DNA of 64,000 nucleotides. Source: an uncultured Clostridia bacterium. Lineage in GTDB: Bacteria > Bacillota > Clostridia > TANB77 > CAG-508. Numbering within the stretch: the stretch's first letter is position 1; each line of letters opens with the position of its first letter. The stretch spans positions 6,489 through 70,488 of the forward strand of contig CAMZHI010000003.1 of the NCBI GenBank assembly GCA_947306755.1. Reading direction: 5' to 3'. Positions 1 through 64,000 of the stretch are shown here, piece after piece. Made by a program: the position numbers and the translations under genes. The notes beneath the pieces were generated by a model that saw only the letters and a program-made list of their open reading frames with translations, was not told where the DNA came from and did not search any database.

Positions 1-381
1 TAATCCAAAAAAATCTATTTCTTTTATATGTAAATAAGTTGCTTCTGCCATATTGGATAAAACATAAATTTTATAATCTTGAGATTTCAATTTTTTGGCA
101 ATATCAACAATACTTTTATTTACTTGTAAATTTTTATACCATTCATGCAAAGTTGTTTCAATTAAATTATAAAATACTTTATCATTTCTTTTTTGTATTT
201 CAATTATAGCTTCATCATTTGATATCATTCCTGTTTCCAACAACTTCCATTCTGGTGCTTTTAAAAATTTTTCTTCTATAAATATCTTTTCTTCTTCATT
301 TTTTGCATATTGTTTAATTATAGATGAGTGAGTACCTTTTATAATTACATTTCCTAAATCAAAAATTATATTTTTAATCAT
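1..381 (-). CDS. HAD-superfamily hydrolase, N-terminal ~127 codons (3' end lies beyond window start)
   Basis: Not in the ORF track. Own translation from ATG 381-379 gives MIKNIIFDLGNVIIKGTHSSIIKQYAK... IFDLGNV resembles HAD motif I. The start overlaps the stop of the upstream PHP gene by 8 nt. Confidence 0.5.
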   Translation of the reverse strand, partial: MIKNIIFDLGNVIIKGTHSSIIKQYAKNEEEKIFIEEKFLKAPEWKLLETGMISNDEAIIEIQKRNDKVFYNLIETTLHEWYKNLQVNKSIVDIAKKLKSQDYKIYVLSNMAEATYLHIKEIDFFGL

Positions 382-1255
382 CATTATTATTTCCTTTTCT
401 TAAACAAAACTTATCTAATATTTCTCCTAATTCGGTATGTCCTAAAGTTTGTCTTTTATCTGTATGAAAATCACTTCCACCACTCATAATTAAATTATTT
501 TGCTTGCAAAAATTTATTAAAAAATTTGCTTGTTCTTTATTATGCTTCGAATGAATACACTCAATTCCATCTAAAATATTTAGCTTATGCATTTCATTTA
601 AAAAATGGATATTATCGATAGATTTATATTCAAACACATGTGGTAAAACCACAATTCCACCTGCTTTATGTATTTCATTTGCTATTTCTACCGCAGTAGG
701 TAGTCCTTTTGTAAAATCAATATAAAATGGACTATTTGGATTTGTTACTTGTCCAAGCCAAAAACTATTTTTTCTGTCTTTTCCTAGTATTTTGTCTAAA
801 ATATCATCATTTTCTTTATGTTTCTGCATATCACTTTTTATAATATCATTTGCACGTTCACTTGGTTTTGTTATTTTCAAATCAGAACTTAGCTTTATTC
901 CCATTGTTTTGCAGACTTCTTTAAAAAATTCTAAATTCTTCTCTTCTTCTTTCATTAAGTCTTCTTTTGTTCTTTTGTCTATAAATTTACTATTTTTTAA
1001 TTTCTCAACATCAAAATTATAGCCTAATATATGAAAATCTCTTTTGTCATACACAAAATCAAATTCAATTCCTGTTATAATTTTTCCATTGTAGTATTTT
1101 TTTATGTCCATATCCTTTAATTCTTCATAAGCTCCTAAGACATTATGGTCACAAAATGAAATTGTATTAATATTTTCTTCCTCTGCCATTTTTAATATTT
1201 CTTTAACTGTATAATATCCATCTGAATGATTTGAGTGTATGTGTAAATCTATCAT
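374..1255 (-). CDS. PHP-domain phosphoesterase
   Basis: ORF 374..1273. The N-terminus MIDLHIHSNHSDG is the classic PHP metal-binding motif. Start set at the internal ATG (MIDLH), which follows an AAGGGCGG Shine-Dalgarno-like stretch. Confidence 0.7.
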   Translation of the reverse strand: MIDLHIHSNHSDGYYTVKEILKMAEEENINTISFCDHNVLGAYEELKDMDIKKYYNGKIITGIEFDFVYDKRDFHILGYNFDVEKLKNSKFIDKRTKEDLMKEEEKNLEFFKEVCKTMGIKLSSDLKITKPSERANDIIKSDMQKHKENDDILDKILGKDRKNSFWLGQVTNPNSPFYIDFTKGLPTAVEIANEIHKAGGIVVLPHVFEYKSIDNIHFLNEMHKLNILDGIECIHSKHNKEQANFLINFCKQNNLIMSGGSDFHTDKRQTLGHTELGEILDKFCLRKGNNNDD

Positions 1256-1476
1256 ATTAAACCGCCCTTTCATTTAATATGTTTATTTCTTAATTTTTTA
1301 AATCATTATTAGCACATGCTTCTTTGTTACTTGCCTTTATAATTTGGTATAACATACTTAAAACTTCATTTCCAACATTTATCATTCTAATTCATTATAC
1401 AACACATTTATAAAAATTAAAAGACTATCCCAAAATACTTTAGAATAATCTTTTTATATTTCATTTTACAGGATAT

Positions 1477-1888
1477 CTACTTTGATTTAATTACCTCTTT
1501 ATAAATCTTTGCAATATCATTTTCATCTTTAAATCTATTTTCCATAGGACACATTCCCGTATGCTCCTTATTTATTATAAATGGCACCTTTGTTTTATAC
1601 TCAAATTTTATATTATTTTGCTCTAATACAGGTATTGCATATTCACTTAAAACATCTGCATAAATTTCTTTTACACCTGAGACTGCTAGTAGACTTACTG
1701 CAAGTTTTCCAATTACTTTATCTGCAATACATGCTCCGATTAAGTGCATTTTCATCATTTTTTAATATTTCTTTGATATCCTTAATTCTATCTTGATAGT
1801 ATTCTTTTATTTCTCCATTTGAATATCCTACAACTAATGAAGCATTTTTTAAATACAATATTTCTTTTAATTCTTCTAATTTAGTCAT
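1477..1888 (-). pseudogene. DUF1893 (TM1506-like) gene split by a frameshift
   Basis: An ATG at 1888-1886 opens a 54-codon frame (MTKLEELKEILYLKNASLVVGYSNGEIKEYYQDRIKDIKEILKNDENAL...) that stops at about 1720. The rest (..LIGACIADKVIGK...TGMCPMENRF) is ORF 1477..1758 in another frame. The shift lies within about 1735-1763, which contains an A6 run. Confidence 0.5.
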
Positions 1889-2447
1889 CTAACTTTATCC
1901 CCTTCTTAACTATCATTGCTAAAACTGGTACTAAAGCAAGTTGAAGTATTATTCCTGGTATTCCTGATTTTATACTTTGCATTACAGAAATTCCATAGCC
2001 ATTTAATCCAAATAAATTAACTGATGCAAATAATACTCCTGCATATAGTATTCTTCCTAATATCATTGTAGCTATTAATGAAATATATGAATTAAATTTT
2101 TTATTAAATAATCCTAATAGAATTCCATATATAATTAATTCTATCAACATATATGGCATTCTAGCTAAAGCAGGCATTCCTGTTAATAAATAACTAAATA
2201 TAACTGAACTTCCCGCAACAATACAACTAGAAGTCATTCCAAAAACTATAGCTGAAATTAATACCATCAAATGCATTGGTAAAAATGTAACTCCTGCTGA
2301 ACTTCCAACTAATATATGAAATATTCTAGGAATAGCAATTCCTAACCCACTAAATAAAACTGTTCCTATTATATATTTTGCCTTTTTAGTAGATAATATT
2401 TCTACTAATTTATTTGTTTTTTTAACCGAATCTACTTTTTCCGTCAT
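1881..2447 (-). CDS. Polytopic membrane protein, ECF-transporter S-component-like
   Basis: ORF 1881..2468, five or six hydrophobic helices. Start placed at ATG (MTEKVD), 8 nt after GGGAGG. Its stop overlaps the start of the DUF1893 frame. Confidence 0.45.
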   Translation of the reverse strand: MTEKVDSVKKTNKLVEILSTKKAKYIIGTVLFSGLGIAIPRIFHILVGSSAGVTFLPMHLMVLISAIVFGMTSSCIVAGSSVIFSYLLTGMPALARMPYMLIELIIYGILLGLFNKKFNSYISLIATMILGRILYAGVLFASVNLFGLNGYGISVMQSIKSGIPGIILQLALVPVLAMIVKKGIKLDD

Positions 2448-2460
2448 TTTAAATTCCTCC

Positions 2461-3558
2461 CTATTCAAAAGTTTCTGATACTTTTGTTAATAAATTTCTA
2501 ATTTCTAAATGTTGTGGACATATTTTTTCACATTTTCCACATTTTATACAATCTGATGCTTTACCATTTCCATTTTGTGTATGAACATTATAATAATATC
2601 CTGCATTCCAATCTTGAAATTGAATTTTTGCATTATAGCAAGAAAACAAATCTGGAATTGATATTTTCATTGGGCATCCCTCTACACAATATCTACAAGC
2701 GGTACAAGGAATTCCGCCTGTATTTCTTAATAGTTCTCCTATCTTCAATACTGCTTCCATTTCTTTATCATTTAATGGATTAAACTCTTTCATATAATCT
2801 ACATTATCTTTAAGTTGTTCAAAATTACTCATACCTGATAAAACCTTATACATTCCATCAAAACTAGCTGCAAATCTAACAGCATAGCTTGCATAAGACA
2901 TACCTTGATTTAACTCATCAATTATTTTTTTTGCTTCATCTGGTAAATTTACCAATCCTCCCCCTTTTACAGGCTCCATTACTAAAATAGGTTTATTATA
3001 TTTACGACAAACTTCATATACTTTTTTAGATTGAACACTACTTGATAGATAATCTGCATAATTAAATTGAATTTGAACTATTTCTACTTCTGGATGGTCT
3101 GTTAATATTTGTTCTAGCATTTCTGCATTATCATGAAATGAAATACCTAAATGTTTTATTTTTCCTTCATTTTTAAGTTTTAAACACTCTTGATAAGCAT
3201 TTGTTTTTTGAAAATGCTGATATGTATTTCTATCTTGTGCATGCATTAAATAATAATCAAAATATTTAACACCACACCATTCTAATTGTTTTTCAAAAAA
3301 AGTTTTAATATCACTTTGTGAATTAAAGTATGGTTTAGTTAGTTTATTTGTTAAAACATAACTTTCTCTAGGATACCTTTTAGCTAAACATTCTCTAATT
3401 GCTATTTCGCTTTTTTCTCCCAAATATCCATGTGCAGTATCAAAATAGTTAAAACCTTGCTCCATATAATAATCTATCATCTTATTAAATTCATCATAGT
3501 TAACTTCTCCTTCATTCATCGGCAGTCTCATACATCCAAATCCTAATTTCTTTTCCAT
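2461..3558 (-). CDS. Aldo/keto reductase with C-terminal 4Fe-4S ferredoxin-type domain
   Basis: Has the AKR N-terminus (LGFGCMRLP, FDTAHGY) and two C-terminal Cys clusters (CTACRYCVEGCP, CIKCGKCEKICP). Confidence 0.8.
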   Translation of the reverse strand: MEKKLGFGCMRLPMNEGEVNYDEFNKMIDYYMEQGFNYFDTAHGYLGEKSEIAIRECLAKRYPRESYVLTNKLTKPYFNSQSDIKTFFEKQLEWCGVKYFDYYLMHAQDRNTYQHFQKTNAYQECLKLKNEGKIKHLGISFHDNAEMLEQILTDHPEVEIVQIQFNYADYLSSSVQSKKVYEVCRKYNKPILVMEPVKGGGLVNLPDEAKKIIDELNQGMSYASYAVRFAASFDGMYKVLSGMSNFEQLKDNVDYMKEFNPLNDKEMEAVLKIGELLRNTGGIPCTACRYCVEGCPMKISIPDLFSCYNAKIQFQDWNAGYYYNVHTQNGNGKASDCIKCGKCEKICPQHLEIRNLLTKVSETFE

Positions 3559-3673
3559 ATAGATTCTCCTTTTTCCAAGCTAGATTTTAATATAACTCTC
3601 ATACTCTCAAAATCATATCTAGTTTTCTATAATATATCATTTTATTGAATAGAATTCAACAAATTGTAAAAAT

Positions 3674-3695
3674 AAAGGGAGAAAAATCTCCCTTT
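3674..3695 (-). terminator. Rho-independent terminator after the ABC operon
   Basis: Perfect 9-bp stem AAAGGGAGA / TCTCCCTTT, followed by a T-run on the minus strand. Confidence 0.6.
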
Positions 3696-3718
3696 AAATA
3701 CTCAATTTTGTTTCTATA

Positions 3719-6292
3719 TTACTCATTTCCTTTTAAGCTTGATACCATGTCTATTTTCTTAATTTTTTTAGCTAAAAATTGATTTACAATGTAAACAACA
3801 ATAAATGTTCCAATACCGGAAAATATAAAGGTTGCTGGTTTTATCATTGCTTCAAAATCATAGCTATCTCCAATAGCATTTTTGAATATATAGTCTGTCA
3901 TATAGTTTCCTAGTGGTAAAGCAATAATTATTGCGAAAACACCAATCCATATATTTTGCTTTATAAATATTTTCTTTATTTGTTTATACTTAAAACCCAA
4001 AACTTTTAAAGTTGCAAATTGATATTCTTTTTCTGTAAATGATAATATTCCTAAATTATATATAATTACAACTGCAAGAATTATTGAAACTGCAATAAGT
4101 ACAATAATTAAAGAATACATCATATTTAACATACTATTCATACCATCTTCTAAATTCTTTTTAGTTTGAATAGTATTTACTCCTTCAATTTCTTTTATAT
4201 TACTTAAATCATTATTTGTATATACACTATCTGCTTTATATTCTTCATTCAAAGTATCGAAAAATATTTTAGTACAATTAAATGCCTGAGATTGTGGATC
4301 TCTATTTAATCCTACAATCTTTGTTTTATACCAATTATCTGAACCAACAATATGCCATTCTACAATATCTCCAATTTTCAAATTATTAACTTGTGCCATT
4401 TTTTCAGTAATATATAATCCATCATCTTTCATTTTAAATGGTGTTTTAGAATGATCTGTTACTTGTAATAATCCGTTTGAATCATTTATAGTTAAAGTTT
4501 TTATAACTATGTCATCCTTATTTTTAAATTCTATTCCAACTGTTTGTGATGTATTATTTCCATATTTTGAAATAATCTCATCATATTGTTTGTTTGTATA
4601 ATCAGAGCTTAAACTTAGCTTGTATCCAAAATTATTAATTGTTTCAAATTCCCATGCGACATATGCTTTTAATGAATCAAACATTCCAAATGCAGTAACA
4701 ACAAGCATTGTACAACCTGCAATTCCTACCACTGCCATAATTGTTCTTGCTTTTGAACGAGCTACATCTCTAATGTTCCATTTTGTAGATAGTGATAATT
4801 TATTAAATACTTTTTTAGTTGTAAAACCATTTTCTTTCACTTTCACTTTTGGTCTTTCAATTCTTAAAGCCTGTGCTGCTGGTTCTTTTAGTATTCTTCT
4901 GCATGACAAATATGTAACAAGTGTTATAATTATTACTATTCCTACTGCCACCTCATAAACAAGTGGAATTGTAACTATATTGTAATATGGAATTTCATAA
5001 TAAACCATTTCCATCTCTAAAAAGTAATTACCAATTAAAAGATTTCCTAACACTATTCCTAAAATACTAGCAATAATAGAAATAAATAAGCCATAATTTA
5101 CATACATCCTAGTTATTTTACTTTTTCTTATTCCAAGTGCTTTTAATGTTCCTATTTGTGTTCTTTCTTTTTTTACAAATCTATTCATTGTTGTTACAAC
5201 CGATAGAATTGCTATGAAAACAAATAGCCCAGAAAATACTCCTGAATAAGTATCTCCTTCTTCTGCCTCTCTTTTATATCCTTCATAAGAAAAATTATCA
5301 TCTCTTAATGTAGCTGTAATAATATCATTAACACTATCTTTTATTTTATTTTTAGTTTCATTTACTTTTGAAGTATCATCTACATCAGCTATTGCATAAG
5401 TAAATATATAGGTATCTTCTATTTTAAAATCTTTATCTAATGCTTTTATAAATTCTTCTTTATGCTCTTTATAGTTATCTAATAATTCCAATGCTTTTGA
5501 TAAATCAATATCATCAATTCCATCAATCTCATTTGTTATAATGCTTGGAATTTTTGAATAATCTGTTATTCCATATTTTGAAAGTATATCTTTCAAATCT
5601 TTTAAACTATTAATGGCATCTTGAACTTCATCTGTTTCTAACACCTTATCATATATATAATTCTTTGGAAATTCATTTATAGATAAATAGGCAAAGCCAT
5701 AATCATTATGAGCAGGAAATATTGCACTTTCATCTTTTATAAAATAAACATGATCTGGAACTTCTACTAACCCCATAACTTTTTCTTTAAAATTATTTCC
5801 TTCAATAGAAAGTTCTAACTCATCTCCTACTTTAATTCCTATATTTTTGGCTAAATAATAATCAAGCCATAATCCTGTTTTGTCTTTTGAATATTCTTCT
5901 CCGTCCATAAGATACATTCTGTTTATATCATTGGTTTCAATGAAATTACACTCAATTACTAAATCAGATATTGGTTTATTGTTATCAGGATTAATGAATC
6001 TTTCTGAATCAATTACATTAGCATTTATTGTAAGTAATCTTTCAACATTTTTTACATTATCAATTTTTTTTATTTCTTCTAATTTATCTACTTTAAAATT
6101 TTCAGATGTAAGCCATATATCTTGTAAATTTTGATTTTCATAATAGATTTTACTGCTTTCTCTCATCCCATCCATATAGGCATGAACACCTGCAAAAGCA
6201 AATACAGCTAAGAATACCATTAAAAATATAGTTATAAATTGTGATTTATTTTTCCAGATATCTCTAAATATCTTTTTATTTAATGTTCCCAT
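3719..6292 (-). CDS. ABC transporter permease, FtsX/MacB-type (two FtsX modules, large extracytoplasmic domains)
   Basis: 857 aa with two blocks of four TM helices in MacB/FtsX arrangement. Sits directly downstream of the ATPase gene. Confidence 0.8.
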
Positions 6293-6307
6293 ATTCTATT
6301 TCCTTTC

Positions 6308-7018
6308 TTACCATTTTATATCATCAATTTTTTTAGGACTTTCGTTTTTTATAACACTTTCTATTTTTCCATTCTTAACATGTACTACTGTATCGCTAAT
6401 TTCTGCAATTAAGCTATTGTGTGTTACTATTACAACTGTATTTGAACCATTATTGGCGTCACATTGTTTTCTTAGTAGTTTTAATACTTCTACTCCTGTT
6501 TTACTATCTAATGCTCCTGTTGGCTCATCACATAGTAATAATTTTGGATTCTTGGCAATAGCCCTTGCAATACTTACTCTTTGTTGCTCTCCTCCAGATA
6601 ATTGATTAGGAAATTTTTTAGAGTGTTCTAATAATCCCACTCCTTGTAATGCTTCATCTGTACTTATAGGGTTTTTCACTATATCTTTTACAATATCTAC
6701 ATTTTCTTTAACAGTTAAGCTAGGAAGAATATTATAAAACTGAAAAATAAATCCTACATTTTCTGCCCTATAATCTGAAAGTTTATTTTCATTATATTTA
6801 GAGATGTTTTCTCCATCAATAATTACTTCTCCATTTGTTGGAGTATCCATACCTCCTATTAAATTAAGTAATGTTGATTTTCCTGCCCCTGATGGTCCAA
6901 GAATAACTATCATTTCTCCTTTATTTAACGATAAGTCTATATTGTCTAAAGCTTTGAATTCGTTATCTCCTATTTTATAGACTTTACTAACATTTTTTAA
7001 TTCTACTATCTTTTCCAT
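6308..7018 (-). CDS. ABC transporter ATP-binding protein (MacB/LolD-like)
   Basis: Walker [10 protein letters not shown], signature LSGGEQQR, Walker [13 protein letters not shown]. Confidence 0.9.
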
Positions 7019-7034
7019 AAATCCTCCATTCTAT

Positions 7035-7058
7035 AAATGTGACAAATGTATCACATTT
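7035..7058. promoter_or_regulatory. Candidate TetR operator (inverted repeat AAATGTGA-N8-TCACATTT)
   Basis: Perfect 8-bp inverted repeat between the predicted -10 and the RBS of the ABC operon. The 10-mer TATCACATTT recurs at 7107-7116. Confidence 0.5.
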
Positions 7059-7061
7059 TCT

Positions 7062-7090
7062 ATTATATACGCTCAAAAATATAAAGTCAA
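7062..7090 (-). promoter_or_regulatory. Sigma-A type promoter of the ABC exporter operon
   Basis: The minus strand reads TTGACT-17 nt-TATAAT (-35 at 7090-7085, -10 at 7067-7062). Confidence 0.55.
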
Positions 7091-7094
7091 TAGA

Positions 7095-7116
7095 ATATGA
7101 CATATTTATCACATTT
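7095..7116. promoter_or_regulatory. Second, imperfect copy of the candidate TetR operator
   Basis: ATATGACATATTTATCACATTT shares TATCACATTT with the first site and lies just upstream of the -35. Confidence 0.35.
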
Positions 7117-7126
7117 ATTGTTACAA

Positions 7127-7382
7127 GATAATGGTTACGTGAAATGATATATAAGAAATAGTGATATATAAATAATCTAAGAAGTTTCGAATGTGATTGG
7201 AGAAGGGATAATCATTTCTTTAATATAAATTAATGAGGAAGCGATGGCTTGCGAAGCAAGAGCAGCGAGAGGCTCGTTAATTTATATTTTAGAAATGATA
7301 TCACTTCGTATTGAGCCGAGAAACTTTGAAGAGTATTTATATATCACTATTTTTATATTTTTTCTAGTGTAAACCATTATCC
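7127..7382. repeat. Long imperfect palindrome (~110-bp arms, 35-nt GC-richer centre), MITE-like or cruciform element
   Basis: The left arm from GATAATGGTTACG... pairs with the right arm ...GTAAACCATTATC. Matching blocks include AAATAGTGATATATAAATA and ATCATTTCT..AATATAAATTAA. The centre GCTTGCGAAGCAAGAGC is itself a small hairpin. Confidence 0.6.
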
Positions 7383-7394
7383 AGTTACCATTTA

Positions 7395-7422
7395 TTGACT
7401 TATATTTTTATTATGTTATAAT
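7395..7422 (+). promoter_or_regulatory. Sigma-A type promoter of the TetR gene
   Basis: TTGACT-16 nt-TATAAT, about 35 nt upstream of the GGAGG RBS. Confidence 0.5.
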
Positions 7423-7457
7423 TGTTTTAAATTTAGAGATTTTGGAGGATTACTTAT

Positions 7458-8066
7458 ATGTCTGAAGTTGAAATTAGAGAACCTAAACAAACGCGTTCTA
7501 TTGAAACTAAAGATAAAATCATAGAAGCAGGTTTTGAATTAATTTGTACTGATGGGTTTTATAATACAAACACTTCTAAAATAGCAAAAAAAGCAGGTGT
7601 CTCTACTGGAATCATATATCAATATTTTAAAGATAAAAAAGATATTTTGTTAAATGGTCTTGATAAATATGCAGATGATATTTTTTACCCTATGCTAAAT
7701 ATGTCTAATATAAAATTTGATAAAAACAATTTTGCAGATATAATGAAAAATATGATAAAAAAGTATATTAGTAATCATAAATTATCTCATACAGCTCATG
7801 AAGAAATTACTGCTTTGGCTCATTCTGATAAAGATGTAGCATATTTTTTCTATAAACGAGAAATGGATATGACTTATAAATTTGGATCTGCACTTACTGA
7901 AAATGGATTTGATATTGTAAATCTCAATGAGAAAGTTCATATTGTACTTGGATTAATTGATAATCTTTGTCATGAAATAGTTTACCACAAGCATAAGGAA
8001 TTGGATTATGAAATTATGACTGATGTTGTGGTAAATGAAATTGTAAATATATTAAAACAAGACTAG
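7458..8066 (+). CDS. TetR/AcrR family transcriptional regulator
   Basis: The N-terminal HTH (TSKIAKKAGVSTGIIYQYFKDK) is typical of TetR_N. Divergent from the ABC exporter. Confidence 0.85.
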   Translation: MSEVEIREPKQTRSIETKDKIIEAGFELICTDGFYNTNTSKIAKKAGVSTGIIYQYFKDKKDILLNGLDKYADDIFYPMLNMSNIKFDKNNFADIMKNMIKKYISNHKLSHTAHEEITALAHSDKDVAYFFYKREMDMTYKFGSALTENGFDIVNLNEKVHIVLGLIDNLCHEIVYHKHKELDYEIMTDVVVNEIVNILKQD

Positions 8067-8078
8067 CTTTAGCTAGTC
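8061..8078 (+). terminator. Hairpin overlapping the TetR stop codon
   Basis: GACTAGCT TT AGCTAGTC is a perfect 8-bp inverted repeat followed by a T-rich tract. Confidence 0.4.
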
Positions 8079-8157
8079 TCTATATTTTAAATTTCTTAGA
8101 AATCCCACCCATTTTTGTTTGTATATAATATTAAAATCTTACGATTACTTTAATTAA

Positions 8158-8634
8158 TTACAAATTTAACAATTCTTTTTTCTTTTTATTAAATTCTTCT
8201 TCAGTAATTATTCCTTCATCTAATAATTTTTTGTACTTTCTTATTTCATCAAAATTATCATTTTTGTTCTTTTTAGGAACAGCTTCTTCTTTCACTTCTT
8301 CTACATTATCTTCAGTTTTGCTTGGAAGTGAAGTAATCATCTTATTTAGAGTATTTTTAAGGAGTTCTATCTTCTTCTTTAAACTAAAGTTTTGGCCAAA
8401 AACTCCTGGATTATAGAAAAAATAATCACAATCAAACATATCGGTTGATTTTTTCCCTTTTGGAACAAACTGAACATAACCATATAATTTATTTGTTGCG
8501 CAATAAGTTTCTACTCTTGAATATTCTCTAAGATTAAGTACTCTATCTCCCATACTAATAAGACCTTTTTCTTTTCTTTTAGAAAGTTCATATGCTCGTT
8601 CTTCTTTTTTTTCTTTTATCTTTTCATTCATCAT
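8158..8634 (-). CDS. SHOCT-domain protein
   Basis: The C-terminus KYKKLLDEGIITEEEFNKKKKELL matches the SHOCT short oligomerisation motif. Overlaps the upstream gene by 4 nt. Confidence 0.6.
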   Translation of the reverse strand: MMNEKIKEKKEERAYELSKRKEKGLISMGDRVLNLREYSRVETYCATNKLYGYVQFVPKGKKSTDMFDCDYFFYNPGVFGQNFSLKKKIELLKNTLNKMITSLPSKTEDNVEEVKEEAVPKKNKNDNFDEIRKYKKLLDEGIITEEEFNKKKKELLNL

Positions 8635-9125
8635 TGATCTGCAGCCATAGATATACCTGTAGCGACAAGATTTCCTTTTACAAGACTTTTACCTAATCTT
8701 CCAATATTAGATAAAGTTTTAAGTTCATCATCATTATCGTCATCATCTATATCATGATCTATGTATTCATCAAATCTGCTAATCAATTCATCTTTTTTAG
8801 ATTCGCTTTTAGTAGTTACAATACAATAATCATTAAATACTAATAATTTTTGTCCTGCCTTTCCATCTAACGATGTTACAAATCCTTTATCTATATATTC
8901 ATTAAAATAGTCTTCCACAGATTTTTTAATTTGTATCATATTAGGATTTGAAGACACTATTGATAATACATTATTTTTAGTATTAACTAGTTCCTCCATT
9001 GATGTAAAATTTCTATCTTTCCAATCAGAAAGTCTTATTAGATTAGCACAATTTTTACATAAACAAACATCTGAAAAATTTGATGTAAAAAACACTTTCG
9101 CATTACATACTTTGCATATAGCCAT
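8631..9125 (-). CDS. Hypothetical protein with N-terminal zinc ribbon
   Basis: ORF 8631..9194. Start moved to ATG (MAICKVCNAKV...), 8 nt after GGAGG. Two CxxC pairs and an acidic D-rich tract. Confidence 0.5.
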   Translation of the reverse strand: MAICKVCNAKVFFTSNFSDVCLCKNCANLIRLSDWKDRNFTSMEELVNTKNNVLSIVSSNPNMIQIKKSVEDYFNEYIDKGFVTSLDGKAGQKLLVFNDYCIVTTKSESKKDELISRFDEYIDHDIDDDDNDDELKTLSNIGRLGKSLVKGNLVATGISMAADQ

Positions 9126-9288
9126 AATCATTACCTCCTCGTAATAGTCTTTGTTTTTTTCGCGAGTCTTATCTACAAGATAATTATACCACATTTTTAA
9201 ACTTTATGTGTTTCTTCTTATTGTCTATAATTTATAAATAAATTTCGAATATCCCTCTCAACAAAATAATACTTTTATGGTGTACTCA

Positions 9289-9420
9289 TTATATATATTT
9301 TACCCCTGTACCACCTGATGTGCAAAATGGAATTATTGTTTTACCATTTAAATTAGTTTTTTCCATAAAAGTTTGTATAATTCTAGGTGTATCTCCCCAC
9401 CAAATTGGATAACCTATTAG
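9289..9420 (-). pseudogene. Flavodoxin C-terminal fragment
   Basis: Own translation gives LIGYPIWWGDTPRIIQTFMEKTNLNGKTIIPFCTSGGTGVKYI*. It parallels IGYPIWWYQMP...IIPFNTHEGSGSSG of gene 16286..16924. No start codon or N-terminal half. Confidence 0.55.
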
Positions 9421-9440
9421 TATTTATTTTATTTAATAAT

Positions 9441-9490
9441 GGATTTAAGTGTAATCCCAAATGAATTGGCATCATTATAAATCCCCAGCT
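9441..9490 (-). pseudogene. DUF4405-like membrane protein fragment
   Basis: GTAATCCCAAATGAATTGGC resembles GTAATCCCAAATGCATTGAC inside gene 16921..17592 (peptide ..HLGLH..). The order fragment-then-flavodoxin-fragment mirrors the intact pair. Confidence 0.45.
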
Positions 9491-9499
9491 TATCAATCC

Positions 9500-10255
9500 C
9501 TATAAATAATTATATACTTCATCTTCAACTGGTTCTAGCCACTCATTTGTTGCATTCTCTCCTGGTATTTCTACTGCAATATGACTAAACCAAGAATCAT
9601 TTTTTGCTCCGTGCCAATATTTAACATTTGCAGGAATTACTACAATATCTCCAACTTTTAAGCTTCTAGCCTTTTTTCCTTCTTCTTGATACCAGCCTTC
9701 TCCTTCAACACAAATTAAAACTTGACCTCCACCTGTTGTAGCGTGGTGTATATGCCAATTGTTTCTACAACCCGGCTCAAAAGTTACATTTGCAAAACTA
9801 ACTCCTGATTCTGTTTTATCTAACATCTTTAAGTAAGAATTACCAATAAAATATTTAGCATAATTTACATTAGGCTCTCCCATCCCGAAAGCTCCTCCAT
9901 GCGTTGTTCCTTTATCTGTATTATTATTTTGTATTTCATCTGCATATACTTCTTTAACTAAATTAAATACTGCCCAAGCATTTGGCCATCCGCTATAGAA
10001 TGCTGCATGTGTAACAATTTCTGCCATCTCTGATAATGTAATTCCATTCTTTTTTGCATTCATAATATGATATTTTAATGAACTATCTACTAAACCTTTT
10101 CCCATAAATACACATATTGTTACTAAACTTCTATCTCTTAAAGATAGTTTATCTTCTCTTGACCAAACCTCTCCAAATAATACATCATCATTTAATTTAG
10201 CAAATTCTTCTGCAAAATCTCCTAATTGATCTCTACCTGCCGTCTGTTTCACCAT
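9500..10255 (-). CDS. Carboxymuconolactone decarboxylase-family domain fused to a cupin domain
   Basis: The N-terminal LGDFAEEFAKLNDDVLFGEVWSRE is typical of the CMD family. The C-terminus has a cupin pattern (NNWHIHH...GGGQVLICVEGEGW). Confidence 0.7.
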   Translation of the reverse strand: MVKQTAGRDQLGDFAEEFAKLNDDVLFGEVWSREDKLSLRDRSLVTICVFMGKGLVDSSLKYHIMNAKKNGITLSEMAEIVTHAAFYSGWPNAWAVFNLVKEVYADEIQNNNTDKGTTHGGAFGMGEPNVNYAKYFIGNSYLKMLDKTESGVSFANVTFEPGCRNNWHIHHATTGGGQVLICVEGEGWYQEEGKKARSLKVGDIVVIPANVKYWHGAKNDSWFSHIAVEIPGENATNEWLEPVEDEVYNYL

Positions 10256-10273
10256 TTTTATACCTCCATATAA

Positions 10274-10600
10274 TTATTTTTTTATATATTTGTTATCCTC
10301 TTCATTATTATCTTCTAAAATATATCTTTCCACCTTCATGTGTAAATCATATTTATTTCTTAATTCCATAATTTTATTCATAGTTTCAGATTTATGATGT
10401 TCATCTAATGCTTCTTGATTTTCCCAACTATCTATTAAAAGTATTGTTTCTTTATCATCTATTGGTTCAAAATATTCATATCTTAAATTTCCTTTTTTAT
10501 TTCTAATTTCTTGAACAACTCCTGAACTAACCATTTCTTCAGCAAATTTTCTTGCTGAACCATTTGAACCTGTATAATAAATATTTATTGTAAAAGCCAT
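10274..10600 (-). CDS. Antibiotic-biosynthesis-monooxygenase (ABM/Dabb) domain protein
   Basis: 108 aa with the ferredoxin-like ABM pattern (LLIDSWENQEALDEHHKSE). Confidence 0.55.
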   Translation of the reverse strand: MAFTINIYYTGSNGSARKFAEEMVSSGVVQEIRNKKGNLRYEYFEPIDDKETILLIDSWENQEALDEHHKSETMNKIMELRNKYDLHMKVERYILEDNNEEDNKYIKK

Positions 10601-10665
10601 ATTTCACCTCCAAATTATATTTATGTTATAGTTTTACACTCCTAACATTTTTTTGATTCCTATAT

Positions 10666-11649
10666 TTACAATTTCAAATTACTTACAGCCTCTTTTTGTG
10701 TAATTTCACTATCATTATTATCTATATCAATCAATTTGTATTTGATATTACCCATACCTAACTCATGCATATAAGAAAGTTGTCTTAATCCATGTCTTGT
10801 TTCAATTCTTTCTACAATATCATGATTTTCTTCTTTTTTCATTGCATAGATTAAATCCACACAAGCTGTATCTAAAGCACAAATATCTCTAGATGCCAAT
10901 ATACCAACATTTGGAGTTACTACAGGAGCTGCATTTATTCCTTCACAATCACATGAAACACTCATATTTCTCATTACGTTGATGAAAGTTATTTTATTTT
11001 TAAAATAATCAACTGTTGCTTTTGTACTTTCAGTCATTCTTTCCATAAATTCTTCTTCTGAAATAGACCATTGGCTTTTACCTGGATAGGTATGAATCAT
11101 TGCTTTTCCAATTCTTCCATCAGCACAACCAATTCCAAGATTTTTATTACTTCCTCCAAAACCACCCATAGCATGTCCTTTAAAATGTGTAAGTGCAATT
11201 AAAGAATCATAATTAACAATGTTTTTGCCCATAGTCATATGATTAAACCATTTACCATTTTTTATAGGTAAATCAACAGTTCCATTTTCATCTATAATAT
11301 CAACAGGGCAAAAATCCCAACCATTTATTTTTAAAGTCTCTCTATGTTGTTCTGTAGTATATCTATCACCATCATAATATGTGTTTGTCTCAATTACTGT
11401 TGCTTTTGGACATTCATCTTTTATAAAATCTTTTACCCACTCTCTTGGAATAATATTTGGCCCATGAGGCTCTCCTGTATGTAATTTAATTGCTATTTTT
11501 CCATCAATATTTTCATTTATTTTTTCATATATTTTCTTTAACCCCTCTGAACTTAAATCACGAGTAAAATACACCACTGATTCATCGCTATTTCTTTCAT
11601 TAAATGGAATATATATTTCTCCGCCAATTTTTGCTTTATTTTCTTCCAT
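10666..11649 (-). CDS. DUF362-like protein
   Basis: 327 aa. The pattern IAIKLHTGEP...THFKGHAMGGFGGSNKNLGIGC resembles the DUF362 family from memory. Not verified. Confidence 0.45.
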   Translation of the reverse strand: MEENKAKIGGEIYIPFNERNSDESVVYFTRDLSSEGLKKIYEKINENIDGKIAIKLHTGEPHGPNIIPREWVKDFIKDECPKATVIETNTYYDGDRYTTEQHRETLKINGWDFCPVDIIDENGTVDLPIKNGKWFNHMTMGKNIVNYDSLIALTHFKGHAMGGFGGSNKNLGIGCADGRIGKAMIHTYPGKSQWSISEEEFMERMTESTKATVDYFKNKITFINVMRNMSVSCDCEGINAAPVVTPNVGILASRDICALDTACVDLIYAMKKEENHDIVERIETRHGLRQLSYMHELGMGNIKYKLIDIDNNDSEITQKEAVSNLKL

Positions 11650-12045
11650 TTTGATTCCTCCTTGCTAAACTTATTTAACATTTCTTAATCATTTTCTTAT
11701 AACTTATATTATTTATAACCCACAAAACTCAATTACAAATATAATACCTAAAATTGAAGCTATTCCAAACCCTACAAATATTTTTATATCTTTTTTTCTA
11801 TATTTAAAAAATGCTACAATTAGAGAAATAATATTATATACTATTATTGATAATAGAGATATAATTTGCCATCCGCTATCTTTTGAAAAAGAAGTAGGAT
11901 ATTCCGGCTCTGGTGCATATTTTATTATTAAATCTGTTTGTCTTTATTATTTTATATAACAATATCATATTTTTCTTTTTATATCAATGTTTTTGTTGAT
12001 GGTTCCTATGTAATTATGCATTGCTTAGACGAATAACCTTATAAG

Positions 12046-12061
12046 ATAAATTGTAATTTAT
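12046..12061. repeat. Junction motif copy a (ATAAATTGTAATTTAT)
   Basis: Exact AAATTGTAATTT at 12048-12059. Its reverse complement supplies the TAA stop of gene 12058..12738. Confidence 0.8.
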
Positions 12062-12738
12062 TCTTCTCTCAAAAAAACATTTAACTTATTATAAAAATCT
12101 TTGCTATTAAAAATATAATTACAATGACCTGATTTTTCTAATATAAATAGTTTTGAATTTTTAATACTATTTGAAATATATTCTGCTTCATCTCTTGGAA
12201 CTAAATCTTTAATCCCCCCATTACAAACTAATGTAGGAATGTTGATTGTATTTAGTTCTTCTTTAGTTATAGAGTGTGATTCAAAATTTAACTTTTCAAA
12301 CATTTCATTACTTTTTTTACCTGGATACCAAGGTATTTTTTCCATAATTTTAGCATAATTAGGTTTTTCTATAACATTATTTCTTGCCACTCCACTACAA
12401 ATAACTAATTTTGATATACTATCTGGATAACGTATTGCAACATTTAATGCAACTGTTCCACCACCACTACAACCTAACAAAATTGGTCTATCCAAATTTA
12501 ATTTCTTTATAAACTCATAAACATCTTTTGCTGATTCCTCATAAGTTAATGTGCAATTTTTTTCGCTTTTACCACAACATCTTCTATCAAAAATATATAC
12601 TTTATACTTATCTTTTAATCTATTTGCAATAAATTTCATTAATCCTGTATTTACACTATTAGGATTTAACAAAATTATTGATTTTCCTTCTCCTAAAACT
12701 TCATAATGAATTTTTATATTGTTCACAATTATATCCAA
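12058..12738 (-). CDS. Alpha/beta hydrolase
   Basis: Nucleophile elbow LLGCSGGG and a C-terminal SGHC histidine region. 226 aa. Confidence 0.7.
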   Translation of the reverse strand: MDIIVNNIKIHYEVLGEGKSIILLNPNSVNTGLMKFIANRLKDKYKVYIFDRRCCGKSEKNCTLTYEESAKDVYEFIKKLNLDRPILLGCSGGGTVALNVAIRYPDSISKLVICSGVARNNVIEKPNYAKIMEKIPWYPGKKSNEMFEKLNFESHSITKEELNTINIPTLVCNGGIKDLVPRDEAEYISNSIKNSKLFILEKSGHCNYIFNSKDFYNKLNVFLREE

Positions 12739-12759
12739 ATTAATCTCCCCTACAACTTA

Positions 12760-12852
12760 CTATTTTTTGTTTGGTAAACCTTTACAAGTAATATTATCTA
12801 ATAAATCTAATTGTTCTAATATATACTCTTTATATTCTTTTGATGTTGCCAT
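12760..12852 (-). pseudogene. TfoX/Sxy N-terminal fragment (30 codons)
   Basis: Own translation gives MATSKEYKEYILEQLDLLDNITCKGLPNKK*. It matches the usual TfoX_N start (..SKEY.E.ILEQL..L..IT) and then terminates. Confidence 0.45.
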
Positions 12853-12863
12853 AATTAAATCTC

Positions 12864-12992
12864 CTAATTACATTTTCCACACCATCTGCAACCATTACAG
12901 CTATTTCTTCTTTTACAAGTTTTACATCCATGCCAAGGATTCCATATATCATTCATTTTATTATTATTTCCTTAATAGAACTATATCTTATT
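12864..12992 (-). pseudogene. Internally deleted copy of the DUF5131 gene plus its upstream region
   Basis: 12871-12928 is identical to 33173-33230 (the 3' end of gene 33154..33987). 12929-12992 is near-identical to 33959-34024 (5' end plus leader). The fused frame reads MNDIWNPWHGCKTCKRRNSCNGCRWCGKCN*. Confidence 0.8.
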
Positions 12993-13048
12993 TTTCTTAT
13001 TCATTATATTACATATTTATAAAAAATAAAAGACTCTCCTAGAATATT

Positions 13049-13073
13049 AAAAAGCAGGGATATTTCACCCTGC
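13049..13073 (-). terminator. Rho-independent terminator
   Basis: Stem GCAGGG / CCCTGC with T-runs on both strands, directly after the stop of ORF 13080..13511. Confidence 0.6.
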
Positions 13074-13079
13074 AATTTT

Positions 13080-13511
13080 TTATCTCATCCAGCTTACCCA
13101 TGAATGATTGGCTGTTATTAAATGTTCTATTGCTTTATCAATATTCTCAATCACTTTGTCGCTTTCAACTATCGTATTTATTTCATCTTCAGTTAATTCT
13201 TTAAATTCCACACTTATTTTTAAATTAGTTATTACTATCTTTTTAAAGTTATCATCCATTAATTCTAATGTTTCCTTTTTATCTAATAATCTGTTGTCTT
13301 CTAATTGTTTATAACATAGGCATAAAAGTTTTAGATATAATTCATTTTCTAATAATTCTTGTTTGTGATTCTTTAAGAATCTTAATAACTCATTATAATT
13401 GTAATTATTCTTTCTTAATCGGTTATAACCGACATTTTTTCTTAAATTATTTCGATAAATTGTAATTTTTAGTTCTAATACTTGTTTGCAATACCAAAAT
13501 CTTGTTAACAT
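13080..13511 (-). CDS. Hypothetical protein (K/E/L-rich, helical)
   Basis: 143-aa ORF followed by a terminator. Its first ~25 codons lie inside a repeat that occurs in truncated form at 15214-15274 and 31251-31300, so coding status is uncertain. Confidence 0.4.
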   Translation of the reverse strand: MLTRFWYCKQVLELKITIYRNNLRKNVGYNRLRKNNYNYNELLRFLKNHKQELLENELYLKLLCLCYKQLEDNRLLDKKETLELMDDNFKKIVITNLKISVEFKELTEDEINTIVESDKVIENIDKAIEHLITANHSWVSWMR

Positions 13512-13514
13512 CTC
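13454..13514. repeat. Junction motif copy b with extended ~60-bp repeat
   Basis: GATAAATTGTAATTT at 13454-13468, followed by GTTCTAATACTTGTTTGCAATACCAAAATCTTGTTAACATC. About 85-90 percent identical to 15214-15274. Confidence 0.8.
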
Positions 13515-13535
13515 AATAAATTTATCTTTCAGAAT

Positions 13536-15098
13536 TTATATGTTGTTATACTTATTTCTTTTAATTATAAAAGCTACAATTATTGTAGCAACTATTACAG
13601 TACCACAACTTACTGGTATTATAATTCCAGCATTAGGAAGTATTGTTTTAGCAGTAGTTGTATCTGTATTAGTTTCTAAAGACGTTGTTGCACCTTTGTA
13701 ATTAGTAGATGTTATTGCTGTACCATTTACATATAAAGTATGTCCGTTTAAGTTAATATTGCTATTATCTGAAACATCATTATTCAAAGATGTTATATAA
13801 GAATCTCCTGTTAAAGTTATGCCAGAACTACTATCTAATGTAATATTAATTGCTTTAGCTGTATTATCACTATTGATTGTTCCTGAATAACTACTTCCAT
13901 TTTTTAATGATAAATCTAATGTAGAAATATTATCAACTAAAATATCTCCTTCAATTTTTTGATTTTTTGCATTTAATGTAACATTTCCACCATTTGAACC
14001 TGATGTTCCCCATTTTGCTGCTCCTATTTTTAAAAATCCACCATCAGCATCATTATTTATTATTTCATTATTTTCTAGTTCAATAACTGTACTTGTATTA
14101 GTAACAAATATTATCTCGCCTTTATTATTTACTATTTTAGAATCTTTTGCAGTAAATGCCGATGTTCCCACATCAGCATCTCCTGACATTGATTGATATA
14201 TAAATATAGATTTATATGTTTCTGAATTTCCATTTAATTTTGTGTTTGTTGCTTCCATTGTTACATTATTTAAAGTTACAGAATTTTTTCCCTCTACAAC
14301 TACACCTTCTGAAGCTGTTGATGTTAAATTTGCATTATTTACCGTTATGTCTGCTGTTGAATAAATTACAGGTGAACCTGTTCCATGTGATGTATAAGTA
14401 CCACCATTTACAGTTAAAGTTCCTCCTCCTCTATCACTTCTTATTGGTGCTGATGAATTTCCATCTGTTTCTGCTGTTACATTATTCGCTGTTAAAGTTC
14501 CTCCTCCAGTTACCATTACAGCTCCTGAATTATTGCTTGATGTTTTAATATTGGTATCTGAAATATTTATTGTTCCATTTGAATAAGCAAATACACCATT
14601 TGCATGTGATCCATTTGTTGTAACATTTCCACCATTAATGTTTAGTGTTCCTTCTTTTACTAAAACAGCTGCATTAGTTCCATAAAAGTCAGAATTATCT
14701 CCATCTGAATCTCCTGATTTGGTAACTGTTGAATTTGAAATAGTTGATGTTCCACCTGTTACTAATAAAGCATTTTGAGAACCTGCCTCCGAAGAATAAG
14801 TTTGTCCATTATTTGTAGTATCACTTGATATTTCAGTTGCTCCTGTATGTGATACATTGCTACTTCCATTGTTTCCTCCTGGAGCTCCTTTATTTCCATC
14901 TGGTTTATTTGGTGGTGTTCCTCCATTTGAACTTGACATTTCTCCACTTGGCTTATCTGGTGGTGTTCCTCCATTTGAACTTGACATTTCTCCACTTGGC
15001 TTATCTGGTGGTGCAGCAAAAACTACTGTATAATTTAATGTTAATGTCAAAATAACAACAATAGATAAAATTGTTTTTGTAAATCTTTTCATATACAT
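13536..15098 (-). CDS. Secreted beta-helix, carbohydrate-binding (Cthe_2159-like) surface protein with a C-terminal sorting-signal-like anchor
   Basis: Signal peptide, duplicated PPDKPSGEMSSSNGGT, and G/N/T-rich repeats (GGTLT..NGG). The C-terminal LPNAG plus hydrophobic helix plus KRNK resembles an LPxTG-type signal. Family assigned from memory. Confidence 0.6.
   Translation of the reverse strand: MYMKRFTKTILSIVVILTLTLNYTVVFAAPPDKPSGEMSSSNGGTPPDKPSGEMSSSNGGTPPNKPDGNKGAPGGNNGSSNVSHTGATEISSDTTNNGQTYSSEAGSQNALLVTGGTSTISNSTVTKSGDSDGDNSDFYGTNAAVLVKEGTLNINGGNVTTNGSHANGVFAYSNGTINISDTNIKTSSNNSGAVMVTGGGTLTANNVTAETDGNSSAPIRSDRGGGTLTVNGGTYTSHGTGSPVIYSTADITVNNANLTSTASEGVVVEGKNSVTLNNVTMEATNTKLNGNSETYKSIFIYQSMSGDADVGTSAFTAKDSKIVNNKGEIIFVTNTSTVIELENNEIINNDADGGFLKIGAAKWGTSGSNGGNVTLNAKNQKIEGDILVDNISTLDLSLKNGSSYSGTINSDNTAKAINITLDSSSGITLTGDSYITSLNNDVSDNSNINLNGHTLYVNGTAITSTNYKGATTSLETNTDTTTAKTILPNAGIIIPVSCGTVIVATIIVAFIIKRNKYNNI
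14911..15006. repeat. Perfect 48-bp tandem duplication inside the surface-protein gene
   Basis: GGTGGTGTTCCTCCATTTGAACTTGACATTTCTCCACTTGGCTTATCT occurs twice, with partial units on both sides. It encodes the duplicated PPDKPSGEMSSSNGGT. Confidence 0.9.
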
Positions 15099-15213
15099 CT
15101 TCCTTTATTTTTTTAATTTATATTAAATATATTAAACAAACATTAAAATAACATTGAAAACTTTAATTTTTCATCATAACTTATTCGTATTTTCCAAATA
15201 TTCCGATAATTTT

Positions 15214-15274
15214 GATAAATTGTAATTTTTTGTTCTAATACTTGTTAACAACACCAAAATATTGTTAACATCTT
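15214..15274. repeat. Junction motif copy c with extended repeat
   Basis: GATAAATTGTAATTT at 15214-15228, followed by GTTCTAATACTTGTTAACAACACCAAAATATTGTTAACATC. Lies between genes 15279.. and ..15098. Confidence 0.8.
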
Positions 15275-15278
15275 AATC

Positions 15279-16265
15279 TTATTTTATACTTTTTCTTATA
15301 AATTCTTCTATTTTATCAAATGGTATAATATCTTTTTGGTCATACAAATCACAATGTGAAGCACCTTCTATTGAAAGAAATTCCTTATTATTTGCATATT
15401 TACTATCTTTAATCATATTTTCATAAGCATCTTTTCCAAAATAATATGAATGCGCTTTATCTCCATGCACTATCATTACTGCATTTCTTATTTCTTTTGC
15501 ATAATAGAATAATCTTGTATTTAAAAGTGATGTTCCTGCTGTAATATTCCATCCTCCATTAGAATTCAAACTTCTCTTATGGTATCCACGAGGAGTTTTA
15601 TAATATGCATAGTAATCTTTTACAAATTGTGGTGCATCTTCTGGTAGTGGATCTACAACTCCTCCACCTAATTTATATTCTCCTGCTTTAAAATCTTCTG
15701 TTCTTTGATTATTTATTGCTACTCTTTTATTATATCTTGCTTCTTCACTATCTTCTCCATCAAAATATCCATTCCCTGTAACTCTTGACATATCATACAT
15801 TGTTGATGCAATTGTAGCCTTTATTCTAGTATCTATACATGCTGTTTGAATAGCCATTCCACCCCAGCCACATATACCAATTATTGATATTTTTTCACTA
15901 TCAACATTTTCTAAATTTGACAAAAAGTCAACTGCTGATTGGAAATCTTCAACATTTATGTCTGGAGAGTTCATATATCTTGGTTCTCCTGTACTTTCTC
16001 CTGTAAAAGATGGATCAAATGCTATTGTTAGAAACCCTCTTTCTGCCATTTCTTGAGCATATAATCCTGAACTTTGTTCTTTTACTGCTCCAAAAGGTCC
16101 ACTTACTGCTATTGCAGGAAGTTTTCCATCATATTCTTTTGGGACATACATATCAGCTACTAATGTAATTCCAAAATGATTTTTAAAAGTTACTTTTTTA
16201 GACTCAACTTTTTCACTCTTTGGGAATACTTTATCCCATTCTTGATTTAATTTTAATTCTTCCAT
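15279..16265 (-). CDS. Alpha/beta hydrolase, dienelactone-hydrolase-like
   Basis: 328 aa. GICGWGG resembles the G-x-C-x-G nucleophile motif of the DLH family, and there is a C-terminal His (GASHCDLY). Confidence 0.6.
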   Translation of the reverse strand: MEELKLNQEWDKVFPKSEKVESKKVTFKNHFGITLVADMYVPKEYDGKLPAIAVSGPFGAVKEQSSGLYAQEMAERGFLTIAFDPSFTGESTGEPRYMNSPDINVEDFQSAVDFLSNLENVDSEKISIIGICGWGGMAIQTACIDTRIKATIASTMYDMSRVTGNGYFDGEDSEEARYNKRVAINNQRTEDFKAGEYKLGGGVVDPLPEDAPQFVKDYYAYYKTPRGYHKRSLNSNGGWNITAGTSLLNTRLFYYAKEIRNAVMIVHGDKAHSYYFGKDAYENMIKDSKYANNKEFLSIEGASHCDLYDQKDIIPFDKIEEFIRKSIK

Positions 16266-16285
16266 ATCTTAAATTCCTCCATATT

Positions 16286-16924
16286 TTAAATTCCTAATTT
16301 ATTTAACCAACTATCAACTTTACTGCTTTGGTCAGAAACCATATCTCCACCACGAATTGGTAATCCCTCAAGAACCTTTGCTTTTGGTTCTAATTTTTGA
16401 ATATCTTCATAAGTTCCTGAACTTCCTGAACCTTCATGAGTATTAAATGGTATTATGGTTTTGTCTGCAAAGTCATAATTATCAAATAATGTGTACATAG
16501 CCATTGGCATTTGATACCACCAAATTGGATATCCTATAAATATAGTATCATAATCATCTAAATTGATATTTAATGTTTTTAATTTTGGTCTATCATCATT
16601 CTCTTTCTCTTTTTTAGCATCATCTACTAATTCATTATAATCTGTTGGATATACTTTTTCTGTTTCAATTCTTATAAAATCTCCTCCAACTTTATCACTT
16701 ATAAGTTTTGCCAATTTTTGAGTATTTCCTGTTTCAGAAAAATAAATAACTAATATTTTATCACTATTTAAATTTAATTTTGCTTCTTTTCCTTGCTCAT
16801 CAGTAATTGTTGAATCTAAAGTTTGATTTTCTTCTGTATTAATGTTTTTAATAATAACAGCTCCTAATACTCCAACAACAACTAATGCAATTAAACAAAT
16901 AATTATTATTTTAACTTTATTCAT
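16286..16924 (-). CDS. Membrane-anchored flavodoxin-family protein
   Basis: N-terminal TM helix, then LVIYFSETGNTQKLA and GYPIWWYQMP flavodoxin motifs. Confidence 0.75.
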   Translation of the reverse strand: MNKVKIIIICLIALVVVGVLGAVIIKNINTEENQTLDSTITDEQGKEAKLNLNSDKILVIYFSETGNTQKLAKLISDKVGGDFIRIETEKVYPTDYNELVDDAKKEKENDDRPKLKTLNINLDDYDTIFIGYPIWWYQMPMAMYTLFDNYDFADKTIIPFNTHEGSGSSGTYEDIQKLEPKAKVLEGLPIRGGDMVSDQSSKVDSWLNKLGI

Positions 16925-17592
16925 AGATTATTCCTTCTTTCCCCAGTTTTCCACTTTATAATTTTCTCAATATTATAAGTAATTATTGATACTCCAAATA
17001 TTATCATAAAATTATTCCATAATGAAATCCAAATATTGTTTGTATAATTGCCAAATGATGCTTTTGCAATTAAATAATTAATTATATTTGTATCAAAGAA
17101 TAGTTTTATTCCATAGATTACAATTAATATTTGCAATAAATCCACTATATATTTTAAAATTTTATTCTTTTTTACTTTGCTAATTAACTTTGCAAAAATT
17201 GCTTTAAAATGTAATCCCAAATGCATTGACAAAAATATCATTCCCCAATAGCTAAAAAGTATATGGAGTTTACTAACTACTGCTCCATTAGAAATACTAA
17301 AAAAACTAAATAATTCTTTTGATATTGGTATTCCTAAAATTATTGTAAATAGCATAAATATTAAAAATCCTATATCAACAATTGTTAAGAAAGCTCTTGA
17401 AGAATTATATTTCCCTTTAAATAAATTTCTATAAAAATTTATATTTAAAATATTATGTATGATAAATAATATTAATAATACAATTCCTAATATTTCATGA
17501 ATTAATTGTCCTGTATATATTTTAGAATATTCTAATATCATAAATATAAACATTAAAAAATCTACTATTATTCTATATGCTTTATTTTTCAT
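16921..17592 (-). CDS. DUF4405-like integral membrane protein
   Basis: 223 aa, about 6 TM helices with conserved His residues (HEILG, HNILN, MHLGLH). Overlaps the flavodoxin gene by 4 nt. Confidence 0.5.
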   Translation of the reverse strand: MKNKAYRIIVDFLMFIFMILEYSKIYTGQLIHEILGIVLLILFIIHNILNINFYRNLFKGKYNSSRAFLTIVDIGFLIFMLFTIILGIPISKELFSFFSISNGAVVSKLHILFSYWGMIFLSMHLGLHFKAIFAKLISKVKKNKILKYIVDLLQILIVIYGIKLFFDTNIINYLIAKASFGNYTNNIWISLWNNFMIIFGVSIITYNIEKIIKWKTGERRNNL

Positions 17593-17603
17593 ATCATATC
17601 CTT

Positions 17604-18212
17604 TTAATTATCCAATTCTATTTTAACATCAAAGCTTCCACTTAATTTATCAATTTCACTAATTGTAGAAGTTATAACTCCAATATTAACTTGATCACCA
17701 TATTGTTCTGATATTTCTTCATCTTTGAAAAGAATTGTGTAATATGGTGCATCAATAGCATAATCAATATCTCCATTTAGCCAACCATAATGCACTTCAT
17801 CTTCGTTATATGGTAATTTTTCTGTTACTCCACAAAAGTCATGTGTATATCTTGATTCATGTTGTGTGATAGGCAACTTTTGAATCAAAGCTTTTGCTGT
17901 TTCCGAATCATTCAACACACCATAAATAACTGTGTCTCCAAAAGTCATTTTAATTTTTGTTCCACCAGTTACTACCCTTGTAGCTTTATTTTTATCTTGT
18001 GTTTGAATAGATTCTCCATCTCTCAGGCTATTTTTGGCTGTCTTTTTTTCATTATTATTTTGTGTACTTGCTTTTGCATTACTACTTAAATCACTACTAT
18101 ATTGATTTGTTTGAGAATTCTTTCCATTTTTATTAGATATAAAATATCCTCCTAAAACTAAAATAATCACAACTAATAGGGCTAAAATCACAATTATTAT
18201 TTTTTTATTCAT
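17604..18212 (-). CDS. Membrane-anchored cyclophilin-like-fold protein
   Basis: ORF 17604..18227. Start at ATG (MNKKIII) after GGAGGTG. TM anchor, low-complexity linker, then the pattern MTFGDTVIYGVLNDSETAKALIQKLP. Confidence 0.5.
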   Translation of the reverse strand: MNKKIIIVILALLVVIILVLGGYFISNKNGKNSQTNQYSSDLSSNAKASTQNNNEKKTAKNSLRDGESIQTQDKNKATRVVTGGTKIKMTFGDTVIYGVLNDSETAKALIQKLPITQHESRYTHDFCGVTEKLPYNEDEVHYGWLNGDIDYAIDAPYYTILFKDEEISEQYGDQVNIGVITSTISEIDKLSGSFDVKIELDN

Positions 18213-18228
18213 TAATCTCACCTCCAAA

Positions 18229-18771
18229 CTATATATTCTTTCCTAAATTATAGGCTTCTTCTAATTTATCTTTATGGCTCAATATATCTCCGACATCATT
18301 TGCACCAGTTCCTTTTACAACACCTTTTAAAGTTACGCCTTCAAAGCATTCTACCCAACCTTCAATATCTTTTATTGCTCCATCCATTGCTTTTGAATCT
18401 GTATCATTTGCTGCTGTTAGTAGGTAAACATCTTTAAAATTATGACCTACTCCATATATTGGATTCATTCTATCTAAAAATGTTTTTAACTGCCCACTTA
18501 CTGCATAATAATAAATTGGTGTTGCAAAGCATAGAACATCAGCTGTTCTAACCTTTTCCATTAATTCTTTTGCATCATCATCTATAACGCAATGATTTAA
18601 TTTTAAGCAAGCAAAACAACCTCTACAATAATTTAATGTAATATCACGAAGAAATATTGTTTCCACTTCATTTCCAGTTTCTTTTGCTCCTCTTATAAAT
18701 TCATTTGCCAAAGTTTCACTATTTCCATTTTTTCTAAAACTACTTGATACTACTACAACTTTTTTACTCAT
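18229..18771 (-). CDS. Flavodoxin-like FMN reductase / iron-sulfur flavoprotein-like
   Basis: VVVVSSSFRKNGNSETLA and CRGCFAC motifs. Confidence 0.7.
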   Translation of the reverse strand: MSKKVVVVSSSFRKNGNSETLANEFIRGAKETGNEVETIFLRDITLNYCRGCFACLKLNHCVIDDDAKELMEKVRTADVLCFATPIYYYAVSGQLKTFLDRMNPIYGVGHNFKDVYLLTAANDTDSKAMDGAIKDIEGWVECFEGVTLKGVVKGTGANDVGDILSHKDKLEEAYNLGKNI

Positions 18772-18827
18772 TTTTTAATTCCTCCTATTTATTTACTTAT
18801 TTTCAATTAATTCCATTTTCCTCTCCT

Positions 18828-19475
18828 TTAGTCTATACTTAATATTAAAGTTACATCTTCTGAACCTAATATATTCTTTAATTCAGCTCCACTTACATTT
18901 TGAACTTTTCCAAGTTTTGTATAACTCCATGAGTTTGAATTATAAAATAATGATATTTGATTTCCTTGATACAAAACTATATCTCCTGCTGATGTAGTTA
19001 TACTTTTATCATTTCTTGGTAAACTAAAGCCCAAATTACCTACTTTTTCAAATCCTCCATATTCGTTTGCATTGACTGAAATATCTCCATTCTTCAATCT
19101 TTCTACTAGGCTTTTTGTAGCTTCATTATCTTCTAATTTAACTTCTAAAACATTGTTATTAACTTTAATTTTTATCATATCTATATTTTCCTCTTTTATT
19201 TTTTCCGTTACTTGTTCTTGTATTGGAGTTTCTGTAGTTTTTTCTGTTTTTGTAGAATTAGTTTCAGTTGTAATATTTACATCTTCTATACTTTGATTAG
19301 AAGAAATATTTTTTTGTATATTCTCATTGCTTTTTATATTCTCCTTATTACTATAGTTTTGATTTGTTTCTAATTCGTTTCTATTTGTATTTTGTTTGTT
19401 AATTAAAATAATGGCAATTATTAGTGCTAAAATTATTAAACCTATAACGATATATATAATTAATTTCTTATTCAT
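18828..19475 (-). CDS. Membrane-anchored cyclophilin-like-fold protein (paralog of 17604..18212)
   Basis: TM anchor plus linker plus IKVNNNVLEVKLEDNEATKSLVERL...GDIVLYQGNQISLFY. Confidence 0.5.
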   Translation of the reverse strand: MNKKLIIYIVIGLIILALIIAIILINKQNTNRNELETNQNYSNKENIKSNENIQKNISSNQSIEDVNITTETNSTKTEKTTETPIQEQVTEKIKEENIDMIKIKVNNNVLEVKLEDNEATKSLVERLKNGDISVNANEYGGFEKVGNLGFSLPRNDKSITTSAGDIVLYQGNQISLFYNSNSWSYTKLGKVQNVSGAELKNILGSEDVTLILSID

Positions 19476-19487
19476 AACTTAAACTCC

Positions 19488-19724
19488 TCAAATTTTAAAA
19501 TTATTTTGAATGTCCAAAATTAAATAATCTAAATCATCAATCTCTTTTTTGTCTAATCTTAATTTTTTTAATAAATTTTCTTTGTGTTCCTTTAACATTG
19601 TTATTATTTCATCTTTTTGCCTTTGCTCATATAGTTCAAAAAAACTCTCAATTTGTTTCTTTTTACATCCACTATCAATTAAATTTTGTTTAATTGCATC
19701 TTTTAAGTCTTGTTCTCCCCTCAT
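19488..19724 (-). CDS. Small hypothetical protein, first gene of the redox operon
   Basis: 78-aa ORF with an RBS (AAGGAGAG), downstream of a TTGTCA-17-TATAAT promoter read on the minus strand. Confidence 0.4.
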   Translation of the reverse strand: MRGEQDLKDAIKQNLIDSGCKKKQIESFFELYEQRQKDEIITMLKEHKENLLKKLRLDKKEIDDLDYLILDIQNNFKI

Positions 19725-19783
19725 TTGTTCTTAACTCTCCTTTATTTTTTCAATTACATTATACTTTACTTTATTACAATTGA

Positions 19784-19799
19784 CAAATACTTATTTGTT
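19784..19799. promoter_or_regulatory. Candidate LysR-type binding site (ACAAATA-CT-TATTTGT)
   Basis: Perfect 7-bp inverted repeat in the divergent promoter region. Overlaps the -35 of the minus-strand promoter. Confidence 0.4.
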
Positions 19800-19813
19800 A
19801 TATGTATATATAA

Positions 19814-19842
19814 TTGACAGTTATTTGAAAATGTAATATAAT
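19814..19842 (+). promoter_or_regulatory. Consensus sigma-A promoter of the LysR gene
   Basis: TTGACA-17 nt-TATAAT exactly. Confidence 0.65.
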
Positions 19843-19869
19843 GTTTTTGATTTTTAAGGAGTGAAATGT

Positions 19870-20787
19870 ATGGAAATAAGCGATTTAAGATATTTTTTAG
19901 CTGTTGCTAGAGAAGAAAGTATAAAACTTGCATCAGAGTCTTTATATATTAGTCAACCAGGACTTACAAAGGTTATACAAAGATTAGAAAAAGAACTTGG
20001 AAAAGATTTATTTATTAGAAGTAACAGAAAAATAACTTTGACTAATGATGGTATATTATTAAGAAAAAGAGCTCAAGAAATTATAGATTTAGTTGATAAA
20101 ACAAGTAATGAATTTATACAAAATAATAATGATTTATCTGGCGAAATCTTAATTGGTGGTGGAGAGTCTGATGGGATGAAAATAATTACGCAAACTATGA
20201 AATCTCTTTCTGATAAATATCCCAAAATACATTTTCAAATGTATAGTGGAAACGGAGATGACATTTGTGAAAGAATTGATAAAGGTTTATTAGATTTTGG
20301 CGTTCTTATGGGAGTTGCAGATTTAAAAAAATATGATTTTATTAAACTTCCTTACTTTGATAATTGGGGCATATTAATGAAAAAAGATGATCCTTTTGTG
20401 GATAAAGAATATATAACATTAAATGATATGACCAAAATGCCTATTATTTTCCCTACTCAAACAAATGATGCTCCTAACTTAAAAAATTGGTTTGAAAATA
20501 GAAAACATGACTTAAACATTGTTGCAAAATACAATCTTATATATAATGCTGGTTTAATGGTGGAAGAAGGAATTGGAAATGCATTCTGTATTGATAATTT
20601 AATAAATACAACTAATATTAGTAATTTAGTTTTTAAACCTTTAAAACCCAAATTACTGTCTAACATTATGATTATATGGAAAAAATATCAAGTTTTTTCT
20701 GAGCCTAGTAAAAAATTTACAGAAGAATTAAAAAATAATATATCTAATAAACTGGAGGATGAAGTTAAAGAGGGTGTTCTAGAATAG
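19870..20787 (+). CDS. LysR family transcriptional regulator
   Basis: ORF 19861..20787, with start at ATG (MEISDLRYFLAVAREES). N-terminal LysR HTH plus a substrate-binding domain. Confidence 0.85.
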   Translation: MEISDLRYFLAVAREESIKLASESLYISQPGLTKVIQRLEKELGKDLFIRSNRKITLTNDGILLRKRAQEIIDLVDKTSNEFIQNNNDLSGEILIGGGESDGMKIITQTMKSLSDKYPKIHFQMYSGNGDDICERIDKGLLDFGVLMGVADLKKYDFIKLPYFDNWGILMKKDDPFVDKEYITLNDMTKMPIIFPTQTNDAPNLKNWFENRKHDLNIVAKYNLIYNAGLMVEEGIGNAFCIDNLINTTNISNLVFKPLKPKLLSNIMIIWKKYQVFSEPSKKFTEELKNNISNKLEDEVKEGVLE

Positions 20788-20799
20788 GAAACCCTCTTT
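20768..20799 (+). terminator. Hairpin overlapping the end of the LysR gene
   Basis: AAGAGGGT ... ACCCTCTT inverted repeat followed by a T-rich tract. Confidence 0.4.
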
Positions 20800-20830
20800 A
20801 TCATTTATTTAATATAAAATTTTATTTTTT

Positions 20831-20879
20831 TGTTCTCAATATCAAAATATTATAATCTAATTGCTAAATTGTAATTTAT
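20831..20879. repeat. Junction motif copy d
   Basis: Exact AAATTGTAATTT at 20866-20877. Its reverse complement supplies the TAA stop of gene 20876..21328. It is preceded by TGTTCTCAATATCAAAATAT, which resembles the extended repeat. Confidence 0.7.
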
Positions 20880-21328
20880 CTCTTTTTATATACAATTATT
20901 TCTGGATTATCACCATTTGGTCCATATTCACTTACAAGTATAAAATCCATATTTGCAACTATTCCAAAACATCTGATGATTTCTCCATCATTAAATTCAC
21001 TTTCTACTTGATTACCCAAATAAATATCGTTATCATCTAATAATTGAACTGTTTTACCATTCGGAATAGGATAATCTAAATTTACAAAGCAACCATTTAA
21101 TGGGTTTAAATCTTTTATTTTAGGCATACCTGGAATATCCAAACTGTTTATTTCATTTAATAATTGTAATTTAAATGCCTCATAATTATCTTTTCCACCT
21201 GTTAATATATATTTTGCAATAAAACATTGTTTTCCAAATGGGCATCCCCCAGTCACCTTACATCCCTTACAATTGTTGTTTTTTCCATAACCACAATTAC
21301 TGCAATTAGCTCCGCATATTGATTCCAT
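20876..21328 (-). CDS. DUF3795-like Cys-rich protein
   Basis: The N-terminal CGANCSNCGYGKNNNCKGCKVTGGCPFGKQC cluster is typical of DUF3795 (from memory). Confidence 0.5.
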   Translation of the reverse strand: MESICGANCSNCGYGKNNNCKGCKVTGGCPFGKQCFIAKYILTGGKDNYEAFKLQLLNEINSLDIPGMPKIKDLNPLNGCFVNLDYPIPNGKTVQLLDDNDIYLGNQVESEFNDGEIIRCFGIVANMDFILVSEYGPNGDNPEIIVYKKR

Positions 21329-21349
21329 ATTCTATTCCTCCTTAAATTT

Positions 21350-22072
21350 TTATATATTTTTCTTTCTTAAAACAATAGCAATAAAGTTTAAATATTTACA
21401 AGCACCTGCATCTATTGCTTTCTTATCATTTCTAGAATATTCATTATCACATTTTATCCAATCATTCCAACATTCTTCATTGCTTTCCATTTCATAAATT
21501 GAAACAATTTCGCTATCTTTAGATTTAGAAACAATATTTTTCCAATATTCTATATCATGAATATAGTCCAGTTGTTCTGGTGTCCAAGATAATAATAATT
21601 CTTCTGGAATATTATTGTGGCAGTCTTTTTTCATTCCTGGTACAACTATATAAATATATCCACCTTTTTTTATAAAAGGCAAAAGCTTTTCATCTAAATA
21701 TTTCTCATCTCTGCCAAAATAATTATAAGAATCTGTACTAACAACTGCATCAAAAAATTCTTTTTCATATTTTAAATCTGTTGCGTCCATTTTTACTGGA
21801 ATGATTTCTTCTTCTGTTAATCCCATTTCAGTAAAGAATTTTCTATTTTCTTCTGAATCACTCCAAAGGTCAGTTGCATAAACTTTAAATCCATATTCCT
21901 TTACTAAAAAAATTGATGTAATACCTTGTCCACTTCCTAAATCCATAACAACTGAACCTGATTTTATATTATTATCTTTCATAAGCTCTTCTTCTAATTT
22001 TAATGGATTAGGTCCCATAATTTTATCATTTATGAAATTTGTGTTATATTTTGCTGTTTTTTCATATTTCAT
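21350..22072 (-). CDS. Class I SAM-dependent methyltransferase
   Basis: Motif I VMDLGSGQG and post-I acidic residue (YATD). Confidence 0.7.
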   Translation of the reverse strand: MKYEKTAKYNTNFINDKIMGPNPLKLEEELMKDNNIKSGSVVMDLGSGQGITSIFLVKEYGFKVYATDLWSDSEENRKFFTEMGLTEEEIIPVKMDATDLKYEKEFFDAVVSTDSYNYFGRDEKYLDEKLLPFIKKGGYIYIVVPGMKKDCHNNIPEELLLSWTPEQLDYIHDIEYWKNIVSKSKDSEIVSIYEMESNEECWNDWIKCDNEYSRNDKKAIDAGACKYLNFIAIVLRKKNI

Positions 22073-22111
22073 TTTACATTCATCTCCTATTTTTTATTTA
22101 ATAATCTTATA

Positions 22112-24109
22112 TTAGTTTCTCTCTTTAATAATATTTCTGCTACACATATAAGTAATAACAAAATATATTCCATATATTGCAATTAAGAATGCAAATGTAA
22201 TAGCAGAACCATCTAAAATACTATTAACTCCTAAGCTACTTAATATAAATGTGCAAAACTTTAACCCAAATATAGTATGTATAATTGCAAGAGATAGCGG
22301 TAACATAAAGAATATAAATGTTTGTTTAAATAATGACTTATTTATATCTTTTTCATCTGCTCCTATTTGTCTTAATACTCTATATTTATTTTTATCATCT
22401 AAACAATCTGATAATTCTTTTAATGCTAAAATAGCTGATGATGAAATTAAAAAGATGATTCCTAAATATAATCCAATAAAAGTAACAATTGCTGAAAGCC
22501 CAACAGATGCTTCTTTAATTTCTAATTTTGTATCTTTTGTGATAGTAAAAATTGGCTTATAATTTTCTATTTTATTTTCAATATCTTCTATAACTTTTTC
22601 ATCATTTGTACTATAATTTCCAACTAATATCTGACTATGTTTATTATCATTTTCTATTATATTATCATTTACTACAAAAAATCCCAAATTGGTTGGATTA
22701 ACTCCTATTAGTATAAATCCATCAATAATTTTTTTGTATGGTTTTAACCTATTTCCAAATATATTAATGATACTATCTCTGTTTATTACCTCTTTATAAA
22801 TATCAGTTTCATAATTAGAAACAATTGCATATTCATCATTTTCTAATTTAATTGTATCGCAATTATAAATTTTAGCAAGTTTATTATAATCGCTTACACC
22901 TATAATATAAACTGGCGAATCATATCTAACATTAGGGTATCTATCCCTTACTTCATTCTCGTATTCTCCAAGAGATGATCCATAATTCAAATTCTTATCA
23001 TAATAATCTGTAACAATTGTTATATCCTTTGTATTATTTTTTATAATATTATCATCTTCTATAAACTCATTAATGTTAATACTTTTTGTTTCATCACTAT
23101 AATATCCAATCAATTCAAAATCAACAGGTGCATATTTATTAATAGATTCATTAAAGAAATTTTTTATTGTAAAAGCACTTGATAACAAGCACAATGTAAT
23201 AAATAACATTATACAAATTATTGAAATAGATATTACCATTGTATTAATTTTACTACTTATTTGTTTGAAAACAAATGTGTTTAAGTTTTTAGAATAAAGA
23301 TTATGACATTTTGATAATATTTTTAATATCATTCCAGCCACAGAGTAAAAGAATATGGCTGTTCCCAATACTCCGAGAGATATTGGAACTAATAGAATAC
23401 TTACCTCATACTTCAATAATTCATTAATTTTTTCTGTTACTAAATAATATGCTGTGCCTAGCATTAATACAGATATTATAAACAATATAACACAAATGAT
23501 AGTATTTTTTAATTTGATTTTTTCTTGTTTTTTACTTGCTTGTAATAAGTTTATTAATTTATTTTTACTAACTATAATTGTATTAAATATCATTACTATA
23601 AAATATATAATTCCAAAATAAATTATTGTTTTTATTGTAGCTGCCTTTGAAAAATTAAAAGTGAATTTAGTCATATCAGCTTCAAACATATTCGCAATAA
23701 ATATAGAAGTTATTTGTGATAATATAATTCCTAATAATAATCCTACCACTAATGATATTAAACCTATAATAAATGTTTCTATAAGTAAAACAAATGATAT
23801 TTTTCTTTTAGACATTCCAAGAGTCATATATATACCAAATTCTTTATTTCTCTTTTTAATTAAAAATCTCGAAGCATATATAATTAAAAAACCTAGTATT
23901 AATGACACAAACACCGAAACATACGATAACAATTGTATCATTAACTCAATCATTTCATTTTGTCTTGATGTTACTGTTAGCATTGCAGTTTGTGAATCCA
24001 TAGAGTTAAATATATAAAATATACATACCCCTAATATCAATGTTATAAAATATATTGCATAGTCTTTAAAACTTTTCTTAATATTTGAAATAGATAATTT
24101 ACAAAGCAT
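22112..24109 (-). CDS. BceB-type ABC permease (10 TM, FtsX domains, large extracellular loop)
   Basis: 665 aa with two FtsX-like modules separated by a ~220-aa loop. Overlaps the ATPase gene. Adjacent to a BceRS-like two-component system. Confidence 0.8.
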   Translation of the reverse strand: MLCKLSISNIKKSFKDYAIYFITLILGVCIFYIFNSMDSQTAMLTVTSRQNEMIELMIQLLSYVSVFVSLILGFLIIYASRFLIKKRNKEFGIYMTLGMSKRKISFVLLIETFIIGLISLVVGLLLGIILSQITSIFIANMFEADMTKFTFNFSKAATIKTIIYFGIIYFIVMIFNTIIVSKNKLINLLQASKKQEKIKLKNTIICVILFIISVLMLGTAYYLVTEKINELLKYEVSILLVPISLGVLGTAIFFYSVAGMILKILSKCHNLYSKNLNTFVFKQISSKINTMVISISIICIMLFITLCLLSSAFTIKNFFNESINKYAPVDFELIGYYSDETKSININEFIEDDNIIKNNTKDITIVTDYYDKNLNYGSSLGEYENEVRDRYPNVRYDSPVYIIGVSDYNKLAKIYNCDTIKLENDEYAIVSNYETDIYKEVINRDSIINIFGNRLKPYKKIIDGFILIGVNPTNLGFFVVNDNIIENDNKHSQILVGNYSTNDEKVIEDIENKIENYKPIFTITKDTKLEIKEASVGLSAIVTFIGLYLGIIFLISSSAILALKELSDCLDDKNKYRVLRQIGADEKDINKSLFKQTFIFFMLPLSLAIIHTIFGLKFCTFILSSLGVNSILDGSAITFAFLIAIYGIYFVITYMCSRNIIKERN

Positions 24110-24866
24110 CGTTTAAATCACCCCCTAATAGAGTGACAACTTCAATTATATTATCAAAGAAATCCTTTCTTGATTCAGCTCCTTTATGTATTTCATTAAA
24201 AATTTTTCCATCTTTTATAAATATTACACGAGAAGCATAACTTGCAGTAAAAGCATCATGTGTTACCATTAAAATAGTTGAATTTAATTCTTTATTTAAG
24301 TATTCAAAACTATTTAATAATTGGCGAGATGATTTAGAGTCCAATGCTCCTGTTGGTTCATCAGCAAGTATTAAACTAGGATTTGTAATAATTGCTCTTG
24401 CACTTGCAATTCTTTGTTTTTCTCCTCCACTCATTTGATATGGATATTTATTTAATATTGCTTTTATTCCTAATTTTTCAGCAATATCGCTTATTCTTTT
24501 ATTTTGTTCTTTATAAGAAATACCCTGAATAGATAATGCTAAAGATATGTTTTCATATCCTGTCAAAGTATCTAATAAATTAAAATCTTGGAAAATAAAC
24601 CCTAATTTATTTCTTCTAAATTTATTTAATTTATTTCCTTTTAATTTTGTTATATCATCTCCATCCACAAAAATGTGTCCACTTGTTACCTTATCAATTG
24701 TAGAAATCATATTTAAAAGAGTAGTTTTTCCAGAACCACTTGCTCCCATTATTGCAACAAACTCTCCTTTTTCTACTTCAAATGAAATATCATTAATAGC
24801 TTTTGTTAAACTTGATTTACTACCATAATATTTCTCTACTTTTTTTACACTTAATATTTTCTCCAT
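24099..24866 (-). CDS. BceA-type ABC ATP-binding protein
   Basis: Walker A GASGSGKTT, signature MSGGEKQR, Walker [13 protein letters not shown]. Start at ATG (MEKILSV) after AGGAG. Confidence 0.9.
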   Translation of the reverse strand: MEKILSVKKVEKYYGSKSSLTKAINDISFEVEKGEFVAIMGASGSGKTTLLNMISTIDKVTSGHIFVDGDDITKLKGNKLNKFRRNKLGFIFQDFNLLDTLTGYENISLALSIQGISYKEQNKRISDIAEKLGIKAILNKYPYQMSGGEKQRIASARAIITNPSLILADEPTGALDSKSSRQLLNSFEYLNKELNSTILMVTHDAFTASYASRVIFIKDGKIFNEIHKGAESRKDFFDNIIEVVTLLGGDLNDAL

Positions 24867-24937
24867 TCTTCTTGCTCCTTTCAATTTTAATTATAGTAAA
24901 ACAAGTTTGATTTGTCGTTGGATTAATATTACACAAC

Positions 24938-24953
24938 ATTACAATTTTGTAAT
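24938..24953. promoter_or_regulatory. Candidate BceR-type response-regulator box upstream of the ABC genes
   Basis: ATTACAATTTTGTAAT is a perfect palindrome, about 40 nt upstream of a TATAAT read on the minus strand. The same 14-mer TTACAATTTTGTAA occurs at 26697-26710. Confidence 0.55.
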
Positions 24954-24969
24954 ATTATGTACTTTTTCA

Positions 24970-25986
24970 TTACATTGCTCCTTTGTAAATATTATTTTTA
25001 CCAAATTCTAGTATTACTTTAGTATATTGATTTTCTTTGCTTTCAATACTAATATTGTGACCTAGTTTGTCACATAATTTCTTAATAATATATAATCCCA
25101 TTCCAGTTGATTTCACTTTATCTCTCCCATTTGTTCCAGTAAAAGATTTATCAAAAACTCTTTTTAAATCTTTTTCGGGGATACCTATTCCATTATCATA
25201 TATTTCTAGTATCACTTTATCTTTATTTTCTGAGCTTTCTATTTTTATAATTGATTCACTTTCTTTTTTATATTTAATGCTGTTATTAATAATTTGATTT
25301 ATTATAAACTCTAGCCATTTTTTATCAGAATTTGCACTAGTTGCTTTCAAATCAACTTCAAATTCTATATTGTTTTCAAGTAAATCGTCTTTATTTTTTA
25401 AACTAATATTTCTAACTACTTCTTTTAAATCAATTTCTGTAATTATAAAATCTTTTTCTGTATCTTCTGATCTAACATAATAAAGAATTTCATCTATATT
25501 ATTGTCTAGTCTCCTAATCTGACTTAAAAAAGATTTATCATACTTTTCTGGATTATTATGACATTTTAGAACCATACTTGAAATAGGGATTTTAGCTTCA
25601 TGAATCCATATCTCAACAAATTCTTTAAAATCATTAATGTTTTTTTGACTTATCTTTATGTTTTCTATCATTGATTTATTTATTTCATATAATGAATTAA
25701 CCATTATTTTCTCTTCATATGTAGTTGGCTCTGGCAGCGTTTCTAATATTAAAAACTTCTTATCAAGCTTTTCAAGATTATCCATAAATAATTTATAAAA
25801 CTTATTTTTTCTTATATAGCTAATAGCTAATATTAGCACTCCACTTAAAATAAAAAATATAAATGTTATTATTAATGCAATGCTTGGTGTTTTAAATGCA
25901 GCAAGCATTAATGCTATTAAGCTTGCAGTTACTAAATAAATTACTATACCTATTAAATTATCTTTTACATATTTTAAAAATTTCAT
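24970..25986 (-). CDS. BceS-type sensor histidine kinase (two TM, no sensing loop)
   Basis: Two N-terminal TM helices with a minimal loop, an H-box (IWIHEAKIP), and N/G boxes (NSIKY, DNGIGI, GTGMGL). Confidence 0.85.
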   Translation of the reverse strand: MKFLKYVKDNLIGIVIYLVTASLIALMLAAFKTPSIALIITFIFFILSGVLILAISYIRKNKFYKLFMDNLEKLDKKFLILETLPEPTTYEEKIMVNSLYEINKSMIENIKISQKNINDFKEFVEIWIHEAKIPISSMVLKCHNNPEKYDKSFLSQIRRLDNNIDEILYYVRSEDTEKDFIITEIDLKEVVRNISLKNKDDLLENNIEFEVDLKATSANSDKKWLEFIINQIINNSIKYKKESESIIKIESSENKDKVILEIYDNGIGIPEKDLKRVFDKSFTGTNGRDKVKSTGMGLYIIKKLCDKLGHNISIESKENQYTKVILEFGKNNIYKGAM

Positions 25987-26645
25987 ATTATTCTATATCC
26001 TATTCCTTTTCTTGTTTCTATAATATTATCATATCCAAGCTCAGAGAGTTTTGCTCTTAATCTGCTTATATTAACAGTTAAAGCATTTTCGTTTATATAT
26101 TCATCATTATTCCAAAGGTCAGTCATTATCTCATCCTTTGATACTATTCTGTCTTGATGATTTAAAAGCAAACTAAAGATTATTATTTCATTTTTAGTTA
26201 ATATCACTTCTGCATTTTTATTCTTCACTATTCCTTTTCCAATATCAAAGCTTAAATCTTTATATGAAATAATATTTGAATTTAGCTCACACCTTTTAAA
26301 AATAGCTGCAATCTTTAATAATAATATCGTTGGATTATATGGCTTTATTATATAATCATCTGCTCCATAAGAATAAGACAATACTTCATCAGTTTCGGAA
26401 GTTTTACTTGTAACCATAATAATAGGAACATTTGATTCTTTTCTTATCTCTTTTAGCAAAATTTCTCCGTTTAATATTGGAATATTAATATCAAGTAATA
26501 TAAGGTCTACTCCAGATTTTAATATTTCATTTTTAGCATTTTTGAAATCAGTTAATATAATTGCTTCATAATTTGAGCTTTTTAATAAATTATATAATTC
26601 TTCTGCTATAACTTTATCATCTTCGACTATCATTATTTTTTTCAT
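25983..26645 (-). CDS. OmpR-family response regulator (BceR-like)
   Basis: Receiver domain (MIVEDD...DLILLDINIP) plus a winged-helix output (LTKNEIIIFSLLL...RKGIGYR). Confidence 0.9.
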   Translation of the reverse strand: MKKIMIVEDDKVIAEELYNLLKSSNYEAIILTDFKNAKNEILKSGVDLILLDINIPILNGEILLKEIRKESNVPIIMVTSKTSETDEVLSYSYGADDYIIKPYNPTILLLKIAAIFKRCELNSNIISYKDLSFDIGKGIVKNKNAEVILTKNEIIIFSLLLNHQDRIVSKDEIMTDLWNNDEYINENALTVNISRLRAKLSELGYDNIIETRKGIGYRII

Positions 26646-26691
26646 TATGTTTAGACCTCCAAATTAATTATATCACACTTTTTATGAAAAT

Positions 26692-26713
26692 AACCTTACA
26701 ATTTTGTAAGGTT
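26692..26713. promoter_or_regulatory. Second BceR-type box (also a potential hairpin) upstream of the RR-HK operon
   Basis: AACCTTACAATTTTGTAAGGTT has a perfect 9-bp stem, about 22 nt upstream of a TATAAT read on the minus strand. Confidence 0.5.
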
Positions 26714-26751
26714 AAAATTAAAAATATTTTAGTATATAAATCCCTCTATTT

Positions 26752-26767
26752 AAATTGATTGTAATTT
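26752..26767. repeat. Degenerate junction motif copy e
   Basis: AAATTGATTGTAATTT, 4 nt from the stop of gene 26771..27484. Confidence 0.4.
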
Positions 26768-26770
26768 GTA

Positions 26771-27484
26771 TTAATGTTTTTTATAATTAATATTCGCTAA
26801 TTTTGCTTGTTTACACAAATCTTTTGTTTGAATCTTATATTTCTCTCCATCTTTTATAGTATAAGTTCCACATTGTCTAAATTCAAAATCTACATTTTTT
26901 CTTATACATTGTTCTCTAATATCTAATGCCCATTCATAATTGAATACTCTAGCATTTACATCTGATTCTCCTCCAACTACAACAAGTTCAATATCATCAA
27001 GATACTTTTCAATGTCTATTTTCTCTAATAATGGCTGTGCTGTTATACATTTATGTTTTATTGGTAAATCTTTAAAAATTGATAATTTAGAATCTGCATT
27101 TTTTTGATTTTCAATCGTACAACATACAACTACATTATCGTATCCATCTTCCCAATCATCTGGAATACATTTCATAAATCTATCAATTCTTTTTGTTAGA
27201 AATAAAAAAGTACACTCCTGCCTTTCTTTAATCATTTTCCAACAGTCTTTTCTCCACTCATCTGCTTCTTCTATTAGAAAATCAGTAGAAAAACATAAAT
27301 AAACAATTCCTGATTTCATCTTATAATTTCTGTTTTTTAATTTTTCTATTGGCTTTTCAAAATCTTTTGTCTTTACAATATTACTTGTATCTATATTTCT
27401 TTTTAAATCACCCTTATGAATGTAGCAATGTAGACAACCATCACTACATTTTTTACATCCTCGCCACGGATTCCACATTGCCAT
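26771..27484 (-). CDS. DUF5131 (phage Gp37/Gp68-like) family protein
   Basis: The N-terminus MWNPWRGCKKCSDGCLHCY is the family hallmark. Paralog of 33154..33987. Confidence 0.7.
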   Translation of the reverse strand: MAMWNPWRGCKKCSDGCLHCYIHKGDLKRNIDTSNIVKTKDFEKPIEKLKNRNYKMKSGIVYLCFSTDFLIEEADEWRKDCWKMIKERQECTFLFLTKRIDRFMKCIPDDWEDGYDNVVVCCTIENQKNADSKLSIFKDLPIKHKCITAQPLLEKIDIEKYLDDIELVVVGGESDVNARVFNYEWALDIREQCIRKNVDFEFRQCGTYTIKDGEKYKIQTKDLCKQAKLANINYKKH

Positions 27485-27497
27485 AATAAGCTCTCCT

Positions 27498-28001
27498 TTA
27501 TATATTATAATTTCTTGTTCTTATATAATTTCCTTCTTGTACTGCAGCAAATGTTGCAATACTGCATATGATAATTTCAAATATTATTGAATTAGTATTA
27601 GCTATTATAAAAGGTGTTATAAATAATATGAATCCTGTTATTTTGTTTGCAGTGGTATGTAATAATACTAATTTTTTGTAACAAATATAAGCACATATTA
27701 CATTAGTAACTTTTATTAAAGCAATAATAACTGTCCATATAATTATTCCCTTAGATAAATTTAAAGCAGGTAATATTTTAATAATTGCCACAATAACAAA
27801 TATTATATCAGATGCACTATCTAATCTAGCTCCTAGCTTACTTTCATTTTTACTTTTTCTTGCAATAAATCCATCTAGTATATCTGATATACCACAATAA
27901 ATATATATTATATAAAATGGGAAAGAAAATGTTTCTGAAATAGCTAATATTATTGACATTATTATTCTGCTAATAGATAAATAATTTGCTATATTTTTCA
28001 T
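27498..28001 (-). CDS. CDP-alcohol phosphatidyltransferase family protein
   Basis: DILDGFIARKSKNESKLGARLDSASD matches the D-G-x2-A-R-x8-G-x3-D-x3-D signature. Polytopic membrane protein. Confidence 0.75.
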   Translation of the reverse strand: MKNIANYLSISRIIMSIILAISETFSFPFYIIYIYCGISDILDGFIARKSKNESKLGARLDSASDIIFVIVAIIKILPALNLSKGIIIWTVIIALIKVTNVICAYICYKKLVLLHTTANKITGFILFITPFIIANTNSIIFEIIICSIATFAAVQEGNYIRTRNYNI

Positions 28002-28216
28002 TATATCCCACTTTCTATTTTTTGTATTAAAACATATTTCTCTTTTATTGATATTTTTACAACTTCATAGCCATATTCTAATAATTCTTTTTTGTATTTT
28101 AAAAATGAATGATCAATATCAAATCCTAAAATATTTCTTATTTCTTCATAAGGAATTTGATATTTTGCTTTTTGATTATCTTTAATGTATTTCCAAAATG
28201 GCTCATATTTACTCAT
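28001..28216 (-). CDS. Small hypothetical protein
   Basis: ORF 28001..28222 with start at MSKYEPFWKYI after GAGGT. Abuts the downstream gene. Confidence 0.45.
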   Translation of the reverse strand: MSKYEPFWKYIKDNQKAKYQIPYEEIRNILGFDIDHSFLKYKKELLEYGYEVVKISIKEKYVLIQKIESGI

Positions 28217-28233
28217 ATACATACCTCATAAAT

Positions 28234-28710
28234 TTATATTTCTATCAAACTCTTTTCAAAATCTTTAACATAGTATTTTATATTTTTTGTGCCTTTTGAA
28301 ATAATTGTGTGTCCTTCTTCTTCAAGTAATCTTTTTTGTAGTTCTATTGCCTCTGGATATTTAACATTTAATTCCCCATCTGATTTTAAAGTTCTCCAAT
28401 ATGGTGTAATATCTTCGTTTCTTTGATAACTAGCCCAAGCAACAATATTTACAAATATACCTGCTGTCATAGGATCAGTAAAATCAGCATTATTTTTCTT
28501 TGCTAAATAATCTCTCATTTGACTAACTGTGATAAGTTTTCCTTTTGGAACTTTTTTCATTAGTTCATCATAATAATGTGGTGGTGCAAAAAACATTTTA
28601 GTTCCACCATATTTTCTTATAGTCTTTTCATCTTCAACAATTTGAATTTTAGGCATATCCTTATTGTTTTTCATCATAGCGTTAAAATCTTTTTTACTCT
28701 CATTAGACAT
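28234..28710 (-). CDS. MGMT-family (alkyltransferase DNA-binding-domain-like) protein, no obvious PCHR active site
   Basis: The pattern KGKLITVSQMRDYLA...TPYWRTLKSDGELN resembles the MGMT DNA-binding domain. The catalytic Cys motif is not seen. Confidence 0.45.
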   Translation of the reverse strand: MSNESKKDFNAMMKNNKDMPKIQIVEDEKTIRKYGGTKMFFAPPHYYDELMKKVPKGKLITVSQMRDYLAKKNNADFTDPMTAGIFVNIVAWASYQRNEDITPYWRTLKSDGELNVKYPEAIELQKRLLEEEGHTIISKGTKNIKYYVKDFEKSLIEI

Positions 28711-28805
28711 ATTCTTATCTCTCCAATCTAAACAACAAATTACTATTTTTCTTTATACTACATGTTAACAATATTACTTATATTATTACTTAAATTCTGC
28801 TCATC

Positions 28806-28824
28806 TTTATAAATTGTAATTTAT
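28806..28824. repeat. Junction motif copy f
   Basis: Exact AAATTGTAATTT at 28811-28822. Its reverse complement supplies the TAA stop of gene 28821..29336. Confidence 0.8.
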
Positions 28825-29336
28825 TGTGATAATTCAAAATCAATTTCATACTTATCATCAACTAAAATATATCTTTGATTATACTTTTTACACATTTCTA
28901 AATTAGCATTATTCTCTTTTATTAGTTCTTCTTGTGATATATCCTCAAATTTTCTGCTTTCTATTGTATTACTATACATTTTAATATCAGAAAAATGTGT
29001 TCTAATATAGTTTTCTGTCATTATTAAACAAACATATTGTATTTTCTTTAAATACTCATCTTCAAAAGATTCTTTCCAATTAAAAGGAATGTAACATCCT
29101 TCAATAATAATATTTTGATTGTTTTCTATATTTGTTTTTATAATTTCTTTAACTATATTCCATAAATAATCTGTTAGTTTATCATCATCTTCTACTGTCA
29201 ATTGAGTATTTTCACTTCTTATTAGTCCCATCTTTAAATGATCTATTGATAAATATGGATATTTATACTTTTCTAATAGTTTTTGTGCTAATAAAGTTTT
29301 GCCTGTATGTGAACTTCCAGCTATTAAAATAACCAT
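28821..29336 (-). CDS. P-loop NTPase / kinase-like protein
   Basis: Walker A GSSHTGKT at the N-terminus. 171 aa. Confidence 0.55.
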   Translation of the reverse strand: MVILIAGSSHTGKTLLAQKLLEKYKYPYLSIDHLKMGLIRSENTQLTVEDDDKLTDYLWNIVKEIIKTNIENNQNIIIEGCYIPFNWKESFEDEYLKKIQYVCLIMTENYIRTHFSDIKMYSNTIESRKFEDISQEELIKENNANLEMCKKYNQRYILVDDKYEIDFELSQ

Positions 29337-29354
29337 AACTCCCTCCCATAGAAA

Positions 29355-29473
29355 TTACTATTTTATTGTATCTTTTATATCGCAATTTATTTTGCTTTTT
29401 ATTATATCAACTATAATTTTTGTATTTCCCGTATAAGAATAATATACTAATAATGTTTTTATTTTTTCTCCAT
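29355..29473 (-). pseudogene. Flavodoxin N-terminal fragment
   Basis: Own translation (after an interrupted MEKK*) gives KTLLVYYSYTGNTKIIVDIIKSKINCDIKDTIK. This is the flavodoxin FMN-loop motif, without the rest of the protein. Confidence 0.5.
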
Positions 29474-29510
29474 TCTAAATTATTTTAATCATTTTTTCAC
29501 TTTTCATATA

Positions 29511-29630
29511 TTAATATCCTAAACCTTTTAACCAATTTTCTACTGTACTTCTTGAGTTTTCTTGTCTTGCTTTTTTTCCTTGTATTGCTAATCCATTTGT
29601 ATTAACTGTACTTGTTTTCATTTTATTCAT
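29511..29630 (-). pseudogene. Flavodoxin remnant (start codon joined to C-terminal tail, 39 codons)
   Basis: MNKMKTSTVNTNGLAIQGKKARQENSRSTVENWLKGLGY*. The tail parallels LAIRGADCKNARNKIESWI of gene 29643..30167 and SKVDSWLNKLGI of gene 16286..16924. Confidence 0.5.
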
Positions 29631-29642
29631 TATTAATCACTC

Positions 29643-30167
29643 CTATATCCAACTTTCTATTTTATTACGAGCATTTTTGCAATCTGCACCTCTAATAGCT
29701 AAACAATCATTTAATACATTTGCTCCTTTGCATATTCTTTTTACATCACTTGGTACACTTGCGAGTCCAGAGCCTTCATGTGTTGTTACTATTCGAATAG
29801 TTTTTCCTGTGAAATCTAATTCTCTTAGAGCTGTTTCAAGTTCTGGTGCATATGTTCCCCAATATATTGGTGACATTATATAAATAACTTCATATTCTGA
29901 TATGTCTGAAATATTTTCTTTGATTGGTGCATTTCCCACCCTTTGCTTTGCCTCTTGAATGCAAGTATTATAATCTGCTGAATATGGTACCTGTGGCTCT
30001 ACTTTAAATAAATCTGCACCTGTAATATCTCTTACATATTCTGCAATATATTCTGTGTTTCCTTTATCAATATAACCAACTGCATAATTTTCATCTGCTC
30101 TTGAAAAGTATATAACTAAACTTTTCTTATCCTTATAACTTTCTTTGTTTCCTCCAAATAATCCCAT
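29643..30167 (-). CDS. Flavodoxin-family protein
   Basis: LVIYFSRADENY, IYWGTYAPE and THEGSGLAS motifs. Confidence 0.7.
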   Translation of the reverse strand: MGLFGGNKESYKDKKSLVIYFSRADENYAVGYIDKGNTEYIAEYVRDITGADLFKVEPQVPYSADYNTCIQEAKQRVGNAPIKENISDISEYEVIYIMSPIYWGTYAPELETALRELDFTGKTIRIVTTHEGSGLASVPSDVKRICKGANVLNDCLAIRGADCKNARNKIESWI

Positions 30168-30182
30168 TTTAATATCTCCCTT

Positions 30183-30563
30183 CTAATATGATGATGCTTT
30201 AGATTGTTTAATAATCCAAGTATCATTTACCTTTTCTAATAATACATCCTGTCTTAACTTCCACCATGATTTGCCAAATCCAAATGGAGAAGCAAGTGTT
30301 TTAGTTTTTCCAATTATTGTAGCCCTATCTCGATCTATATTTACTTCAATACTTTCATGAATTGATTCATAATAATTTAACTCTCCACTTAAAACTGAAT
30401 TTATATAATCTTGTTTTGATTGCCTTTTTCCCGTCATGTGAATAAGAACATAATCATCTGCAAGTATTTTATTTAATGTATCTACATCCTTATATATACT
30501 TGCATCACATAATTTTATATATAGTTCTTTAATAATATCTTTATCTTCCATATTACTTTTCAC
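30183..30563 (-). CDS. NTF2-like (SnoaL/DUF4440-type) protein
   Basis: 126 aa with an alpha+beta cone pattern (LADDYVLIHMTGKRQSKQDYI). Weak assignment by eye. Confidence 0.4.
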   Translation of the reverse strand: MKSNMEDKDIIKELYIKLCDASIYKDVDTLNKILADDYVLIHMTGKRQSKQDYINSVLSGELNYYESIHESIEVNIDRDRATIIGKTKTLASPFGFGKSWWKLRQDVLLEKVNDTWIIKQSKASSY

Positions 30564-31134
30564 CTTTCATATAAGGTTTAATTGCAATTAATATAAATTC
30601 TGTGGTTGTTTTCAAATGTTCTTGAGGGTCATACTTTTTGTCTGTCATGCACCAATTAAGCATCATTCCATAAATTGTATTTATAATGAAGCCCACTAAT
30701 TCTTCTATTGGTGTGTCCTTTTTTAGTTCTCCATTTTCTATGCTAGATTTTAATAACATTCTTATGCATTCAGAGTCATACCCTATTTTATCTAGCTCTA
30801 CTGGTTTTAAATTATTGACTATCCATTGTCTACATATTTCAACACCACAAGATTGAATTTGTTTCATTAATTCTTTATTAAAATATTCGATTTTATCTTT
30901 TAAAGGCTTATTTAACAATTCATCTTCATATTTTATATGTTTTTTTGAAACTAATTCTCCTATTATTTCTTCTTTTGTTTTGAAATATGTGTAAAAAGTT
31001 CCTTTTGCAACTCCAGCTTCTTCTGTTATATCTTGAATAGATGTTTCTCTAAAACCCTTTTTAGATATTACTTTTTTTGCAGCCTCAATTAAGTTTTCTC
31101 TAGTTTTTAAGGCTAATTCTTGCCTCATTGTCAT
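30553..31134 (-). CDS. TetR/AcrR family transcriptional regulator
   Basis: ORF 30553..31182. Start at ATG (MTMRQELALKTRENL), 9 nt after GGAGGTG. HTH is TSIQDITEEAGVAKGTFYTYFKTKEE. Confidence 0.8.
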   Translation of the reverse strand: MTMRQELALKTRENLIEAAKKVISKKGFRETSIQDITEEAGVAKGTFYTYFKTKEEIIGELVSKKHIKYEDELLNKPLKDKIEYFNKELMKQIQSCGVEICRQWIVNNLKPVELDKIGYDSECIRMLLKSSIENGELKKDTPIEELVGFIINTIYGMMLNWCMTDKKYDPQEHLKTTTEFILIAIKPYMKGEK

Positions 31135-31211
31135 TTGAACTATCACCTCCATTTTTCCACAGTATATCATTTTGTTGAACAAAAGTCAATGAACTTTATT
31201 CAACTTAATAT

Positions 31212-31236
31212 AAAAAAAAAGAGAGAAAATTCTCCC
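31212..31236 (-). terminator. Rho-independent terminator
   Basis: The minus strand reads GGGAGA-ATTT-TCTCTC followed by T9. Confidence 0.65.
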
Positions 31237-31250
31237 TTTAAAGTTTTATT

Positions 31251-31300
31251 TTGTTAGGAATGCCAAAATCTTGTAAACATCTTTATAAATTGTAATTTAT
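31251..31300. repeat. Junction motif copy g with partial extended repeat
   Basis: TTGTTAGGAATGCCAAAATCTTGTAAACATCTTTATAAATTGTAATTTAT. Exact 12-mer at 31287-31298, 9 nt after the stop of gene 31309... Confidence 0.8.
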
Positions 31301-31308
31301 CGTACCTA

Positions 31309-31839
31309 CTATATTTTTAATAAAACCCTAAATCCTCGATTTGAATAATAAGATTCTGCTCCATTATGAAATATAAATGTTCTATTATATTTTTTATCTC
31401 CAAATAATGCTCCACCTAATTTTCTAATTTCTATTGGAGTTAATATCCAGCTTGTAGACTTCAAATCAAAATCTCCCAATGATTGAAGATATTTATATTC
31501 TGCTTCATCCAATACTTTTACCATATTATTATTTGCTTCTGTTATAATATCCGAATTTGGTTTATTGCTTTTTCTACTATTCAAAGCATCTATATCATAA
31601 CAAAAACTTCTTCTTCCAACAGGAGATTCTATTGAAGTATCACAATAAACATACTTATCATTGTCTTTATCATACATAATAACATCAGGTTCTCCACCAG
31701 TTTCTTCCATATATTTTAAAGATGGAATTACCTCTCTTGTTATTCTTTTTTTTACATCATCCCACTTAATATCTTTATGCATATTTTTATTTTGAATAAA
31801 TCTTTTTTCTAAAATTAATATTATTTCATCATCACTCAT
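31309..31839 (-). CDS. DUF4256 family protein
   Basis: ORF 31309..31857 with start at MSDDEII. The motifs METGGEPDV, RRSFCYD, KLGGALFGD and HNGAESYY.RGFR match the DUF4256 pattern from memory. Confidence 0.65.
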   Translation of the reverse strand: MSDDEIILILEKRFIQNKNMHKDIKWDDVKKRITREVIPSLKYMEETGGEPDVIMYDKDNDKYVYCDTSIESPVGRRSFCYDIDALNSRKSNKPNSDIITEANNNMVKVLDEAEYKYLQSLGDFDLKSTSWILTPIEIRKLGGALFGDKKYNRTFIFHNGAESYYSNRGFRVLLKI

Positions 31840-31873
31840 ATTCATTCTCCTCCACAAATTACTATTTATCTAT

Positions 31874-32446
31874 TTATAATGCTAATATTCCCAAATGCTC
31901 TAATAAGATTTTTAATCCTATTATTATTAAAACAATACCTCCTGCAAGTTCTGCTCTGTTTTGAAATTTATCTCCAAATTTGTTTCCAATTATTACTCCT
32001 AAAAAAGACAATACAAAAGTAATTATTCCTATAATTGATATTGAAAGTAATAGATTAACTTCAAAAAAAGCAAATGTTACACCAACTGCTAATGCATCAA
32101 TACTTGTTGCAATAGCCAATAAAAGCATAGTTTTCACATCAACTTTATCATTTCTTTTTTCTACCTCATCATCTGTAGAATCTTTTATCATATTTCCACC
32201 AATTATTGCTAATAATATAAAAGCAATCCAATGGTCTACACTTTGAACAAATGAACTAAATGTACTCCCTAAAAAATATCCCAAAACTGGCATTAATGCT
32301 TGAAATACCCCAAAATATAATGCTATTGTTATTGCTTTTTTCCAATTTATTTTTTTCATTGATAGACCTTTACATATAGATACAGCAAAAGCATCCATAG
32401 CTAGTCCAACTCCTATTGCTATTATTTCAAATAATTCCATTTTCAT
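31874..32446 (-). CDS. mntP: Manganese efflux pump MntP
   Basis: GVGLAMDAFAVSI and ATSIDALAVG duplicated motifs. 6 TM helices, ~190 aa. Confidence 0.8.
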   Translation of the reverse strand: MKMELFEIIAIGVGLAMDAFAVSICKGLSMKKINWKKAITIALYFGVFQALMPVLGYFLGSTFSSFVQSVDHWIAFILLAIIGGNMIKDSTDDEVEKRNDKVDVKTMLLLAIATSIDALAVGVTFAFFEVNLLLSISIIGIITFVLSFLGVIIGNKFGDKFQNRAELAGGIVLIIIGLKILLEHLGILAL

Positions 32447-32474
32447 TTCTCCTATCTAAATGCAATATTACTAT

Positions 32475-33104
32475 TTATCTTATAAAATTAGTAAATGTTA
32501 TTTGTTCTTGTTCTGGCATTTGTATACCTGCTTTTCTTCCTGCTTCTTGACATTTTAAATAATAGGCCATATTTTTGCCTAGTATTCTCATTATTTGCAT
32601 CCCCTCTTCATCTTTTCTAACATCATCAGGAGTAGCACCATGTACCATATTCCAATATCTTGATGAAATTATAGGCATTTGATTCATTGCAAAGTATTTA
32701 TTTAATTGATCAAATGTAGCTGTTGTTCCTGCTCTTCTTGCAGATACTACGCTAGCTGCTGGTTTTAATCTAAATAATTCAGGATTTGTAAATGTTGAAT
32801 AAAATAGTCTATCCATAAAAGAACTTATTGAACCTGTTGCAGCTGCATAATGAACTGGACTTTCAAAAACAAATCCATCTGCTTCTTTGCATTTCTCTGC
32901 AAATTCATTTACTACATCATTAAACACACATTTACCATTTTCAAAGCATTTACCACAAGCGATACAACCTGATATAGGTTTTACTCCGACCCAAAATATT
33001 TCTGTTTCAATTCCTTCTTTGTTTAATTCTTTTGCGACCTCACTTAATGCGGTATAAGTACATCCTTCTTTATGAGGTCCTCCATTTACTAATAATACTT
33101 TCAT
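32475..33104 (-). CDS. Flavodoxin-like NAD(P)H-dependent FMN reductase
   Basis: MKVLLVNGGPHKEGCTY and CIACGKC motifs. Confidence 0.7.
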   Translation of the reverse strand: MKVLLVNGGPHKEGCTYTALSEVAKELNKEGIETEIFWVGVKPISGCIACGKCFENGKCVFNDVVNEFAEKCKEADGFVFESPVHYAAATGSISSFMDRLFYSTFTNPELFRLKPAASVVSARRAGTTATFDQLNKYFAMNQMPIISSRYWNMVHGATPDDVRKDEEGMQIMRILGKNMAYYLKCQEAGRKAGIQMPEQEQITFTNFIR

Positions 33105-33153
33105 TATATTTTCTCTCCTTTATAATTTACTTTATTTATCACTATCAATCAAA

Positions 33154-33987
33154 TTATTTACCAATGCTGTTGCATTTTCCACACCATCTGCAACCATTAC
33201 AGCTATTTCTTCTTTTACAAGTTTTACATCTTGGCTGAATTTTTATATCAGTTTCTTTATATATTAAAGGATTTTGTAGTTCTGATTTTAAAGCCATAAC
33301 TCTTTGATAAGCTTTTGGTATGTTATATGTTTTTCCATCTTTTATAAAAACGTTTCCTGTACCACAAAAATCAAACTTTACATTATATTTTATACATTCA
33401 TCATAAAGTTTTTTTACCCAATCATAATATAAAGGTCTATTTCCTTCATAATTTTCTCCATCAACCAGTACAATTTCAAAATTTCCTGTCTTTAAGTATT
33501 TATCTATTGTGATTTCGGAAATCATTGGAGCACACATTATTCCTTTATGCTTAAAAGGTAAATCTAATAGAATTGGTAATCGCTCATCTGCCCTTTTTTG
33601 GTTTTCTGCTGTAAATACCATTATTACATTTTCTAATCCATCTTCCCACCACTCGGGAAGATTATCTAATACTCTTTCTGCTCTTTTTGTTTGAAGCCAA
33701 AAAGTAACATCTGAGCGAGTTCTAATCATTTCCCATACTTCTTTTCGCCACTCATCTGCTTCCTCTAAAAAGAAATCGCTTGTCATACATACTCTGATTG
33801 TCGCTCCACTTGGAATTTTGTACTCTCCATTTCGACTTTTTTTAAGTGGTAAATTAAAATTGGTTTTTACTTTATAAATATTACTTCCATCTATATCCCT
33901 TTGGCTATCTAAAAAATACATATAGCAATTTTCACAGCCTTCGCTATATTTTTTGCATCCATGCCATGGATTCCATATATCATTCAT
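33154..33987 (-). CDS. DUF5131 (phage Gp37/Gp68-like) family protein with Cys-rich C-terminal tail
   Basis: N-terminus MNDIWNPWHGCKKYSEGCENCY. Tail CKTCKRRNSCNGCRWCGKC. Confidence 0.7.
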   Translation of the reverse strand: MNDIWNPWHGCKKYSEGCENCYMYFLDSQRDIDGSNIYKVKTNFNLPLKKSRNGEYKIPSGATIRVCMTSDFFLEEADEWRKEVWEMIRTRSDVTFWLQTKRAERVLDNLPEWWEDGLENVIMVFTAENQKRADERLPILLDLPFKHKGIMCAPMISEITIDKYLKTGNFEIVLVDGENYEGNRPLYYDWVKKLYDECIKYNVKFDFCGTGNVFIKDGKTYNIPKAYQRVMALKSELQNPLIYKETDIKIQPRCKTCKRRNSCNGCRWCGKCNSIGK

Positions 33988-34112
33988 TTTATAATTATTT
34001 CCTTAATAGAACTATATCTTATTATTAAATATATTTTTTGCATTTAATATGTTTTATTTATATCATAAATGCTTATTTATTTCAACGGTTTTGTGATTTG
34101 GAATTTTTTCTA

Positions 34113-34129
34113 GACCTTCGGGTTATGAG
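34113..34129. repeat. 17-bp direct repeat GACCTTCGGGTTATGAG (tRNA-Met anticodon-arm sequence), candidate att site
   Basis: Identical to 62659-62675, where it is contiguous with the 3' end of a tRNA-Met. Mobile-element genes start immediately to the right. Confidence 0.7.
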
Positions 34130-34330
34130 AAGTTACTGTAATTTAGTGAAATTAAGGGTTTTAGCTTATTTATCAATGAAAATTGGGGAAGATTATTTCG
34201 AACATTTGTGTCTTTTCAAGTCCTTTTAGGAGAATTTCTTCATCAACTTTTCCCCAATGAATTATACATGGCTTTTTATGGGTTAGTTTTTGAAATAAAA
34301 ACAATCAAAATTTATATTAGGAGGTTTACT

Positions 34331-34687
34331 GTGATTAATATAACTTATCATAAGGAAGGAGATTATTTGATTCCTGATTTGATTATGGAGAAATCTAATT
34401 CAACTTATAATGTTGGAAAATATGGACATTTAAGAAATAAATTCTTAAAAGAACATAAAAGAGGATTATATACTAAATTAATGATTAATGGAAATTTAAC
34501 AGATCATTTAATTGATATTGATAAAACTGCTACTGCAAGAGTTAAAAATATAATTAATAAACTTGCTAAAACAGAAAATGTGAATGAAGATTTAAAACAA
34601 TCTAACCAATTTGAATGGGTTAGATGTATGAATAATATTAAAAACAGAGCTGAAGAAATTGTTTTTAATGAATTAATATATGTGTAG
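34331..34687 (+). CDS. tnpV: Transposon-associated protein TnpV
   Basis: ORF 34208..34687. Start at GTG (VINITYHKEGDYLIPDL) after AGGAGG. The pattern ITYHKEGDY...GKYG.LR..FLKEH...EIVFNELIY is typical of TnpV. Confidence 0.7.
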   Translation: MINITYHKEGDYLIPDLIMEKSNSTYNVGKYGHLRNKFLKEHKRGLYTKLMINGNLTDHLIDIDKTATARVKNIINKLAKTENVNEDLKQSNQFEWVRCMNNIKNRAEEIVFNELIYV

Positions 34688-34700
34688 GAGGAAATGGAAA

Positions 34701-34991
34701 ATGAGTTTTAGAGAAGTAAATGATGATATTTTAAAAGAGTTTTGGGAATACAGAGACCAAACTGCATTTGCATTTATGACTAAAGAAGATAAAAAACATA
34801 TGATTTATTTTGATGAAATTACAAGCAAAATCTTAAACAGCATTCCTAAACAAAATAGGAAGTTTGTGCAACAGCAACTAAATAAGCTTGATGATAATTT
34901 TTCTGAGTATGTTGGGTATTGGAGTGAGAAGTATTATAGGAATGGATTTTGTGATGGAGTGCAAATGATGTGTGGATGTTTTGAGGAATAG
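34701..34991 (+). CDS. Small mobile-element protein (same loose family as 52778..53032 and 53636..53905)
   Basis: ORF 34680..34991 with start at ATG (MSFREVN). Central L..L....K..L..LDD and C-terminal F..GF motif. Confidence 0.45.
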   Translation: MSFREVNDDILKEFWEYRDQTAFAFMTKEDKKHMIYFDEITSKILNSIPKQNRKFVQQQLNKLDDNFSEYVGYWSEKYYRNGFCDGVQMMCGCFEE

Positions 34992-35048
34992 CTAAAACAA
35001 AAGTGTGAATCTTTACTTTTGTATAAAGTACAATTTTCACACTTTTTA

Positions 35049-35708
35049 TTATGTATCAAGAACATTATTATTACACTTATCAATTTTCGTAATAAAATCT
35101 ATTTTTATATTATTTTTAGGGTTTTTATATTCTTTATTGCAAAACTCTATAAAATCTTGCAACTGTTCCTTAGCCTTTGAAGTTTTTATTATTTTTTGAT
35201 AAGTTTTCTCTAGCCCATAAAAATCTATTAAATTTTCTATCGCCAATCGTAATATTGTAAACATTAATTTATATTGTTTTGAAATAATTGTATGTTGTTT
35301 TCTGTTAATTCTTAGAACATATTTGTCTATTGGATATCTTGCATTAATCATTGTATTATCTCCATAAATTCCTTCCAAATAGTTTATACATTCTTCAATC
35401 CTTAAAAGCTGGTTATTAACTGAATTAATATTTAAGTATTTTATATATTTCCTCCTAACACCTTGTACTAATTCTAAACTTTTATGGTTATCAATTTTCA
35501 AAGTATGTGCTGTTTCTTCTATTTCAAAAAAATCTTGTAAAATTGCTTTTAAATGGTTTTCAATATATTGCATTATTAGTGCTGTTAATGGAGATAATAC
35601 TTCATTAACATTTTCAATTTCTAATAATTTCTTAATTGCTTTTTTATACTCAGAATTATACTTTAAAACCTCTTTATATAATTCTTCTTTCCTACTTTGA
35701 AACTCCAT
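35049..35708 (-). CDS. Hypothetical helical protein, possible HEPN-like
   Basis: 219 aa. Last gene of the Fic operon (16-nt gap). INARYPID loosely resembles the RYP signature seen in some HEPN domains. Weak. Confidence 0.35.
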   Translation of the reverse strand: MEFQSRKEELYKEVLKYNSEYKKAIKKLLEIENVNEVLSPLTALIMQYIENHLKAILQDFFEIEETAHTLKIDNHKSLELVQGVRRKYIKYLNINSVNNQLLRIEECINYLEGIYGDNTMINARYPIDKYVLRINRKQHTIISKQYKLMFTILRLAIENLIDFYGLEKTYQKIIKTSKAKEQLQDFIEFCNKEYKNPKNNIKIDFITKIDKCNNNVLDT

Positions 35709-35724
35709 GTTCTCATACTCCTTT

Positions 35725-36654
35725 TTATTCTTTATGCCCTTTTATAAGCTCATAAATTGGTAAAATTTCAACTTTATCAGGTTCAATATTGTAAATAATC
35801 CTTGCCCTGAATTCTTCCAATTTTAATTGCATCATATCACTAAATTCTCTATAAATTATCTTTGAGTCTTCAGTTTCTTCAATTCTAAAAATATAATCTT
35901 GTAATTTCAGTATTTCTGATAAAACTACAGCTTGTCTTCCTTCTCCTTCTTTGTAATATCTAAAATGTCTTGCAGCTTCTTGTATTTTTATACGTAAATC
36001 ATATAATTTTTGAAATAGTTCATATGTTTTTATATAATTAGCATTTCCTGTAAAAAACTCTACATCTCCTAAGATAAAATTCAAATTATCTGTACTTTGA
36101 TTTAAATAATTCAAATACTGATCCACTATTGTATTAATCTTTTTAGTATTTTTACTATATAACTCTTCAATCTTTTCATCTATATATTTTTTACATGCAT
36201 CTTTAGATATCTTTCCTAGTAACTCTTTATTATCTTCTTTTATTTGCTCTCTTATTAATTTAGTATTTTCAAATTCTCTTGCGGGAATTTCTAGTTTAAT
36301 TTGTTTATAATACTCTGTTATCCCTATTTTTCTTCTTTGTTCGTTTATGAACTTTACAAAAATGTCTTTATCATAATCTATATTCATATAGTCTATACTA
36401 TTCAATCCTATAATCAATTTTCTACATTCATTCCAATATTGTTCTAATACTCTTTTTCTCTCAACTTTATAGGCAGATATATAGAAAAATACTGTAACAA
36501 TTGAACTACAAAATGATCCTAAAAAAACATCTTTCATAAATCCAGTGAAATTATTTGAATACTTTATATCTAATACTTTAAATAATATAGCCATTATAAA
36601 AAGTATACTTGAAATCATAATAGCTAGTTTTGATGCCTTACAATTAACTTTCAT
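35725..36654 (-). CDS. Hypothetical membrane protein (2 N-terminal TM helices plus coiled-coil-like cytoplasmic region)
   Basis: 309 aa. TM segments LAIMISSILFIMAILF and FLGSFCSSIVTVFFYISAY. 11 nt after the Fic gene. Confidence 0.45.
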   Translation of the reverse strand: MKVNCKASKLAIMISSILFIMAILFKVLDIKYSNNFTGFMKDVFLGSFCSSIVTVFFYISAYKVERKRVLEQYWNECRKLIIGLNSIDYMNIDYDKDIFVKFINEQRRKIGITEYYKQIKLEIPAREFENTKLIREQIKEDNKELLGKISKDACKKYIDEKIEELYSKNTKKINTIVDQYLNYLNQSTDNLNFILGDVEFFTGNANYIKTYELFQKLYDLRIKIQEAARHFRYYKEGEGRQAVVLSEILKLQDYIFRIEETEDSKIIYREFSDMMQLKLEEFRARIIYNIEPDKVEILPIYELIKGHKE

Positions 36655-36665
36655 AATTACCTCTT

Positions 36666-37598
36666 CTATTTTAAATAATACTCTATTATTTTAATATACT
36701 GATCCTGTGCATTTAAACAGGTATCAATTAAATATCCTTTTTCTCTATTACTTTGATATTCTTTTAAGCCCCTGTAATAAAATAGTTTATCTTTATCTAG
36801 AATAATAAACGGAATTATATTATTTTTTAAACATTCTTTAAATGCAATTATTCTACCAACTCTGCCATTACAATCTTGAAATGGATGTATTTTTTCAAAT
36901 CTAGCATGAAATTCAATTATTTCGTGAATAGTTATCTGTATCAAAGAATTATACCATTCTACTAATTTTTGCATATTTTTTTGAACATCCTTTGGAGCTG
37001 TTGTTTTCATATCACCAACTGAATTTGGTAGTTGTTTATATTCTCCTACATTAAACCACTCTTTTTGTGCATCAGAAGTTCCTGTTTTTAGTATTTTATG
37101 AAATTTCTTTATCATATCTTCTGTTAATTCATCATTAGCAACATCAATCATATAATCAATTAGTTTAAAGTGATTTGTTGTTTCTATAATATCATTAACA
37201 TTTGCAATTGTTTTATCTTCAAATAAAATTGTATTAGTTTCAAATATATATCGTGTTTGCTCTTCTGTTAATGTACTTCCTTCAATATGATTAGTATTAT
37301 ATGTGAAAGCAATTTGCGTATTATGATATAGATTACCTTTTAATTTCATATCCTTTTGTTCTCTTAATATATCTAACACATTTATATTTGAAATATCAAA
37401 TTCTTTTTCATCACTTAATAATTCATCAATTGATATCTCAAATAATTCAGCTAATCTTTTTAAAGACTCAATATTTGGCTCTAATGCTCCTGATTCATAT
37501 TTAGAAATAGTTGCAGGACTAACATTTAATATATCAGCAACTTCATTTTGAGTCATTCTTTTCTTTTCTCTATATAATTTAATTTTATCTCCTAACAT
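36666..37598 (-). CDS. XRE-type HTH fused to a Fic (AMPylase-family) domain
   Basis: N-terminal LYREKKRMTQNEVADILNVSPATISKYESG. Fic motif HPFQDCNGRVGR (canonical HPFx[D/E]GNGR, with C replacing G). Confidence 0.75.
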   Translation of the reverse strand: MLGDKIKLYREKKRMTQNEVADILNVSPATISKYESGALEPNIESLKRLAELFEISIDELLSDEKEFDISNINVLDILREQKDMKLKGNLYHNTQIAFTYNTNHIEGSTLTEEQTRYIFETNTILFEDKTIANVNDIIETTNHFKLIDYMIDVANDELTEDMIKKFHKILKTGTSDAQKEWFNVGEYKQLPNSVGDMKTTAPKDVQKNMQKLVEWYNSLIQITIHEIIEFHARFEKIHPFQDCNGRVGRIIAFKECLKNNIIPFIILDKDKLFYYRGLKEYQSNREKGYLIDTCLNAQDQYIKIIEYYLK

Positions 37599-37640
37599 AA
37601 TAAAAACTCTCCTTTTTGATTATAATACTATTATATCATA

Positions 37641-37696
37641 TTATTTCCAAAAAAGAAAGTATTTATTCGGCGTTTTGTATTTTATTTCCAAAAAAG
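37641..37696. promoter_or_regulatory. Two 15-bp direct repeats (TTATTTCCAAAAAAG) in the Fic operon promoter region
   Basis: Copies at 37641-37655 and 37682-37696. The downstream copy overlaps a TTGGAA-17-TATTAT promoter read on the minus strand. Confidence 0.45.
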
Positions 37697-37789
37697 ATTT
37701 ATATACATTTCAAATTCTCTTGACATTACCAATAATAAAGTGATTAATAACAATAATTTTTATGGAAATAACTTATTGGAAGTTATATA

Positions 37790-38650
37790 TTATTTCTTAC
37801 TAACATATGTAAGTATTCTTTTACCTAAAAGAGTAATATGAAACCTGTCTATATTTAAATTATTAGCTGTACCAACAGTTACCAAATAATCAACTTGTAA
37901 AACCCCTAAATCATTTAATTTCATAAGTGACTTTGCAAATAAAGCTCCATAGAATGATTCTTCATCATCATTTAAAAGTAGTAAATAATTTAATGGTATT
38001 TCAGGAAATTGACAAAAAGTTCTAAAATCTTTCCAAAAAATAGTAGTATTCTTTAATATAATATTTCTATCTATAAAATCCATTTTTAGCATTTTTAATT
38101 CATTTTTATGATTATTATTATACTTTTCTATTTTTAAATTTTCTTTTTTATTTTTTTCTATATTTAGCTTTTTTTCTTTGCTTTTAAATATATACTCATT
38201 TTTGAATCCCGCATCTAGAAAGGATTTTATTTTTTTTAATAAAATAATATCATTGCTGTTTAAACTTTCAATTATTTCACAAAGTTCTTCTTCTAAATTA
38301 TGTTCTTCTTTCATTATACAATCAATAAATATAGAAATGTATATATCAACCGTTTCAGGTATACATTTTATAATTATATGTTGTAATGAATTCGAAATAA
38401 AGTATTTTTCATGCTCTGGTAAAGTTATTATTTTCTCTTTAAATTCGTCTATAGATATTTTTTTATTCTTTAATTCTTTTTCTATCTTTTTAATTCTTTT
38501 TACTATATCGTTGTCTGAAATTAGTCCCACCACTCTTCTTATAGCATATGTAATTAATGGTATAGCACTAAAGGCTGGATTAACTAATCCCAAAACATTA
38601 GATGATGCATCTGCAAAGTTTATCACATTTTCTATCTTTTCTTTTTTCAT
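37790..38650 (-). CDS. Hypothetical protein (last gene of five-gene operon)
   Basis: 286 aa, no recognisable catalytic motif. The C-terminal LMKLNDLGVLQVDY...ITLLGKRIL has a winged-helix-like flavour. Confidence 0.4.
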   Translation of the reverse strand: MKKEKIENVINFADASSNVLGLVNPAFSAIPLITYAIRRVVGLISDNDIVKRIKKIEKELKNKKISIDEFKEKIITLPEHEKYFISNSLQHIIIKCIPETVDIYISIFIDCIMKEEHNLEEELCEIIESLNSNDIILLKKIKSFLDAGFKNEYIFKSKEKKLNIEKNKKENLKIEKYNNNHKNELKMLKMDFIDRNIILKNTTIFWKDFRTFCQFPEIPLNYLLLLNDDEESFYGALFAKSLMKLNDLGVLQVDYLVTVGTANNLNIDRFHITLLGKRILTYVSKK

Positions 38651-38688
38651 AATTTCTCCTTTTTTAAGCTAATTACATTTACAACTTA

Positions 38689-40101
38689 TCAAATTTTTAT
38701 ATTATCTATCATTCTTTCAAAACAATCTTTATCTAATCCAAAATTGATTAAATAAAACTTATTAATTATATCATTATTATCAAAAATCTCCCCACAATTC
38801 TTACAAAATAAAGATGCTTTATATTCCATTTCTATTTTTAAATTTGCATTATTTACATTACTATTTATAATTTTTATATCTCCAAATCTTGTTATGTTGT
38901 ATTCTAGTGGATCTATAATTTTTAGTTTTTCCAATTCAATCAAATAGTTTTTAACAGCATCATATTTTGAATCCCATATTTCATCTTTACTATAATCAAA
39001 TTCCTTAAAATACTTTAATCCAGAATACTTTTCAACCCATGAAATTATTTTAGCTAATTGAATATTCTTCCCTTCTCTATTTAATATAAACATATCATAT
39101 ATAGCCTTTTGCCATGTTTCTCTAGTGCAATCAAATGCATATTCTCCTTTAACTGGTATATTATACACACTTATACTATTTTTTATATTTTTTTTACTGT
39201 AGTCATCTACTACACTTAAAAATTTATTCACTTTCTTCCTTTTTAAATCTTCTTTATGTTCTATAGCATATTTTCTTTTTTCTTCCTTTTGCTGTTCTTG
39301 AATCATCTTTATTCTTTCTTCATATTCTTTTTTTCTATTTTCTAAATCTCTTTTTTCACACAACTCTTTTTTTGTGTATTTCTCATTTAATACAAAATGC
39401 TTTGTATTATATACTTTATCATATATTTTTCTTTCTTCATTCTCTACTCTTGTTTTAAAAATCCATCCTCTTATAGCGTTAAATAGTATATATTTGTCCA
39501 AATCGAAATCATCTTTTTGCATATCTTCTTTAATAAAACTTAAACATATTTCAATCATATCTATTTTAGATTTTTTAACCTTTTCTTCTTTTTGTTTATC
39601 AACTTCATGTGTAACAAAAATCTCTATTGCTAACTTTTTATTGCCTATTTCAACAATGCAATCTGGAATAAAATCATCAATCCTTACTTCATTTTCTACC
39701 CATTTATACGGATATATACTCTCTTTTATAAAGAATTGATTTGTAATTCGTTCATTATTTTCATTTTCCCACCTATAAATATCTTGAATAAGCGGCATAT
39801 TTACCTCATCAAATCGTAAATACTCACCTACAGTTAAGTCTGGTAATAAAATCTTGTTATTCTTTTTAATTAATTCTTTTGCATATAAATGTAAACTAGT
39901 TTCAAAATTTCCATTACATTGCTTATTGCTCAGATGAGAAAAATGCCATTTGTTTTTTTCTCCCATTCTTGGAATTAATTTTTCACCACATTCTGGACAA
40001 TAACAGTTTTTATAATTTTCCCTATTGTTTATATCTCCTGTTTTTATATAAATCATTTCCTTCTTTTGATTTATAGCAAATGGATTTTTAAATTTTTGCA
40101 T
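38689..40101 (-). CDS. CoiA-like nuclease-family protein
   Basis: YCPECGEKLIPRMGEKNKWHFSH...ETSLHLYAKE and LAIEIFVTHEVDKQK resemble the competence protein CoiA family (zinc ribbon plus PD-(D/E)xK-like core). Confidence 0.55.
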   Translation of the reverse strand: MQKFKNPFAINQKKEMIYIKTGDINNRENYKNCYCPECGEKLIPRMGEKNKWHFSHLSNKQCNGNFETSLHLYAKELIKKNNKILLPDLTVGEYLRFDEVNMPLIQDIYRWENENNERITNQFFIKESIYPYKWVENEVRIDDFIPDCIVEIGNKKLAIEIFVTHEVDKQKEEKVKKSKIDMIEICLSFIKEDMQKDDFDLDKYILFNAIRGWIFKTRVENEERKIYDKVYNTKHFVLNEKYTKKELCEKRDLENRKKEYEERIKMIQEQQKEEKRKYAIEHKEDLKRKKVNKFLSVVDDYSKKNIKNSISVYNIPVKGEYAFDCTRETWQKAIYDMFILNREGKNIQLAKIISWVEKYSGLKYFKEFDYSKDEIWDSKYDAVKNYLIELEKLKIIDPLEYNITRFGDIKIINSNVNNANLKIEMEYKASLFCKNCGEIFDNNDIINKFYLINFGLDKDCFERMIDNIKI

Positions 40102-40164
40102 CTATTTCCTCCCAAAATTCATAAAAAGATAATTAGAGTTCTTCTAATTATCTTTTGTAAAAAA

Positions 40165-42123
40165 CTACTCATATTTATATTCTTCACTATCTTCTGCAAC
40201 CATTAAGACATCATTATCTTCTTCATCAATTGAATATGTAATCTCATTCTTTTGATTCAATCTTTTCTTTAAATAATCTGATAAGTTTTTATCTGTACAA
40301 TAAATATAACAGCCTTTCTGTCCTCTTGTCATTAATGTTCTATATGTATTCTTAATTATTTCATCTGCTATTGTATTAGCTTTTTCAGAGTCCTCTCTAC
40401 TTAACTTATTAATACCTTTTATAGATTGATCTGTTTTAGCTCTTTTTGTTACATCTGTAATTATCTTACCATTCTCGTACCTTAAGTCATCTCCAATAAT
40501 TACACCAATATAATCAAATTCTAGTCCTTGAGCAGTATGTATACATCCAATTTCATTTACTGATTCAGCATCTATCGCCCATGTTTGGCTATTTCCAAGA
40601 TTCCAACTCATTGCAAAATCATATTCTGGAATAGTTATATCATATACATCTGTTTTGTTTTTTCCATCTTTTATCCAGTTCCAGCAATATCCTGCTAATA
40701 ATCTTGCTTTATTATTTATTTTATTTTTTTCAAGTATTAAATCTCTTACTTCGTTTGGAGTATCACATACCTTGATGTCATAATCCAAGTCAAAACCATC
40801 ACTATTGGCTGTCCTTCTAATTTCTAATACATCATCTAACCATGCAATATATCCATCTGAACCATTACATCTAAACTGCGATTCCAATTCCATTATTTCT
40901 GATTCTGCATTAGCTTGTTTTATATATTTTTGTATTTCATCAATACTCCCTATATCCTTTAAGGTTACTCTTTGTGATTCATCTATGAAAAATATTGAAA
41001 ATTTAGAAGCTTTAATAATCTCTTTTATTTGATTTTCTCCTAAGTTTTGAAACATTCCAGATTTCGCATTTAATCTATGTGCTTCATCTACAATTAAAAC
41101 ATCAAATTCATTTTCTGCAGATTCTACAAATGAACCCGAACCTTTAAATAAATTATTAATTCTTGTTTTTCTAAAATCTCCACTTAATTTAGTTGCATAT
41201 ACATTTCTTGGTGCTGCATTTTTTGTAACATATGAACAAACCATATTTTCATTAGTTAATTTTACTAAAAGATTAATTGCTAAAACTGATTTTCCCGTTC
41301 CAGGTCCACCTTTAACAACTAAAACTCTTTTATTTCCATCTCTATATGATTTCCTTGCCATTTCTAATGCTGTTTCATATACAAGTTTTTGATCATCTAT
41401 CATTACAAATTCTTCATTACCTTTTAACATACTTGTTAATGCATCTTGTAATGATTTAGAAGGTCTAATTTTTCCATTTTCAATCATATATAGTGTCTCT
41501 TTATCATCACCATATTTTATGTATCTATTTATAAAGTCTCTTAATTTTTCTACATCTCCCTTTATAAATGCAGGTGCTTTATCTAAGTAGTATTTATAAT
41601 TATCTGCTAATAATGTTGGAGGTGTTACTGTTAAATAATTATGAAGGTATGCACATGGATGTAAATCTATTTGTCTTTCTTGCACTGTTTCATTATAGTC
41701 TTCTATTGTTGTTGCATAAGACCATGCTTGATATGAAGGATGTGCTACTTCCCTTAATGCATGTCCTGTATACGCTTGTACAATTCCATCTTTCCCTTCA
41801 ACTATATCAGCCTCTGTCCATTGTTTTAATTCAACAATAATAGCAGTATTTTTAAGTTTTCCATCTTTACCTGTAATTATAAAATCTACTCTTTTAGATG
41901 TATTTGGAATTTTGAATTCAATTGCAATTCCTACATTCCCTGGTATATTGTTATCAATTAAAACTTTCATCATATATTGCATAGAATTATTCCATGCTTT
42001 TCTTTCATTTTGAGATGTATGATATCCCATCTTTTCATAAAATCTTCTATCTATATTTTCTTCAATTCTATCTTGCACAACATCTTCTACAAACAGTTGC
42101 TTTGTTGCTTCATATACTATCAT
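40165..42123 (-). CDS. DUF2075-type nuclease-helicase (N-terminal PD-(D/E)xK-like module plus SF1 P-loop ATPase)
   Basis: ORF 40165..42138 with start at MIVYEAT. VDFIITG...IIVELKQW (D..E.K), Walker A GGPGTGKS, Walker B LIVDEAHRL, C-terminal QGLEFDYIGVIIG. Confidence 0.75.
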   Translation of the reverse strand: MIVYEATKQLFVEDVVQDRIEENIDRRFYEKMGYHTSQNERKAWNNSMQYMMKVLIDNNIPGNVGIAIEFKIPNTSKRVDFIITGKDGKLKNTAIIVELKQWTEADIVEGKDGIVQAYTGHALREVAHPSYQAWSYATTIEDYNETVQERQIDLHPCAYLHNYLTVTPPTLLADNYKYYLDKAPAFIKGDVEKLRDFINRYIKYGDDKETLYMIENGKIRPSKSLQDALTSMLKGNEEFVMIDDQKLVYETALEMARKSYRDGNKRVLVVKGGPGTGKSVLAINLLVKLTNENMVCSYVTKNAAPRNVYATKLSGDFRKTRINNLFKGSGSFVESAENEFDVLIVDEAHRLNAKSGMFQNLGENQIKEIIKASKFSIFFIDESQRVTLKDIGSIDEIQKYIKQANAESEIMELESQFRCNGSDGYIAWLDDVLEIRRTANSDGFDLDYDIKVCDTPNEVRDLILEKNKINNKARLLAGYCWNWIKDGKNKTDVYDITIPEYDFAMSWNLGNSQTWAIDAESVNEIGCIHTAQGLEFDYIGVIIGDDLRYENGKIITDVTKRAKTDQSIKGINKLSREDSEKANTIADEIIKNTYRTLMTRGQKGCYIYCTDKNLSDYLKKRLNQKNEITYSIDEEDNDVLMVAEDSEEYKYE

Positions 42124-42154
42124 AATAATTGCCCCCATTAATTATTATTTACTT

Positions 42155-42730
42155 TTAATCTAATACATCAAATTGTCTGCTCACTTTAAGTCCCATTGTA
42201 TCATTATCATATGCTATACTAATATTAGCACATTCGCTCATAATATAATTCAATAACTTTAAGCTTTCTTCAAATTGTTTATTTAATTTTTCAAAATCTA
42301 AATCAAAAATTTCTTCCTCTTCTAGAGCATATACAACATCAATATGTCCAAACATTCTATCTCTGAATATCTTTATATTTTCTTCTAGTTCAACATATTC
42401 CTCAAGCTCCTTTCTTATTATTTTTACAACTTTATTTAAATCAGAAATACCTTCACTTTCACTTATATTCAAAAGTTTTACAATAGATGCACACGCTTTA
42501 TCTTTGTCAAACAAATTTCCCATGCCTATAACAATTCTGTATCTCATACTATCTAAAACAGTTCCAAATAATTTAGGATATTCATCAAATTTTTCAAGCA
42601 ACTCTTCATTTTCAATATCACAACATTTATTGTATTGAATTATGGCCTCTCTTATATTTTTGCATTCTAAATAAATTGTAGATAATACATTTTGTAATCT
42701 AGATGCCTTTTTTCCATTTATATATAACAT
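42155..42730 (-). CDS. Hypothetical protein, HEPN (AbiU2-like) candidate
   Basis: 191 aa. GNLFDKDKACASIVKLLN and FRDRMFGHID (R-x5-H) resemble the AbiU2-type HEPN pattern from memory. Confidence 0.4.
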   Translation of the reverse strand: MLYINGKKASRLQNVLSTIYLECKNIREAIIQYNKCCDIENEELLEKFDEYPKLFGTVLDSMRYRIVIGMGNLFDKDKACASIVKLLNISESEGISDLNKVVKIIRKELEEYVELEENIKIFRDRMFGHIDVVYALEEEEIFDLDFEKLNKQFEESLKLLNYIMSECANISIAYDNDTMGLKVSRQFDVLD

Positions 42731-42738
42731 TTTCCCCC

Positions 42739-43053
42739 CTATAGTTTGTTATATTTTGTACTAACTCCCTTAGCTTTTTCTACTGGATATTTTTTTCTTG
42801 TTTTGTCCAATTTCTTTAAAATTATTTCTTTAGGATCTACTCCTAATTTCATAGCCATTTGAATGCAATATGTAAAAACGTCTGCCAATTCTTCGCATAC
42901 TTCTTCTTTATCATAATCATTATTCCATTGAAAACACTCTAAAAGCTCACCAGCTTCAATAGAAATTGATTTTGCTAAATTTTCAGGAGAATGAAATTGA
43001 TCCCAATCTCTTTCCTTATTAAAAATATCTATTTCTTTTATTAATTCTTCCAT
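42739..43053 (-). CDS. MazG-like nucleotide pyrophosphohydrolase
   Basis: FNKERDWDQFHSPENLAKSISIEAGELLECFQW and EELADVFTY are typical of small all-alpha MazG-type NTP pyrophosphatases. Confidence 0.8.
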   Translation of the reverse strand: MEELIKEIDIFNKERDWDQFHSPENLAKSISIEAGELLECFQWNNDYDKEEVCEELADVFTYCIQMAMKLGVDPKEIILKKLDKTRKKYPVEKAKGVSTKYNKL

Positions 43054-43269
43054 CTTTACCTCTCAAAACATTATAATTACTCTAGTATATGTTATATCAC
43101 AAAATTGATTTTTAAACAACATACCTTCCAGTATTTTGAAATAATCTGAATAAATTGATTTAATTCTTATAATATTTTTGTATGTATTAAAATTATATAA
43201 AAAATATTTATTAAATATATTGAATTTATTTTTAATATGTATTATAATTATTTTCATAGGAGGAAGCTT

Positions 43270-43449
43270 ATGAAAAAAGTTGGAAGGCCAAAAGGAAAAA
43301 ATAAAGATACTCGCCTAAATATTATGATATCATCTGATTTAAAAAATGAATTTCAAAAAATAGTATCACAAAATGGTTCAAATGTTTCTGTAAAAATTTG
43401 TGAGCTTATTGTTAATTATATAAAAGAACAAAAGGAGGAAAATAAATGA
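43270..43449 (+). CDS. Small ribbon-helix-helix-like DNA-binding protein upstream of the methyltransferase
   Basis: ORF 43237..43449 with start at ATG (MKKVGRPKGKNKDTRLNIMISSDLKNEFQ) after AGGAGG. Overlaps the methyltransferase start (ATGA). Confidence 0.5.
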   Translation: MKKVGRPKGKNKDTRLNIMISSDLKNEFQKIVSQNGSNVSVKICELIVNYIKEQKEENK

Positions 43450-44579
43450 ATGTAATAGATTTATTTGCAGGATGTGGAGGTTTAAGTCTAGGTTTTGAAA
43501 TGGCTGGATTCAATATTCCTCTTGCAATTGAAAAAGACGAATGGGCGTCTGAAACATACAAAAAAAATCACCCTTCAACAAAAGTATTAACTGGTGATAT
43601 TACACAAATAGTTGATTTAGAAAATTTAATTTCAAAAAAAGATTTACCAATTGATGGAATAATTGGTGGTCCTCCTTGTCAAGGTTTTTCATTAAGTGGT
43701 AACAGAGATAAAAATGATCCCAGAAATAGTTTATTTATGGAATTCGTTAGATTCGTTAAATATTTTAAGCCAAAATTTTTTGTAATGGAAAATGTTACAG
43801 GAATTTTATCAATGAAAACAAAAGATAATAAAAGCGTAAAAGATCTTATTCTTTCAGAATATGATACTGCAGGATATAATGTTAAAATTTGTAGATTAAA
43901 TGCAGCTGAATACGGTGTTCCTCAATCTCGATTAAGAATTGTATTTATTGGTATTAGAAAAGATATACCTTTTAATGAAGAAAAAATAGGACCTATTCCG
44001 TTTTTATTTGGGAAAGACCAAGTTACAATAGAACAAGCAATTATGGACTTACCTCAAATAGATTCTGGTGAAGGAAAAGATTTTATAGAATATTCTCAAA
44101 AACCTAAAAGCAATTATCAAAAATGGGCTAGAAATAATAGCGATGGTGTATATAATCATATAGCAATGCGACATACTAAAAGACTCATTGAGCGTTTTAA
44201 AAATATAGACTTTGGGCAATCTGTTGCTGATGTCGATGAATGTCATCAACAAAGAAAAAGAGGTGATGCGTCAAAAATCAGTGGAAAAGTATTTTCACAA
44301 AATAATATGCGTCCATATCCAAATAAACCATCTCCTACTGTTCCAGCAAGTTTTCAAAGTAATTTTATACACCCGTACCTTAATCGTAATTTTACTGCAA
44401 GAGAAGGAGCAAGATTACAATCCTTCCCTGATACTTATATATTTTGTGGCAAAAGAACTACAATGTCTTGGGAAAAAAATCTTTCTCAATACCAACAAAT
44501 TGGCAATGCAGTACCTCCTCTATTAGCTAAAGCAATTGCTAAAAATATAATTGAATATATAAAAGAACTAGGATTTTAA
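43446..44579 (+). CDS. DNA (cytosine-5)-methyltransferase
   Basis: Motif I DLFAGCGG, motif IV GGPPCQGFS, ENV, QxRxR (QSRLR), and C-terminal QIGNAVPP. Confidence 0.95.
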   Translation: MNVIDLFAGCGGLSLGFEMAGFNIPLAIEKDEWASETYKKNHPSTKVLTGDITQIVDLENLISKKDLPIDGIIGGPPCQGFSLSGNRDKNDPRNSLFMEFVRFVKYFKPKFFVMENVTGILSMKTKDNKSVKDLILSEYDTAGYNVKICRLNAAEYGVPQSRLRIVFIGIRKDIPFNEEKIGPIPFLFGKDQVTIEQAIMDLPQIDSGEGKDFIEYSQKPKSNYQKWARNNSDGVYNHIAMRHTKRLIERFKNIDFGQSVADVDECHQQRKRGDASKISGKVFSQNNMRPYPNKPSPTVPASFQSNFIHPYLNRNFTAREGARLQSFPDTYIFCGKRTTMSWEKNLSQYQQIGNAVPPLLAKAIAKNIIEYIKELGF

Positions 44580-44598
44580 TTCTAGTTCTCTTTATATA

Positions 44599-45393
44599 TT
44601 AATCATTCGGTTTCAATAACTTTCCAGGATATAATATTTCTTCGAATATAGTTGATTCATCAATTGCATTCACGATTTCTTCATAATATGATTTTAATAC
44701 CTTGAAAGAAATTGGATCTTCATTGTTATCTCCTCTATTTCTCAATACAAACATTTCATCTAATGCATTATCATGTCTAGCAGCTAATATTTTTTCTTCA
44801 GCCACAACAATACCTTCCATCAAAATATATGTTCTCGCATTAGGTGTTGCATTTTTTATTTGCATACTTGAATATTTAACCTCACCAAACATAGTAGCAT
44901 CTAAATATGTTTTAACCTCAACGCAAACTATTGGAATTATTAAATCTATTGAATTTTTACTATCAATTGTTATATTCACTTTTTTTCCTATACAAAAATC
45001 AACATCTTTTGTTAGAATATCTATATCAAGTTCATTATTAATTTTCATCCCGGCAAAAATACCTTTATTAAATATTCCTAAAGCCCCGCTTTTTATTGGC
45101 TCTATATCCTTAAATAAATATGTGCTAATCTCTTCTATAAAAGTAGATCTAAATTTTGATTGTGATTTTATACCTACTTCACTCTCAAATGTATTTATTT
45201 CGTTAATATAATCATCCATTATTTTTGCTGCTTTTTTAAATGTTTTCTCATCTTCACTAGAAAAAGTAATACTATTAAGTTTATCCTTGACTTTTAAATA
45301 TTTTTCTTCATAAAACTTTTTTATTTCTTCACCTTTCCCATTATAGTTGTTTCTTATTTTAGCTTGATAATTGTTTTCGTGTATATATAACAT
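44599..45393 (-). CDS. Probable type II restriction endonuclease (PD-(D/E)xK)
   Basis: Convergent with the m5C methyltransferase (19-nt gap). DLIIPIVCVEVKTYLD fits a D...E-x-K catalytic core. Confidence 0.55.
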   Translation of the reverse strand: MLYIHENNYQAKIRNNYNGKGEEIKKFYEEKYLKVKDKLNSITFSSEDEKTFKKAAKIMDDYINEINTFESEVGIKSQSKFRSTFIEEISTYLFKDIEPIKSGALGIFNKGIFAGMKINNELDIDILTKDVDFCIGKKVNITIDSKNSIDLIIPIVCVEVKTYLDATMFGEVKYSSMQIKNATPNARTYILMEGIVVAEEKILAARHDNALDEMFVLRNRGDNNEDPISFKVLKSYYEEIVNAIDESTIFEEILYPGKLLKPND

Positions 45394-45969
45394 TTTAATC
45401 TCCTCCTTTTTATATTATAGTATATATGCTTAATTTTGTAAACTTTAAAAATGTTGAACTTCTATTTTTTTTATTATTGCTCTATTTTAAATAAAGGGGC
45501 TGGGAGTTACTCCCATAAATCAAAAAATACCTTTTGTGTACACAAATGGGAATCTTGCTGTTATCTATATGTTAAAAAAATAGATTAATTCTATATAATA
45601 TTTGCATTTAAAATATTGCTTATTGGTTATAATTTTTGCAATCTAAAAATAGTTATTTTTTGTTGATATATCAAGCCTTAGATAGATAATTCTCCCGAGG
45701 AGACTTTATTGTGGTATCATGTTTCTAATGCATTTTGATTTCATTAATAATTTTAATGATAATTTTTAAATAAGAGCTCTATAAATTCAATTAGTTTTAT
45801 CGCTATTTTCAGCTTATCTCAGCAGTTTTATAGATTTTTCTCATCATGAGAATTTTTGAATTTTTATATAATTACCTTTCTTGTTAAATATCATTATATA
45901 TGCTATACTGTCTATAAAGAAAAAATATATAAGGATATATGAAAAAATATTTTTCATGGAGGAATAACT

Positions 45970-46569
45970 ATGGATAATAATGATAAAAAAATTTGGAAAA
46001 AATGGTGGTTCTGGTCTATAATTTTTTTAATAATTATAATATCACCATTTATTAATACAAATAATCCCAATTCTAATCAAACTAATAATGAAACACAAAC
46101 TGTAAATGAACCTATAAATAATGAAGTAAAAGAAATTGAATATGCTGAAGATAATTTAATTAATAAATTCATTACTGATTTCAAATCTTCTTCAAGTTAT
46201 GAACTAACTGATATAGAGAAAGGAAACATTAATACTAAATATTTTGCTTATATAAATGGACAATACTGTGAGTTTTTAAACTCAACAGGATCTCTAGCTA
46301 ATTGTTTTAATATAACAATATATGGTGGAAATGAAGAAGAAGATATTAATAAAATAATTAATGTTTATAAAGAAGTAATAAAAGCTTTGGATTCAAGTAT
46401 TTCTGAATCATATATAAATGATGCTATTATGGAACATATTAAAAGTCCATCTAACAGTTTTAAAATTAATGATAGTATAAGTGTAAAATTATATCCTATT
46501 GTTGAATTATCTTATGGAAAATCTAAGTGTAAAATTGAAATAACGACAACAATTTATAATAAAAAATAA
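45970..46569 (+). CDS. Membrane-anchored hypothetical protein
   Basis: 199 aa. N-terminal TM WWFWSIIFLIIIISPFI followed by an N/T-rich linker. Confidence 0.45.
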   Translation: MDNNDKKIWKKWWFWSIIFLIIIISPFINTNNPNSNQTNNETQTVNEPINNEVKEIEYAEDNLINKFITDFKSSSSYELTDIEKGNINTKYFAYINGQYCEFLNSTGSLANCFNITIYGGNEEEDINKIINVYKEVIKALDSSISESYINDAIMEHIKSPSNSFKINDSISVKLYPIVELSYGKSKCKIEITTTIYNKK

Positions 46570-46579
46570 ATTACAATTC
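46567..46579. repeat. Junction motif copy in opposite orientation (TAAATTACAATTC)
   Basis: Supplies the TAA stop of plus-strand gene 45970..46569. Same gene-relative orientation as copies a, d and f. Confidence 0.5.
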
Positions 46580-46611
46580 AAAAATCAGCACAAACGCATT
46601 GGAATCAAAGG

Positions 46612-46651
46612 GATTGCTCAATTATTCCCCATTGGGAACTTATGAGCAATC
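46612..46651 (+). terminator. Long hairpin followed by a T-rich tract
   Basis: GATTGCTCA ... TGAGCAATC with inner TTCCC/GGGAA pairing, then CTTTCTTATT. Confidence 0.5.
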
Positions 46652-46740
46652 TTTCTTATTATACAGCAGAGTTAATATAATTATCAACAAATTTATTAAA
46701 TTCTTTTTCATTTACCATTACTCACAACCCTACTTATTCA

Positions 46741-47264
46741 CAATAAACTGATCAAAAAAATCTGGTGGATATTGTCTTTGTTCATAATTTACATACCCAC
46801 TTTTGTATTTATTATTTTCTATTATATTCTTTTCTTTTATTTTTTCTTCTGTTCCGTTACCGTAACGTTACATCAACGTTATTTTCATTTTTCTGATTTT
46901 CTCTAAATCTTCTTTGTCTTTCTCTATTTTGTTCTAACATTTTTTCATATTTATCAGCACTTTGATACTTCTCCCAATTTTTAATTATGTATGTATTATT
47001 TTCAAATATAATCATTTCGCAATGGATTAACTTATCCAATATATTTTTAATTTTTTTGTTGGTTTTTTGTGTAATCTTTGCAAGATCTTCCACAGTTAAT
47101 GGTTGATTTGTTGAAAACATTATCTTTCCACCTTGCGCGCTTGTCCCAGCAATTGTTAATAATTGAATCCATATTCTAAATATTGTATCTCCATCACGCT
47201 CTTTTAATAATAGTTGAATTTTAGGATTTCCAAATATACTTGTAAAAATCTTAATCCATTGCAT
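46741..47264 (-). pseudogene. Phage replisome-organizer gene with a frameshift near its 3' end
   Basis: ORF 46857..47264 (MQWIKIFTSIFGNPKIQLLLKERDGDTIFRIWIQLLTIAG is typical of the replisome organizer N-terminus) stops at ..NVDVTLR*. The expected tail (NGTEEKIKEK...YVNYEQRQYPPDFFDQFIVNK*) continues in the +1 frame to 46741. Confidence 0.6.
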
Positions 47265-47281
47265 ACAGTCATTCTCCTTTC

Positions 47282-47485
47282 TTACTTATTTAATGAATTT
47301 TCTTCTTTTGCACTTAAGTATTCATCTAAAGCTTTAACTCTAAATAACACTCTTCCACCAACTCTTGCACATGGTATTTGTTTTCTTCTAACTAATTGAT
47401 TTACTAACCAATATGAAACTCCTAAATACTCAGCTGTTTCTTTCATTGTTAGTGTTATTCTTTCAACTTTTGGTAGTTCGTTCAT
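47282..47485 (-). CDS. Excisionase-family (MerR-like HTH) DNA-binding protein
   Basis: LTMKETAEYLGVSYWLVNQLVRRKQIPCARVGGRVLFRVKALDEYL matches the excisionase HTH pattern. Confidence 0.8.
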   Translation of the reverse strand: MNELPKVERITLTMKETAEYLGVSYWLVNQLVRRKQIPCARVGGRVLFRVKALDEYLSAKEENSLNK

Positions 47486-47505
47486 AAAATCACCTCCTCA
47501 TTTTT

Positions 47506-47575
47506 ATGCACATTTCAGCACAAATCAGCACAAATTTGCACAAAATTACACAAATCAGCAAATTTCAGCATTTTT
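47506..47575. repeat. Seven ~10-bp iteron-like repeats (CAGCACAAAT variants)
   Basis: TGCACATTT CAGCACAAAT CAGCACAAATT TGCACAAAAT TACACAAAT CAGCAAATTT CAGCATTTTT. A single related copy, AATCAGCACAAA, sits at 46583-46594. Confidence 0.7.
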
Positions 47576-47706
47576 AATGTTTTTTTGTTATATGCTTTGT
47601 ATAATGTAACTAGCTAATTACTAATTGTTATTTTAATTGTCTATTTAAGAATTAAAAACCATACAAATGAAAAAAATATTTATTTTTGAGTTGTAGGGGG
47701 TATTTT

Positions 47707-48693
47707 ATGATTTCAAATATTGAAATGTTTTTTGATTTTAAAAATTCTAAAGAATACATTTCTAGCTATTCATTAGAAAAAGTTGACGATAATAAAATAA
47801 GAATAAAAACAACTTATCCAAAGAAACAAGAATTAGGAAACTTTTTACTAGATTTTATGAACACAGAGTTTAATGACCATATAGATTTTACTATTTTTGT
47901 TAAAGATTATCTATTTATTCATTTATTAAGCTTATATGATAATACTATTGTAGGTGATATGAATAATTATTCTGTTGTATTAAATAGAGAATATTTACAA
48001 GACTTTATTGACTGGATATATGATGAATTATCATTAGATTTTTCAATGCTTAAAATTAGATTAGAACAAGTTTTTACAAATAGCTATTATAAGAACATCT
48101 TAAATATTACTGATATTTTAGATAAGGATTATGATATTATAGAAGACCTTGCTGAAAAAGAACATAATTACTCTGCTATAAACACTATATTAGAAGAAAA
48201 TCCTACATTATTTATAAATTATAATTTAAACACATTTTTTATGAACAATATACCTGAAAACCTATCAGCAAATTACACATTTTCTTCGGATTCTGTTGAA
48301 AACTTTTTATACTGTATTGTAAAAGAATTAATAAGTAATATTAAGAATATAAAATTTGAATGTTGTAAAAATTGTAACTATTGGTTTATACACACTAAAA
48401 ACAAAGAACAGCAATATTGTGATGACCTATATACTGATACTAAAACTTGTTTTGAAATTGCAAAAGAAGAACGTGATAGAAAAAATGAAAAAGATGATAT
48501 TTTTTTGCAAAAATGCAGAAAAAGATATAAAAATTTGCACAAACAAATCTCAATAGGTGCTTCTGAAAAAGTAGAAAATCGTTTTAGAATTTTTAAAGAA
48601 GAATATCCTGTTTATCAGAAAAGATATAAAGAAGGATTAATAACAGGTGAAGAATTGATGGATTGGCTTGAATTCATGAGATCAAAAAAATAA
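47707..48693 (+). CDS. Hypothetical mobile-element protein with a C-terminal Cys cluster
   Basis: ORF 47686..48693 with start at ATG (MISNIEMFFDF) after GGGGG. Contains CCKNCNYWF...YCDD...CFE. Confidence 0.5.
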   Translation: MISNIEMFFDFKNSKEYISSYSLEKVDDNKIRIKTTYPKKQELGNFLLDFMNTEFNDHIDFTIFVKDYLFIHLLSLYDNTIVGDMNNYSVVLNREYLQDFIDWIYDELSLDFSMLKIRLEQVFTNSYYKNILNITDILDKDYDIIEDLAEKEHNYSAINTILEENPTLFINYNLNTFFMNNIPENLSANYTFSSDSVENFLYCIVKELISNIKNIKFECCKNCNYWFIHTKNKEQQYCDDLYTDTKTCFEIAKEERDRKNEKDDIFLQKCRKRYKNLHKQISIGASEKVENRFRIFKEEYPVYQKRYKEGLITGEELMDWLEFMRSKK

Positions 48694-48710
48694 AACTAAA
48701 TATTTTAGTT

Positions 48711-49745
48711 TTATTTTTTTTCAAATACTTTATTATCTCCTAAATATGTAGTAGCATTGGTTTTCAGCATTATTATTTTATTTTCAAGTAAATCTAAAAA
48801 ATTAAGATTTTCATATACAACATTTCTTAATTCTTCATAGTTAATTGCTACAATTATGGTACCGTTCATTAAATAATTTGCATTTGCTACTTTCAATGCT
48901 GGTTTGGTTGGATCTTTTATTGCAACTATAATACCACTCTTTGATTTAAATATATTCAAAATCCCTTGTATTTTGTGATAATATGTATTTCCTGGACTTG
49001 ATTTTTCATTTTTGCATTCTACAATAATTAGACTTCCTAATTCATTTAAAAAATATGGTATTCCAATTCTCAATTTATTTTTAACTAAACAATCAATTTC
49101 ATTTGTTTCTGTCCTGACATTAGCAGATTCAAAAACTTTAACTATTCTTAAAACATATTCTGTAAAATCTCTTAATTGATTTCCCAAAGCCGTAGTATTA
49201 TTTTCTTTTTGTCCTATTTTTTCAAATAATTTTATCATGTCATTTTTTTGTTCTTCTGTAGGTCTATAAAAAATGTCATTTGGGTTTAAAATCTTATCCT
49301 CAAAAAATCCTCTTAAAGAATCTGTATCAGTATAACTCAAATTTTTTTTTATATTATTTGAATCAATTATATCTGATTCAATTTTCTTTTTTTTATATAA
49401 TATTTGAATATCCTCATCTGTTATTTCCAAATTCTCAAATTCACAAGCATCACAATTATTAATATCATTAATCTCATTGTACAAATCTTCTATTGAAACA
49501 ATTTTTATAACATGATTACATTCTGGACATTTTATAGCATATCTACGCTCTAAAATATCTAAACTAACAGAATCTTCTAAAATAGATTTTGCCATACTAA
49601 ATTCAATGTCCAATTCATTAGTTGCTTTTGCTATTGAAATCCTGTCACTTATCCTCGATGGAATGTTATATAACCATGAATCATATTTTTCAATTATTTT
49701 TTTGTCATATTTTTTTTCAAGAGTTAATAATGTTTGATAATACAT
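48711..49745 (-). CDS. Zinc-ribbon protein with C-terminal PD-(D/E)xK (Mrr-like) nuclease domain
   Basis: CPECNHVI...CDACEFENL ribbon. NEIDCLVKN...LIIVECKNEK fits a D...E-x-K core, followed by GIIVAIK...ANANY as in Mrr-type catalytic domains. Confidence 0.55.
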   Translation of the reverse strand: MYYQTLLTLEKKYDKKIIEKYDSWLYNIPSRISDRISIAKATNELDIEFSMAKSILEDSVSLDILERRYAIKCPECNHVIKIVSIEDLYNEINDINNCDACEFENLEITDEDIQILYKKKKIESDIIDSNNIKKNLSYTDTDSLRGFFEDKILNPNDIFYRPTEEQKNDMIKLFEKIGQKENNTTALGNQLRDFTEYVLRIVKVFESANVRTETNEIDCLVKNKLRIGIPYFLNELGSLIIVECKNEKSSPGNTYYHKIQGILNIFKSKSGIIVAIKDPTKPALKVANANYLMNGTIIVAINYEELRNVVYENLNFLDLLENKIIMLKTNATTYLGDNKVFEKK

Positions 49746-50880
49746 TATTTATATCCTCCTCTATTACATAAGCTTCAAACCTTACGCAACAAAATTTTCT
49801 TTTTACCGAAATTTTAGCTCTAAAAGTATTTGAATTAAAATGTCCCTTTTGCTTTCTAGCATAAACTAAAAATATTCCATCACACGTTCCTTCATATTTT
49901 ATTGATTTTTTGTTGTCAAAAAACTTTTCTTTACATTGTAAAGGTTCATGTGATGTAGTTGTTTCTTCTACCTTAGTCATTTCACTATCTGTAGCAATTA
50001 ATTTATATGGATACGCTTCTCTGTCATTCATAAAAATATCTTTATTTTTAATATTTATTGAAATATATTTTTCAATAAATATTTTCATATCTTCTTTTGC
50101 TTTCTCAAAATTTATAGGATTATTAATTTCTAACATATCTAAAGTAGTATTTATAAAAGAGTCTATATATTCATCCATTTCAACAATTTTATTTTCAATT
50201 GATTCAGGCGTAAATGTATATTTTTCTAAAATATTATAAATTGACTTTTTTACGCTTTCAATATATTCTTCTTTATCTATTTTTTTTGCATTAAGATTCT
50301 TTTCAACATATTCAACAGCTTCTATTATAAGATTATCTGTTGAAGTATTATATCCTATTTCATCTATGTTTTCCGAACTTACTGTATGAATATTAGTTTT
50401 GGATTTTGCCCTACCAAAAATTAATTTTTTATTTAAATCAATATCTACAAATATAGGATAAATTATTCTGCTTTTTACATCTTTTTTTTCTTCGATCAAA
50501 AAAATAGTAAAAACAAATTCAATTTTATTATTAATAATATTCATACTTTGTAAATTAAGTCCATTTCCTTTTGTAATATTAGAATATAATTTTCTATTTC
50601 TACATTCTTTAAATGTTTGCTGAAGTGTATCATAGTTAGGTTTTGTTGTAAATTCAATCTTCCTAAACAAAATATTTTTCATTCCTTGTTTTAAAACTAC
50701 CTCTAACCAATCTTCAACCTTTGATTTATTTTCATTATTTTCTTGTGCAAATTCATTTATTGCTTTTAACAAATCCATTCTCATACATTGACTTTTTATT
50801 TTGTTATTAGTACAAAATTCTATTAAAACAGGATTAGTAATATAATTTTCCGTTTCATTAGCCCAACAATCTGGTATCAT
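49717..50880 (-). CDS. Hypothetical 387-aa protein, translationally coupled to the nuclease gene
   Basis: No recognisable motif. Its 3' end overlaps the start of 48711..49745 by 29 nt. Confidence 0.5.
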   Translation of the reverse strand: MIPDCWANETENYITNPVLIEFCTNNKIKSQCMRMDLLKAINEFAQENNENKSKVEDWLEVVLKQGMKNILFRKIEFTTKPNYDTLQQTFKECRNRKLYSNITKGNGLNLQSMNIINNKIEFVFTIFLIEEKKDVKSRIIYPIFVDIDLNKKLIFGRAKSKTNIHTVSSENIDEIGYNTSTDNLIIEAVEYVEKNLNAKKIDKEEYIESVKKSIYNILEKYTFTPESIENKIVEMDEYIDSFINTTLDMLEINNPINFEKAKEDMKIFIEKYISINIKNKDIFMNDREAYPYKLIATDSEMTKVEETTTSHEPLQCKEKFFDNKKSIKYEGTCDGIFLVYARKQKGHFNSNTFRAKISVKRKFCCVRFEAYVIEEDINNVLSNIINS

Positions 50881-50946
50881 TATTATTCCCCCTCATTTTA
50901 CATTTTATTATAATATTTTTTTGTTTTTTTTTCAATATAGTATTCC

Positions 50947-50981
50947 ACAAATTACAAAATTTGTTAAATCTTGTAATTTGT
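50947..50981. promoter_or_regulatory. Perfect 11-bp inverted repeat ACAAATTACAA-N13-TTGTAATTTGT in a divergent promoter region
   Basis: Lies between the two-gene module (minus strand) and the integrase gene (plus strand). The right arm abuts a TATAAT. Confidence 0.45.
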
Positions 50982-51115
50982 TATAATTTTTCCCCCGAAT
51001 AAAACTAATTCTAATTATTATTAAATTGTCGGGTTTTGTTTTCTTTTTCCACCATGCTACAATAAAATCATAGTAATACACTCTATTACTAAATAAAACG
51101 AAAGGAGGCAAAAAG

Positions 51116-52312
51116 TTGACTGGTAGTATTGAAAAGCATGGAAAGAACAGTTACAGATTAGTAGTATTTAAAGGCTATGATTTAGATGGAAAATCTATAA
51201 AACATCAAAAAACAATACACTGTAAAAATAAATCAGAAGCAAGAACAGAACTTGCAAAATACATTGCACAAGTAGAAAATGGATTTGTAGTTGATGGAAC
51301 TGTCCCAACATTTAAAGAATTCGTTGAAATATGGAAAAGAGATTATGGACTAAAAGAACTTGCACCATCTACATATAGCAGATATAAAGGAATGTTAGAT
51401 TCTAGAATTCTTCCCTACTTCGGACATTTTAAGTTAAATAAAATAAGACCTATTGATATTATGCAGTTTTACAACTTGCTAGATGAAGACACACAAATAG
51501 TTAGAAAGAAAAACAACAATGGAAAGAAAACAAGAAAGCCATTATCAAAGAAAACAATTTTAGAACATCATAGACTTTTGCACGCAATGCTAACTAAAGC
51601 TGTTTATTGGCAAATGATTGTAAATAATCCTGCAGAACGAGTGCAACCACCTAAAGCACCTAAACCAAAAAGAGATTGCTATGATGAAGTACAGACTAGA
51701 ATTCTAATTGATAATTTAGAAAAACTAACAGGTAATGACATCAAATACAAAGTTGCAGTTTTACTAGACATATTCATAGGTGCAAGGCTCGGAGAACTAG
51801 CTGGACTTGAATGGTCTGACATAGATTTAAAAAACGGAATTATCAGCATAAACAAATCAAGTCAATATTTATCTGACAAAGGAATATTTACCAAAAGTCC
51901 TAAAACAGAAAGTTCAATTCGTGAAGTCGCTATCCCCGATTTTATCGTTTCTTTACTTGAGGAATATAAGTTATGGTATGAAGAACAAAAATCGATTGTA
52001 GGCGATTTCTGGCACGATTCTGATAGGTTGTTTGTACAAGTAGATGGCAAACCAATTACACCATCAACAATTAGTAAATGGTTTGAAAAATTTATTAAGC
52101 AAATTGGCTTACCTGTTATAACATTTCACGGCTTACGCCATACAAATGCAACATTGCTTATAGCTCAACAAGTAGATGTAGCAACTGTATCGGCAAGACT
52201 TGGTCATGCGCAAATTACTACAACCTATAATTTTTATGTACATCCTTTAAAATCACACGATAAACACGCAGGAAATGTACTAGAAAATTTATTAGTTACA
52301 AACGCACATTAA
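51116..52312 (+). CDS. Tyrosine site-specific integrase
   Basis: N-terminal SAM-like/AP2-like domain. Catalytic region GARLGE...HGLRHTNATLL...LGHAQITTTYNFYVH (R, HxxR, Y). TTG start after AAAGGAGG. Confidence 0.9.
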   Translation: MTGSIEKHGKNSYRLVVFKGYDLDGKSIKHQKTIHCKNKSEARTELAKYIAQVENGFVVDGTVPTFKEFVEIWKRDYGLKELAPSTYSRYKGMLDSRILPYFGHFKLNKIRPIDIMQFYNLLDEDTQIVRKKNNNGKKTRKPLSKKTILEHHRLLHAMLTKAVYWQMIVNNPAERVQPPKAPKPKRDCYDEVQTRILIDNLEKLTGNDIKYKVAVLLDIFIGARLGELAGLEWSDIDLKNGIISINKSSQYLSDKGIFTKSPKTESSIREVAIPDFIVSLLEEYKLWYEEQKSIVGDFWHDSDRLFVQVDGKPITPSTISKWFEKFIKQIGLPVITFHGLRHTNATLLIAQQVDVATVSARLGHAQITTTYNFYVHPLKSHDKHAGNVLENLLVTNAH

Positions 52313-52519
52313 CAATTCAATATTACTAAATCTTTTTTGTACCTCATAATTATCAGCACTGATTTTTATTGAAATTTATAGTATTACAAAGGTCAAGTTT
52401 GAGGAGTTCATCCCCAATTTCTCTCCAAATTGACATAAGAGGCCAATTTTTAGTGATTATAGCAACCTTTAAGCAAAATAAAAAAATCACTAAAACCGTT
52501 ATGGTTCTAGTGATTAAAC

Positions 52520-52533
52520 TTTGGTTGCGGGGG
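52520..52533. repeat. 14-bp direct repeat TTTGGTTGCGGGGG (3' end of tRNA-Met incl. CCA), candidate attL of the inner element
   Basis: Identical to 62629-62642. Sequence to its right is unrelated to a tRNA. Confidence 0.7.
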
Positions 52534-52655
52534 ACAATTCTTTGTATTTCAAGTAGTTTTGAGTGATTTTATAGATATTTTATTTCAATGATTTTTAATC
52601 TATTTTAAGAATCCTATGAATTAAAAATTTATACGAGGTATTTTAAAATATTCTT

Positions 52656-52678
52656 ACACTGCATTAATTACTGCATTA
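52656..52678. promoter_or_regulatory. Two direct copies of ACTGCATTA, candidate arm-type integrase sites (left end)
   Basis: ACACTGCATTAATTACTGCATTA. The same motif pair is in the same orientation at 62548-62569, next to the second integrase. Confidence 0.5.
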
Positions 52679-52777
52679 CTTCTTTAAGAAGCGGCTATTA
52701 TTTTAAGTACAACTTGCCTAGTACCTCAAAATATGGTATTTATTAAATATCAAAGGTCGCAGTAGGAGGTGTAGAAA

Positions 52778-53032
52778 ATGGATCAAGCTTTAAATGATTT
52801 TATAAACAAAAGGATAGACAGCAATTATGACAGGTTACGACAGGATAAAGAATGGAGTACAACTAATGAAGAATATAAGAAATTCTATAATGAACTGTAT
52901 CACAAATTACCAGTTGAACAGAAGGAGCAATTAGATAACATTATCGACTTGAAGAATAACCTAATAGATTATGAAAGCGTCTTTGCATATAGAATTGGTA
53001 TAAATGATATGTTAAAGTTATTTAAGTTATAA
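52778..53032 (+). CDS. Small mobile-element protein (family of 34701..34991)
   Basis: 84 aa with an AGGAGG RBS, followed by the hairpin AGAGTGT...ACACTCT. Confidence 0.45.
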   Translation: MDQALNDFINKRIDSNYDRLRQDKEWSTTNEEYKKFYNELYHKLPVEQKEQLDNIIDLKNNLIDYESVFAYRIGINDMLKLFKL

Positions 53033-53211
53033 TTTTATTTTTGTCTGCTATTATAATAAACCCTAATGAGAGTGTATCCCTTAACACTCTTATTTTTTAT
53101 GTGCAATTACAATTATAAGCACACTTTGAAAACTGCGTAAAATAATGGTATTTATTATGTTAGATAGTTATATTTTATGAACTAATCAATATGAATAAGG
53201 AAGGTGTTAAG

Positions 53212-53613
53212 ATGTCAGTTATTACAAAGCAAGAGATTAATACCATTAATGGTAAATGTAACAACGGTTGGTACTTGGATGTACAATATTATATGTTTCA
53301 TAATGAGAGGACCTTAATTAAGCAAATACCTATTGATGATGAATATTATCTTGAATTTAGGTTGTGTTACAGCAATAGAAAGCAAATAATAGTCCATATA
53401 AGCAAGTTTCGTAAAGAACCTAACAAGAATTATGCTGTAACTACTGGAATGGGTAAAACGGCAATTATAGATGAAACAGAGTACAAGAGAAAGAACATCA
53501 ATAATCTGTTTACATTTACAAACAGACTAACTAATCTCAAGTTAATGGATTTAAACAACAAGACAAAGGTTAATAGTGGCTATGGGTTAATTATGCCTAG
53601 TGAAGAATTTTAA
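53212..53613 (+). CDS. Hypothetical protein
   Basis: ORF 53191..53613 with start at ATG (MSVITKQ) after AAGGAAGG. Confidence 0.4.
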   Translation: MSVITKQEINTINGKCNNGWYLDVQYYMFHNERTLIKQIPIDDEYYLEFRLCYSNRKQIIVHISKFRKEPNKNYAVTTGMGKTAIIDETEYKRKNINNLFTFTNRLTNLKLMDLNNKTKVNSGYGLIMPSEEF

Positions 53614-53635
53614 TGTATGAAAGGAGATTAGAATA

Positions 53636-53905
53636 TTGTCAGCAGAGATTATAAAGGATATAAATACAAATTATGTTGATGGGCCTAGTACAATGCCAAG
53701 GAAATATTTTTTGTTGAATGATAGGATAGAAGTATTACATACTCAATTAAGACAGAGATTAAAGAGTAAGAAGGATAAGAAGAAACTGGACAAGTTAGTA
53801 GATATAATTTCACAAACAAATTCTATGGAATGTGATGAACAATTTGTATCTGGATTTGTGTTAGCAACTCGCATTATGTCAGAAGTATTAAATTATAAAA
53901 TATAA
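53636..53905 (+). CDS. Small mobile-element protein (family of 34701..34991)
   Basis: 89 aa, TTG start after AAAGGAG. Central LRQRLKSKKDKKKLDKLVD and C-terminal FVSGFVLATRIM. Confidence 0.4.
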   Translation: MSAEIIKDINTNYVDGPSTMPRKYFLLNDRIEVLHTQLRQRLKSKKDKKKLDKLVDIISQTNSMECDEQFVSGFVLATRIMSEVLNYKI

Positions 53906-54127
53906 TCAAATAAGAATATAGCAGATGGATCAAGTCTATCTGCTATGATAATATTATGCTATATTGCTTGTAGGACTTTACTGTTGCCACTGTGAAGCAT
54001 TATAATATAATAGGTTGAAAATTTTTCGCCATATAGTACATATATCTTAAAATCAAAGTTCGTTACTTTACTCATATTTAATAATAATTACTTGTAGATA
54101 GCAATGACTAATATTTACTATAAGAAT

Positions 54128-54355
54128 TTACTCTCTTGTTAGCAAGTCAGATATATCACATTCTAGTGCTTCGCATAACTCATCTAAATCTTGATATAAA
54201 ACAGACTTATTAACTTGATTTATCATATTCTGAAAATTAGTATAGTTCATTAGCTTTTCGCCCTTAATAGCACGAATATTATTTAATTTATTGAATAAAG
54301 CATATCTTGTATAACCTCTGCTCTCTAATAATGAAATAACATTTAATTTCAACAT
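54128..54355 (-). CDS. Small Cro/CI-type HTH transcriptional regulator
   Basis: 75 aa. The LLESRGYTRYALFNKL...ELCEALECDISDLL pattern is that of short XRE-like regulators. Confidence 0.55.
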   Translation of the reverse strand: MLKLNVISLLESRGYTRYALFNKLNNIRAIKGEKLMNYTNFQNMINQVNKSVLYQDLDELCEALECDISDLLTRE

Positions 54356-54561
54356 AGTTGTAACCCCTTTGTATTAATATTTGAATACAGTCTATAAAAT
54401 ATTCACAAAAAAGATAACTCTTTTAAGAATGCTCACTTAACTATTTACTTTTTGAATATTTTATGGTATATTGTATTTAATAATTTCAAAAAATGTTGTA
54501 TAATGTCATTAGAGATAAAAACATTAAAATTAATAAAAAATTACAAAGGAGGAAATGTATT

Positions 54562-55989
54562 ATGTTTTGTTCGAATTGTGGTAAAGAAGTTTCAAATAGT
54601 CAAAATTATTGTGAATATTGCGGAACTAAAGTAATGAAAAATAATATCAATAAAGATACCAGTATAAAGTTAGATGAATTAGAAATAAATAATGTAATTA
54701 AAACAAAGGCTAAAAACAATACATCATCAAAAGAAATTCAGAAAAATGTAATAAGAATTTCTTTTACCAAGTTTATACTACTAGTAGTGTTATTTGTGTT
54801 GTTTTTTATAATACTAATATCAATTTCAACTTTAAGTAGAAATAGTAAGACGGTAAGTCAAAATAATTCAATAAATATAGAAATCCCAAGTTTTAATAAC
54901 AATATTAATATTTCTGGAATAACACAAGAAGAACGACAAGAATTAACATCAATATTAAAGAATTTTAATTCCTCAAGATATAATTGTAAATTGACAGATA
55001 AAATTGGAAAATACTATCAAGATTTCGGGATGTTTTACACTATATCAGAGTCGAGAACCAATATAAACGAAAAGGGTTATATCGATGAATTATACTATAG
55101 TCTTATTGATAAAAAAAACAATGAAAATAAAAGTATAGAAGTAAATTTAACTTATACTTTTGACAATAAAGGTAGACCTATTAAAATCCGATTTGATGAT
55201 ACTAAATCTACTGTTATTGAATATAACGCTTTTTCAAAAAATGCTTTATACGAAATATCTTACTTAGATAACGGAATGATAGAAACTATAAATTGTACTC
55301 TATATAAGGATAATACAAGAGTAGAGTATCATTTTTCTTATAAGGAAAATAATGACTATGACAAGATTAAAGTATTATTTTATGGTAAGGATTATGTTAA
55401 AGATGCTAATCATCTAATATCATTTGACTATTTAGATAACAAAATTTTGATGTCCAAAGGCGAAGGTATAAAATTTTATTTTCAAAAAGATGATATGATA
55501 AGTCAAAATAGTCTATCAGAATACTTTAATACACTGTTATTTCAATCGTTTATAGAAATAGATGAAACAACAATAATTAACCAGAATCGAATTCCATTAT
55601 TGGAAATATTCTTTCCATTTACAATAAAGAAATCACTTTACTGTAAATACATAAGTGAATTTTATTATTCATATAATGAAGATGGACTTGAAGATATGTC
55701 ATATAATAGCGACTATACAATAAAATCAAAATATGATTATATAAAAGCTGATAACAAGCTAATGAAGATTGAAACTAATTATAAAGATAATAATGTCACA
55801 AAATCATATACCATTTTTACTTATAATGAACATAATCAAATAGAAAGTATTTATGAAGTAAATAATATTGAAGATTTTAAGAAAAGTGCCAACACTAAAA
55901 AGTATCTTATGCAGATTTGGGGTAAAGATAGTAAGTTCTTAAGTAGAGAGTTTTATACATTTTGCAGTAATTATCGGAGAAGTTATTGA
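54562..55989 (+). CDS. Zinc-ribbon, single-pass membrane protein with large extracytoplasmic domain
   Basis: ORF 54493..55989 with start at ATG (MFCSNCGKEVSNSQNYCEYCG) after AAGGAGG. TM is FILLVVLFVLFFIILISI. Confidence 0.55.
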   Translation: MFCSNCGKEVSNSQNYCEYCGTKVMKNNINKDTSIKLDELEINNVIKTKAKNNTSSKEIQKNVIRISFTKFILLVVLFVLFFIILISISTLSRNSKTVSQNNSINIEIPSFNNNINISGITQEERQELTSILKNFNSSRYNCKLTDKIGKYYQDFGMFYTISESRTNINEKGYIDELYYSLIDKKNNENKSIEVNLTYTFDNKGRPIKIRFDDTKSTVIEYNAFSKNALYEISYLDNGMIETINCTLYKDNTRVEYHFSYKENNDYDKIKVLFYGKDYVKDANHLISFDYLDNKILMSKGEGIKFYFQKDDMISQNSLSEYFNTLLFQSFIEIDETTIINQNRIPLLEIFFPFTIKKSLYCKYISEFYYSYNEDGLEDMSYNSDYTIKSKYDYIKADNKLMKIETNYKDNNVTKSYTIFTYNEHNQIESIYEVNNIEDFKKSANTKKYLMQIWGKDSKFLSREFYTFCSNYRRSY

Positions 55990-56391
55990 CTCATACACTA
56001 CTGAAGATTGCTATGCTAATATTGTTTTGATAGAAGATAGCAAATATGATAGCGTATACAAAGAACTATCAAAAGATGATAGAATTTCAAGAATAATAAA
56101 TGATAGACAAACATTAGAAGAATATCAAGAAGGTTTAAAAGAAGGGTTAGATTAGTCAAAGAATGATTAAAATATAAAAAAAAAACTATATCATTTATTG
56201 TTTAAATTGTGAAAAAATATCAGATATGATAGCATTTATAAAAATTGATCAAAAACGCTAAAATTTCAAATGTAATAACCAATAGACAAGCTTTAGAATA
56301 TTATCAAGAAGCGGTTAGTTTAAATTTTGATTAAAAATTGTAATTGAAACTTGTAAAGAGTTATCAAATAAAAATATTAGGAGGAATGAAA

Positions 56392-56610
56392 ATGAAAGAG
56401 AAGAAGAAAATACCTTTATGGGCTGATATTATAATTGCAGTGGTAATTGCTGGAATAGTAATTATAGTTTTATCTACAATTAATGATTATCAAAGAGAGA
56501 AAAAGAGAAAAATGTATTATGAACAATATACAAGTAATTCAAGCAACATTAATAATGTAAATTCTAATAAAACTAGAGTTTTGGATCCATCTACATATAC
56601 ACCAGAATAA
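56392..56610 (+). CDS. Small single-pass membrane protein
   Basis: ORF 56344..56610 with start at ATG (MKEKKKIPLWADIIIAVVIAGIVIIVL), 7 nt after AGGAGG. Confidence 0.45.
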   Translation: MKEKKKIPLWADIIIAVVIAGIVIIVLSTINDYQREKKRKMYYEQYTSNSSNINNVNSNKTRVLDPSTYTPE

Positions 56611-56679
56611 AAATCCTAAAATTGAGTACAAATGGCGATAGTTTTATATTTCTGATATTTAAATAATGGGTGAATCACA

Positions 56680-57855
56680 ATGGAAATTAAAACTTATGGA
56701 GCTAATAAAATTGGTGGATGTATAACAGAAATTAGAAGCGGAAACACTAGAATAATTTTTGATTATGGGAATAATTTAGATGATTCTCCTCAAATAGACC
56801 TTGAAGGCTTAACCTATGGAACACCACAATATAATGCAGTGTTTATATCACACTACCATCTCGACCATATAGGCGCTATTGATAGAGTATTGAAAGATAT
56901 CCCTATTTATATAGAGAAAACAACAAAGATACTTTATGACATTATCTGTGATTTTCAAAGTAAACCAAGAGTCAATGTAAAAACATTTGCTTTTAATAAA
57001 CCTATTACTCTTTTAAATGATATAAAGATTACACCTTATTTGGTGGATCACTCTGCTTATAATTCCTGTATGTTTGTAATAGATGATGGCAAAGAAAAAG
57101 CACTGTATACGGGAGATTTCAGAAACAACGGATATACTGGTAATAGATTACTACCTACATTTGAAGCAATAGGAAAAGTGGATTACCTAATTACAGAAGG
57201 CACCAATATTACAAACGATAACACTCATATTATTAGAAAAGAGAGTAGTCTTGTAAATGATTTTGTAAGAATAATACAAAAATATAATCAAGTCCTTGTA
57301 TTGATGTCTGCATCTAATATTGATAGAGTTACAACACTATTAAAGGCTTGTAATAAAACAGGCCATACTTTAATTGAAGATATTTATATGGCACATCTCA
57401 CGACAACAATATTTAAGACTGATAATGTTAATGTTCCTAATCCTATAAGTTACGATAATGTTATGGTTTATAAGCCTATTTATTTTAACAAGAAGGACAC
57501 AGAGGTTAAGGATAAGTATTTGAACTGTTTTAATGATAAGAATAATAGCGACATGTTATATAAGCCGTTCATTATGAATATTAGAACAAGTATGCTAGGC
57601 GATTTAAGGATGTTTAAGAGAAAGCATATCTTGACTAATTCTTGTCTAATTTATTCAATGTGGGATGGATACAAGCAACAAGAAGATATAAAGAACTTCT
57701 TAAAGTCTGTTAAAGCACTAGGTATTACAATAATAGAAACAGATATACACGCAACAGGACACGCAAGTAAAGAACTTCTAAAAGAGATTATAGAAATTAC
57801 TGGCTGTTCAAAAGTTTATATTATTCATTCTAATTTAAAAGCTAATAAAAATTGA
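56680..57855 (+). CDS. Metallo-beta-lactamase-fold hydrolase
   Basis: The HxHxDH motif SHYHLDHIG, later DHSAYNS and TGDF motifs, and a C-terminal HATGHAS. Confidence 0.7.
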   Translation: MEIKTYGANKIGGCITEIRSGNTRIIFDYGNNLDDSPQIDLEGLTYGTPQYNAVFISHYHLDHIGAIDRVLKDIPIYIEKTTKILYDIICDFQSKPRVNVKTFAFNKPITLLNDIKITPYLVDHSAYNSCMFVIDDGKEKALYTGDFRNNGYTGNRLLPTFEAIGKVDYLITEGTNITNDNTHIIRKESSLVNDFVRIIQKYNQVLVLMSASNIDRVTTLLKACNKTGHTLIEDIYMAHLTTTIFKTDNVNVPNPISYDNVMVYKPIYFNKKDTEVKDKYLNCFNDKNNSDMLYKPFIMNIRTSMLGDLRMFKRKHILTNSCLIYSMWDGYKQQEDIKNFLKSVKALGITIIETDIHATGHASKELLKEIIEITGCSKVYIIHSNLKANKN

Positions 57856-58230
57856 TACAAAGATTTTTTGAAATGAAAAATATAATGAGATATTATTCGT
57901 AGTTAAAGATGGAAGTGACAATGTTAAAATTATAAAACTACTCTTATATCGGCCGAAAGATATAGTTTTATAAATAAAGTGTCAGAAATCATAGGAATTA
58001 CAATATCATATTGTACCTATAACTTCCTCGAGAATTGGAAATAAAAATATTCTTAATAATAAGAAGAAAGAAAATATTATTAATATTAGTTATGCTACCA
58101 TAAATAATAATTTTATCAATAATGATAATATTAATGTTTATGCTATTGCCAATGGTAATATTAAAGAGAAAGAGAATTTGAAGTTTTACGATAAGATAAA
58201 AAAGAATGATATACTAATGATAAAATGATA

Positions 58231-58284
58231 ATGCTATGTAAATATATGAACGTAAGATTCCAAAATAAATACAATGCACCTATC
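58231..58284. repeat. Direct repeat copy 1 in the non-coding region
   Basis: ATGCTATGT-AAATATATGAACGTAAGATTCCAAAATAAATACAA.. About 85 percent identical to 58571-58640, which carries a 16-nt insertion. Confidence 0.7.
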
Positions 58285-58570
58285 ATTAATTAAAATGTAA
58301 AATAAAGTGTCGGTTTATTAAAAACAATACACATATAAGTACAATAAAGATTACATATTACAAAGTTAACACAAACTATATTAAGTAAAAGTCAAACTGG
58401 TAAAATGTTAAATTAAAAATTAGTTAGAGATTAAAGTTATAACTCTAATATAGAAAAGTATAAAATAAATAAAATATAGATTAAAATGAAGTTAATCTAC
58501 ATAATGTTGATAATTAAGATAATAAAAATAAAGTAGATAGAAAGAAAGAGAATTATATTAGTTTAAAGGT

Positions 58571-58640
58571 ATGCTATGTTTAAGATGATGTTAAGTAAAT
58601 ATATGAACGTGAGTTTCCCAATAAATACAAAACATCTATC
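58571..58640. repeat. Direct repeat copy 2 in the non-coding region
   Basis: ATGCTATGT[ttaagatgatgttaag]TAAATATATGAACGTGAGTTTCCCAATAAATACAA.. Confidence 0.7.
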
Positions 58641-58747
58641 CTTGAAACATAGTAATACCCACCAAAGATACGCCAGCTAATGCTAAAGCCTAATGTTAAA
58701 GCTAAAGTCTAAAGATTAAGTTTAATCAAGCTATTAAGAAAGCACAC

Positions 58748-58806
58748 CACTATTCCACTATGCTACTAAACCACAATATCTGGTATGGTGGCATAGTGGA
58801 ATAGTG
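58748..58806. ncRNA. Strong 16-19-bp hairpin, candidate structured RNA or protein-binding palindrome
   Basis: CACTATTCCACTATGC ... GCATAGTGGAATAGTG are perfect 16-bp arms with a 27-nt loop. A terminator-like hairpin follows 12 nt downstream. Confidence 0.35.
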
Positions 58807-58817
58807 AAAGGCTAAAT

Positions 58818-58840
58818 AAAAGAGCTAAAATAGCTCTTTT
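58818..58840. terminator. Bidirectional rho-independent terminator
   Basis: AAAAGAGCTA AAA TAGCTCTTTT with T-runs on both strands. Directly after the stop of 58845..59447. Confidence 0.6.
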
Positions 58841-58844
58841 ATTT

Positions 58845-60005
58845 TTAATTATTTTCATCATAAAGCCTTTTCCAAAGATAGTTTTCAAAGGTCATACTAT
58901 TATTAATAAATTTGTCGTCCTTATCTGCAAGAAAAGTTTGATAAATGCCCAAACATCTATTATTATCAAAACTAGAATTAGAATAATAAGTACTTCTAAC
59001 TCCTTTAAAAGAATATCTTTCTGACCTATAACCTAACGCTAAAATTTGTTTACCAAATTGAGCATTGCAAACTTCTTTATAATTGTTTTCTTGACACCAT
59101 TTACAATATTCTGAATAATATTGAGTTTTTCCTATAAAAGTATTTATTGGAAACAGAGTACAAAATTCCAATACACTATTACATTGCATAAAATAATTAT
59201 GTGTTTCTAATTCTATATTGCTAGGAATTGTAAATTTGCCATTCTTTAATACTCTATAAAATGCTAATATTGATTTAGTAGCAATAATTTGTAATGCAAG
59301 AGGTCTGCATAGTTTATTACCTATATCAATATCACGATTACCGGTATTGTCTGTAAATGTAGCATTAAAAGGAATTACAACAAATCGATCTGTTATGTGT
59401 AGCCCTGTTTCTTTGAAATTAATTGATTCATTTATAGAAAATAACATCGTAGTGCATGATTTTAAATAATCATTTCTTCCTTTAGCCTCTAATGAAATAG
59501 GTTCACCTGATATTATTCTTGTTATAATTGATGTATTAATGTATTTAGGTTGCTTTTGGTCTTCTGATATGTTAACTGTACATCCGTTTTAATTTCTCAA
59601 TCGTGTTTTTGCTTCCAGATTTATTCCCCGATAATTGTTCTAAATGTTCATGTGAACATTGATTTCCTAACATTGCTTCTAATATACGAAATATTTTAGA
59701 TTTTCCATTTCTTCCGATTTCCGCTTAAATATAAATGCTTTATTTAGTTTTGATGTTTTAAACAATGAATATCCTATTACTTCATAAAGTAATGTTTCAA
59801 TTCCTTTATCACTGCAACTAATACTATCAAAGAAATAATTAACAAGTTCTAGTTCCCTTGAATTATCTAAAAGTACATTTATATCATTATAAGGTACACT
59901 CAATTTTGCAATTATATTAGATAGCTTATCAATTTCTGTTTTATAATTATTTATTTGTATTATTTTTTCTTCTTTATTAAGATTTTTTATTTCTGTTAAA
60001 GTCAT
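58845..60005 (-). pseudogene. P4-family primase / D5-like helicase gene disrupted by frameshifts and stops
   Basis: ORF 59679..60005 ends at ..KAFIFKRKSEEM, where a Walker A is expected. GNGKSKIFRILEAMLGN is readable in another frame around 59640-59700. ORF 58845..59447 carries the C-terminal primase-family region (FVVIPFNATF...YSEYCKWCQENNYK). Confidence 0.6.
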
Positions 60006-60316
60006 TATCTTTTCCCCCTTAAATTATTTTTTGAGCAGTCTAGCAATTCATTTCTCTTATCTCTCTTTTGGCTATACCAGTTAATAATCGAATTTATTTC
60101 TGCCACTTTAGTTTTGCCTACGTCTTCACTTGGGAAGCTTGGAAGTAGGTAAATTTTTCTTGCAGTGGCTAATGAACAATTGCGAATTTCTGCAAATTCC
60201 TTTATGGTTACAAAATGTATCATTTTAGATTTATCTTCCATCAATTTAAGTTTCTCTAGTAGCTCATCTAATTTTCTTATGTTTAAATCAATGTCAGTAT
60301 CGACATAAAAAGTCAT
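60005..60316 (-). CDS. Small HTH (excisionase/AlpA-like) DNA-binding protein
   Basis: ORF 60005..60349 with start at ATG (MTFYVD) after AGGAGGTG. HTH is VTIKEFAEIRNCSLATARKIY. Its stop overlaps the primase start (TAATG). Confidence 0.5.
   Translation of the reverse strand: MTFYVDTDIDLNIRKLDELLEKLKLMEDKSKMIHFVTIKEFAEIRNCSLATARKIYLLPSFPSEDVGKTKVAEINSIINWYSQKRDKRNELLDCSKNNLRGKR
60023..60049. repeat. 27-bp inverted repeat, left copy
   Basis: ATTATTTTTTGAGCAGTCTAGCAATTC is the exact reverse complement of 61213-61239. Confidence 0.95.
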
Positions 60317-60516
60317 ATCAGACACCTCCTTTCTTACTGGACTTGACATTTTATTTAAAATGTAGTATTGTATAGGAAATCTTACAGTAAGTACGTTTCC
60401 TACAAGGAGAATATTACCACATATTTATTCTAAAAAACGAATATAGCCTAAAAGGATTTAATTACCATAGTTTAATAAAAAAATTTCATATAGGAAATGA
60501 AAGGAGATAACGAATC

Positions 60517-61188
60517 ATGAATGATGAAAAAAAGGCAAATAATGAAAAGTTAAAAAATGACTTAAAAAATACTTTTGCTGACATATTAGATGATTTAGTA
60601 GAAGATGAAAAAAAGAAAACAGGACTAGGTAACAATCAAATTGCCGACGAAATAGGAATTGGACAAGGACAATTAAGTAAACATCTAAATGCTCAAGCGG
60701 AGTTAAAAATAAGCAGTTTAGTAAAAATCGCAAAATATTTTGGGGTTAGCACTGATTATCTGCTAGGTTTAACAAAATTAAAAAGTCCTAATGAAGATTA
60801 TAAAACTGTTCACAAAGTTTTGAATTTATCAGATGGCTCTATTAAGAATGTTAAAGCAATGAATAAAAACAATGATGGATTTGCCTATGTATTAAATCTT
60901 CTGCTAGATAATACAGAAGAAACATCAAAGTATTTCAAAAGTTGCATATTAAATATTATTAAATACTTATCTGATATGTCAAATGCCGATGCAGAAGCAA
61001 ATGATAGTTACGATGATTATAATCCATTTTCTATAGAAAGTTTAGAAAAAGATATAGAAGAAGGAAATAACCCTTATAAGATTAAGAATGCAAAAGAACT
61101 AGAAGCTGTACATCTATTTAGAATAACTAATATTACAACAGCATTAGCTAAAAAAATAAAAGAAAAATATCTATCAGATATTAAATAA
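60517..61188 (+). CDS. XRE-family HTH repressor-like protein
   Basis: HTH is NQIADEIGIGQGQLSKHLNAQAELKISSLVKIAKYFGVSTDYLLG. 223 aa. Confidence 0.7.
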   Translation: MNDEKKANNEKLKNDLKNTFADILDDLVEDEKKKTGLGNNQIADEIGIGQGQLSKHLNAQAELKISSLVKIAKYFGVSTDYLLGLTKLKSPNEDYKTVHKVLNLSDGSIKNVKAMNKNNDGFAYVLNLLLDNTEETSKYFKSCILNIIKYLSDMSNADAEANDSYDDYNPFSIESLEKDIEEGNNPYKIKNAKELEAVHLFRITNITTALAKKIKEKYLSDIK

Positions 61189-61212
61189 AAAAACAGGGAA
61201 TATTTTTTGGAC

Positions 61213-61239
61213 GAATTGCTAGACTGCTCAAAAAATAAT
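61213..61239. repeat. 27-bp inverted repeat, right copy
   Basis: GAATTGCTAGACTGCTCAAAAAATAAT. Lies between the repressor gene and the integrase gene. Confidence 0.95.
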
Positions 61240-61324
61240 CCCTTTGAAAATCAAGAGTGATTTTCTATACTTAATTATAGTATAAAAAATCATTCTTGTA
61301 AAGCAAAAGGAGTGATTTTTTATT

Positions 61325-62539
61325 ATGGGAAGAAATAGAAAAAGAACGAAACAAGTTGGAAATGGCGAAGGCTCATTATATTACAGCGATACTCTATCTT
61401 GTTGGGTATTTCAATATTATGATACAAACGGAAAAAGGCAAACTATGAAGCAAAAGAAAAAGGAAAGCACAAAGGATTTTAAAGCAAGAGTTACAAAGGT
61501 TAAAAATAGTCTTAATAATGGAACTTACATAAGTAAAAGCTCTGAAACGGTTGTATCTCTTGCTAAACATTATATCAAATTAAAATATGAAGATGGAACA
61601 ACAAGTGCTAGGAGTTATGGGCGAGAATTATCTACTTTAAAACAATTAGAAAAAACTTGTTATAATTTTTGTTATCTGCCTATTCAACAGGTAACAATAA
61701 AGCATATAGAAGATGCAAAAAAAGAATTAAAGATATACTCAAATTCCGTTATTGATAAAATATGGCAGATGTTACACAAAACATTTAAAATAGCTTGTTC
61801 TCCATCAAGAAAAATATTACTGTATAATATAATGGAAGATATAAACTTGAAGAAACCTATATCAAGTACACCAAGTAAAAAAGTAAAGCCCTTGACTAAA
61901 AATGAATGTAGACGATTAACGCATATTCTTGACAATGAAGAAAGAAATCATAAATATAGAAATCTATTAAAACTACATCTTATAGCTGGTTCAAGGATTG
62001 GCGAAACCCTTGCTCGTTCTGAAAATGACTTTGATGAAGAAAACAACACATTTAATATTTGGAATACACTAACTCAAGATGATAAATATCATGTTATTTG
62101 GAGTGAACACACAAAAACATACAATAAACTTTCTGGTGTAGATGAAGGACAAAGATTTTTGCCACTAGATAACCCTATATTTGCTGAAATAGCTGATATA
62201 GTAAAAGAAGAAAAAGCAAAAAAGGTAAAAAGTATAAATAATGTTCATAATGTACTATTTTGGGATTATAAGAATGACACTTTTATTTCTCCTAAAGAGA
62301 TTAATTCGTGGTTATATAGACTTGAAGCGAAATATCACATATTAGATAAGGATGATGGCGAAAATTTGACAACACATAGAATAAGGCACTATGCTATAAC
62401 ACATTGGTCTGAACTAGGTATTCCTAAAAGGGTTATTCAATATCTTGCAGGACACGTTGAAGGAAGTACAATAACAGATGAAGTTTATATCGAAACATCA
62501 TTTGATTTTGTAAAAAATACATTGTGTAAAATATCTTAA
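61325..62539 (+). CDS. Tyrosine site-specific integrase
   Basis: Catalytic region GSRIGE...HRIRHYAITHW...LAGHVEGSTITDEVYIE (R, HxxR, H, Y). Ends 90 nt from the tRNA-derived repeat. Confidence 0.85.
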   Translation: MGRNRKRTKQVGNGEGSLYYSDTLSCWVFQYYDTNGKRQTMKQKKKESTKDFKARVTKVKNSLNNGTYISKSSETVVSLAKHYIKLKYEDGTTSARSYGRELSTLKQLEKTCYNFCYLPIQQVTIKHIEDAKKELKIYSNSVIDKIWQMLHKTFKIACSPSRKILLYNIMEDINLKKPISSTPSKKVKPLTKNECRRLTHILDNEERNHKYRNLLKLHLIAGSRIGETLARSENDFDEENNTFNIWNTLTQDDKYHVIWSEHTKTYNKLSGVDEGQRFLPLDNPIFAEIADIVKEEKAKKVKSINNVHNVLFWDYKNDTFISPKEINSWLYRLEAKYHILDKDDGENLTTHRIRHYAITHWSELGIPKRVIQYLAGHVEGSTITDEVYIETSFDFVKNTLCKIS

Positions 62540-62547
62540 AAAAAACG

Positions 62548-62569
62548 TTACTGCATACTTACTGCATTA
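62548..62569. promoter_or_regulatory. Two direct copies of TTACTGCAT(T)A, candidate arm-type integrase sites (right end)
   Basis: TTACTGCATACTTACTGCATTA. Matches the pair at 52656-52678. Confidence 0.5.
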
Positions 62570-62630
62570 AATAATAAGAAAAAAGATACATTAAATGCTG
62601 ATATTTTAAGCAAAATGTATCTTTTTAGTT

Positions 62631-62675
62631 TGGTTGCGGGGGTAAGACTCGAACTTACGACCTTCGGGTTATGAG
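62631..62675 (-). other. 3' 45 nt of a tRNA-Met(CAU) (anticodon loop to CCA), no 5' half, att-site remnant
   Basis: The minus strand reads CTCATAACCCGAAGGTCGTAAGTTCGAGTCTTACCCCCGCAACCA. It has a CAT anticodon loop, T-arm GTAAG-TTCGAGT-CTTAC, and an acceptor 3' strand plus CCA. Upstream sequence is the end of a protein gene, not a D-arm. Confidence 0.8.
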
Positions 62676-62682
62676 TTCCTAT

Positions 62683-63588
62683 TCACGGATTACATCTCTT
62701 GCATGGAGCATACCCTTTTAAAATCAAATCATTTCTTGACCCTTCATACTCTTGTTTATTTTTTTCACTTATCTGCTTTACACTTCCACAACTTGGATAG
62801 TGAAATTTTTTTGTATTTGTATTAAGAACATAACTAGAACTAATATCTTTGTTTGTAGATGCTGAACTTGATGTTGATTGAGAATTTGATGATGGCTTTT
62901 TATTTGTATTTACATTAGCAGAAGATTTTTCATTATTATTTGAACCAGAACTATCTTTTTGATTTTTCTCTATATTTTTTTTTTCTTGTTCATCTTTTTC
63001 GTTCTCTATGTTTGATTTATTGTCAGCTTCTTGAATTTTTGTATTATTTTCTTCAATTTCTATTTGATCTTCTTTTTTTGTATCATTTTTAGTTTCTTCA
63101 TCATTATGTGTATCAGTATGAACTTCATTCTCGTTAGTTTTATCTGATTTTTCAAAGTCAGTGTCTTGGATATTTTGTTTTTCTTCAAAATCATTTTCAT
63201 TTTTTTCTTCATGTTCTATTTCATTTTCTTTATTTCTATCACCATAATTTTTAGCTATATATGTATTGTTTGAATATGTATTTATAAATGTTGGAACTAT
63301 AGTTCCAATCCCTATTCCTATAAAACTAATCATAATAGTCATTACTGAAGCAATTAAATATTTTTTTAATTGGTTTTTAGTATATTTAATCGGTTTTAAT
63401 TCAGGCATTTTTTGTTTTTTAAATACATTTTTTATTTTATATTTAACTTTTTCTAATCCTTTTAATGAGTTAATTCGTTCTAGCTCCGCTTTTATTCTTT
63501 CATTTTCTCTTATTTTATTAAATTGTATTATCCAAAACACTGTTACAAAAATAGCAAATAAACAAAGCAACATAAAAAATATAACCAT
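62683..63588 (-). CDS. Membrane-anchored low-complexity protein with C-terminal Ada-type zinc-binding motif
   Basis: Two TM helices, an E/K/N/D-rich spacer, and a C-terminal FHYPSCGSVKQI...GYAPCKRCNP. Confidence 0.55.
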   Translation of the reverse strand: MVIFFMLLCLFAIFVTVFWIIQFNKIRENERIKAELERINSLKGLEKVKYKIKNVFKKQKMPELKPIKYTKNQLKKYLIASVMTIMISFIGIGIGTIVPTFINTYSNNTYIAKNYGDRNKENEIEHEEKNENDFEEKQNIQDTDFEKSDKTNENEVHTDTHNDEETKNDTKKEDQIEIEENNTKIQEADNKSNIENEKDEQEKKNIEKNQKDSSGSNNNEKSSANVNTNKKPSSNSQSTSSSASTNKDISSSYVLNTNTKKFHYPSCGSVKQISEKNKQEYEGSRNDLILKGYAPCKRCNP

Positions 63589-63707
63589 TATTATTTCCTA
63601 ACCTTTCAATCGTTCCATCTTCCAAATAAGATGCTATATGCCCATCACAAAATTTTTTTCCTCATTTAATATTCTTTTTATTACCAAAATAATCATCTCC
63701 TAATTCA

Positions 63708-64000
63708 CTATTTTTCATCTAACTTCTCTGTATACCTACATTTTGGATAATTATAACATCCTAAAAAGTCTCCATATTTTCCTTTTCTTTCAATTAACCT
63801 TCCTCCACATTTTGGACAAATTTTATCTTCAGATGGATTTTTATTTAATGATTTTTTTATATTGTTAACATGATTAAAATTTCTATTAAAACTTTTGTCT
63901 TGTAATGCTTCTATCTTTTTCATTAAATCATTTATATCTTCTTGTATAATAGTTTCTGTATATTCATTTATTATTTTACTAACTAGATTTCTAGTGTTTG
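63708..64000 (-). CDS. Protein with topoisomerase-type C4 zinc finger (5' end may lie beyond the window)
   Basis: CPKCGGRLIERKGKYGDFLGCYNYPKCRY. The frame stays open upstream of the first ATG (63923) to the window edge. Confidence 0.5.
   Translation of the reverse strand, partial: NTRNLVSKIINEYTETIIQEDINDLMKKIEALQDKSFNRNFNHVNNIKKSLNKNPSEDKICPKCGGRLIERKGKYGDFLGCYNYPKCRYTEKLDEK

Follow-up and report, generated by a model that had tools for sequence, protein, structure and literature searches.

A palindromic 12-mer probably marks the 3′ boundary of exchangeable gene cassettes in uncultured Clostridia

Results

We analysed a 64,000-nt stretch of DNA from an uncultured Clostridia bacterium (hereafter the window), in which the palindromic word AAATTGTAATTT occurs at 12048, 13457, 15217, 20866, 28811 and 31287. 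As the first-pass annotation had reported, all six copies are in a single orientation (+ strand). Its guess of fewer than one chance occurrence per window also agrees with our estimate of 0.25, and six copies were attained in 0 of 100 dinucleotide-preserving shuffles. The word is the top repeat among the non-trivial 12-14-mers of the window. On the coding (minus) strand it reads A[TAA]ATTACAATTT, and in this orientation the motif (M3′, AAATTACAATTT; wider form GATAAATT-AC-AATTTATC) terminates open reading frames.

12048..12059, minus strand: solitary M3′ core, not followed by a dyad; its TAA ends the hydrolase cassette ORF
13457..13468, minus strand: core, the second (downstream) one of a docking module
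15217..15228, minus strand: core between two tandem docking units
20866..20877, minus strand: M3′ core, its TAA the stop of 20876..21328
26752..26767, minus strand: degenerate core ACAAATTACAATCAATTT, immediately next to the stop of 26771..27484
28811..28822, minus strand: M3′ core, its TAA the stop of the AAA/kinase-like cassette ORF
31287..31298, minus strand: M3′ core, 10 nt past the stop of the DUF4256 ORF (31309..)
46568..46579, plus strand: near-copy AAATTACAATTC with the same TAA phasing, the stop of plus-strand ORF 45970..46569

The 12-mer had been proposed to mark stop codons. This description holds for the copies at 12048, 20866 and 28811, whose TAA ends ORFs 12058..12738, 20876..21328 and 28821..29336, and approximately for that at 31287; the degenerate copy and the near-copy in the opposite orientation were likewise found where they had been annotated. 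It does not hold for 13457 and 15217, which touch no stop. They belong to a longer repeat unit as its second core; the unit itself begins directly after the stops of 13536..15098 and 15279..16265. The anticipated bias towards gene ends was observed across ~0.6 Mb of related, de-duplicated low-GC loci, where a co-oriented ORF stop lay at most 30 nt upstream of 35 of 58 AAATTACAA[GT]TT sites, compared to 0-3 of 55-76 for control words.

A mirrored counterpart of M3′, missed in the first-pass annotation, lies 4-25 nt ahead of the ribosome-binding site of unrelated genes. This motif (M5′, AAATAGTAATTT) is, as read from the sequence, complementary to M3′ at 11 of 12 positions. It is present in three exact copies (0.17 expected), and two one-mismatch variants before start codons bring the number to five. 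In the same ~0.6 Mb, a ribosome-binding site and start codon followed ATAGTAATTT in 17 of 39 sites (controls 0-2 of 15-49).

12058..12738, minus strand: alpha/beta-hydrolase cassette ORF, 226 aa, with M5′ and M3′ on its two sides
12754..12765, minus strand: M5′ variant AAATAGTAAGTT, whose TAG ends an upstream truncated TfoX-like gene; GTAGGGGAGATTAAT and the hydrolase's TTG start come next
28737..28748, minus strand: M5′ AAATAGTAATTT; the ATG of 28234..28710 follows at 26 nt, with ribosome-binding site GGAGAG between
28821..29336, minus strand: AAA/kinase-like cassette ORF, 171 aa, with a 98% identical protein in six other contexts
29352..29363, minus strand: M5′ AAATAGTAATTT, then CTATGGGAGGGAGTT and the ATG of the AAA cassette
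31309..31845, minus strand: DUF4256 cassette ORF
31856..31867, minus strand: M5′ AAATAGTAATTT, directly after the MntP stop
32465..32476, minus strand: M5′ variant AAATAGTAATAT, ahead of MntP (31874..32446); its first two bases also end the stop TAA of 32475..33104

The DUF4256 ORF probably starts at the ATG at 31845 or 31839, both of which follow the ribosome-binding site GGAGG; a TTG at 31857 was considered and is disfavoured. Cassette cargo includes CAT, Vat-like, Mac-type and hexapeptide acetyltransferases, an ABC-F-type ATPase, a beta-lactamase-fold protein, hydrolases and DUF proteins, and it is likely that some cassettes carry drug-resistance genes. The CAT unit has direct M5′ repeats at both bounds. 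The window also contains a TnpV gene.

The third part of the system, also overlooked initially, is a ~32-nt dyad beside four of the cores. Together with the palindrome GATAAATTTATC, the 13-8-13 dyad ACTTGTTAACAAG-ATTTTGGT-ATTGTAAACAAGT (three copies, 0.00 expected) forms a docking module of ~61 nt. The boundary element first described is real and belongs to a system with three or more parts (3′ core, mirrored 5′ core and docking dyad).

13481..13512, minus strand: docking dyad ('arm') GATGTTAACAAG-ATTTTGGT-ATTGCAAACAAG
13515..13526, minus strand: putative empty target, palindrome GATAAATTTATT, lying 9 nt past the stop of 13536..15098 and 3 nt ahead of the dyad
15170..15216, minus strand: degenerate second dyad, the homologue of that in locus L183
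15241..15272, minus strand: docking dyad GATGTTAACAAT-ATTTTGGT-GTTGTTAACAAG, directly after the stop of 15279..16265
20830..20865, minus strand: degenerate dyad after core 20866..20877
28749..28810, minus strand: inter-cassette M3′-M5′ spacer with the dyad mostly deleted; a AAGTAATATTGTTAAC box and GTATAAAGAAAA are retained, as in L184 and L209
31250..31281, minus strand: docking dyad GATGTTTACAAG-ATTTTGGC-ATTCCTAACAAA, then a terminator-like hairpin

The same parts were found in ~50 loci from metagenome-assembled genomes of low-GC Clostridia and from metagenomes; most of these loci (L132-L226) were retrieved by a pattern from the element itself, so that their number and the downstream consensus are ascertainment-biased, whereas position relative to genes is not. 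Evidence for mobility obtained without selecting on the motif comes from the 171-aa product of 28821..29336. A 98% identical protein occurs in six different contexts, in one of which it is flanked by the housekeeping genes lepB and rbgA, and the DNA common to these contexts starts at (A)ATAGTAATTT in M5′ and ends at AAATTACAA in M3′. A homologue in L236 (75% amino acid identity) has both motifs; the homologues of cultured Clostridium butyricum and Paraclostridium (72-74% nucleotide identity) have neither. The end of MntP with its M5′ (31856..31867) is joined to three different partners, in the window, L231 and L188, and L206 carries five sites on one strand with every gene co-oriented.

Pairwise comparison of 29 related loci and the window supported the proposal that cassette boundaries carry a recombination core: the edges of conserved blocks fall at the element, with long blocks of 95-99.7% identity ending at +30 to +34 or starting at -10 to -24 from the dyad. 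For example, L183 and the window are 96% identical along 2.5 kb and part just past the 15217 element, where the window has one more tandem unit. Pairs with a common downstream flank had the same right half-site (0 differences in 10 pairs) and different left ones; pairs with a common upstream flank differed in the right half-site at a mean of 3.3 positions. An additional assortment point lies after AAATTACAA. Among the compared loci we found no circular cassette junction and no matched empty and occupied pair at one orthologous locus.

The first-pass annotation had suggested looking for a recombinase that co-varies with the motif; across the ~50 loci, no recombinase or transposase showed a consistent link to the sites. 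Only 7 of the ~50 loci have a tyrosine integrase within 8-13 kb, at no fixed position, and serine recombinases are near three contexts. None of the 29 ORFs preceded by M5′ resembled a recombinase or transposase by sequence or Pfam match (the Pfam scan covered 10 of them and the window's own).

Discussion

Taken together, we favour with moderate confidence a model in which the 12-mer is the 3′ boundary of small, mostly promoterless cassettes, moved most plausibly by site-specific exchange at a near-palindromic site. Uncultured Clostridia of gut and rumen would, on balance, be swapping these cassettes between genomes. A cassette would start at M5′, with a ribosome-binding site and start codon within 4-25 nt, and would end at M3′ or a few bases before it; cassettes would stand singly or in co-oriented arrays, often beside a docking module. 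A trans-acting DNA breakage-and-joining enzyme would cut inside the near-palindromic site, and insertion, excision and exchange of ORFs and spacer modules would follow.

The window and L193 both hold the putative empty site GATAAATTTATTGAGATG. Between the empty site as reconstructed, AAAGATAA/ATTTATTGAG, and the ends of the cassettes, ATAGTAATTT...AAATTACA, only AAT is shared, and the excision junction is expected to read AAATTACA-AT-AGTAATTT. Because the shared core is short and the 7-2-7 dyad has an asymmetric centre (AC/GT), a recombinase with a 2-3-bp crossover, the serine-recombinase pattern, would appear to fit better than one with a 6-8-bp overlap. Junctions look alike under a 2-3-bp crossover and under a target duplication of 0-3 bp. 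Moreover, M5′ and M3′ around each ORF are inverted rather than direct repeats, an arrangement that counts against the model, since a simple excision and integration cycle would not predict it.

The main rival, which we regard as possible but clearly the less probable, treats the cassettes as non-autonomous transposons akin to mobile insertion cassettes, with 10-bp terminal inverted repeats (ATAGTAATTT / AAATTACAAT) mobilised by cut-and-paste by a DDE transposase in trans. Targets would be AT-rich palindromes duplicated by 1-3 bp, and full solitary cores such as GATAAAT-TAC-AATTTATC would be excision footprints; indeed, a gene followed elsewhere by core and dyad has a solitary core in one place. 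The inverted motif copies around each ORF agree at 9 of 10 positions, the moving unit is the ORF only, and perfect variants (L008, L206) end in TGTAATTT...AAATTACA, the TG...CA type usual for DDE elements. The empty GATAAATTTATC and the occupied site differ by exactly this unit, and AT or AAT could be the target duplication, although such a duplication is not demonstrable from the junctions and left flanks are highly variable, with AA alone constant. However, we found no autonomous element with such ends, 0 of 29 M5′-preceded ORFs are transposase-like, and the end of the sole IS30-like gene, in one locus, lacks the motif. Many junctions are also one site common to two ORFs, and this, like the direct M5′ repeats of the CAT unit, is better accommodated by site-specific exchange.

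We consider it improbable that the motifs are selected expression signals, with M5′ a leader element before the ribosome-binding site, M3′ and the dyad protein- or RNA-binding elements in the 3′ UTR, and the mosaics products of ordinary recombination in cargo regions of mobile elements. M5′ does always lie in the 5′ leader just ahead of the ribosome-binding site, in some spacers directly after a promoter-like -35/-10 pair; M3′ and the dyad stand in many loci between the stop codon and a terminator-like hairpin, and the M5′/M3′ complementarity would permit transcript pairing. Yet 12 bases are too short for homologous recombination and homology breaks there in many independent pairs, while functional homologues in cultured Clostridium do without the motifs. 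The 3′-end RNA element offered as an alternative by the first-pass annotation also fared poorly: a search of the element returned no Rfam family, it folds no better than shuffles, and the dyad stem (an internal hairpin) shows no compensatory changes across the compared loci. It is, if anything, slightly harder to believe that the ~61-nt repeat is itself the mobile entity, a REP- or MITE-like selfish element inserting after stops, with genes passive and breakpoints arising from independent insertion and decay. Partial, single and tandem unit copies, the extra unit of the window relative to L183, the near-inverted ends of core-dyad-core and a position directly after stops in ~20 of 30 loci would all suit such an element. 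It would nevertheless leave M5′ before start codons and the ORF-only mobile unit unexplained; full units have no visible target duplication, and no empty and filled pair with identical flanks was found among the compared loci. In L197 the element is missing from an S15-hydrolase homologue, whose neighbours differ as well.

The literature searched contained no description of such a cassette system. Integron cassettes with their attC sites share compact ORFs, mostly promoterless and each with its own ribosome-binding site, that form co-oriented arrays, a boundary motif over or beside the stop codon, inverted short core sites around the ORF (analogous to R′ upstream and R″ downstream), a bilaterally symmetric inter-cassette element of 35 to ~130 nt, and cargo rich in acetyltransferases and other accessory genes. 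The cores differ, being AAATTAC / GTAATTT here and RYYYAAC / GTTRRRY in integrons, and no IntI-type integrase, attI or Pc adjoins the arrays. The hosts also differ, being Clostridia; complete integrons were absent from all Firmicutes genomes in a 2016 survey (PMC4889954). Single-strand folding is weak here (-10 to -12 kcal/mol for the two full-length spacers, z ~ -2.4). Finally, the ORF is not tied to its downstream element, and therefore both of its sides are exchange points.

The pdif (XerC/XerD) modules of Acinetobacter plasmids and other Xer-exploiting elements are small accessory or resistance modules with short dyad sites that alternate in orientation. Small modules bounded by a short dyad site are also seen here, and both arms of the docking dyad match the Firmicute XerD arm, TTATGTAAACT, at 8 of 11 positions. 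The dyad can be read as 11-6-11 (TGTTWACAAGA-TTTTGG-TATTGTAAACA; dif geometry from PMC5357621). Unlike in pdif modules, all sites are in direct orientation, many junctions lack a dyad, and the cassette ends lie in a separate 16-18-bp palindrome beside it. Mobile insertion cassettes and MITE-like elements, such as MIC231 of Bacillus cereus, carry passenger genes without a transposase between short terminal inverted repeats and are presumably moved in trans. The present units share this organisation, but their ends measure only ~10 bp and lie against the ribosome-binding site and the stop codon, the same ends recur on dozens of different single-gene units, and we found no parent insertion sequence that carries them. 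Large serine recombinases (Tn4451 TnpX, SCC Ccr) are encoded on the moving element beside one end and typically use att sites of 40-50 bp. Their sites are likewise dyad-symmetric with an asymmetric central dinucleotide, the reconstructed identity between donor and target (AAT) is similarly short, and some of the elements studied here (L001-L006, L163, L181) also contain TnpV and large serine recombinases, with TnpV present in the window as well. In contrast, the units described here are single genes without a recombinase, and the conserved site is shorter. If the exchange model is correct, cassette exchange resembling that of integrons would take place in Clostridia, a class of Firmicutes, the phylum in which the 2016 survey found no complete integrons.

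A repeated 12-mer closes open reading frames

The window has a G+C content of 26%, and its minus strand carries nearly all genes of 0-34 kb. The most repeated non-trivial 12-14-mer was AAATTGTAATTT, which occurred six times, always on the plus strand (0.25 copies expected; six were reached in 0 of 100 shuffles). Read on the minus strand this sequence is A-TAA-ATTACAATTT, here termed M3' or the core. The wider core, GATAAATT-AC-AATTTATC, forms an 8-2-8 (or 7-2-7) dyad with an asymmetric centre. The copies and their neighbours are as follows.

12048, plus strand: exact core; its TAA is the stop codon of ORF 12058..12738
13457, plus strand: exact core, the second core of a ~61-nt unit (see below)
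13515-13526: perfect palindrome GATAAATTTATT, standing in place of a first core
15217, plus strand: exact core, likewise the second core of a ~61-nt unit
20866, plus strand: exact core; its TAA is the stop codon of ORF 20876..21328
Adjoining the stop of ORF 26771..27484: degenerate core copy
28811, plus strand: exact core; its TAA is the stop codon of ORF 28821..29336 (the AAA gene, 171 aa)
31287, plus strand: exact core, 10 nt beyond the stop of ORF 31309..
45970..46569, plus strand: ORF whose stop comes from a near-copy of the core

The first-pass annotation had reported the six exact copies, the three stop codons formed by their TAA, the degenerate copy and the near-copy that ends the plus-strand gene, and each was borne out. 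The observation is real, and the feature is wider than was reported there, comprising a mirrored motif and a dyad besides the core.

Homologues of the hydrolase at the first core with 85-99% identity, found in three different contexts, retain a core at their stop; it is missing from a homologue of 77% identity. A Tn4451-like element in L001-L006 (~8200-13400), which encodes TnpV, a 636-aa large serine recombinase and Mob_Pre relaxases, carries a hydrolase homologue of 85% identity, with the core variant GAAATTAAAAGTTATCG after the hydrolase stop.

A mirrored motif marks the 5' end of a mobile ORF unit

Homologues of the AAA gene were gathered by protein, not by motif. One 98%-identical AAA protein was found in six contexts, the window included; in the other five it follows an MFS gene (in a housekeeping region), CAT, a hexapeptide acetyltransferase, MntP or an AAA_14 gene. 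The DNA common to these contexts is a compact unit, (A)ATAGTAATTT-CTATGGGAGGTAGTT-ATG ... CACAATAAATTACAA, which begins 15-16 nt ahead of the ATG, a stretch that accommodates a ribosome-binding site but no promoter. The AAA cassette precedes four unrelated downstream elements, the break falling after AAATTACAA.

The 5' end of the unit, AAATAGTAATTT (M5'), equals the reverse-complemented 12-mer except for one change, and the inverted ends ATAGTAATTT ... AAATTACAAT agree at 9/10 positions. Three exact copies of M5' were present in the window (0.17 expected) together with two one-mismatch variants, all just ahead of a ribosome-binding site and start (MntP, DUF4256, the AAA gene, 28234..28710 and the hydrolase of the first core). 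Across ~0.6 Mb of related DNA, M5' was followed by a ribosome-binding site and start at 17/39 de-duplicated sites (controls 0-2 of 15-49), and M3' lay at most 30 nt after a stop at 35/58 sites (controls 0-3 of 55-76). Among 29 distinct ORFs preceded by M5', 15 had M3' within 45 nt of the stop.

The cargo includes acetyltransferases (CAT, Vat-like and Mac-type), an ABC-F-type ATPase, a beta-lactamase-fold protein, an ICMT-like methyltransferase, DUF4180, DUF1697, DUF4256, MntP and an alpha/beta hydrolase; the part of it that was scanned showed no recombinase. Spacers from M3' to the next M5' are variable, being absent or consisting of a conserved 35-nt hairpin AAATTACAATAAATAAGTGAGATTAATAGTAATTT, dyad modules, or a terminator plus promoter. 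The CAT unit carries direct M5' repeats at both ends and contains the 35-nt hairpin. At window 12760-12852 a TfoX-like gene is reduced to 30 aa (MATSKEYKEYILEQ...GLPNKK), and its stop TAG falls inside M5'; in L147, L169, L189 and L204 this gene is intact (99 aa) and leads a unit of two genes.

The two motifs are not intrinsic to the genes. AAA homologues of Clostridium butyricum and Paraclostridium (72-74% nucleotide identity) have neither, an 85% homologue has a degenerate dyad only, and a 75% homologue in an ICE-like region has both. Between lepB and rbgA, L227 carries 2.4 kb of accessory DNA relative to L239, and the AAA unit is part of it. Homology between L227 and L238 begins at AATTGGTTTCC, within the motif-like ATAAATTGGTTT at the rbgA 5' end; L238 and L227 belong to one species, and the L238 contig stops 47 nt short of rbgA and so offers no empty-site comparison there. 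The insert (L227 4073-6530 against L239 4000/4001 and L238 1-140) comprises an MFS gene, a 103-aa ORF and the AAA cassette. The first nine rbgA codons are replaced, and a leader segment of ~25 nt is duplicated on both sides.

A putative docking dyad adjoins the core

Four cores of the window are adjoined by a ~32-nt dyad, GATGTTWACAAG/ATTTTGGT/ATTGTAAACAAG, of which three copies were counted against 0.00 expected. The full unit of ~61 nt runs core, CAA, dyad, TATTAGAAAG, and can stand in tandem. Where the core is lacking, the left flank of the dyad is AACTTG, giving the 13-8-13 site ACTTGTTAACAAG/ATTTTGGT/ATTGTAAACAAGT; the dyad can also be read as 11-6-11 (TGTTWACAAGA/TTTTGG/TATTGTAAACA). All dyads within any one locus lie on the same strand. 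No terminal duplications were evident around full core-dyad-core units. In L008 (10679-10790) and L135 (~1724-1770) the core and a perfect inverted copy of it surround a G+C-richer insert of 85 nt and 16 nt, respectively.

Homology between loci breaks at the element

A scan with the dyad pattern, taking one genome per species, returned 74 loci. About 30 of these were low-GC 'Clostridia bacterium' or 'Clostridium sp.' metagenome-assembled genomes (MAGs), many from ruminant gut, with the whole core-plus-dyad element; the high-GC matches are chance. Scanning metagenomes with core plus dyad added 21 further loci, arrays among them. Arrays were found in the window, L206, L215, L218 and L226. In L206 five sites stand on a single strand at 2.7, 2.8, 5.1, 7.7 and 9.3 kb, with every gene co-oriented. 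A co-oriented ORF ended 16-29 nt ahead of the dyad, that is, at the core, in ~20/30 loci; loci L132-L226 were picked by patterns drawn from the element itself. The comparison DNA consists mostly of MAGs and metagenome contigs, where mis-binning of mobile DNA is possible. Viral contigs scanned with the 16-mer core were saturated with single chance matches and gave no match to core plus dyad, while plasmid and phage collections contained no match to the window region or the 82-nt unit. A look-up of the window protein 15279..16265 gave no exact record.

Pairwise block comparison of 29 loci and the window placed crossovers as bracketed intervals. Long near-identical blocks end at +30..+34 from the dyad in L147/L204 (99.7%, 1.9 kb), L173/L200, L167/L199 and L136/L192, and blocks begin at -10..-24 from it in L161/L193 (98%, 2 kb), L147/L161 and L199/L201. 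Window 15165..17667 matches L183 at 96% and diverges just beyond the element; at the 15217 element the window has one tandem unit more than L183. Where two loci have the downstream flank in common, their right half-sites are identical and their left half-sites differ; where the upstream flank is common, it is the right half-sites that differ, which therefore places one exchange point within the ATTTTGG spacer. Another lies after AAATTACAA. The segment KTTATYRAGATGTTWACAAK and the upstream gene assort independently, and solitary cores follow genes that elsewhere bear core plus dyad (L136 against L188; L184 against L173, L200 and L198). The main proposal of the first-pass annotation, a recombination core at cassette boundaries, thus holds, since homology blocks between loci break at the element.

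The RNA form of its alternative, a conserved element at 3' ends, lacked support. Rfam gave no match at the gathering score, no tRNA was found, RNA folds (z-scores +2.1 to -1.6) were no better than shuffles, and A/T variants of the dyad stem showed no compensation, so the structured-RNA reading was rejected. As single-stranded DNA, the state in which an integron recombination site forms a stable imperfect hairpin, the two full-length M3'..M5' spacers folded weakly (z ~ -2.4, -10 to -12 kcal/mol), the 35-nt junction gave z -2.3 and -3 kcal/mol, and the truncated window spacer was not significant (z -0.4). In the centroid fold of L209, M3' paired with M5' and box A with box C. The core was also considered as a promoter, where TACAAT could be a -10 box, but a conserved -35 at usable spacing is absent. 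A short ORF, M[LF]T[RI]FW..., starts in the left dyad arm (for example window 13512-13470, with ~60 copies in related loci) and is 7-27 codons long. As a leader or small peptide it was rejected: its ATG/TTG is kept, but every change is non-synonymous and in-frame stops interrupt some of the copies, so it is probably not coding.

Comparison with known systems

In its workings the system is similar to integron cassette arrays, with which it shares promoterless ORF cassettes that all point the same way. The attC core sites of integrons read RYYYAAC (R'') and GTTRRRY (R'), whereas the boundary cores here, AAATTAC(AA) and (ATA)GTAATTT, do not follow that consensus. No integrase adjoins the window array, and the platform that integrons have beside their first cassette, an IntI-type tyrosine integrase with attI and Pc, does not accompany it; integrases 51116..52312 and 61325..62539 are of phage-integrase type and far from it. 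An integron ORF moves with its own downstream attC by a single R' crossover, whereas ORFs here are not so linked, with the CAT unit as a partial exception. A 2016 survey found complete integrons absent from all Firmicutes genomes (PMC4889954).

Xer/pdif modules resemble the docking dyad in geometry only (11-6-11), and their sites alternate in (inverse) orientation, in contrast to the single strand seen here. The site in pdif modules is similar to the dif of the host chromosome and is cut by host XerC/XerD; the arms of the dyad match the Firmicute XerD arm at 8/11 positions. The dif-type site spans 28 bp, with two 11-bp arms in partial dyad symmetry about a 6-bp centre (PMC5357621). Mobile insertion cassettes and MITEs resemble the system in having inverted ends without a transposase, and the sites of large serine recombinases do so in their symmetry. 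REP/BIME elements, which have a cognate RAYT transposase, are short, imperfect palindromes scattered between genes throughout a genome; core copies are grouped in 12-32 kb of the window, with none in 0-12 kb, in the 64 kb covered of this genome. A full-text literature search with the motif sequences and related concepts returned no description of such a system.

A model for cassette exchange and its rival

Most probably a trans-acting enzyme that breaks and joins DNA uses the motif as its site and so exchanges ORF units as well as spacer modules. The empty site is reconstructed as AAAGATAA/ATTTATTGAGATGTT (window, L193), or in other notation AAAGATAA/ATTTATTGAG and AAAGATAAATTTATYRAGATG, and the occupied site would read AAAGATAA/ATAGTAATTT...ORF...AAATTACA/ATTTATYRAGATGTT. 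An excised circle, with the cassette 3' end joined to its own 5' end, would read AAATTACA-AT-AGTAATTT. Cassette ends and target have only AAT in common, and therefore the junctions fit a 2-3-bp crossover or a 1-3-bp target duplication equally; empty and occupied sites are compatible with a duplication of 0, 1 (A), 2 (AT) or 3 (AAT) bp. The 7-2-7 dyad with its asymmetric centre and the very short common core favour a serine-type recombinase, and the 13-8-13 dyad, geometrically like the core site of a tyrosine recombinase, may serve for docking or as a second place of exchange.

A serious rival is a DDE transposase working on terminal inverted repeats. M5' and M3' are inverted around each ORF, perfect variants have TG...CA-like ends, and on this reading full solitary cores such as GATAAAT-TAC-AATTTATC would be footprints that cut-and-paste transposition left at once-occupied sites. 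However, no autonomous insertion sequence with the same ends was present among the motif-flanked ORFs, and an IS30-like fragment was found in L236 only, its end without the motif. That fragment (L236 12032-12513, HTH_38 plus rve) lies 5.5 kb from a cassette in an ICE-like region with ArdA, RadC and TnpV, and ~0.6 Mb of related loci contain no other gene of this kind. In ~50 related loci integrases were rare and at no fixed positions, and the integrases, TnpV and serine recombinases near some of them kept no fixed distance, position or orientation; no responsible enzyme was identified in the window or related loci.

The motif was rejected as an att site of the window integrases, as the only good direct repeat nearby is a different 17-mer in a tRNA fragment. 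This repeat, GACCTTCGGGTTATGAG, stands at window 34113-34129 and 62659-62675. The second copy lies in a tRNA 3' half (CAT anticodon loop to CCA end; minus strand, ~62612-62675) directly after integrase 61325..62539, and the two are probably the att sites of an integrated element of ~28.5 kb. Its cargo comprises TnpV, Fic, a Schlafen-like helicase, AbiU2, MazG, a C5-methylase with a Bpu10I-like nuclease, a phage replisome organiser and the second integrase, 51116..52312. GC skew and gene orientation switch sign near 52 kb (~50-54 kb), inside this mobile-element region, with no replication genes nearby.

Three DUF5131 copies occur in the window (12868-12995, 26771-27484 and 33154-33987); the first is an internally deleted remnant, 95-98% identical to both ends of 33154..33987, and L173 and L197 have 90%-identical homologues close to the element. 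A flavodoxin-like pseudogene, in pieces (9195-9499), occupies the gap after gene 9500..10255, whose homologue in L184 is followed by core plus dyad, while the window copy is not. ORF 13536..15098 encodes a surface-protein-like product of 520 aa with no Pfam match, and a 48-nt tandem duplication (14895-14990, 92% identity) lies in its signal-peptide-proximal Pro/Gly-rich part.

Implications for gene flow in Clostridia

The feature is best filed as cassette-type gene mobility. A fuller reading, which we put forward tentatively and rate below even chances, is an integron-like gene-capture system of low-GC Clostridia with its own sites (a palindrome of 16-18 bp that occurs in two orientations, and the 13-8-13 docking dyad) and a dedicated recombinase encoded away from the arrays. 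It would assemble and reshuffle promoterless cassettes among rumen and gut species, with likely genes for chloramphenicol, streptogramin and ABC-F-type resistance among them.

Integron-type cassette systems drive resistance-gene assembly in Gram-negative bacteria, and the present system may fill the corresponding gap for Firmicutes. In uncultured gut and rumen Clostridia, single-gene units of a standard build, with the same junction motifs at their 5' and 3' ends, recur across genomes and contexts. If a dedicated enzyme moves these units, gene flow within a major resistance-gene reservoir would have a new route, and the enzyme and its site would possibly be a new pair of recombinase and site. 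M5', M3' and the dyad would then provide an immediate handle in searches for further cassettes and, via co-occurrence, for the enzyme.

Follow-up and report, generated by a model that had tools for sequence, protein, structure and literature searches.

Two tandem integrative elements at an attachment site that probably derives from an initiator tRNA gene in an uncultured Clostridia bacterium

The stretch of DNA analyzed here (64,000 nucleotides, referred to as the window) contains a truncated tRNA sequence, two tyrosine integrase genes and two different direct repeats. The tRNA sequence lies on the minus strand at 62631–62675. Its 45 nt, whose reverse complement is CTCATAACCCGAAGGTCGTAAGTTCGAGTCTTACCCCCGCAACCA, extend from the anticodon loop to CCA and are identical at 42 of 45 positions to the 3' half of the initiator tRNA gene carried by contig C12 of the same assembly; two of the three mismatches are compensatory changes in the T stem. 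As judged from its sequence, this segment is the 3' half of an initiator tRNA-fMet. The first-pass annotation had described it as the last 45 nt of a tRNA-Met devoid of its 5' half, a description that is now refined to the initiator type. The 5' half is indeed absent, and non-tRNA DNA follows position 62675. ARAGORN found no tRNA gene in the 64-kb window and Rfam did not detect the half tRNA, the identification being based on alignment with intact tRNA genes.

The anticodon-arm portion of this fragment, GACCTTCGGGTTATGAG (17 nt), is present in two exact copies at 34113–34129 and 62659–62675, and none of 100 shuffles of the window gave two matches, confirming that this previously noticed pair is not random. 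No third copy was found within the window with 2 mismatches allowed. In the whole assembly, the only further copy is located within the genuine tRNA-Met(CAT) gene of contig C12, so that all three copies are tRNA-fMet related. A second repeat of 14 nt, TTTGGTTGCGGGGG, occurs on the minus strand at 52520–52533 and 62629–62642, and again no shuffle out of 100 reached two matches. It had been taken for the 3' terminal portion of the tRNA; the repeat itself is real but its first two bases (62629–62630) lie outside the CCA end. The integrase ORFs, IntA and IntB, stop 208 nt and 90 nt short of their respective 14-mer copies, in agreement with the 90–210 bp given before.

The repeats delimit two elements, A and B. 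Element A spans positions 34130–52533 (18.4 kb). Its attL core (34113–34129, minus strand) is the 17-nt copy, which covers the tRNA-fMet anticodon loop, the 3' strand of the anticodon stem and the variable loop, and is flanked on its left by non-tRNA DNA. The left chromosomal-looking region stops there; tnpV and the defence genes start immediately to the right of 34129, as had been proposed. The left-end gene of A encodes TnpV (34331–34687, plus strand; Pfam PF14198, E 3e-40; true start GTG at 34331). It is followed by a small DUF6809-like gene (34680–34991, plus strand) whose product is 55% identical to that of the first gene of an A-like element found in genome G325. The cargo (35049–45393) is composed of an HTH-Fic module (PADLOC candidate system PDC-S04), a MazG-like/AbiU2-HEPN/DUF2075 helicase/CoiA-like operon and a third module with a C5 methylase and a Bpu10I-like endonuclease. 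Two backbone genes were identified on the minus strand by Pfam and NCBIfam, encoding a replisome organiser N-terminal domain (46857–47264) and an excisionase-type HTH protein (47282–47485), respectively 97% and 96% identical to their counterparts in the G325 element. IntA (51116–52312, plus strand) is a tyrosine integrase (PF00589, PF14659) in which the catalytic R/HxxRH/Y pattern was recognized by inspection as GARLGE/HGLRH/YNFYVH. It would belong to the class of integrases that cross over in the anticodon loop.

Both ends of A carry putative integrase arms on the plus strand. The P arm (52313–52519) contains predicted arm-type sites CCCCAATTT/CTCCAAATT at 52412–52431 and a terminator hairpin at 52486–52514, and is about 90% identical and collinear with that of eight relatives. 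The P' arm (34130–34330) contains the arm-type motif AAATTGGGG at 34180–34188 and a partial copy, CCCCAAT, at 34252–34258. In the whole 64 kb, the IntA-family arm motif (CCCCAATTT/AAATTGGGG) has only two sites, at 34180 and 52412, one per proposed arm of A.

Element B (52534–62628, plus strand, 10,095 bp) possesses its own integrase and arm repeats at both ends. It encodes DUF6809 proteins, a Zn-ribbon protein, an MBL/beta-CASP-like hydrolase and a repressor-type HTH protein, and includes a gene-free repeat region. Its primase gene is split into fragments (59679–60005 and 58845–59447) that cover positions 316–641 of the 1064 of the profile. IntB (61325–62539, plus strand; PF00589; catalytic motifs GSRIGE/HRIRH/VYIE by inspection) shares just 24% local identity with IntA and belongs to a family targeting tRNA gene 3' ends; its relatives are situated about 90 nt away from genes for tRNA-Gln, Arg, Ser or Leu. 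The TTACTGCAT repeats are found at both ends of B as ACTGCAT(TA) pairs (52658–52676 and 62550–62567), and all IntB relatives examined have an arm repeat of this type after the integrase gene. The left junction of B is now the first 14-mer (52520–52533, minus strand), which consists of the acceptor strand, CCA and 2 nt of the tRNA-like block of A. At the right junction (62629–62675, minus strand), the second 14-mer is followed by the remainder of the 45-nt tRNA-fMet 3' half, which constitutes attR of A.

When B was excised in silico (52313–52533 joined to 62643–62675, one 14-mer being dropped), an uninterrupted arm of 254 nt was obtained. This restored arm is collinear with those of eight B-free relatives (256–257 nt), with about 90% identity. 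Removal of B thus restores the att site of A, each member being equipped with a separate integrase and att repeat, as in accretion. Together with IntB and the arm repeats, the empty site in eight relatives bears out the proposal that a second element integrated in the 3' end of the tRNA-like arm of A. The two elements are also those that had been called nested; tandem is the better term, B lying within the attachment block of A and not within its body. A comparison with strains lacking the elements had been suggested: the empty site of B was seen in these eight relatives, whereas no collection searched yielded an empty site of A or of A and B together.

Of 301 genomes of the genus, 117 have an IntA homologue. 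At 20 of the 30 best loci of the genus sample, the IntA-family gene is followed 210–390 nt downstream by a tRNA-fMet 3' block, and the same downstream block was observed in 13 of 17 near IntA relatives from a public genome collection. IntA-family elements share the motif family TCCCCAATTT in their arms, and in 17 of 20 relatives the motif is conserved about 100 nt ahead of the block. In four genomes (G107, G155, G114 and G325), an intact tRNA-Met(CAT), confirmed by ARAGORN, is continuous with the 45-nt block. Far junctions that keep only the core (15–17 nt) are common in this family (G093, G155, G325, G066 and G019), were found in 9 of 11 P'-arm-anchored sites and also occur in relatives whose other end has an intact tRNA. 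The same organization is found in G325, which has a core-only left junction, the A-like element (IntA 95% identical to that of A) and an insert of 8.9 kb, the array terminating in an intact tRNA-fMet. In the closed genome G326, the IntA element has the 45-nt block without an adjoining tRNA 5' half, and the single initiator tRNA gene is 266 kb away from it.

These comparisons bear on the left boundary, where the 17-mer is, as noted before, not preceded by tRNA sequence. The doubt attached to this outer boundary is largely removed by the presence of the arm motif on both sides of A and by the core-only junctions of the family. Sequence left of 34113 showed no significant similarity to the tRNA T arm or to the P arm (z ≤ 1.6), and no further degenerate att copy was found leftward. 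Judged by eye, the left flank resembled a decayed IntA P arm plus tRNA end; this candidate was rejected, shuffle z being ≤ 1.6 versus 2.1–5.3 for the truly decayed copy of G114. By analogy with the relatives, the left side may nevertheless have originated as a decayed tRNA half. The left-flank DUF5131 gene has homologues 76–80% identical, the homology ending at the gene start. Exact-protein look-ups with this gene and with the second gene of A gave no match, and a genome-contig scan for the left flank plus core returned nothing.

The right flank (62676–64000, minus strand) stands in place of the tRNA 5' half and contains a membrane protein gene (62683–63588) and a NERD/Zn-ribbon nuclease gene. 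A gene stop codon is only 7 nt from the core, too close to accommodate a typical P' arm. On metagenome contigs L069, L071 and L072, this flank has three different partners, each attached at the identical nucleotide. In other strains, a complete 45-nt tRNA half, mildly decayed, and its terminator precede the flank, and in a third strain a different integrase element is found at this base. A metagenome scan with the right flank yielded occupied variants only, and no close homologue of it was found in 60 relatives. The right flank probably represents what is left of an older integrated element, C. The first-pass annotation had suggested a third element right of 62675 with the intact tRNA beyond it; the first part agrees with the same-base joins to other partners, but no intact tRNA was found before the end of contig C3, 2.2 kb beyond the window. 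The assembly contains no intact tRNA-fMet beside the array; its only one (contig C12) is unoccupied and retains its native 3' half.

The most likely reading is therefore that integrative elements have accumulated in tandem at an attachment site that originated from an initiator tRNA-fMet gene. The repeats, both integrases, the arm-type motifs, the link of the whole family to tRNA-fMet and the relatives with an empty B site were observed directly; the order in which things happened, where the crossover takes place and what the right flank represents are inferred. A, composed of defence genes and of an integrase, excisionase and replication-organiser backbone, would have carried an att site with the last 45 nt of tRNA-fMet. 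Its target would have been an older array junction rather than an intact tRNA gene, consisting of the conserved 17-nt core flanked by non-tRNA DNA on the left and by what remains of the third element on the right. IntA would bind the predicted arm sites (TCCCCAATTT) on both sides and carry out strand exchange where the core corresponds to the anticodon loop, so that the 45 nt brought in by the element would lie at the integrase end (62631–62675) and the core of the target at the far end (34113–34129). B, with an unrelated integrase recognizing the last 12–14 nt of the tRNA, would have inserted later in the A-borne copy of the tRNA end and duplicated 14 bp. This two-step order, A first and then B, had been put forward from the window alone and is supported by the 45-nt block of the IntA family, the intact tRNA-fMet in four relatives and the empty site of B. 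The 14-mers could excise B alone and the 17-mers A and B together; excision of A alone would be blocked because B separates the P arm of A from its core.

A different order of events, in which B entered the att block of A in an earlier host and both arrived as one composite through the 17-nt core, seems unlikely. Transfer of accretion composites is documented for other elements (PMC5704250). Such composites also recur, since the A-like element of G325 has at the equivalent place an 8.9-kb insert flanked by TGGTTGCGGGGG, a different element from B. However, B would put 10 kb between the P-arm sites of IntA and the core in the circle, which, judging from arm-dependent integrases, should hinder integration by IntA, and eight close relatives of A are without B. 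Still less probable is that A entered a genuine secondary site that was never part of a tRNA locus, at a chance 17-nt core between accessory genes, the right flank being ordinary chromosome. The lack of a tRNA 5' half nearby, the left flank that is not tRNA-like, the gene end 7 nt from the core and the minus-strand accessory genes on both flanks, as though one array had been interrupted, would fit this explanation. Against it, chance would not be expected to produce a perfect 17-nt match to the tRNA core; the decayed 45-nt half with its terminator that precedes the right flank elsewhere is the mark of an old tRNA-site junction; and a different integrase element occupies this base in the third strain. 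Finally, that the repeats are a dispersed family, chance matches or an assembly artefact unrelated to integration is hardly credible even for a fragmented draft genome (71% complete), given that the three 17-mer copies are all tRNA-fMet related, neither repeat pair was reproduced in 100 shuffles, ENA contig NODE_349 (37 kb) keeps the gene order across both inner junctions and the whole architecture recurs in other genomes.

In a tandem pile-up at a tRNA-derived site, A and B fit one each of the crossover classes of tRNA islands, anticodon-centred and T-stem/acceptor; such sublocation classes of tRNA-gene integration were reportedly set out by Williams in 2002. Genomic islands integrated in tRNA genes and their tandem arrays are covered by the Islander definition of Hudson, Lau and Williams (PMC4383910). 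As in these islands, a tyrosine integrase gene (PF00589) lies inside each element next to one end (IntA and IntB), a copy of the tRNA 3' part is carried with a core repeat at the far end, and the array members each own an integrase and a tRNA fragment. In contrast to them, no intact tRNA is present at the integrase-proximal end, whereas it is in G107, G155, G114 and G325; the far-end fragment of A is only 17 nt long, next to DNA that is not detectably tRNA-derived; and B uses a tRNA end borne by another element instead of the gene itself. At the far end of B, the 14-mer is present. The locus also resembles the site-specific accretion of ICEs, IMEs and CIMEs, as in the ICESt1/ICESt3 model and the Streptococcus agalactiae tRNA-Lys composite (PMC5704250), in having two integrases less than 30% identical with different att sites and in that neighbouring elements are often decayed. 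Here the host differs: it is an uncultured clostridial bacterium of low GC content from the gut or rumen. Pfam, NCBIfam and PHROG scans found no relaxase, coupling-protein or MobC family in A or B; unlike IMEs, neither has an identified relaxase or conjugation gene. Both integrases share the catalytic R/HxxRH/Y residues of lambda-type arm-binding enzymes, and A and B have repeated predicted arm-type sites in both arms, about 50–125 nt from the core, A having in addition its excisionase-type HTH gene. By sequence, the nearest solved relatives are the Tn1549 integrase (6EMY) and integrase 3NKH, both weak matches (E 1e-7 to 5e-14). B, the only element compared with phage-inducible chromosomal islands (PICIs) and P4-like satellites, is similar to them in its tRNA 3'-end insertion and in its layout, with integrase and repressor on one side, oriented divergently from a primase, a small HTH gene and an origin-like stretch rich in repeats. 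It differs from them in its fragmented primase and in having no known helper phage, and no packaging, terminase-small, capsid-related or capsid-redirecting gene was found in it.

The locus is thus a clear example of a well-known process, ordinary tandem accretion at a tRNA site, with no new mechanism, and knowledge of how such islands integrate is unchanged. What it provides is the exact ends, and likely the recombination cores and arm sites, of two defence-carrying islands in an uncultured gut or rumen clostridial bacterium. Through a single integrase family, found in over a third of the genomes sampled for the genus, the initiator-tRNA site becomes a landing pad for anti-phage cargo. Comparison of the relatives provides, in effect, a natural mapping of the minimal target: about 15–17 nt persist, and the remainder of the displaced tRNA half degenerates or is removed by deletion; this mapping could guide the use of IntA-family integrases as site-specific tools. 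A more doubtful extension is that IntA elements may need only the 15–17-bp anticodon-arm core, arrays cycling at orphan cores long after loss of the tRNA gene. Where an array ends in the only detected initiator tRNA gene of a genome and the displaced native half is gone, as in G155, excision would then leave a broken initiator tRNA, the gene being held hostage.

CCAAA, corresponding to the tRNA 3' end, was observed near core-only junctions in the first five of five cases and in about 4 of 10 later independent cases. This pattern is at most suggestive of internal deletions.

The first-pass annotation had reported a 17-mer and a 14-mer, each repeated exactly, and both were confirmed as single pairs within the window (17-mer at 34113–34129 and 62659–62675; 14-mer at 52520–52533 and 62629–62642). 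As a control for chance, 100 dinucleotide-preserving shuffles were searched, and two matches to either repeat were found in none of them (0/100 each). The minus strand at 62631–62675 reads CTCATAACCCGAAGGTCGTAAGTTCGAGTCTTACCCCCGCAACCA and aligns from the anticodon loop to CCA, with 42/45 identities, to the tRNA-Met gene at 28188–28263 of contig C12, the only initiator-type tRNA-Met gene in the assembly. This agrees with the earlier description of the block as the last 45 nt of a tRNA-Met: the 5' half is absent beside it, and no second tRNA-fMet 5' half was found in the assembly. Compared with the C12 gene, the T stem of the fragment carries a compensatory change (GTAGG/CCTAC to GTAAG/CTTAC), so the fragment derives from a working tRNA allele and not from the host's present gene. 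The latter is unoccupied, retains its native 3' half and has the same downstream flank as in the related genome G134.

The ~18-kb element A (34130–52533) has the integrase IntA (51116–52312), homologues of which were detected in 117 of the 301 genomes sampled from the genus. In 20 of the 30 best IntA loci a tRNA-fMet 3' block is placed 210–390 nt downstream of the integrase gene, and 13 of 17 near relatives taken from a public genome collection show it at the same position. In four related genomes (G107, G155, G114 and G325) the 45-nt block continues into CCCGACGAGCTGCCAACTGCTCCACCCCGCG, and ARAGORN detects an intact tRNA-Met(CAT) at these positions. Such junctions indicate that the IntA family targets, and integrates into, the initiator tRNA gene. 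The identity block of the family begins at the anticodon loop, as in the anticodon-centred class of tRNA-site integration defined in Islander (PMC4383910). At most other IntA loci non-tRNA DNA comes after the block; it belongs to several recurring left-end families, and these loci are tandem arrays. A tRNA-fMet-like sequence in G102 (C27:373–454) looks as though it had lost its D arm: its 3' half is intact, but the 5' side is shortened (AGCGGGGATATGGTCGGG ahead of the anticodon loop). G325 carries two initiator-type tRNA-Met(CAT) genes on opposite strands, 550 nt apart (L158:2206–2905), of which one is occupied by the array and the other is a variant whose anticodon stem contains a U-A pair.

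A putative arm motif, TCCCCAATTT, mostly doubled, is located about 100 nt ahead of the 45-nt block in 17 of 20 IntA loci and occurs in the G093 and G325 elements too, in their left arms. Its exact 9-mer has only two copies in the 64-kb window, one at 52412 in the right arm of A and one at 34180 in inverted orientation, 51 nt inward from the left 17-mer, and this ties 34130–34260 to IntA. The outer boundary of A had been considered inconsistent for lack of tRNA sequence before 34113. Far junctions consisting of the core only recur in relatives, which takes away most of this doubt. The far-side copy of the 45 nt is perfect in G107, G110 and G095, progressively decayed in G114, G078, G012, G126, G068 and G009, and unrecognisable in G093, G155, G066, G019 and G325. 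In G155 and G325, the far junction is core-only and the integrase end has an intact tRNA. Core chromosome was found beyond the core, with YraN and ComM in G155 and IspG and IspH in G093 (translations judged by inspection).

A sample of 11 sites was anchored on the left-arm motif and was therefore unselected for the core. The full 45 nt were present in 2 of them and non-tRNA DNA in the other 9, 8 of which kept 14–17 of the 17 core positions, always with CCTTCGGGTTATGAG. At the G085 site, the hairpin of the neighbour's P arm (the integrase-side arm) is fused straight to the core, so that deletion of the acceptor and T arm does occur. In far-junction copies (G325, G114; A variant in contigs L071/L072), polymorphic positions of the left core portion go with the chromosomal side, a pattern that would fit strand exchange within the anticodon-loop portion of the core.

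Relatives of IntB (61325–62539), the integrase of the ~10-kb element B (52534–62628), were found in 37 of the 301 genomes. All of those that we read (L078–L101) show double repeats of the (C)TACTGCATTA type directly past the integrase stop codon, then a hairpin; most have the 3' end of a tRNA gene ~90 nt further on. This tRNA is Gln, Arg, Ser or Leu depending on the member: an 84%-identical relative in G154 lies at tRNA-Gln, and 50–64%-identical ones at Arg, Ser and Leu. The IntB family changes its tRNA target quickly while conserving its arm repeats ((C)TAyTGCATTA-type). In B, the repeat pairs are located at 62550–62567 and, at the other end, at 52658–52676; TTACTGCAT is a candidate IntB arm site. 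When B was removed in silico, joining 52313–52533 to 62643–62675, the resulting 254-nt arm plus block was collinear with eight relatives of 256–257 nt at ~90% identity, which represent the site without B. In G325 this place holds another element of 8.9 kb, which has a different tyrosine integrase, is flanked by TGGTTGCGGGGG and lies within an A-like element with an intact tRNA-fMet at its end. The two-element architecture that had been proposed is thus realised in a relative, at a true tRNA gene.

We propose that A entered a pre-existing junction with an intact core and that B subsequently entered the tRNA-like end of A. The 14-mers would recombine to release B, and the 17-mers to release A and B together, while excision of A alone is probably blocked because B lies between the P-arm sites of A and the core. 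The initial observation is confirmed and its reading supported. The array is of a known kind, since the literature already describes tandem arrays at tRNA genes, the two crossover classes and the accretion of elements with unrelated integrases (PMC4383910; PMC5704250).

A third element had also been suggested to the right of 62675. The membrane-protein gene of this flank (62683–63588) has an identical product on other metagenome contigs. On L069 (1330–1490), from another strain, the flank is joined at GGAA|CTCATAACCC to a different integrase element. The arm of this element starts with CTCATAACCC and forms a hairpin (AACCCTAGGACTATAGGGTT), and repeated AAGTGACCAAAA motifs and a 381-aa integrase of a third type come next. 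L071 and L072 show the same junction base, but there the partner is a 45-nt tRNA half, mildly decayed and accompanied by a terminator; further out come an ATPase gene and a type I restriction island. Since the flank meets three partners at one anticodon-loop nucleotide, it behaves as an arm of a recombination junction, in partial support of the suggestion. The stop of its gene lies 7 nt from the core, however, leaving no room for a normal arm, and no tRNA was found to the right of the window before the end of contig C3. Most simply, the flank would be what is left of an older element. Arrays cut off from their tRNA exist elsewhere: the closed genome G326 carries an IntA element and 45-nt block without a tRNA partner, a truncated integrase 23 kb further on and its only initiator tRNA gene 266 kb away.

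The left flank is itself a mosaic and not core chromosome. Within its minus-strand accessory gene array, 12868–12995 and 27043–27478 contain short stretches and a 66%-identical paralogue of the DUF5131 gene (33154–33987), the short stretches being 95–98% identical to the two ends of that gene.

IntA and IntB share only 24% identity, over a short stretch, and both keep the catalytic pattern. Element A encodes TnpV, a DUF6809-like protein and an HTH-Fic protein (36666–37598) matching the PADLOC candidate defence family PDC-S04 (E 1.5e-105), then an operon of MazG-like, AbiU2, DUF2075-helicase and CoiA-like genes, a C5-methylase with a Bpu10I-like endonuclease, and a backbone of replisome-organiser N-domain, excisionase-type HTH and IntA. 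The HTH-Fic protein is 78% identical to its counterpart in the G325 element and may therefore be semi-conserved cargo of the family. Element B carries DUF6809 genes, a Zn-ribbon protein, an MBL-fold hydrolase, a 1-kb gene-free stretch, two phrog_864 primase fragments, a repressor-type HTH and IntB. The two primase ORFs (58845–60005) match consecutive portions of the family profile (positions 316–370 and 460–641 of 1064), and the gene-free stretch (57856–58844) sits where the remainder would be expected; the primase therefore looks broken and truncated, and because it is fragmentary we infer that B is decaying.

The host draft genome comprises 123 contigs and 1.78 Mb (71% complete, ~25% G+C), and the window covers 6489–70488 of its contig C3. 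Close IntA-type relatives in public records come from MAGs of uncultured gut and rumen Clostridia, including scaffolds of Clostridium sp. CAG:465, CAG:245 and CAG:389. On contig C12, outside the window, the interval that separates the native tRNA-fMet and tRNA-Leu(CAA) genes (C12:28264–28500) contains part of the tRNA-Leu 5' end a second time (GCCGATGTGGCGGAATTTGCTGAGG...), ~125 nt upstream of the intact tRNA-Leu gene; another small insertion may have left this scar.

Follow-up and report, generated by a model that had tools for sequence, protein, structure and literature searches.

Five co-directional genes on the minus strand at positions 37790-43053 of the window (the whole stretch of 64,000 nucleotides analysed here) raise the question of whether they form one multi-component anti-phage system or a stack of two or three small ones, the two readings offered in an earlier note on this DNA. 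We consider that the block is a defence island, in which separate small anti-phage genes are stacked around a MazG-DUF2075 pair with a docking slot, on an integrative element of ~18 kb. We put the probability of this reading, for which we infer a mechanism below, at about 0.7. The host of the element is a low-GC gut/rumen Clostridia bacterium.

Layout of the locus and its integrative element

All five open reading frames (ORFs) are real and, in operon order, encode 104, 191, 657 (or 652, from the ATG at 42123), 470 and 286 aa, with intergenic gaps of 8, 16, 63 and 38 nt, as the earlier note had given them. The 657-aa reading of the DUF2075 frame occupies 40165-42138 (minus strand). Since the conserved leader AATAATAATTAATGGGGGCAATTATT-ATG upstream of this gene is common to all relatives, the 652-aa start at 42123 is the real one, and the second gap, between AbiU2 and DUF2075, is therefore 31 nt. 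The features of the locus are as follows.

34331..52312, no strand: integrative element carrying the island, approximate extent ~18 kb (element genes at both ends)
34331-34687 and 34701-34991: TnpV and a 96-aa ORF, one end of the element
35049..36654, minus: two genes without known family, 309 aa and 219 aa, after Fic (ORF list)
36666..37598, minus: HTH_3-Fic protein, 310 aa, further defence candidate (PF02661, PF01381)
37790..38650, minus: 286-aa protein, unassigned family, single-gene cargo (no match in Pfam, PADLOC, NCBIfam or PHROG)
38689..40101, minus: CoiA_N zinc-ribbon protein, 470 aa, single-gene cargo (PF25164, E=4.9e-12, residues 25-63 only)
40124..40156, minus: 14-bp A/U-rich hairpin and U-rich stretch directly past the DUF2075 stop (RNA fold)
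40165..42123, minus: putative nuclease-helicase, 652 aa, second gene of the pair (PF09848, DUF2075/SLFN-g3_helicase, E=5.7e-107)
42155..42730, minus: HEPN_AbiU2 protein, 191 aa, cassette in the MazG/DUF2075 slot (PF18734, E=9.5e-16)
42739..43053, minus: MazG-like all-alpha NTP pyrophosphohydrolase, DCTPP1/RS21-C6 type, 104 aa, first gene of the pair (PF12643, E=1.5e-21)
43091..43119, minus: predicted sigma-A-type promoter of the MazG-DUF2075 module, TTGTTT, 17-nt spacer with TG, TATAAC (alignment of 15 loci)
43237..45393, mixed strands: divergent type II restriction-modification (R-M) module (Pfam, PADLOC)
43237-43449, plus: small HTH of the R-M module
43446-44579, plus: C5 methyltransferase of the R-M module (PF00145, 1.5e-80; PADLOC MTase_II, 1e-142)
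44599-45393, minus: Bpu10I-like endonuclease of the R-M module (PF09549, 1.5e-10)
46857-47264, 47282-47485, 47686-48693 and 51116-52312: Phage_rep_org_N, HTH_17, DUF6076 and tyrosine integrase, other end of the element

The MazG-like, HEPN_AbiU2 and DUF2075 assignments of the earlier note were borne out by Pfam, and its divergent type II R-M neighbour is likewise present, with the C5 methyltransferase and the Bpu10I-like endonuclease. Pfam marks for the element genes were taken from an identical metagenome locus, L087. In L087 the block is flanked by TnpV and by Phage_rep_org_N, an HTH_17 excisionase-like gene, DUF6076 and a tyrosine integrase, and the statement that the operon lies in an integrated element therefore holds. 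Backbone DNA homology to sister elements covers 34104-34997 and 46797-47000 of the window. Neither a direct repeat of at least 12 nt nor a tRNA was found at the element ends, and the extent is therefore approximate.

MazG and DUF2075 form a deeply conserved pair

The 104-aa protein is clearly homologous in sequence to the dCTP pyrophosphatase DCTPP1/RS21-C6, with PDB matches to dCTP pyrophosphatase 1 (6sqw) and RS21-C6 (2a3q) at E=9e-18. It keeps the motifs DW-QFH-P-NL, E33-x2-E36, FQW and E54/E55-x2-D58, and the metal ligands and aromatic pocket residues of DCTPP1/RS21-C6 are retained. When the regions upstream of MazG were aligned for 15 loci, a TTG...TGATATAA block was invariant or near-invariant, and homology of the DNA to relatives reaches 50-90 nt upstream of MazG. 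These observations point to 43091..43119 as a conserved promoter of the MazG-DUF2075 module. Promoter and terminator scans of the block gave scores not exceeding shuffled expectation, and the transcript structure described here is a prediction.

The 652-aa protein combines an N-terminal PD-(D/E)XK-like motif (E69, D80, E98-L-K100) with a DUF2075/SLFN-g3 SF1 ATPase bearing GPGTGKS and DEAH. E69, D80, E98, L99 and K100 are invariant across 32 DUF2075 orthologues (51-98% identity), which suggests that the N-terminal domain is a putative PD-(D/E)XK-like nuclease. Of the D...ELK nuclease-like module proposed earlier, the motif thus stands; a nuclease fold was found by neither Pfam nor PDB sequence searches, and the AF2 model of the domain, built from a shallow alignment, has a pLDDT of 42. 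Clustered at 50% identity, the family of this domain numbers 1802 clusters; almost every one of the 150 best hits listed carries it at the N-terminus.

Conservation was assessed in 80 species-level genome loci holding a DUF2075 relative, 76 of them assessable for MazG, and in 80 MazG-anchored metagenome loci, 66 of them assessable for the downstream gene. MazG is linked to DUF2075 in 58 of the 76 genome loci, and the pair spans Bacillota, Bacteroidota, Halobacteria and DPANN archaea, including Woesearchaeota MAGs. MazG lies immediately upstream in most linked loci, downstream in six and divergently in three, the last all from the Macrococcus group (two Macrococcoides, one Macrococcus). Plasmids of Halalkalicoccus and Marivirga (one each) also carry the pair, the gene next to DUF2075 being annotated there as 'nucleotide pyrophosphohydrolase'. 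In the reciprocal test from MazG, a DUF2075 gene follows in 65 of the 66 metagenome loci (35 adjacent, 18 with an insert, 12 adjacent to a GIY-YIG-DUF2075 variant). MazG and DUF2075 are thus a deeply conserved pair. MazG is absent beside 18 Bacillaceae-type orthologues (58-63% identity), which stand alone in Bacillaceae chromosomes, so that some members, at least, of the DUF2075 family can do without it. The identities of the two proteins are uncoupled (MazG 87% with DUF2075 65%; 88% with 46%; MazG 89% beside the GIY-YIG type), which argues against a tightly co-adapted complex. A MazG partner of the nuclease-helicase appears in no PADLOC model and in no paper among the literature searched; as far as these sources go, the pairing of a DCTPP1-like MazG with a protein of Nhi-like architecture is so far undescribed.

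A putative docking slot at the MazG/DUF2075 junction

Relatives share the DNA sequence exactly up to the MazG stop codon (window 42739/40) and again from the ribosome-binding leader of DUF2075 (window ~42148-42158). This makes AbiU2, which carries an R-x5-H motif (RDRMFGH), a cassette in a slot within the operon. A second homology break falls exactly where the DUF2075 gene ends, at its stop codon. Most loci have nothing in the slot, and MazG and DUF2075 then lie 21-30 nt apart; inserts, all co-oriented, were found in about 20 of the 49 genome loci compared and in 18 or more metagenome loci. Occupants elsewhere include methyl-directed restriction endonucleases (REases; PADLOC mREase_IV, 2e-224; mREase_II/AspBHI-like, 1e-152), ApeA/PDC-S58, the defence reverse transcriptase (DRT) RT_UG13b (4e-114), a Ymh-type HEPN protein, Mrr_cat with HsdM (type I R-M) and GIY-YIG-DUF2075. 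In L105 and L126, whose MazG is 97-98% identical to that of the window, the slot holds Mrr_cat and type I R-M genes, not AbiU2. No attC-like or other repeat was seen where the junctions were read at the cassette borders, and the mosaicism of MazG and DUF2075 suggests that cassettes are probably exchanged by homologous recombination in the flanking genes. From these comparisons the junction appears to be a docking slot for other defence genes, and the stack of small systems is supported with an addition to the earlier note, namely that the AbiU2 cassette is inserted precisely within a conserved pair.

An unlikely alternative is that MazG, AbiU2 and DUF2075 are a three-gene unit, in which the HEPN RNase is a latent second-line abortive-infection effector checked or monitored by the nuclease-helicase, and the slot is a dedicated place in which one guarded effector can replace another. 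PrrC, an anticodon nuclease that resides within the type I R-M system EcoprrI and is guarded by it, is a precedent. AbiU2 is packed tightly (8 nt and 31 nt) and served by the predicted promoter of the pair; the arrangement recurs in a divergent locus, L177 (MazG 74%, AbiU2 48%, DUF2075 63% identity), and at least three HEPN families (AbiU2, ApeA, Ymh) use the slot. HEPN genes, AbiU2 included, have been described as embedded in R-M operons in a layered strategy (Anantharaman et al. 2013). However, most slots are empty, AbiU2 occurs in 0 of the 80 genome loci, and unrelated cargo stands beside near-identical MazG alleles. The occupants also include enzymes that elsewhere work alone (type IV/IIM REases, ApeA, DRTs) and, in one case, a complete type I R-M system.

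The pair beyond its element backbone

We find it more doubtful still that MazG and DUF2075 are maintenance or replication genes of the element, providing nucleotide-pool sanitation and a replicative or processing helicase-nuclease, with defence genes merely accumulating in a nearby region tolerant of insertions. The Clostridia-group pair is always in the same element backbone, beside Phage_rep_org_N or RepA_N and excisionase-like genes, and DCTPP1-type enzymes are housekeeping sanitisers elsewhere. However, the pair is not confined to this backbone: it is also found in islands that contain GmrSD, SNF2-NOV_C and R-M genes (Alloiococcus, Woesearchaeota) and on the archaeal and Bacteroidota plasmids, and the MazG-less orthologues stand alone in chromosomes. 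The helicase, moreover, matches the PADLOC AbiO, Nhi and PDC-S41 models and shares its nuclease and DUF2075 plan with the proven anti-phage proteins Nhi and Nhi-like.

Independent cargo downstream of the helicase

The hairpin past the DUF2075 stop folds at about -13 kcal/mol (centroid -13.2; MFE of the whole 69-nt stretch -14.3; z=-2.6 against shuffles). It is not called by the consensus terminator scan because its G-C pairs are too few, and it is a possible terminator or attenuator that would part the core from the downstream cargo. The region beyond DUF2075 is hypervariable: across the 80 loci its genes fall into more than 240 protein clusters.

The CoiA-like nuclease of the earlier note stands in part: the zinc ribbon (CoiA_N) and the D...E-I core, conserved in this small family of 36 clusters, are present, and Pfam detected no nuclease domain. 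Foldseek searches of the AF2 model (pLDDT 88) against the PDB gave weak matches only (E>=0.02), mostly to PD-(D/E)XK nucleases (Bax1, RecU, HincII, PA-N, Hjc), and we consider a restriction-endonuclease-like core with D147 and E160 probable. The C-terminal ~240 residues are modelled as a coiled coil, a winged-helix-like part and a second zinc ribbon. The gene is found in 1 of the 80 DUF2075-holding genome loci; it follows DUF2075 in sister elements, where its downstream neighbour differs, and relatives also lie in islands that lack both MazG and DUF2075.

The 286-aa protein has no recognisable motif, as noted earlier, and shows one weakly hydrophobic N-terminal segment by hydropathy. Its homologues (57 clusters, about 41-62% identity) lie beside a MutH-like REase and a C5 methyltransferase, alone between HSP20 and HisRS, and in an AbiEii / SEFIR-TIR island; none was found beside MazG, DUF2075 or CoiA_N, and the gene is in 0 of the 80 genome loci. 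The CoiA-like and 286-aa genes are thus independent single-gene cargo of defence islands.

The Fic gene matches PADLOC PDC-S04 (1.5e-105) and SoFic (2e-22) and is semi-conserved in the element family (about 12 related loci, at variable distance). Searches of Pfam, PADLOC, NCBIfam and PHROG found no families for the 309-aa and 219-aa proteins; the former has N-terminal hydrophobic segments by hydropathy, and a homologue of it follows Fic in L010 and L013.

That all five genes are one obligate multi-component system is scarcely credible. In its favour, the genes share one direction and close spacing, a single promoter upstream apparently serves them all, and the identical block is seen again in one metagenome contig, L087, probably from the same strain or element. 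However, the composition is found in 0 of the 80 species-level genome loci and 0 of the 80 MazG-anchored metagenome loci, the relatives of AbiU2, the CoiA-like protein and the 286-aa protein each occur in other contexts, homology breaks exactly at gene boundaries, and a hairpin follows the helicase gene. The observation of the earlier note is confirmed, and its interpretation is partly supported.

Proposed working of the island

In the defence-island reading, the core would be a two-gene operon with its own promoter, encoding the MazG-like pyrophosphatase and then the nuclease-helicase. Promoterless co-oriented defence genes in slot 1, the MazG/DUF2075 junction, would ride the operon transcript; in the window this is the AbiU2-family HEPN protein, a predicted RNase of abortive-infection type. 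Slot 2, beyond the helicase stop and hairpin, holds the putative CoiA_N-zinc-ribbon nuclease, the 286-aa protein and then HTH-Fic, each of which occurs elsewhere without the others. AbiU2, the CoiA-like nuclease, the 286-aa protein and Fic may all be independent extra layers.

The nuclease-helicase may attack phage DNA or replication intermediates, like Nhi, and MazG would work beside it by acting on the nucleotide pool rather than by binding to it as a subunit. The most likely MazG activity would be hydrolysis of 5-modified dCTP (or dCTP), a substrate preference extrapolated from mammalian DCTPP1 and the neighbour genes; removal of modified dCTP could leave phages unable to build or protect DNA with modified cytosine. 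Recurrent neighbours are modified-cytosine-dependent enzymes or NUDIX hydrolases (AspBHI-like, PLD-helicase-DUF3427 with NUDIX, GmrSD), and it has been noted independently that modification-dependent REases adjoin DUF2075 NTPases (Lutz et al. 2019, PMC6765204). Together with the uncoupled identities, these neighbours and that report are circumstantial backing for the nucleotide-pool idea.

Comparison with known systems

Profile searches with PADLOC and HMMs, proposed in the earlier note, recovered the MazG, HEPN_AbiU2, DUF2075 and CoiA_N families; the PADLOC matches to the helicase are all partial (PDC-S41 5e-18, AbiO 1e-16, Nhi 4e-16). Nhi (S. epidermidis SERP2475; Bari et al. 2022) and 'Nhi-like' (Millman et al. 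2022), both shown to defend against phages, likewise join an N-terminal PD-(D/E)XK-type nuclease to a DUF2075 SF1 helicase in a single polypeptide. The suggested Nhi type therefore holds for domain architecture; the Nhi match covers residues 182-425 only, and the nuclease domains are not alignable. Moreover, Nhi and Nhi-like are described as single-gene systems, whereas helicases of the present type are MazG-paired in about three quarters of orthologous loci. AbiO of Lactococcus and the PADLOC candidate PDC-S41 are also DUF2075-type ATPases flagged as defence or defence candidates, and PDC-S41, the best match, has a profile length of 657, like the helicase here. However, low scores and partial alignments make them distant relatives at best, and PDC-S41 is a single-gene candidate without MazG.

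The MazG of the window shares the acidic metal-binding and aromatic pocket residues of DCTPP1/RS21-C6, but it is a prokaryotic protein of minimal size (104 aa), encoded in a defence operon of a mobile element, and its substrate is predicted. DCTPP1 serves housekeeping sanitation of modified dCTP, not immunity. The competence protein CoiA, a zinc ribbon with a PD-(D/E)XK nuclease, resembles the 470-aa protein in the CoiA_N ribbon, the D...E-I core and the weak REase-like fold matches. The latter differs in having no match to the CoiA nuclease in Pfam, in its C-terminal extension and in a family context of defence islands, not competence genes.

The placement of AbiU2 recalls HEPN RNase genes inside R-M loci (PrrC/EcoprrI; Anantharaman et al. 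2013), where transcription is shared within a nucleic-acid-targeting defence operon, and likewise defence genes that lie inside BREX or type I R-M operons. Here, in contrast, the host operon is the MazG/nuclease-helicase pair, the slot is open to many unrelated genes, and guarding is conjectural. Although its flanks are two genes of one small operon and show no attC-like repeat, the slot resembles P2/P4 hotspots and integron cassette arrays, in which conserved flanks hold, at a fixed position, fast-exchanged, co-oriented and often promoterless defence cargo.

Composition of the five-gene block

Five co-directional genes separated by gaps of 8, 16, 63 and 38 nt make up the block (ORF map), just as the earlier note had described them:

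42739–43053, minus strand: MazG-like ORF (ORF call and Pfam)
42155–42730, minus strand: HEPN_AbiU2 ORF (ORF call and Pfam)
40165–42138, minus strand: DUF2075 helicase ORF, start refined to 42123, 652 aa (ORF call and Pfam)
38689–40101, minus strand: CoiA-like ORF (ORF call and Pfam)
37790–38650, minus strand: 286-aa ORF (ORF call)

The four family calls are borne out by Pfam: MazG-like (PF12643, 76.9 bits against a cut-off of 27, E = 1.5e-21), AbiU2 (PF18734, 58.3 bits against 26.8, E = 9.5e-16), DUF2075, now SLFN-g3_helicase (PF09848, residues 270–616, E = 5.7e-107), and the CoiA_N zinc ribbon (PF25164, residues 25–63, 45.6 bits against 26.3, E = 4.9e-12). The 286-aa protein, said to have no recognisable motif, indeed has no match in Pfam, PADLOC, NCBIfam or PHROGs.

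The earlier note had considered either one multi-component system or a stack of small ones, and had asked for a check of gene order. This check was made by tblastn of all window proteins against 80 loci, one genome per species, whose helicases are 58–97% identical to the window helicase. MazG is present in the majority of these loci, the CoiA-like gene in one (L039, Clostridium sp. CAG:571; L-numbers denote genome or metagenome loci holding relatives), and AbiU2 and the 286-aa gene in none. The full composition occurs in 0/80 genome loci and 0/80 MazG-anchored metagenome loci, and only an identical metagenome copy (L087) was found. No third gene recurs 3' of DUF2075 among the 80 loci, where the downstream region is hypervariable (>240 protein clusters). 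Since the composition is not conserved across loci, the single-system reading is refuted by the earlier note's own measure, conserved linkage in other genomes, and the block is not a new five-gene system. What survives is the stack: MazG and DUF2075 are a conserved pair, and the CoiA-like and 286-aa genes occur in other contexts. AbiU2, the CoiA-like nuclease, the 286-aa protein and HTH-Fic, which matches PADLOC PDC-S04 (1.5e-105), are best read as independent layers. A tempting but wrong five-gene reading is replaced by units that can be tested by experiment.

Linkage of MazG and the DUF2075 helicase

An iterative profile search linked MazG to DUF2075 in 58 of 76 assessable genome loci, with L034 scored from a nucleotide-homology comparison. 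MazG lies immediately upstream in most linked loci, separated by 21–30 nt in the Clostridia group, while in distant lineages the spacing runs from 19 nt to an overlap of 4 nt; it is downstream in six loci and divergent in three Macrococcus-group loci (two Macrococcoides and one Macrococcus). When MazG was used reciprocally as the query against metagenome contigs, a DUF2075 gene followed it in 65 of 66 assessable loci, and the contig of the sole exception ends inside an insert. Thirty-five of the 65 loci hold adjacent genes of the same architecture, in a further 18 an insert separates genes of this architecture, and in 12 the genes are adjacent and a GIY-YIG domain replaces the PD-(D/E)XK N-domain. 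Since the same MazG pairs with the GIY-YIG variant in 12/66 loci, the partnership follows the helicase module and no particular nuclease.

The pair spans Bacillota, Bacteroidota, Halobacteria and Woesearchaeota in upstream, downstream and divergent arrangements. It was found in two Woesearchaeota MAGs, and independent annotation places a 'nucleotide pyrophosphohydrolase' directly 5' of a DUF2075 gene on plasmids of the haloarchaeon Halalkalicoccus jeotgali and of Marivirga (Bacteroidota). In distant lineages, too, defence genes surround the pair: the Alloiococcus pair sits among SNF2-NOV_C and GmrSD-HNH, and a woesearchaeote pair among UvrD-PDDEXK, NOV_C and a C5 MTase with HNH. MazG identities of 87, 88 and 67% accompany helicase identities of 65, 46 and 87%, respectively, and this uncoupling points to recombination between the two genes. 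Eighteen Bacillaceae-type helicase orthologues are without MazG; no substitute partner is conserved at these loci, one of which (L054) has a divergent NUDIX gene. Such orthologues are compatible with single-gene sufficiency of the helicase for phage defence.

GIY-YIG–DUF2075 partners accompany MazG proteins of 75–90% identity at L131 (6330–8135), L145 (6324–8033) and L022 (8118–9899), and further examples are at L133, L135, L139, L142, L156, L161, L173, L174, L178 and L182. On a Hymenobacter canadensis plasmid (L187, 3501–7487), tandem DUF2075 genes with 51 and 31% identity to the query are without MazG and adjoin a DNA methyltransferase and a DUF4747 gene.

The MazG-like, AbiU2 and helicase proteins

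The MazG-like protein matches DCTPP1 and RS21-C6 in the PDB (E = 9e-18). Its E33, E36, E54/E55 and D58 align with the E-x2-E...E-x2-D metal motif of DCTPP1, and it keeps both the metal ligands and the aromatic pocket residues of DCTPP1/RS21-C6. By sequence, it is a clear homologue of these enzymes. MazG matched no PADLOC model, and in DefensePredictor (2026) it figures solely as a defence domain that is predicted but not validated.

AbiU2 is predicted to be a HEPN RNase. Its R-x4-6-H motif reads RDRMFGH in the window and RDKMFAH in the homologue at L177, and a comparison with PDB sequences gave nothing significant. The family was already known from restriction-modification (R-M) operons (Anantharaman et al. 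2013).

The helicase carries GPGTGKS and DEAH, which together with the PF09848 match confirm the SF1 ATPase noted earlier. The proposed N-terminal D...E-L-K nuclease-like module stands as to its residues, with E69, D80 and E98-L-K100 invariant in 32 orthologues, and finds no confirmation as to its fold: the N-domain has no credible Pfam match at E ≤ 5, and its 32-sequence profile found nothing meaningful in the PDB. The full helicase matched PDB sequences at the level of P-loop noise only (RecA, spermidine synthase), and its AF2 model, built from near-identical (87–91%) homologues alone, has a pLDDT of 42. More divergent orthologues, of 25–65% identity, exist. Clustered at 50% identity, the N-domain family yields 1802 clusters; among the 150 best matches listed, almost all carry the domain at the N terminus, in proteins of ~620–650 or ~790 aa. 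The helicase ends in an acidic tail (window 40165–40200, ...VAEDSEEYKYE; ...VAEDSEEYRYE in the 66%-identical L039 orthologue) that recalls the acidic protein-interaction tips of SSB proteins.

A cassette slot between MazG and DUF2075

Nucleotide homology to dozens of relatives stops at the MazG stop codon (window 42739/40), restarts at window ~42148–42158 and stops again exactly at the helicase stop codon (40165/6). The restart lies at a conserved leader, AATAATAATTAATGGGGGCAATTATT-ATG, and because of this conservation the helicase start is set at 42123. Judged from these breakpoints, AbiU2 is a cassette that occupies a slot within the operon. Other co-oriented genes fill the slot in ~20 of 49 genome loci and in at least 18 metagenome loci:

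L011: PLD-helicase-DUF3427 enzyme, then a NUDIX gene (PADLOC mREase_IV, 2e-224)
L015: AspBHI-like enzyme (PADLOC mREase_II, 1e-152)
L039: ApeA (PADLOC PDC-S58)
L136: defence reverse transcriptase (RT_UG13b, 4e-114)
L106: Ymh-type HEPN protein (PF09509, Hypoth_Ymh, 1.2e-25; PADLOC PD-Lambda-3_B, 8.6e-14)
L022: GIY-YIG–DUF2075 paralogue (Pfam)
L032: DUF4160 protein (Pfam)
L147: DUF4236 protein (Pfam)
L105, L126: Mrr_cat and type I R-M genes (Pfam Mrr_cat, HsdM_N)
Various loci: several family-less proteins (no family found)

L105 and L126 have MazG alleles 97–98% identical to that of the window, yet their slot cargo differs. A second MazG-AbiU2-DUF2075 arrangement occurs in a divergent lineage (L177), with an AbiU2 of 48% identity. 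A conserved, predicted promoter travels with MazG (TTGTTT, 17-nt spacer with TG, TATAAC; window 43091–43119); the call rests on cross-locus conservation and not on a consensus promoter and terminator scan, which did not rise above shuffled expectation. Just after the helicase stop lies a 14-bp A/U hairpin (40124–40156; about -13 kcal/mol, z = -2.6).

The slot occupants without a Pfam or PADLOC family measure 198/205, 140, 263, 264 and 347 aa, with a further 114+125-aa pair (L021 2847–3443; L033 9367–9984; L036/L037 9556–9978; L049/L056 9557–9979; L153 1748–2539; L163 1995–2789; L034 133–1176, equal to L088 2873–3916; L018 3077–3830). Since the slot otherwise holds recognisable defence genes, the family-less proteins are strong candidates for new defence genes. 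The slot is a handle for gene discovery, with the 198/205-, 140-, 263/264- and 347-aa, DUF4236 and DUF4160 proteins as candidates.

At L017 (4875–6165), a four-gene slot contains a PLD-helicase, a NUDIX gene, a 106-aa protein that is MazG/HisE-like by eye, with no Pfam match at E ≤ 0.001, and a 327-aa HNH protein. A small NUDIX_4 gene repeatedly adjoins methyl-directed or modification-dependent restriction genes, namely PLD-helicase-DUF3427 (mREase_IV) and SRA-HNH (L011 6460–9986; L017 1352–4888; L024; L033; L145 8110–11248; L091 7510–9073). This looks like a separate conserved pairing of a sanitising pyrophosphatase with type IV restriction.

Genes downstream of the helicase

For the CoiA-like protein, previously called a nuclease, the zinc ribbon stands and the nuclease core is without a Pfam match: residues 60–235 have none even at E ≤ 5, and nothing credible was found for the tail at that threshold. 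PDB sequences gave no match. Foldseek of an AF2 model with a pLDDT of 88 returned weak matches only (E 0.02–0.5, none at E ≤ 0.001), mostly to PD-(D/E)XK/REase-fold nucleases, which may serve as a weak thematic hint. D147, E160 and H165 are conserved across this small family of 36 clusters. In sister elements, the CoiA-like gene follows DUF2075 and is itself followed by a DUF8370 protein instead of the 286-aa gene. Two CoiA-like islands are without MazG/DUF2075, one with CoiA_N, NUDIX, SRA-HNH, Dam and AAA_15, the other with a type III R-M system, AAA_15, CoiA_N, NOV_C and KAP.

Relatives of the 286-aa protein (57 clusters) adjoin a MutH-like REase and a C5 MTase behind an integrase, stand alone with HSP20 and HisRS on either side, or lie in an AbiEii/SEFIR-TIR island. 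The 286-aa protein, like a 309-aa and a 219-aa protein, has nothing credible in Pfam at E ≤ 5. The 286-aa and CoiA-like genes are likewise candidate defence genes.

The integrative element

The block is carried on an integrative element of ~18 kb, in agreement with the location proposed earlier. According to Pfam marks at L087, TnpV flanks the block at one end, and Phage_rep_org_N, HTH_17, DUF6076 and a tyrosine integrase flank it at the other. A search for att-type direct repeats at the presumed ends of the element found none, and scanning for tRNA genes was likewise negative. The divergent neighbour is, as claimed, a type II R-M module, consisting of a C5 methyltransferase and a Bpu10I-like endonuclease (Pfam, PADLOC). 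The G+C content of the window is 21–34%, and the nearest relatives are gut and rumen Clostridia MAGs (one-genome-per-species scan). Since viral-contig scans with AbiU2 and the helicase found no relatives, these two genes are apparently not phage-borne.

Two overlapping minus-strand genes of 344 and 387 aa (window 48711–50880) lie between DUF6076 and the integrase and have no Pfam family (L087). HTH-Fic is followed by the 309-aa protein, which has N-terminal hydrophobic segments (window 35725–37598), and a homologue of that protein with 72–78% identity follows HTH-Fic at L010 (13749–15607) and L013 (7855–9714). In other sister elements (L001, L039, L088), a STAND-like NTPase of 1300–1940 aa takes the place of the 309-aa protein. 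Fic and its follower may form two-gene Fic modules.

Proposed role and comparison with known systems

Like Nhi, the nuclease-helicase most probably targets phage DNA or replication intermediates, and MazG most probably works via the nucleotide pool and not as a bound subunit. Action on the pool is suggested because MazG is exchangeable among very different DUF2075 partners, because some helicase orthologues dispense with it, and because it resembles DCTPP1, an enzyme that prefers 5-modified dCTP. Within the module and close to it, modified-cytosine-dependent enzymes and NUDIX hydrolases occur repeatedly, and modification-dependent REases adjoining DUF2075 NTPases have been described (Lutz et al. 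2019, PMC6765204). As a hypothesis, these neighbours and that description agree with a function directed at phages whose cytosine is modified.

A bolder reading, to which we give roughly one chance in four, takes MazG-DUF2075 for a widespread and so far undescribed immune pair of a modified-dCTP pyrophosphatase and a nuclease-helicase, whose junction is an effector docking site. A MazG specific for modified dCTP would deny phages cytosine hypermodification or dCTP supply, and its nuclease-helicase partner would break down the DNA left unprotected or stalled as a result. Promoterless second-line effectors would be exchanged at the 21–30-nt junction, perhaps under the guard of the core in the style of PrrC; among them are HEPN RNases, methyl-directed restriction enzymes, a defence reverse transcriptase and entire R-M systems. 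Were MazG to act on modified dCTP, this would tie host nucleotide sanitation to the restriction of modified-DNA phages, a route unlike the known depletion systems based on dCTP deaminase and dGTPase.

The earlier suggestion of an Nhi-type protein is upheld for the plan of a putative nuclease + DUF2075, which corresponds to that of Nhi and the Nhi-like protein, both single-gene defences (Bari et al.; Millman et al.), and fails for full-length homology to Staphylococcus epidermidis Nhi. PADLOC matches of the helicase to PDC-S41, AbiO and Nhi are partial only, and the Nhi alignment (E = 4e-16) covers residues 182–425 alone, at profile positions 124–331 of 470. Nhi and the Nhi-like protein of Millman et al. 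are themselves without sequence identity, and we compared the latter with the window helicase by its described domain plan. The searched literature contains no description of MazG paired with DUF2075, Nhi-like or defence helicases, and PADLOC does not report such a partner either. A conserved DCTPP1-type partner is identified here for a large Nhi-like family (~1800 N-domain clusters at 50% identity). Compared with Nhi, the window module has in addition this conserved partner enzyme and an intra-operon slot for cassettes.
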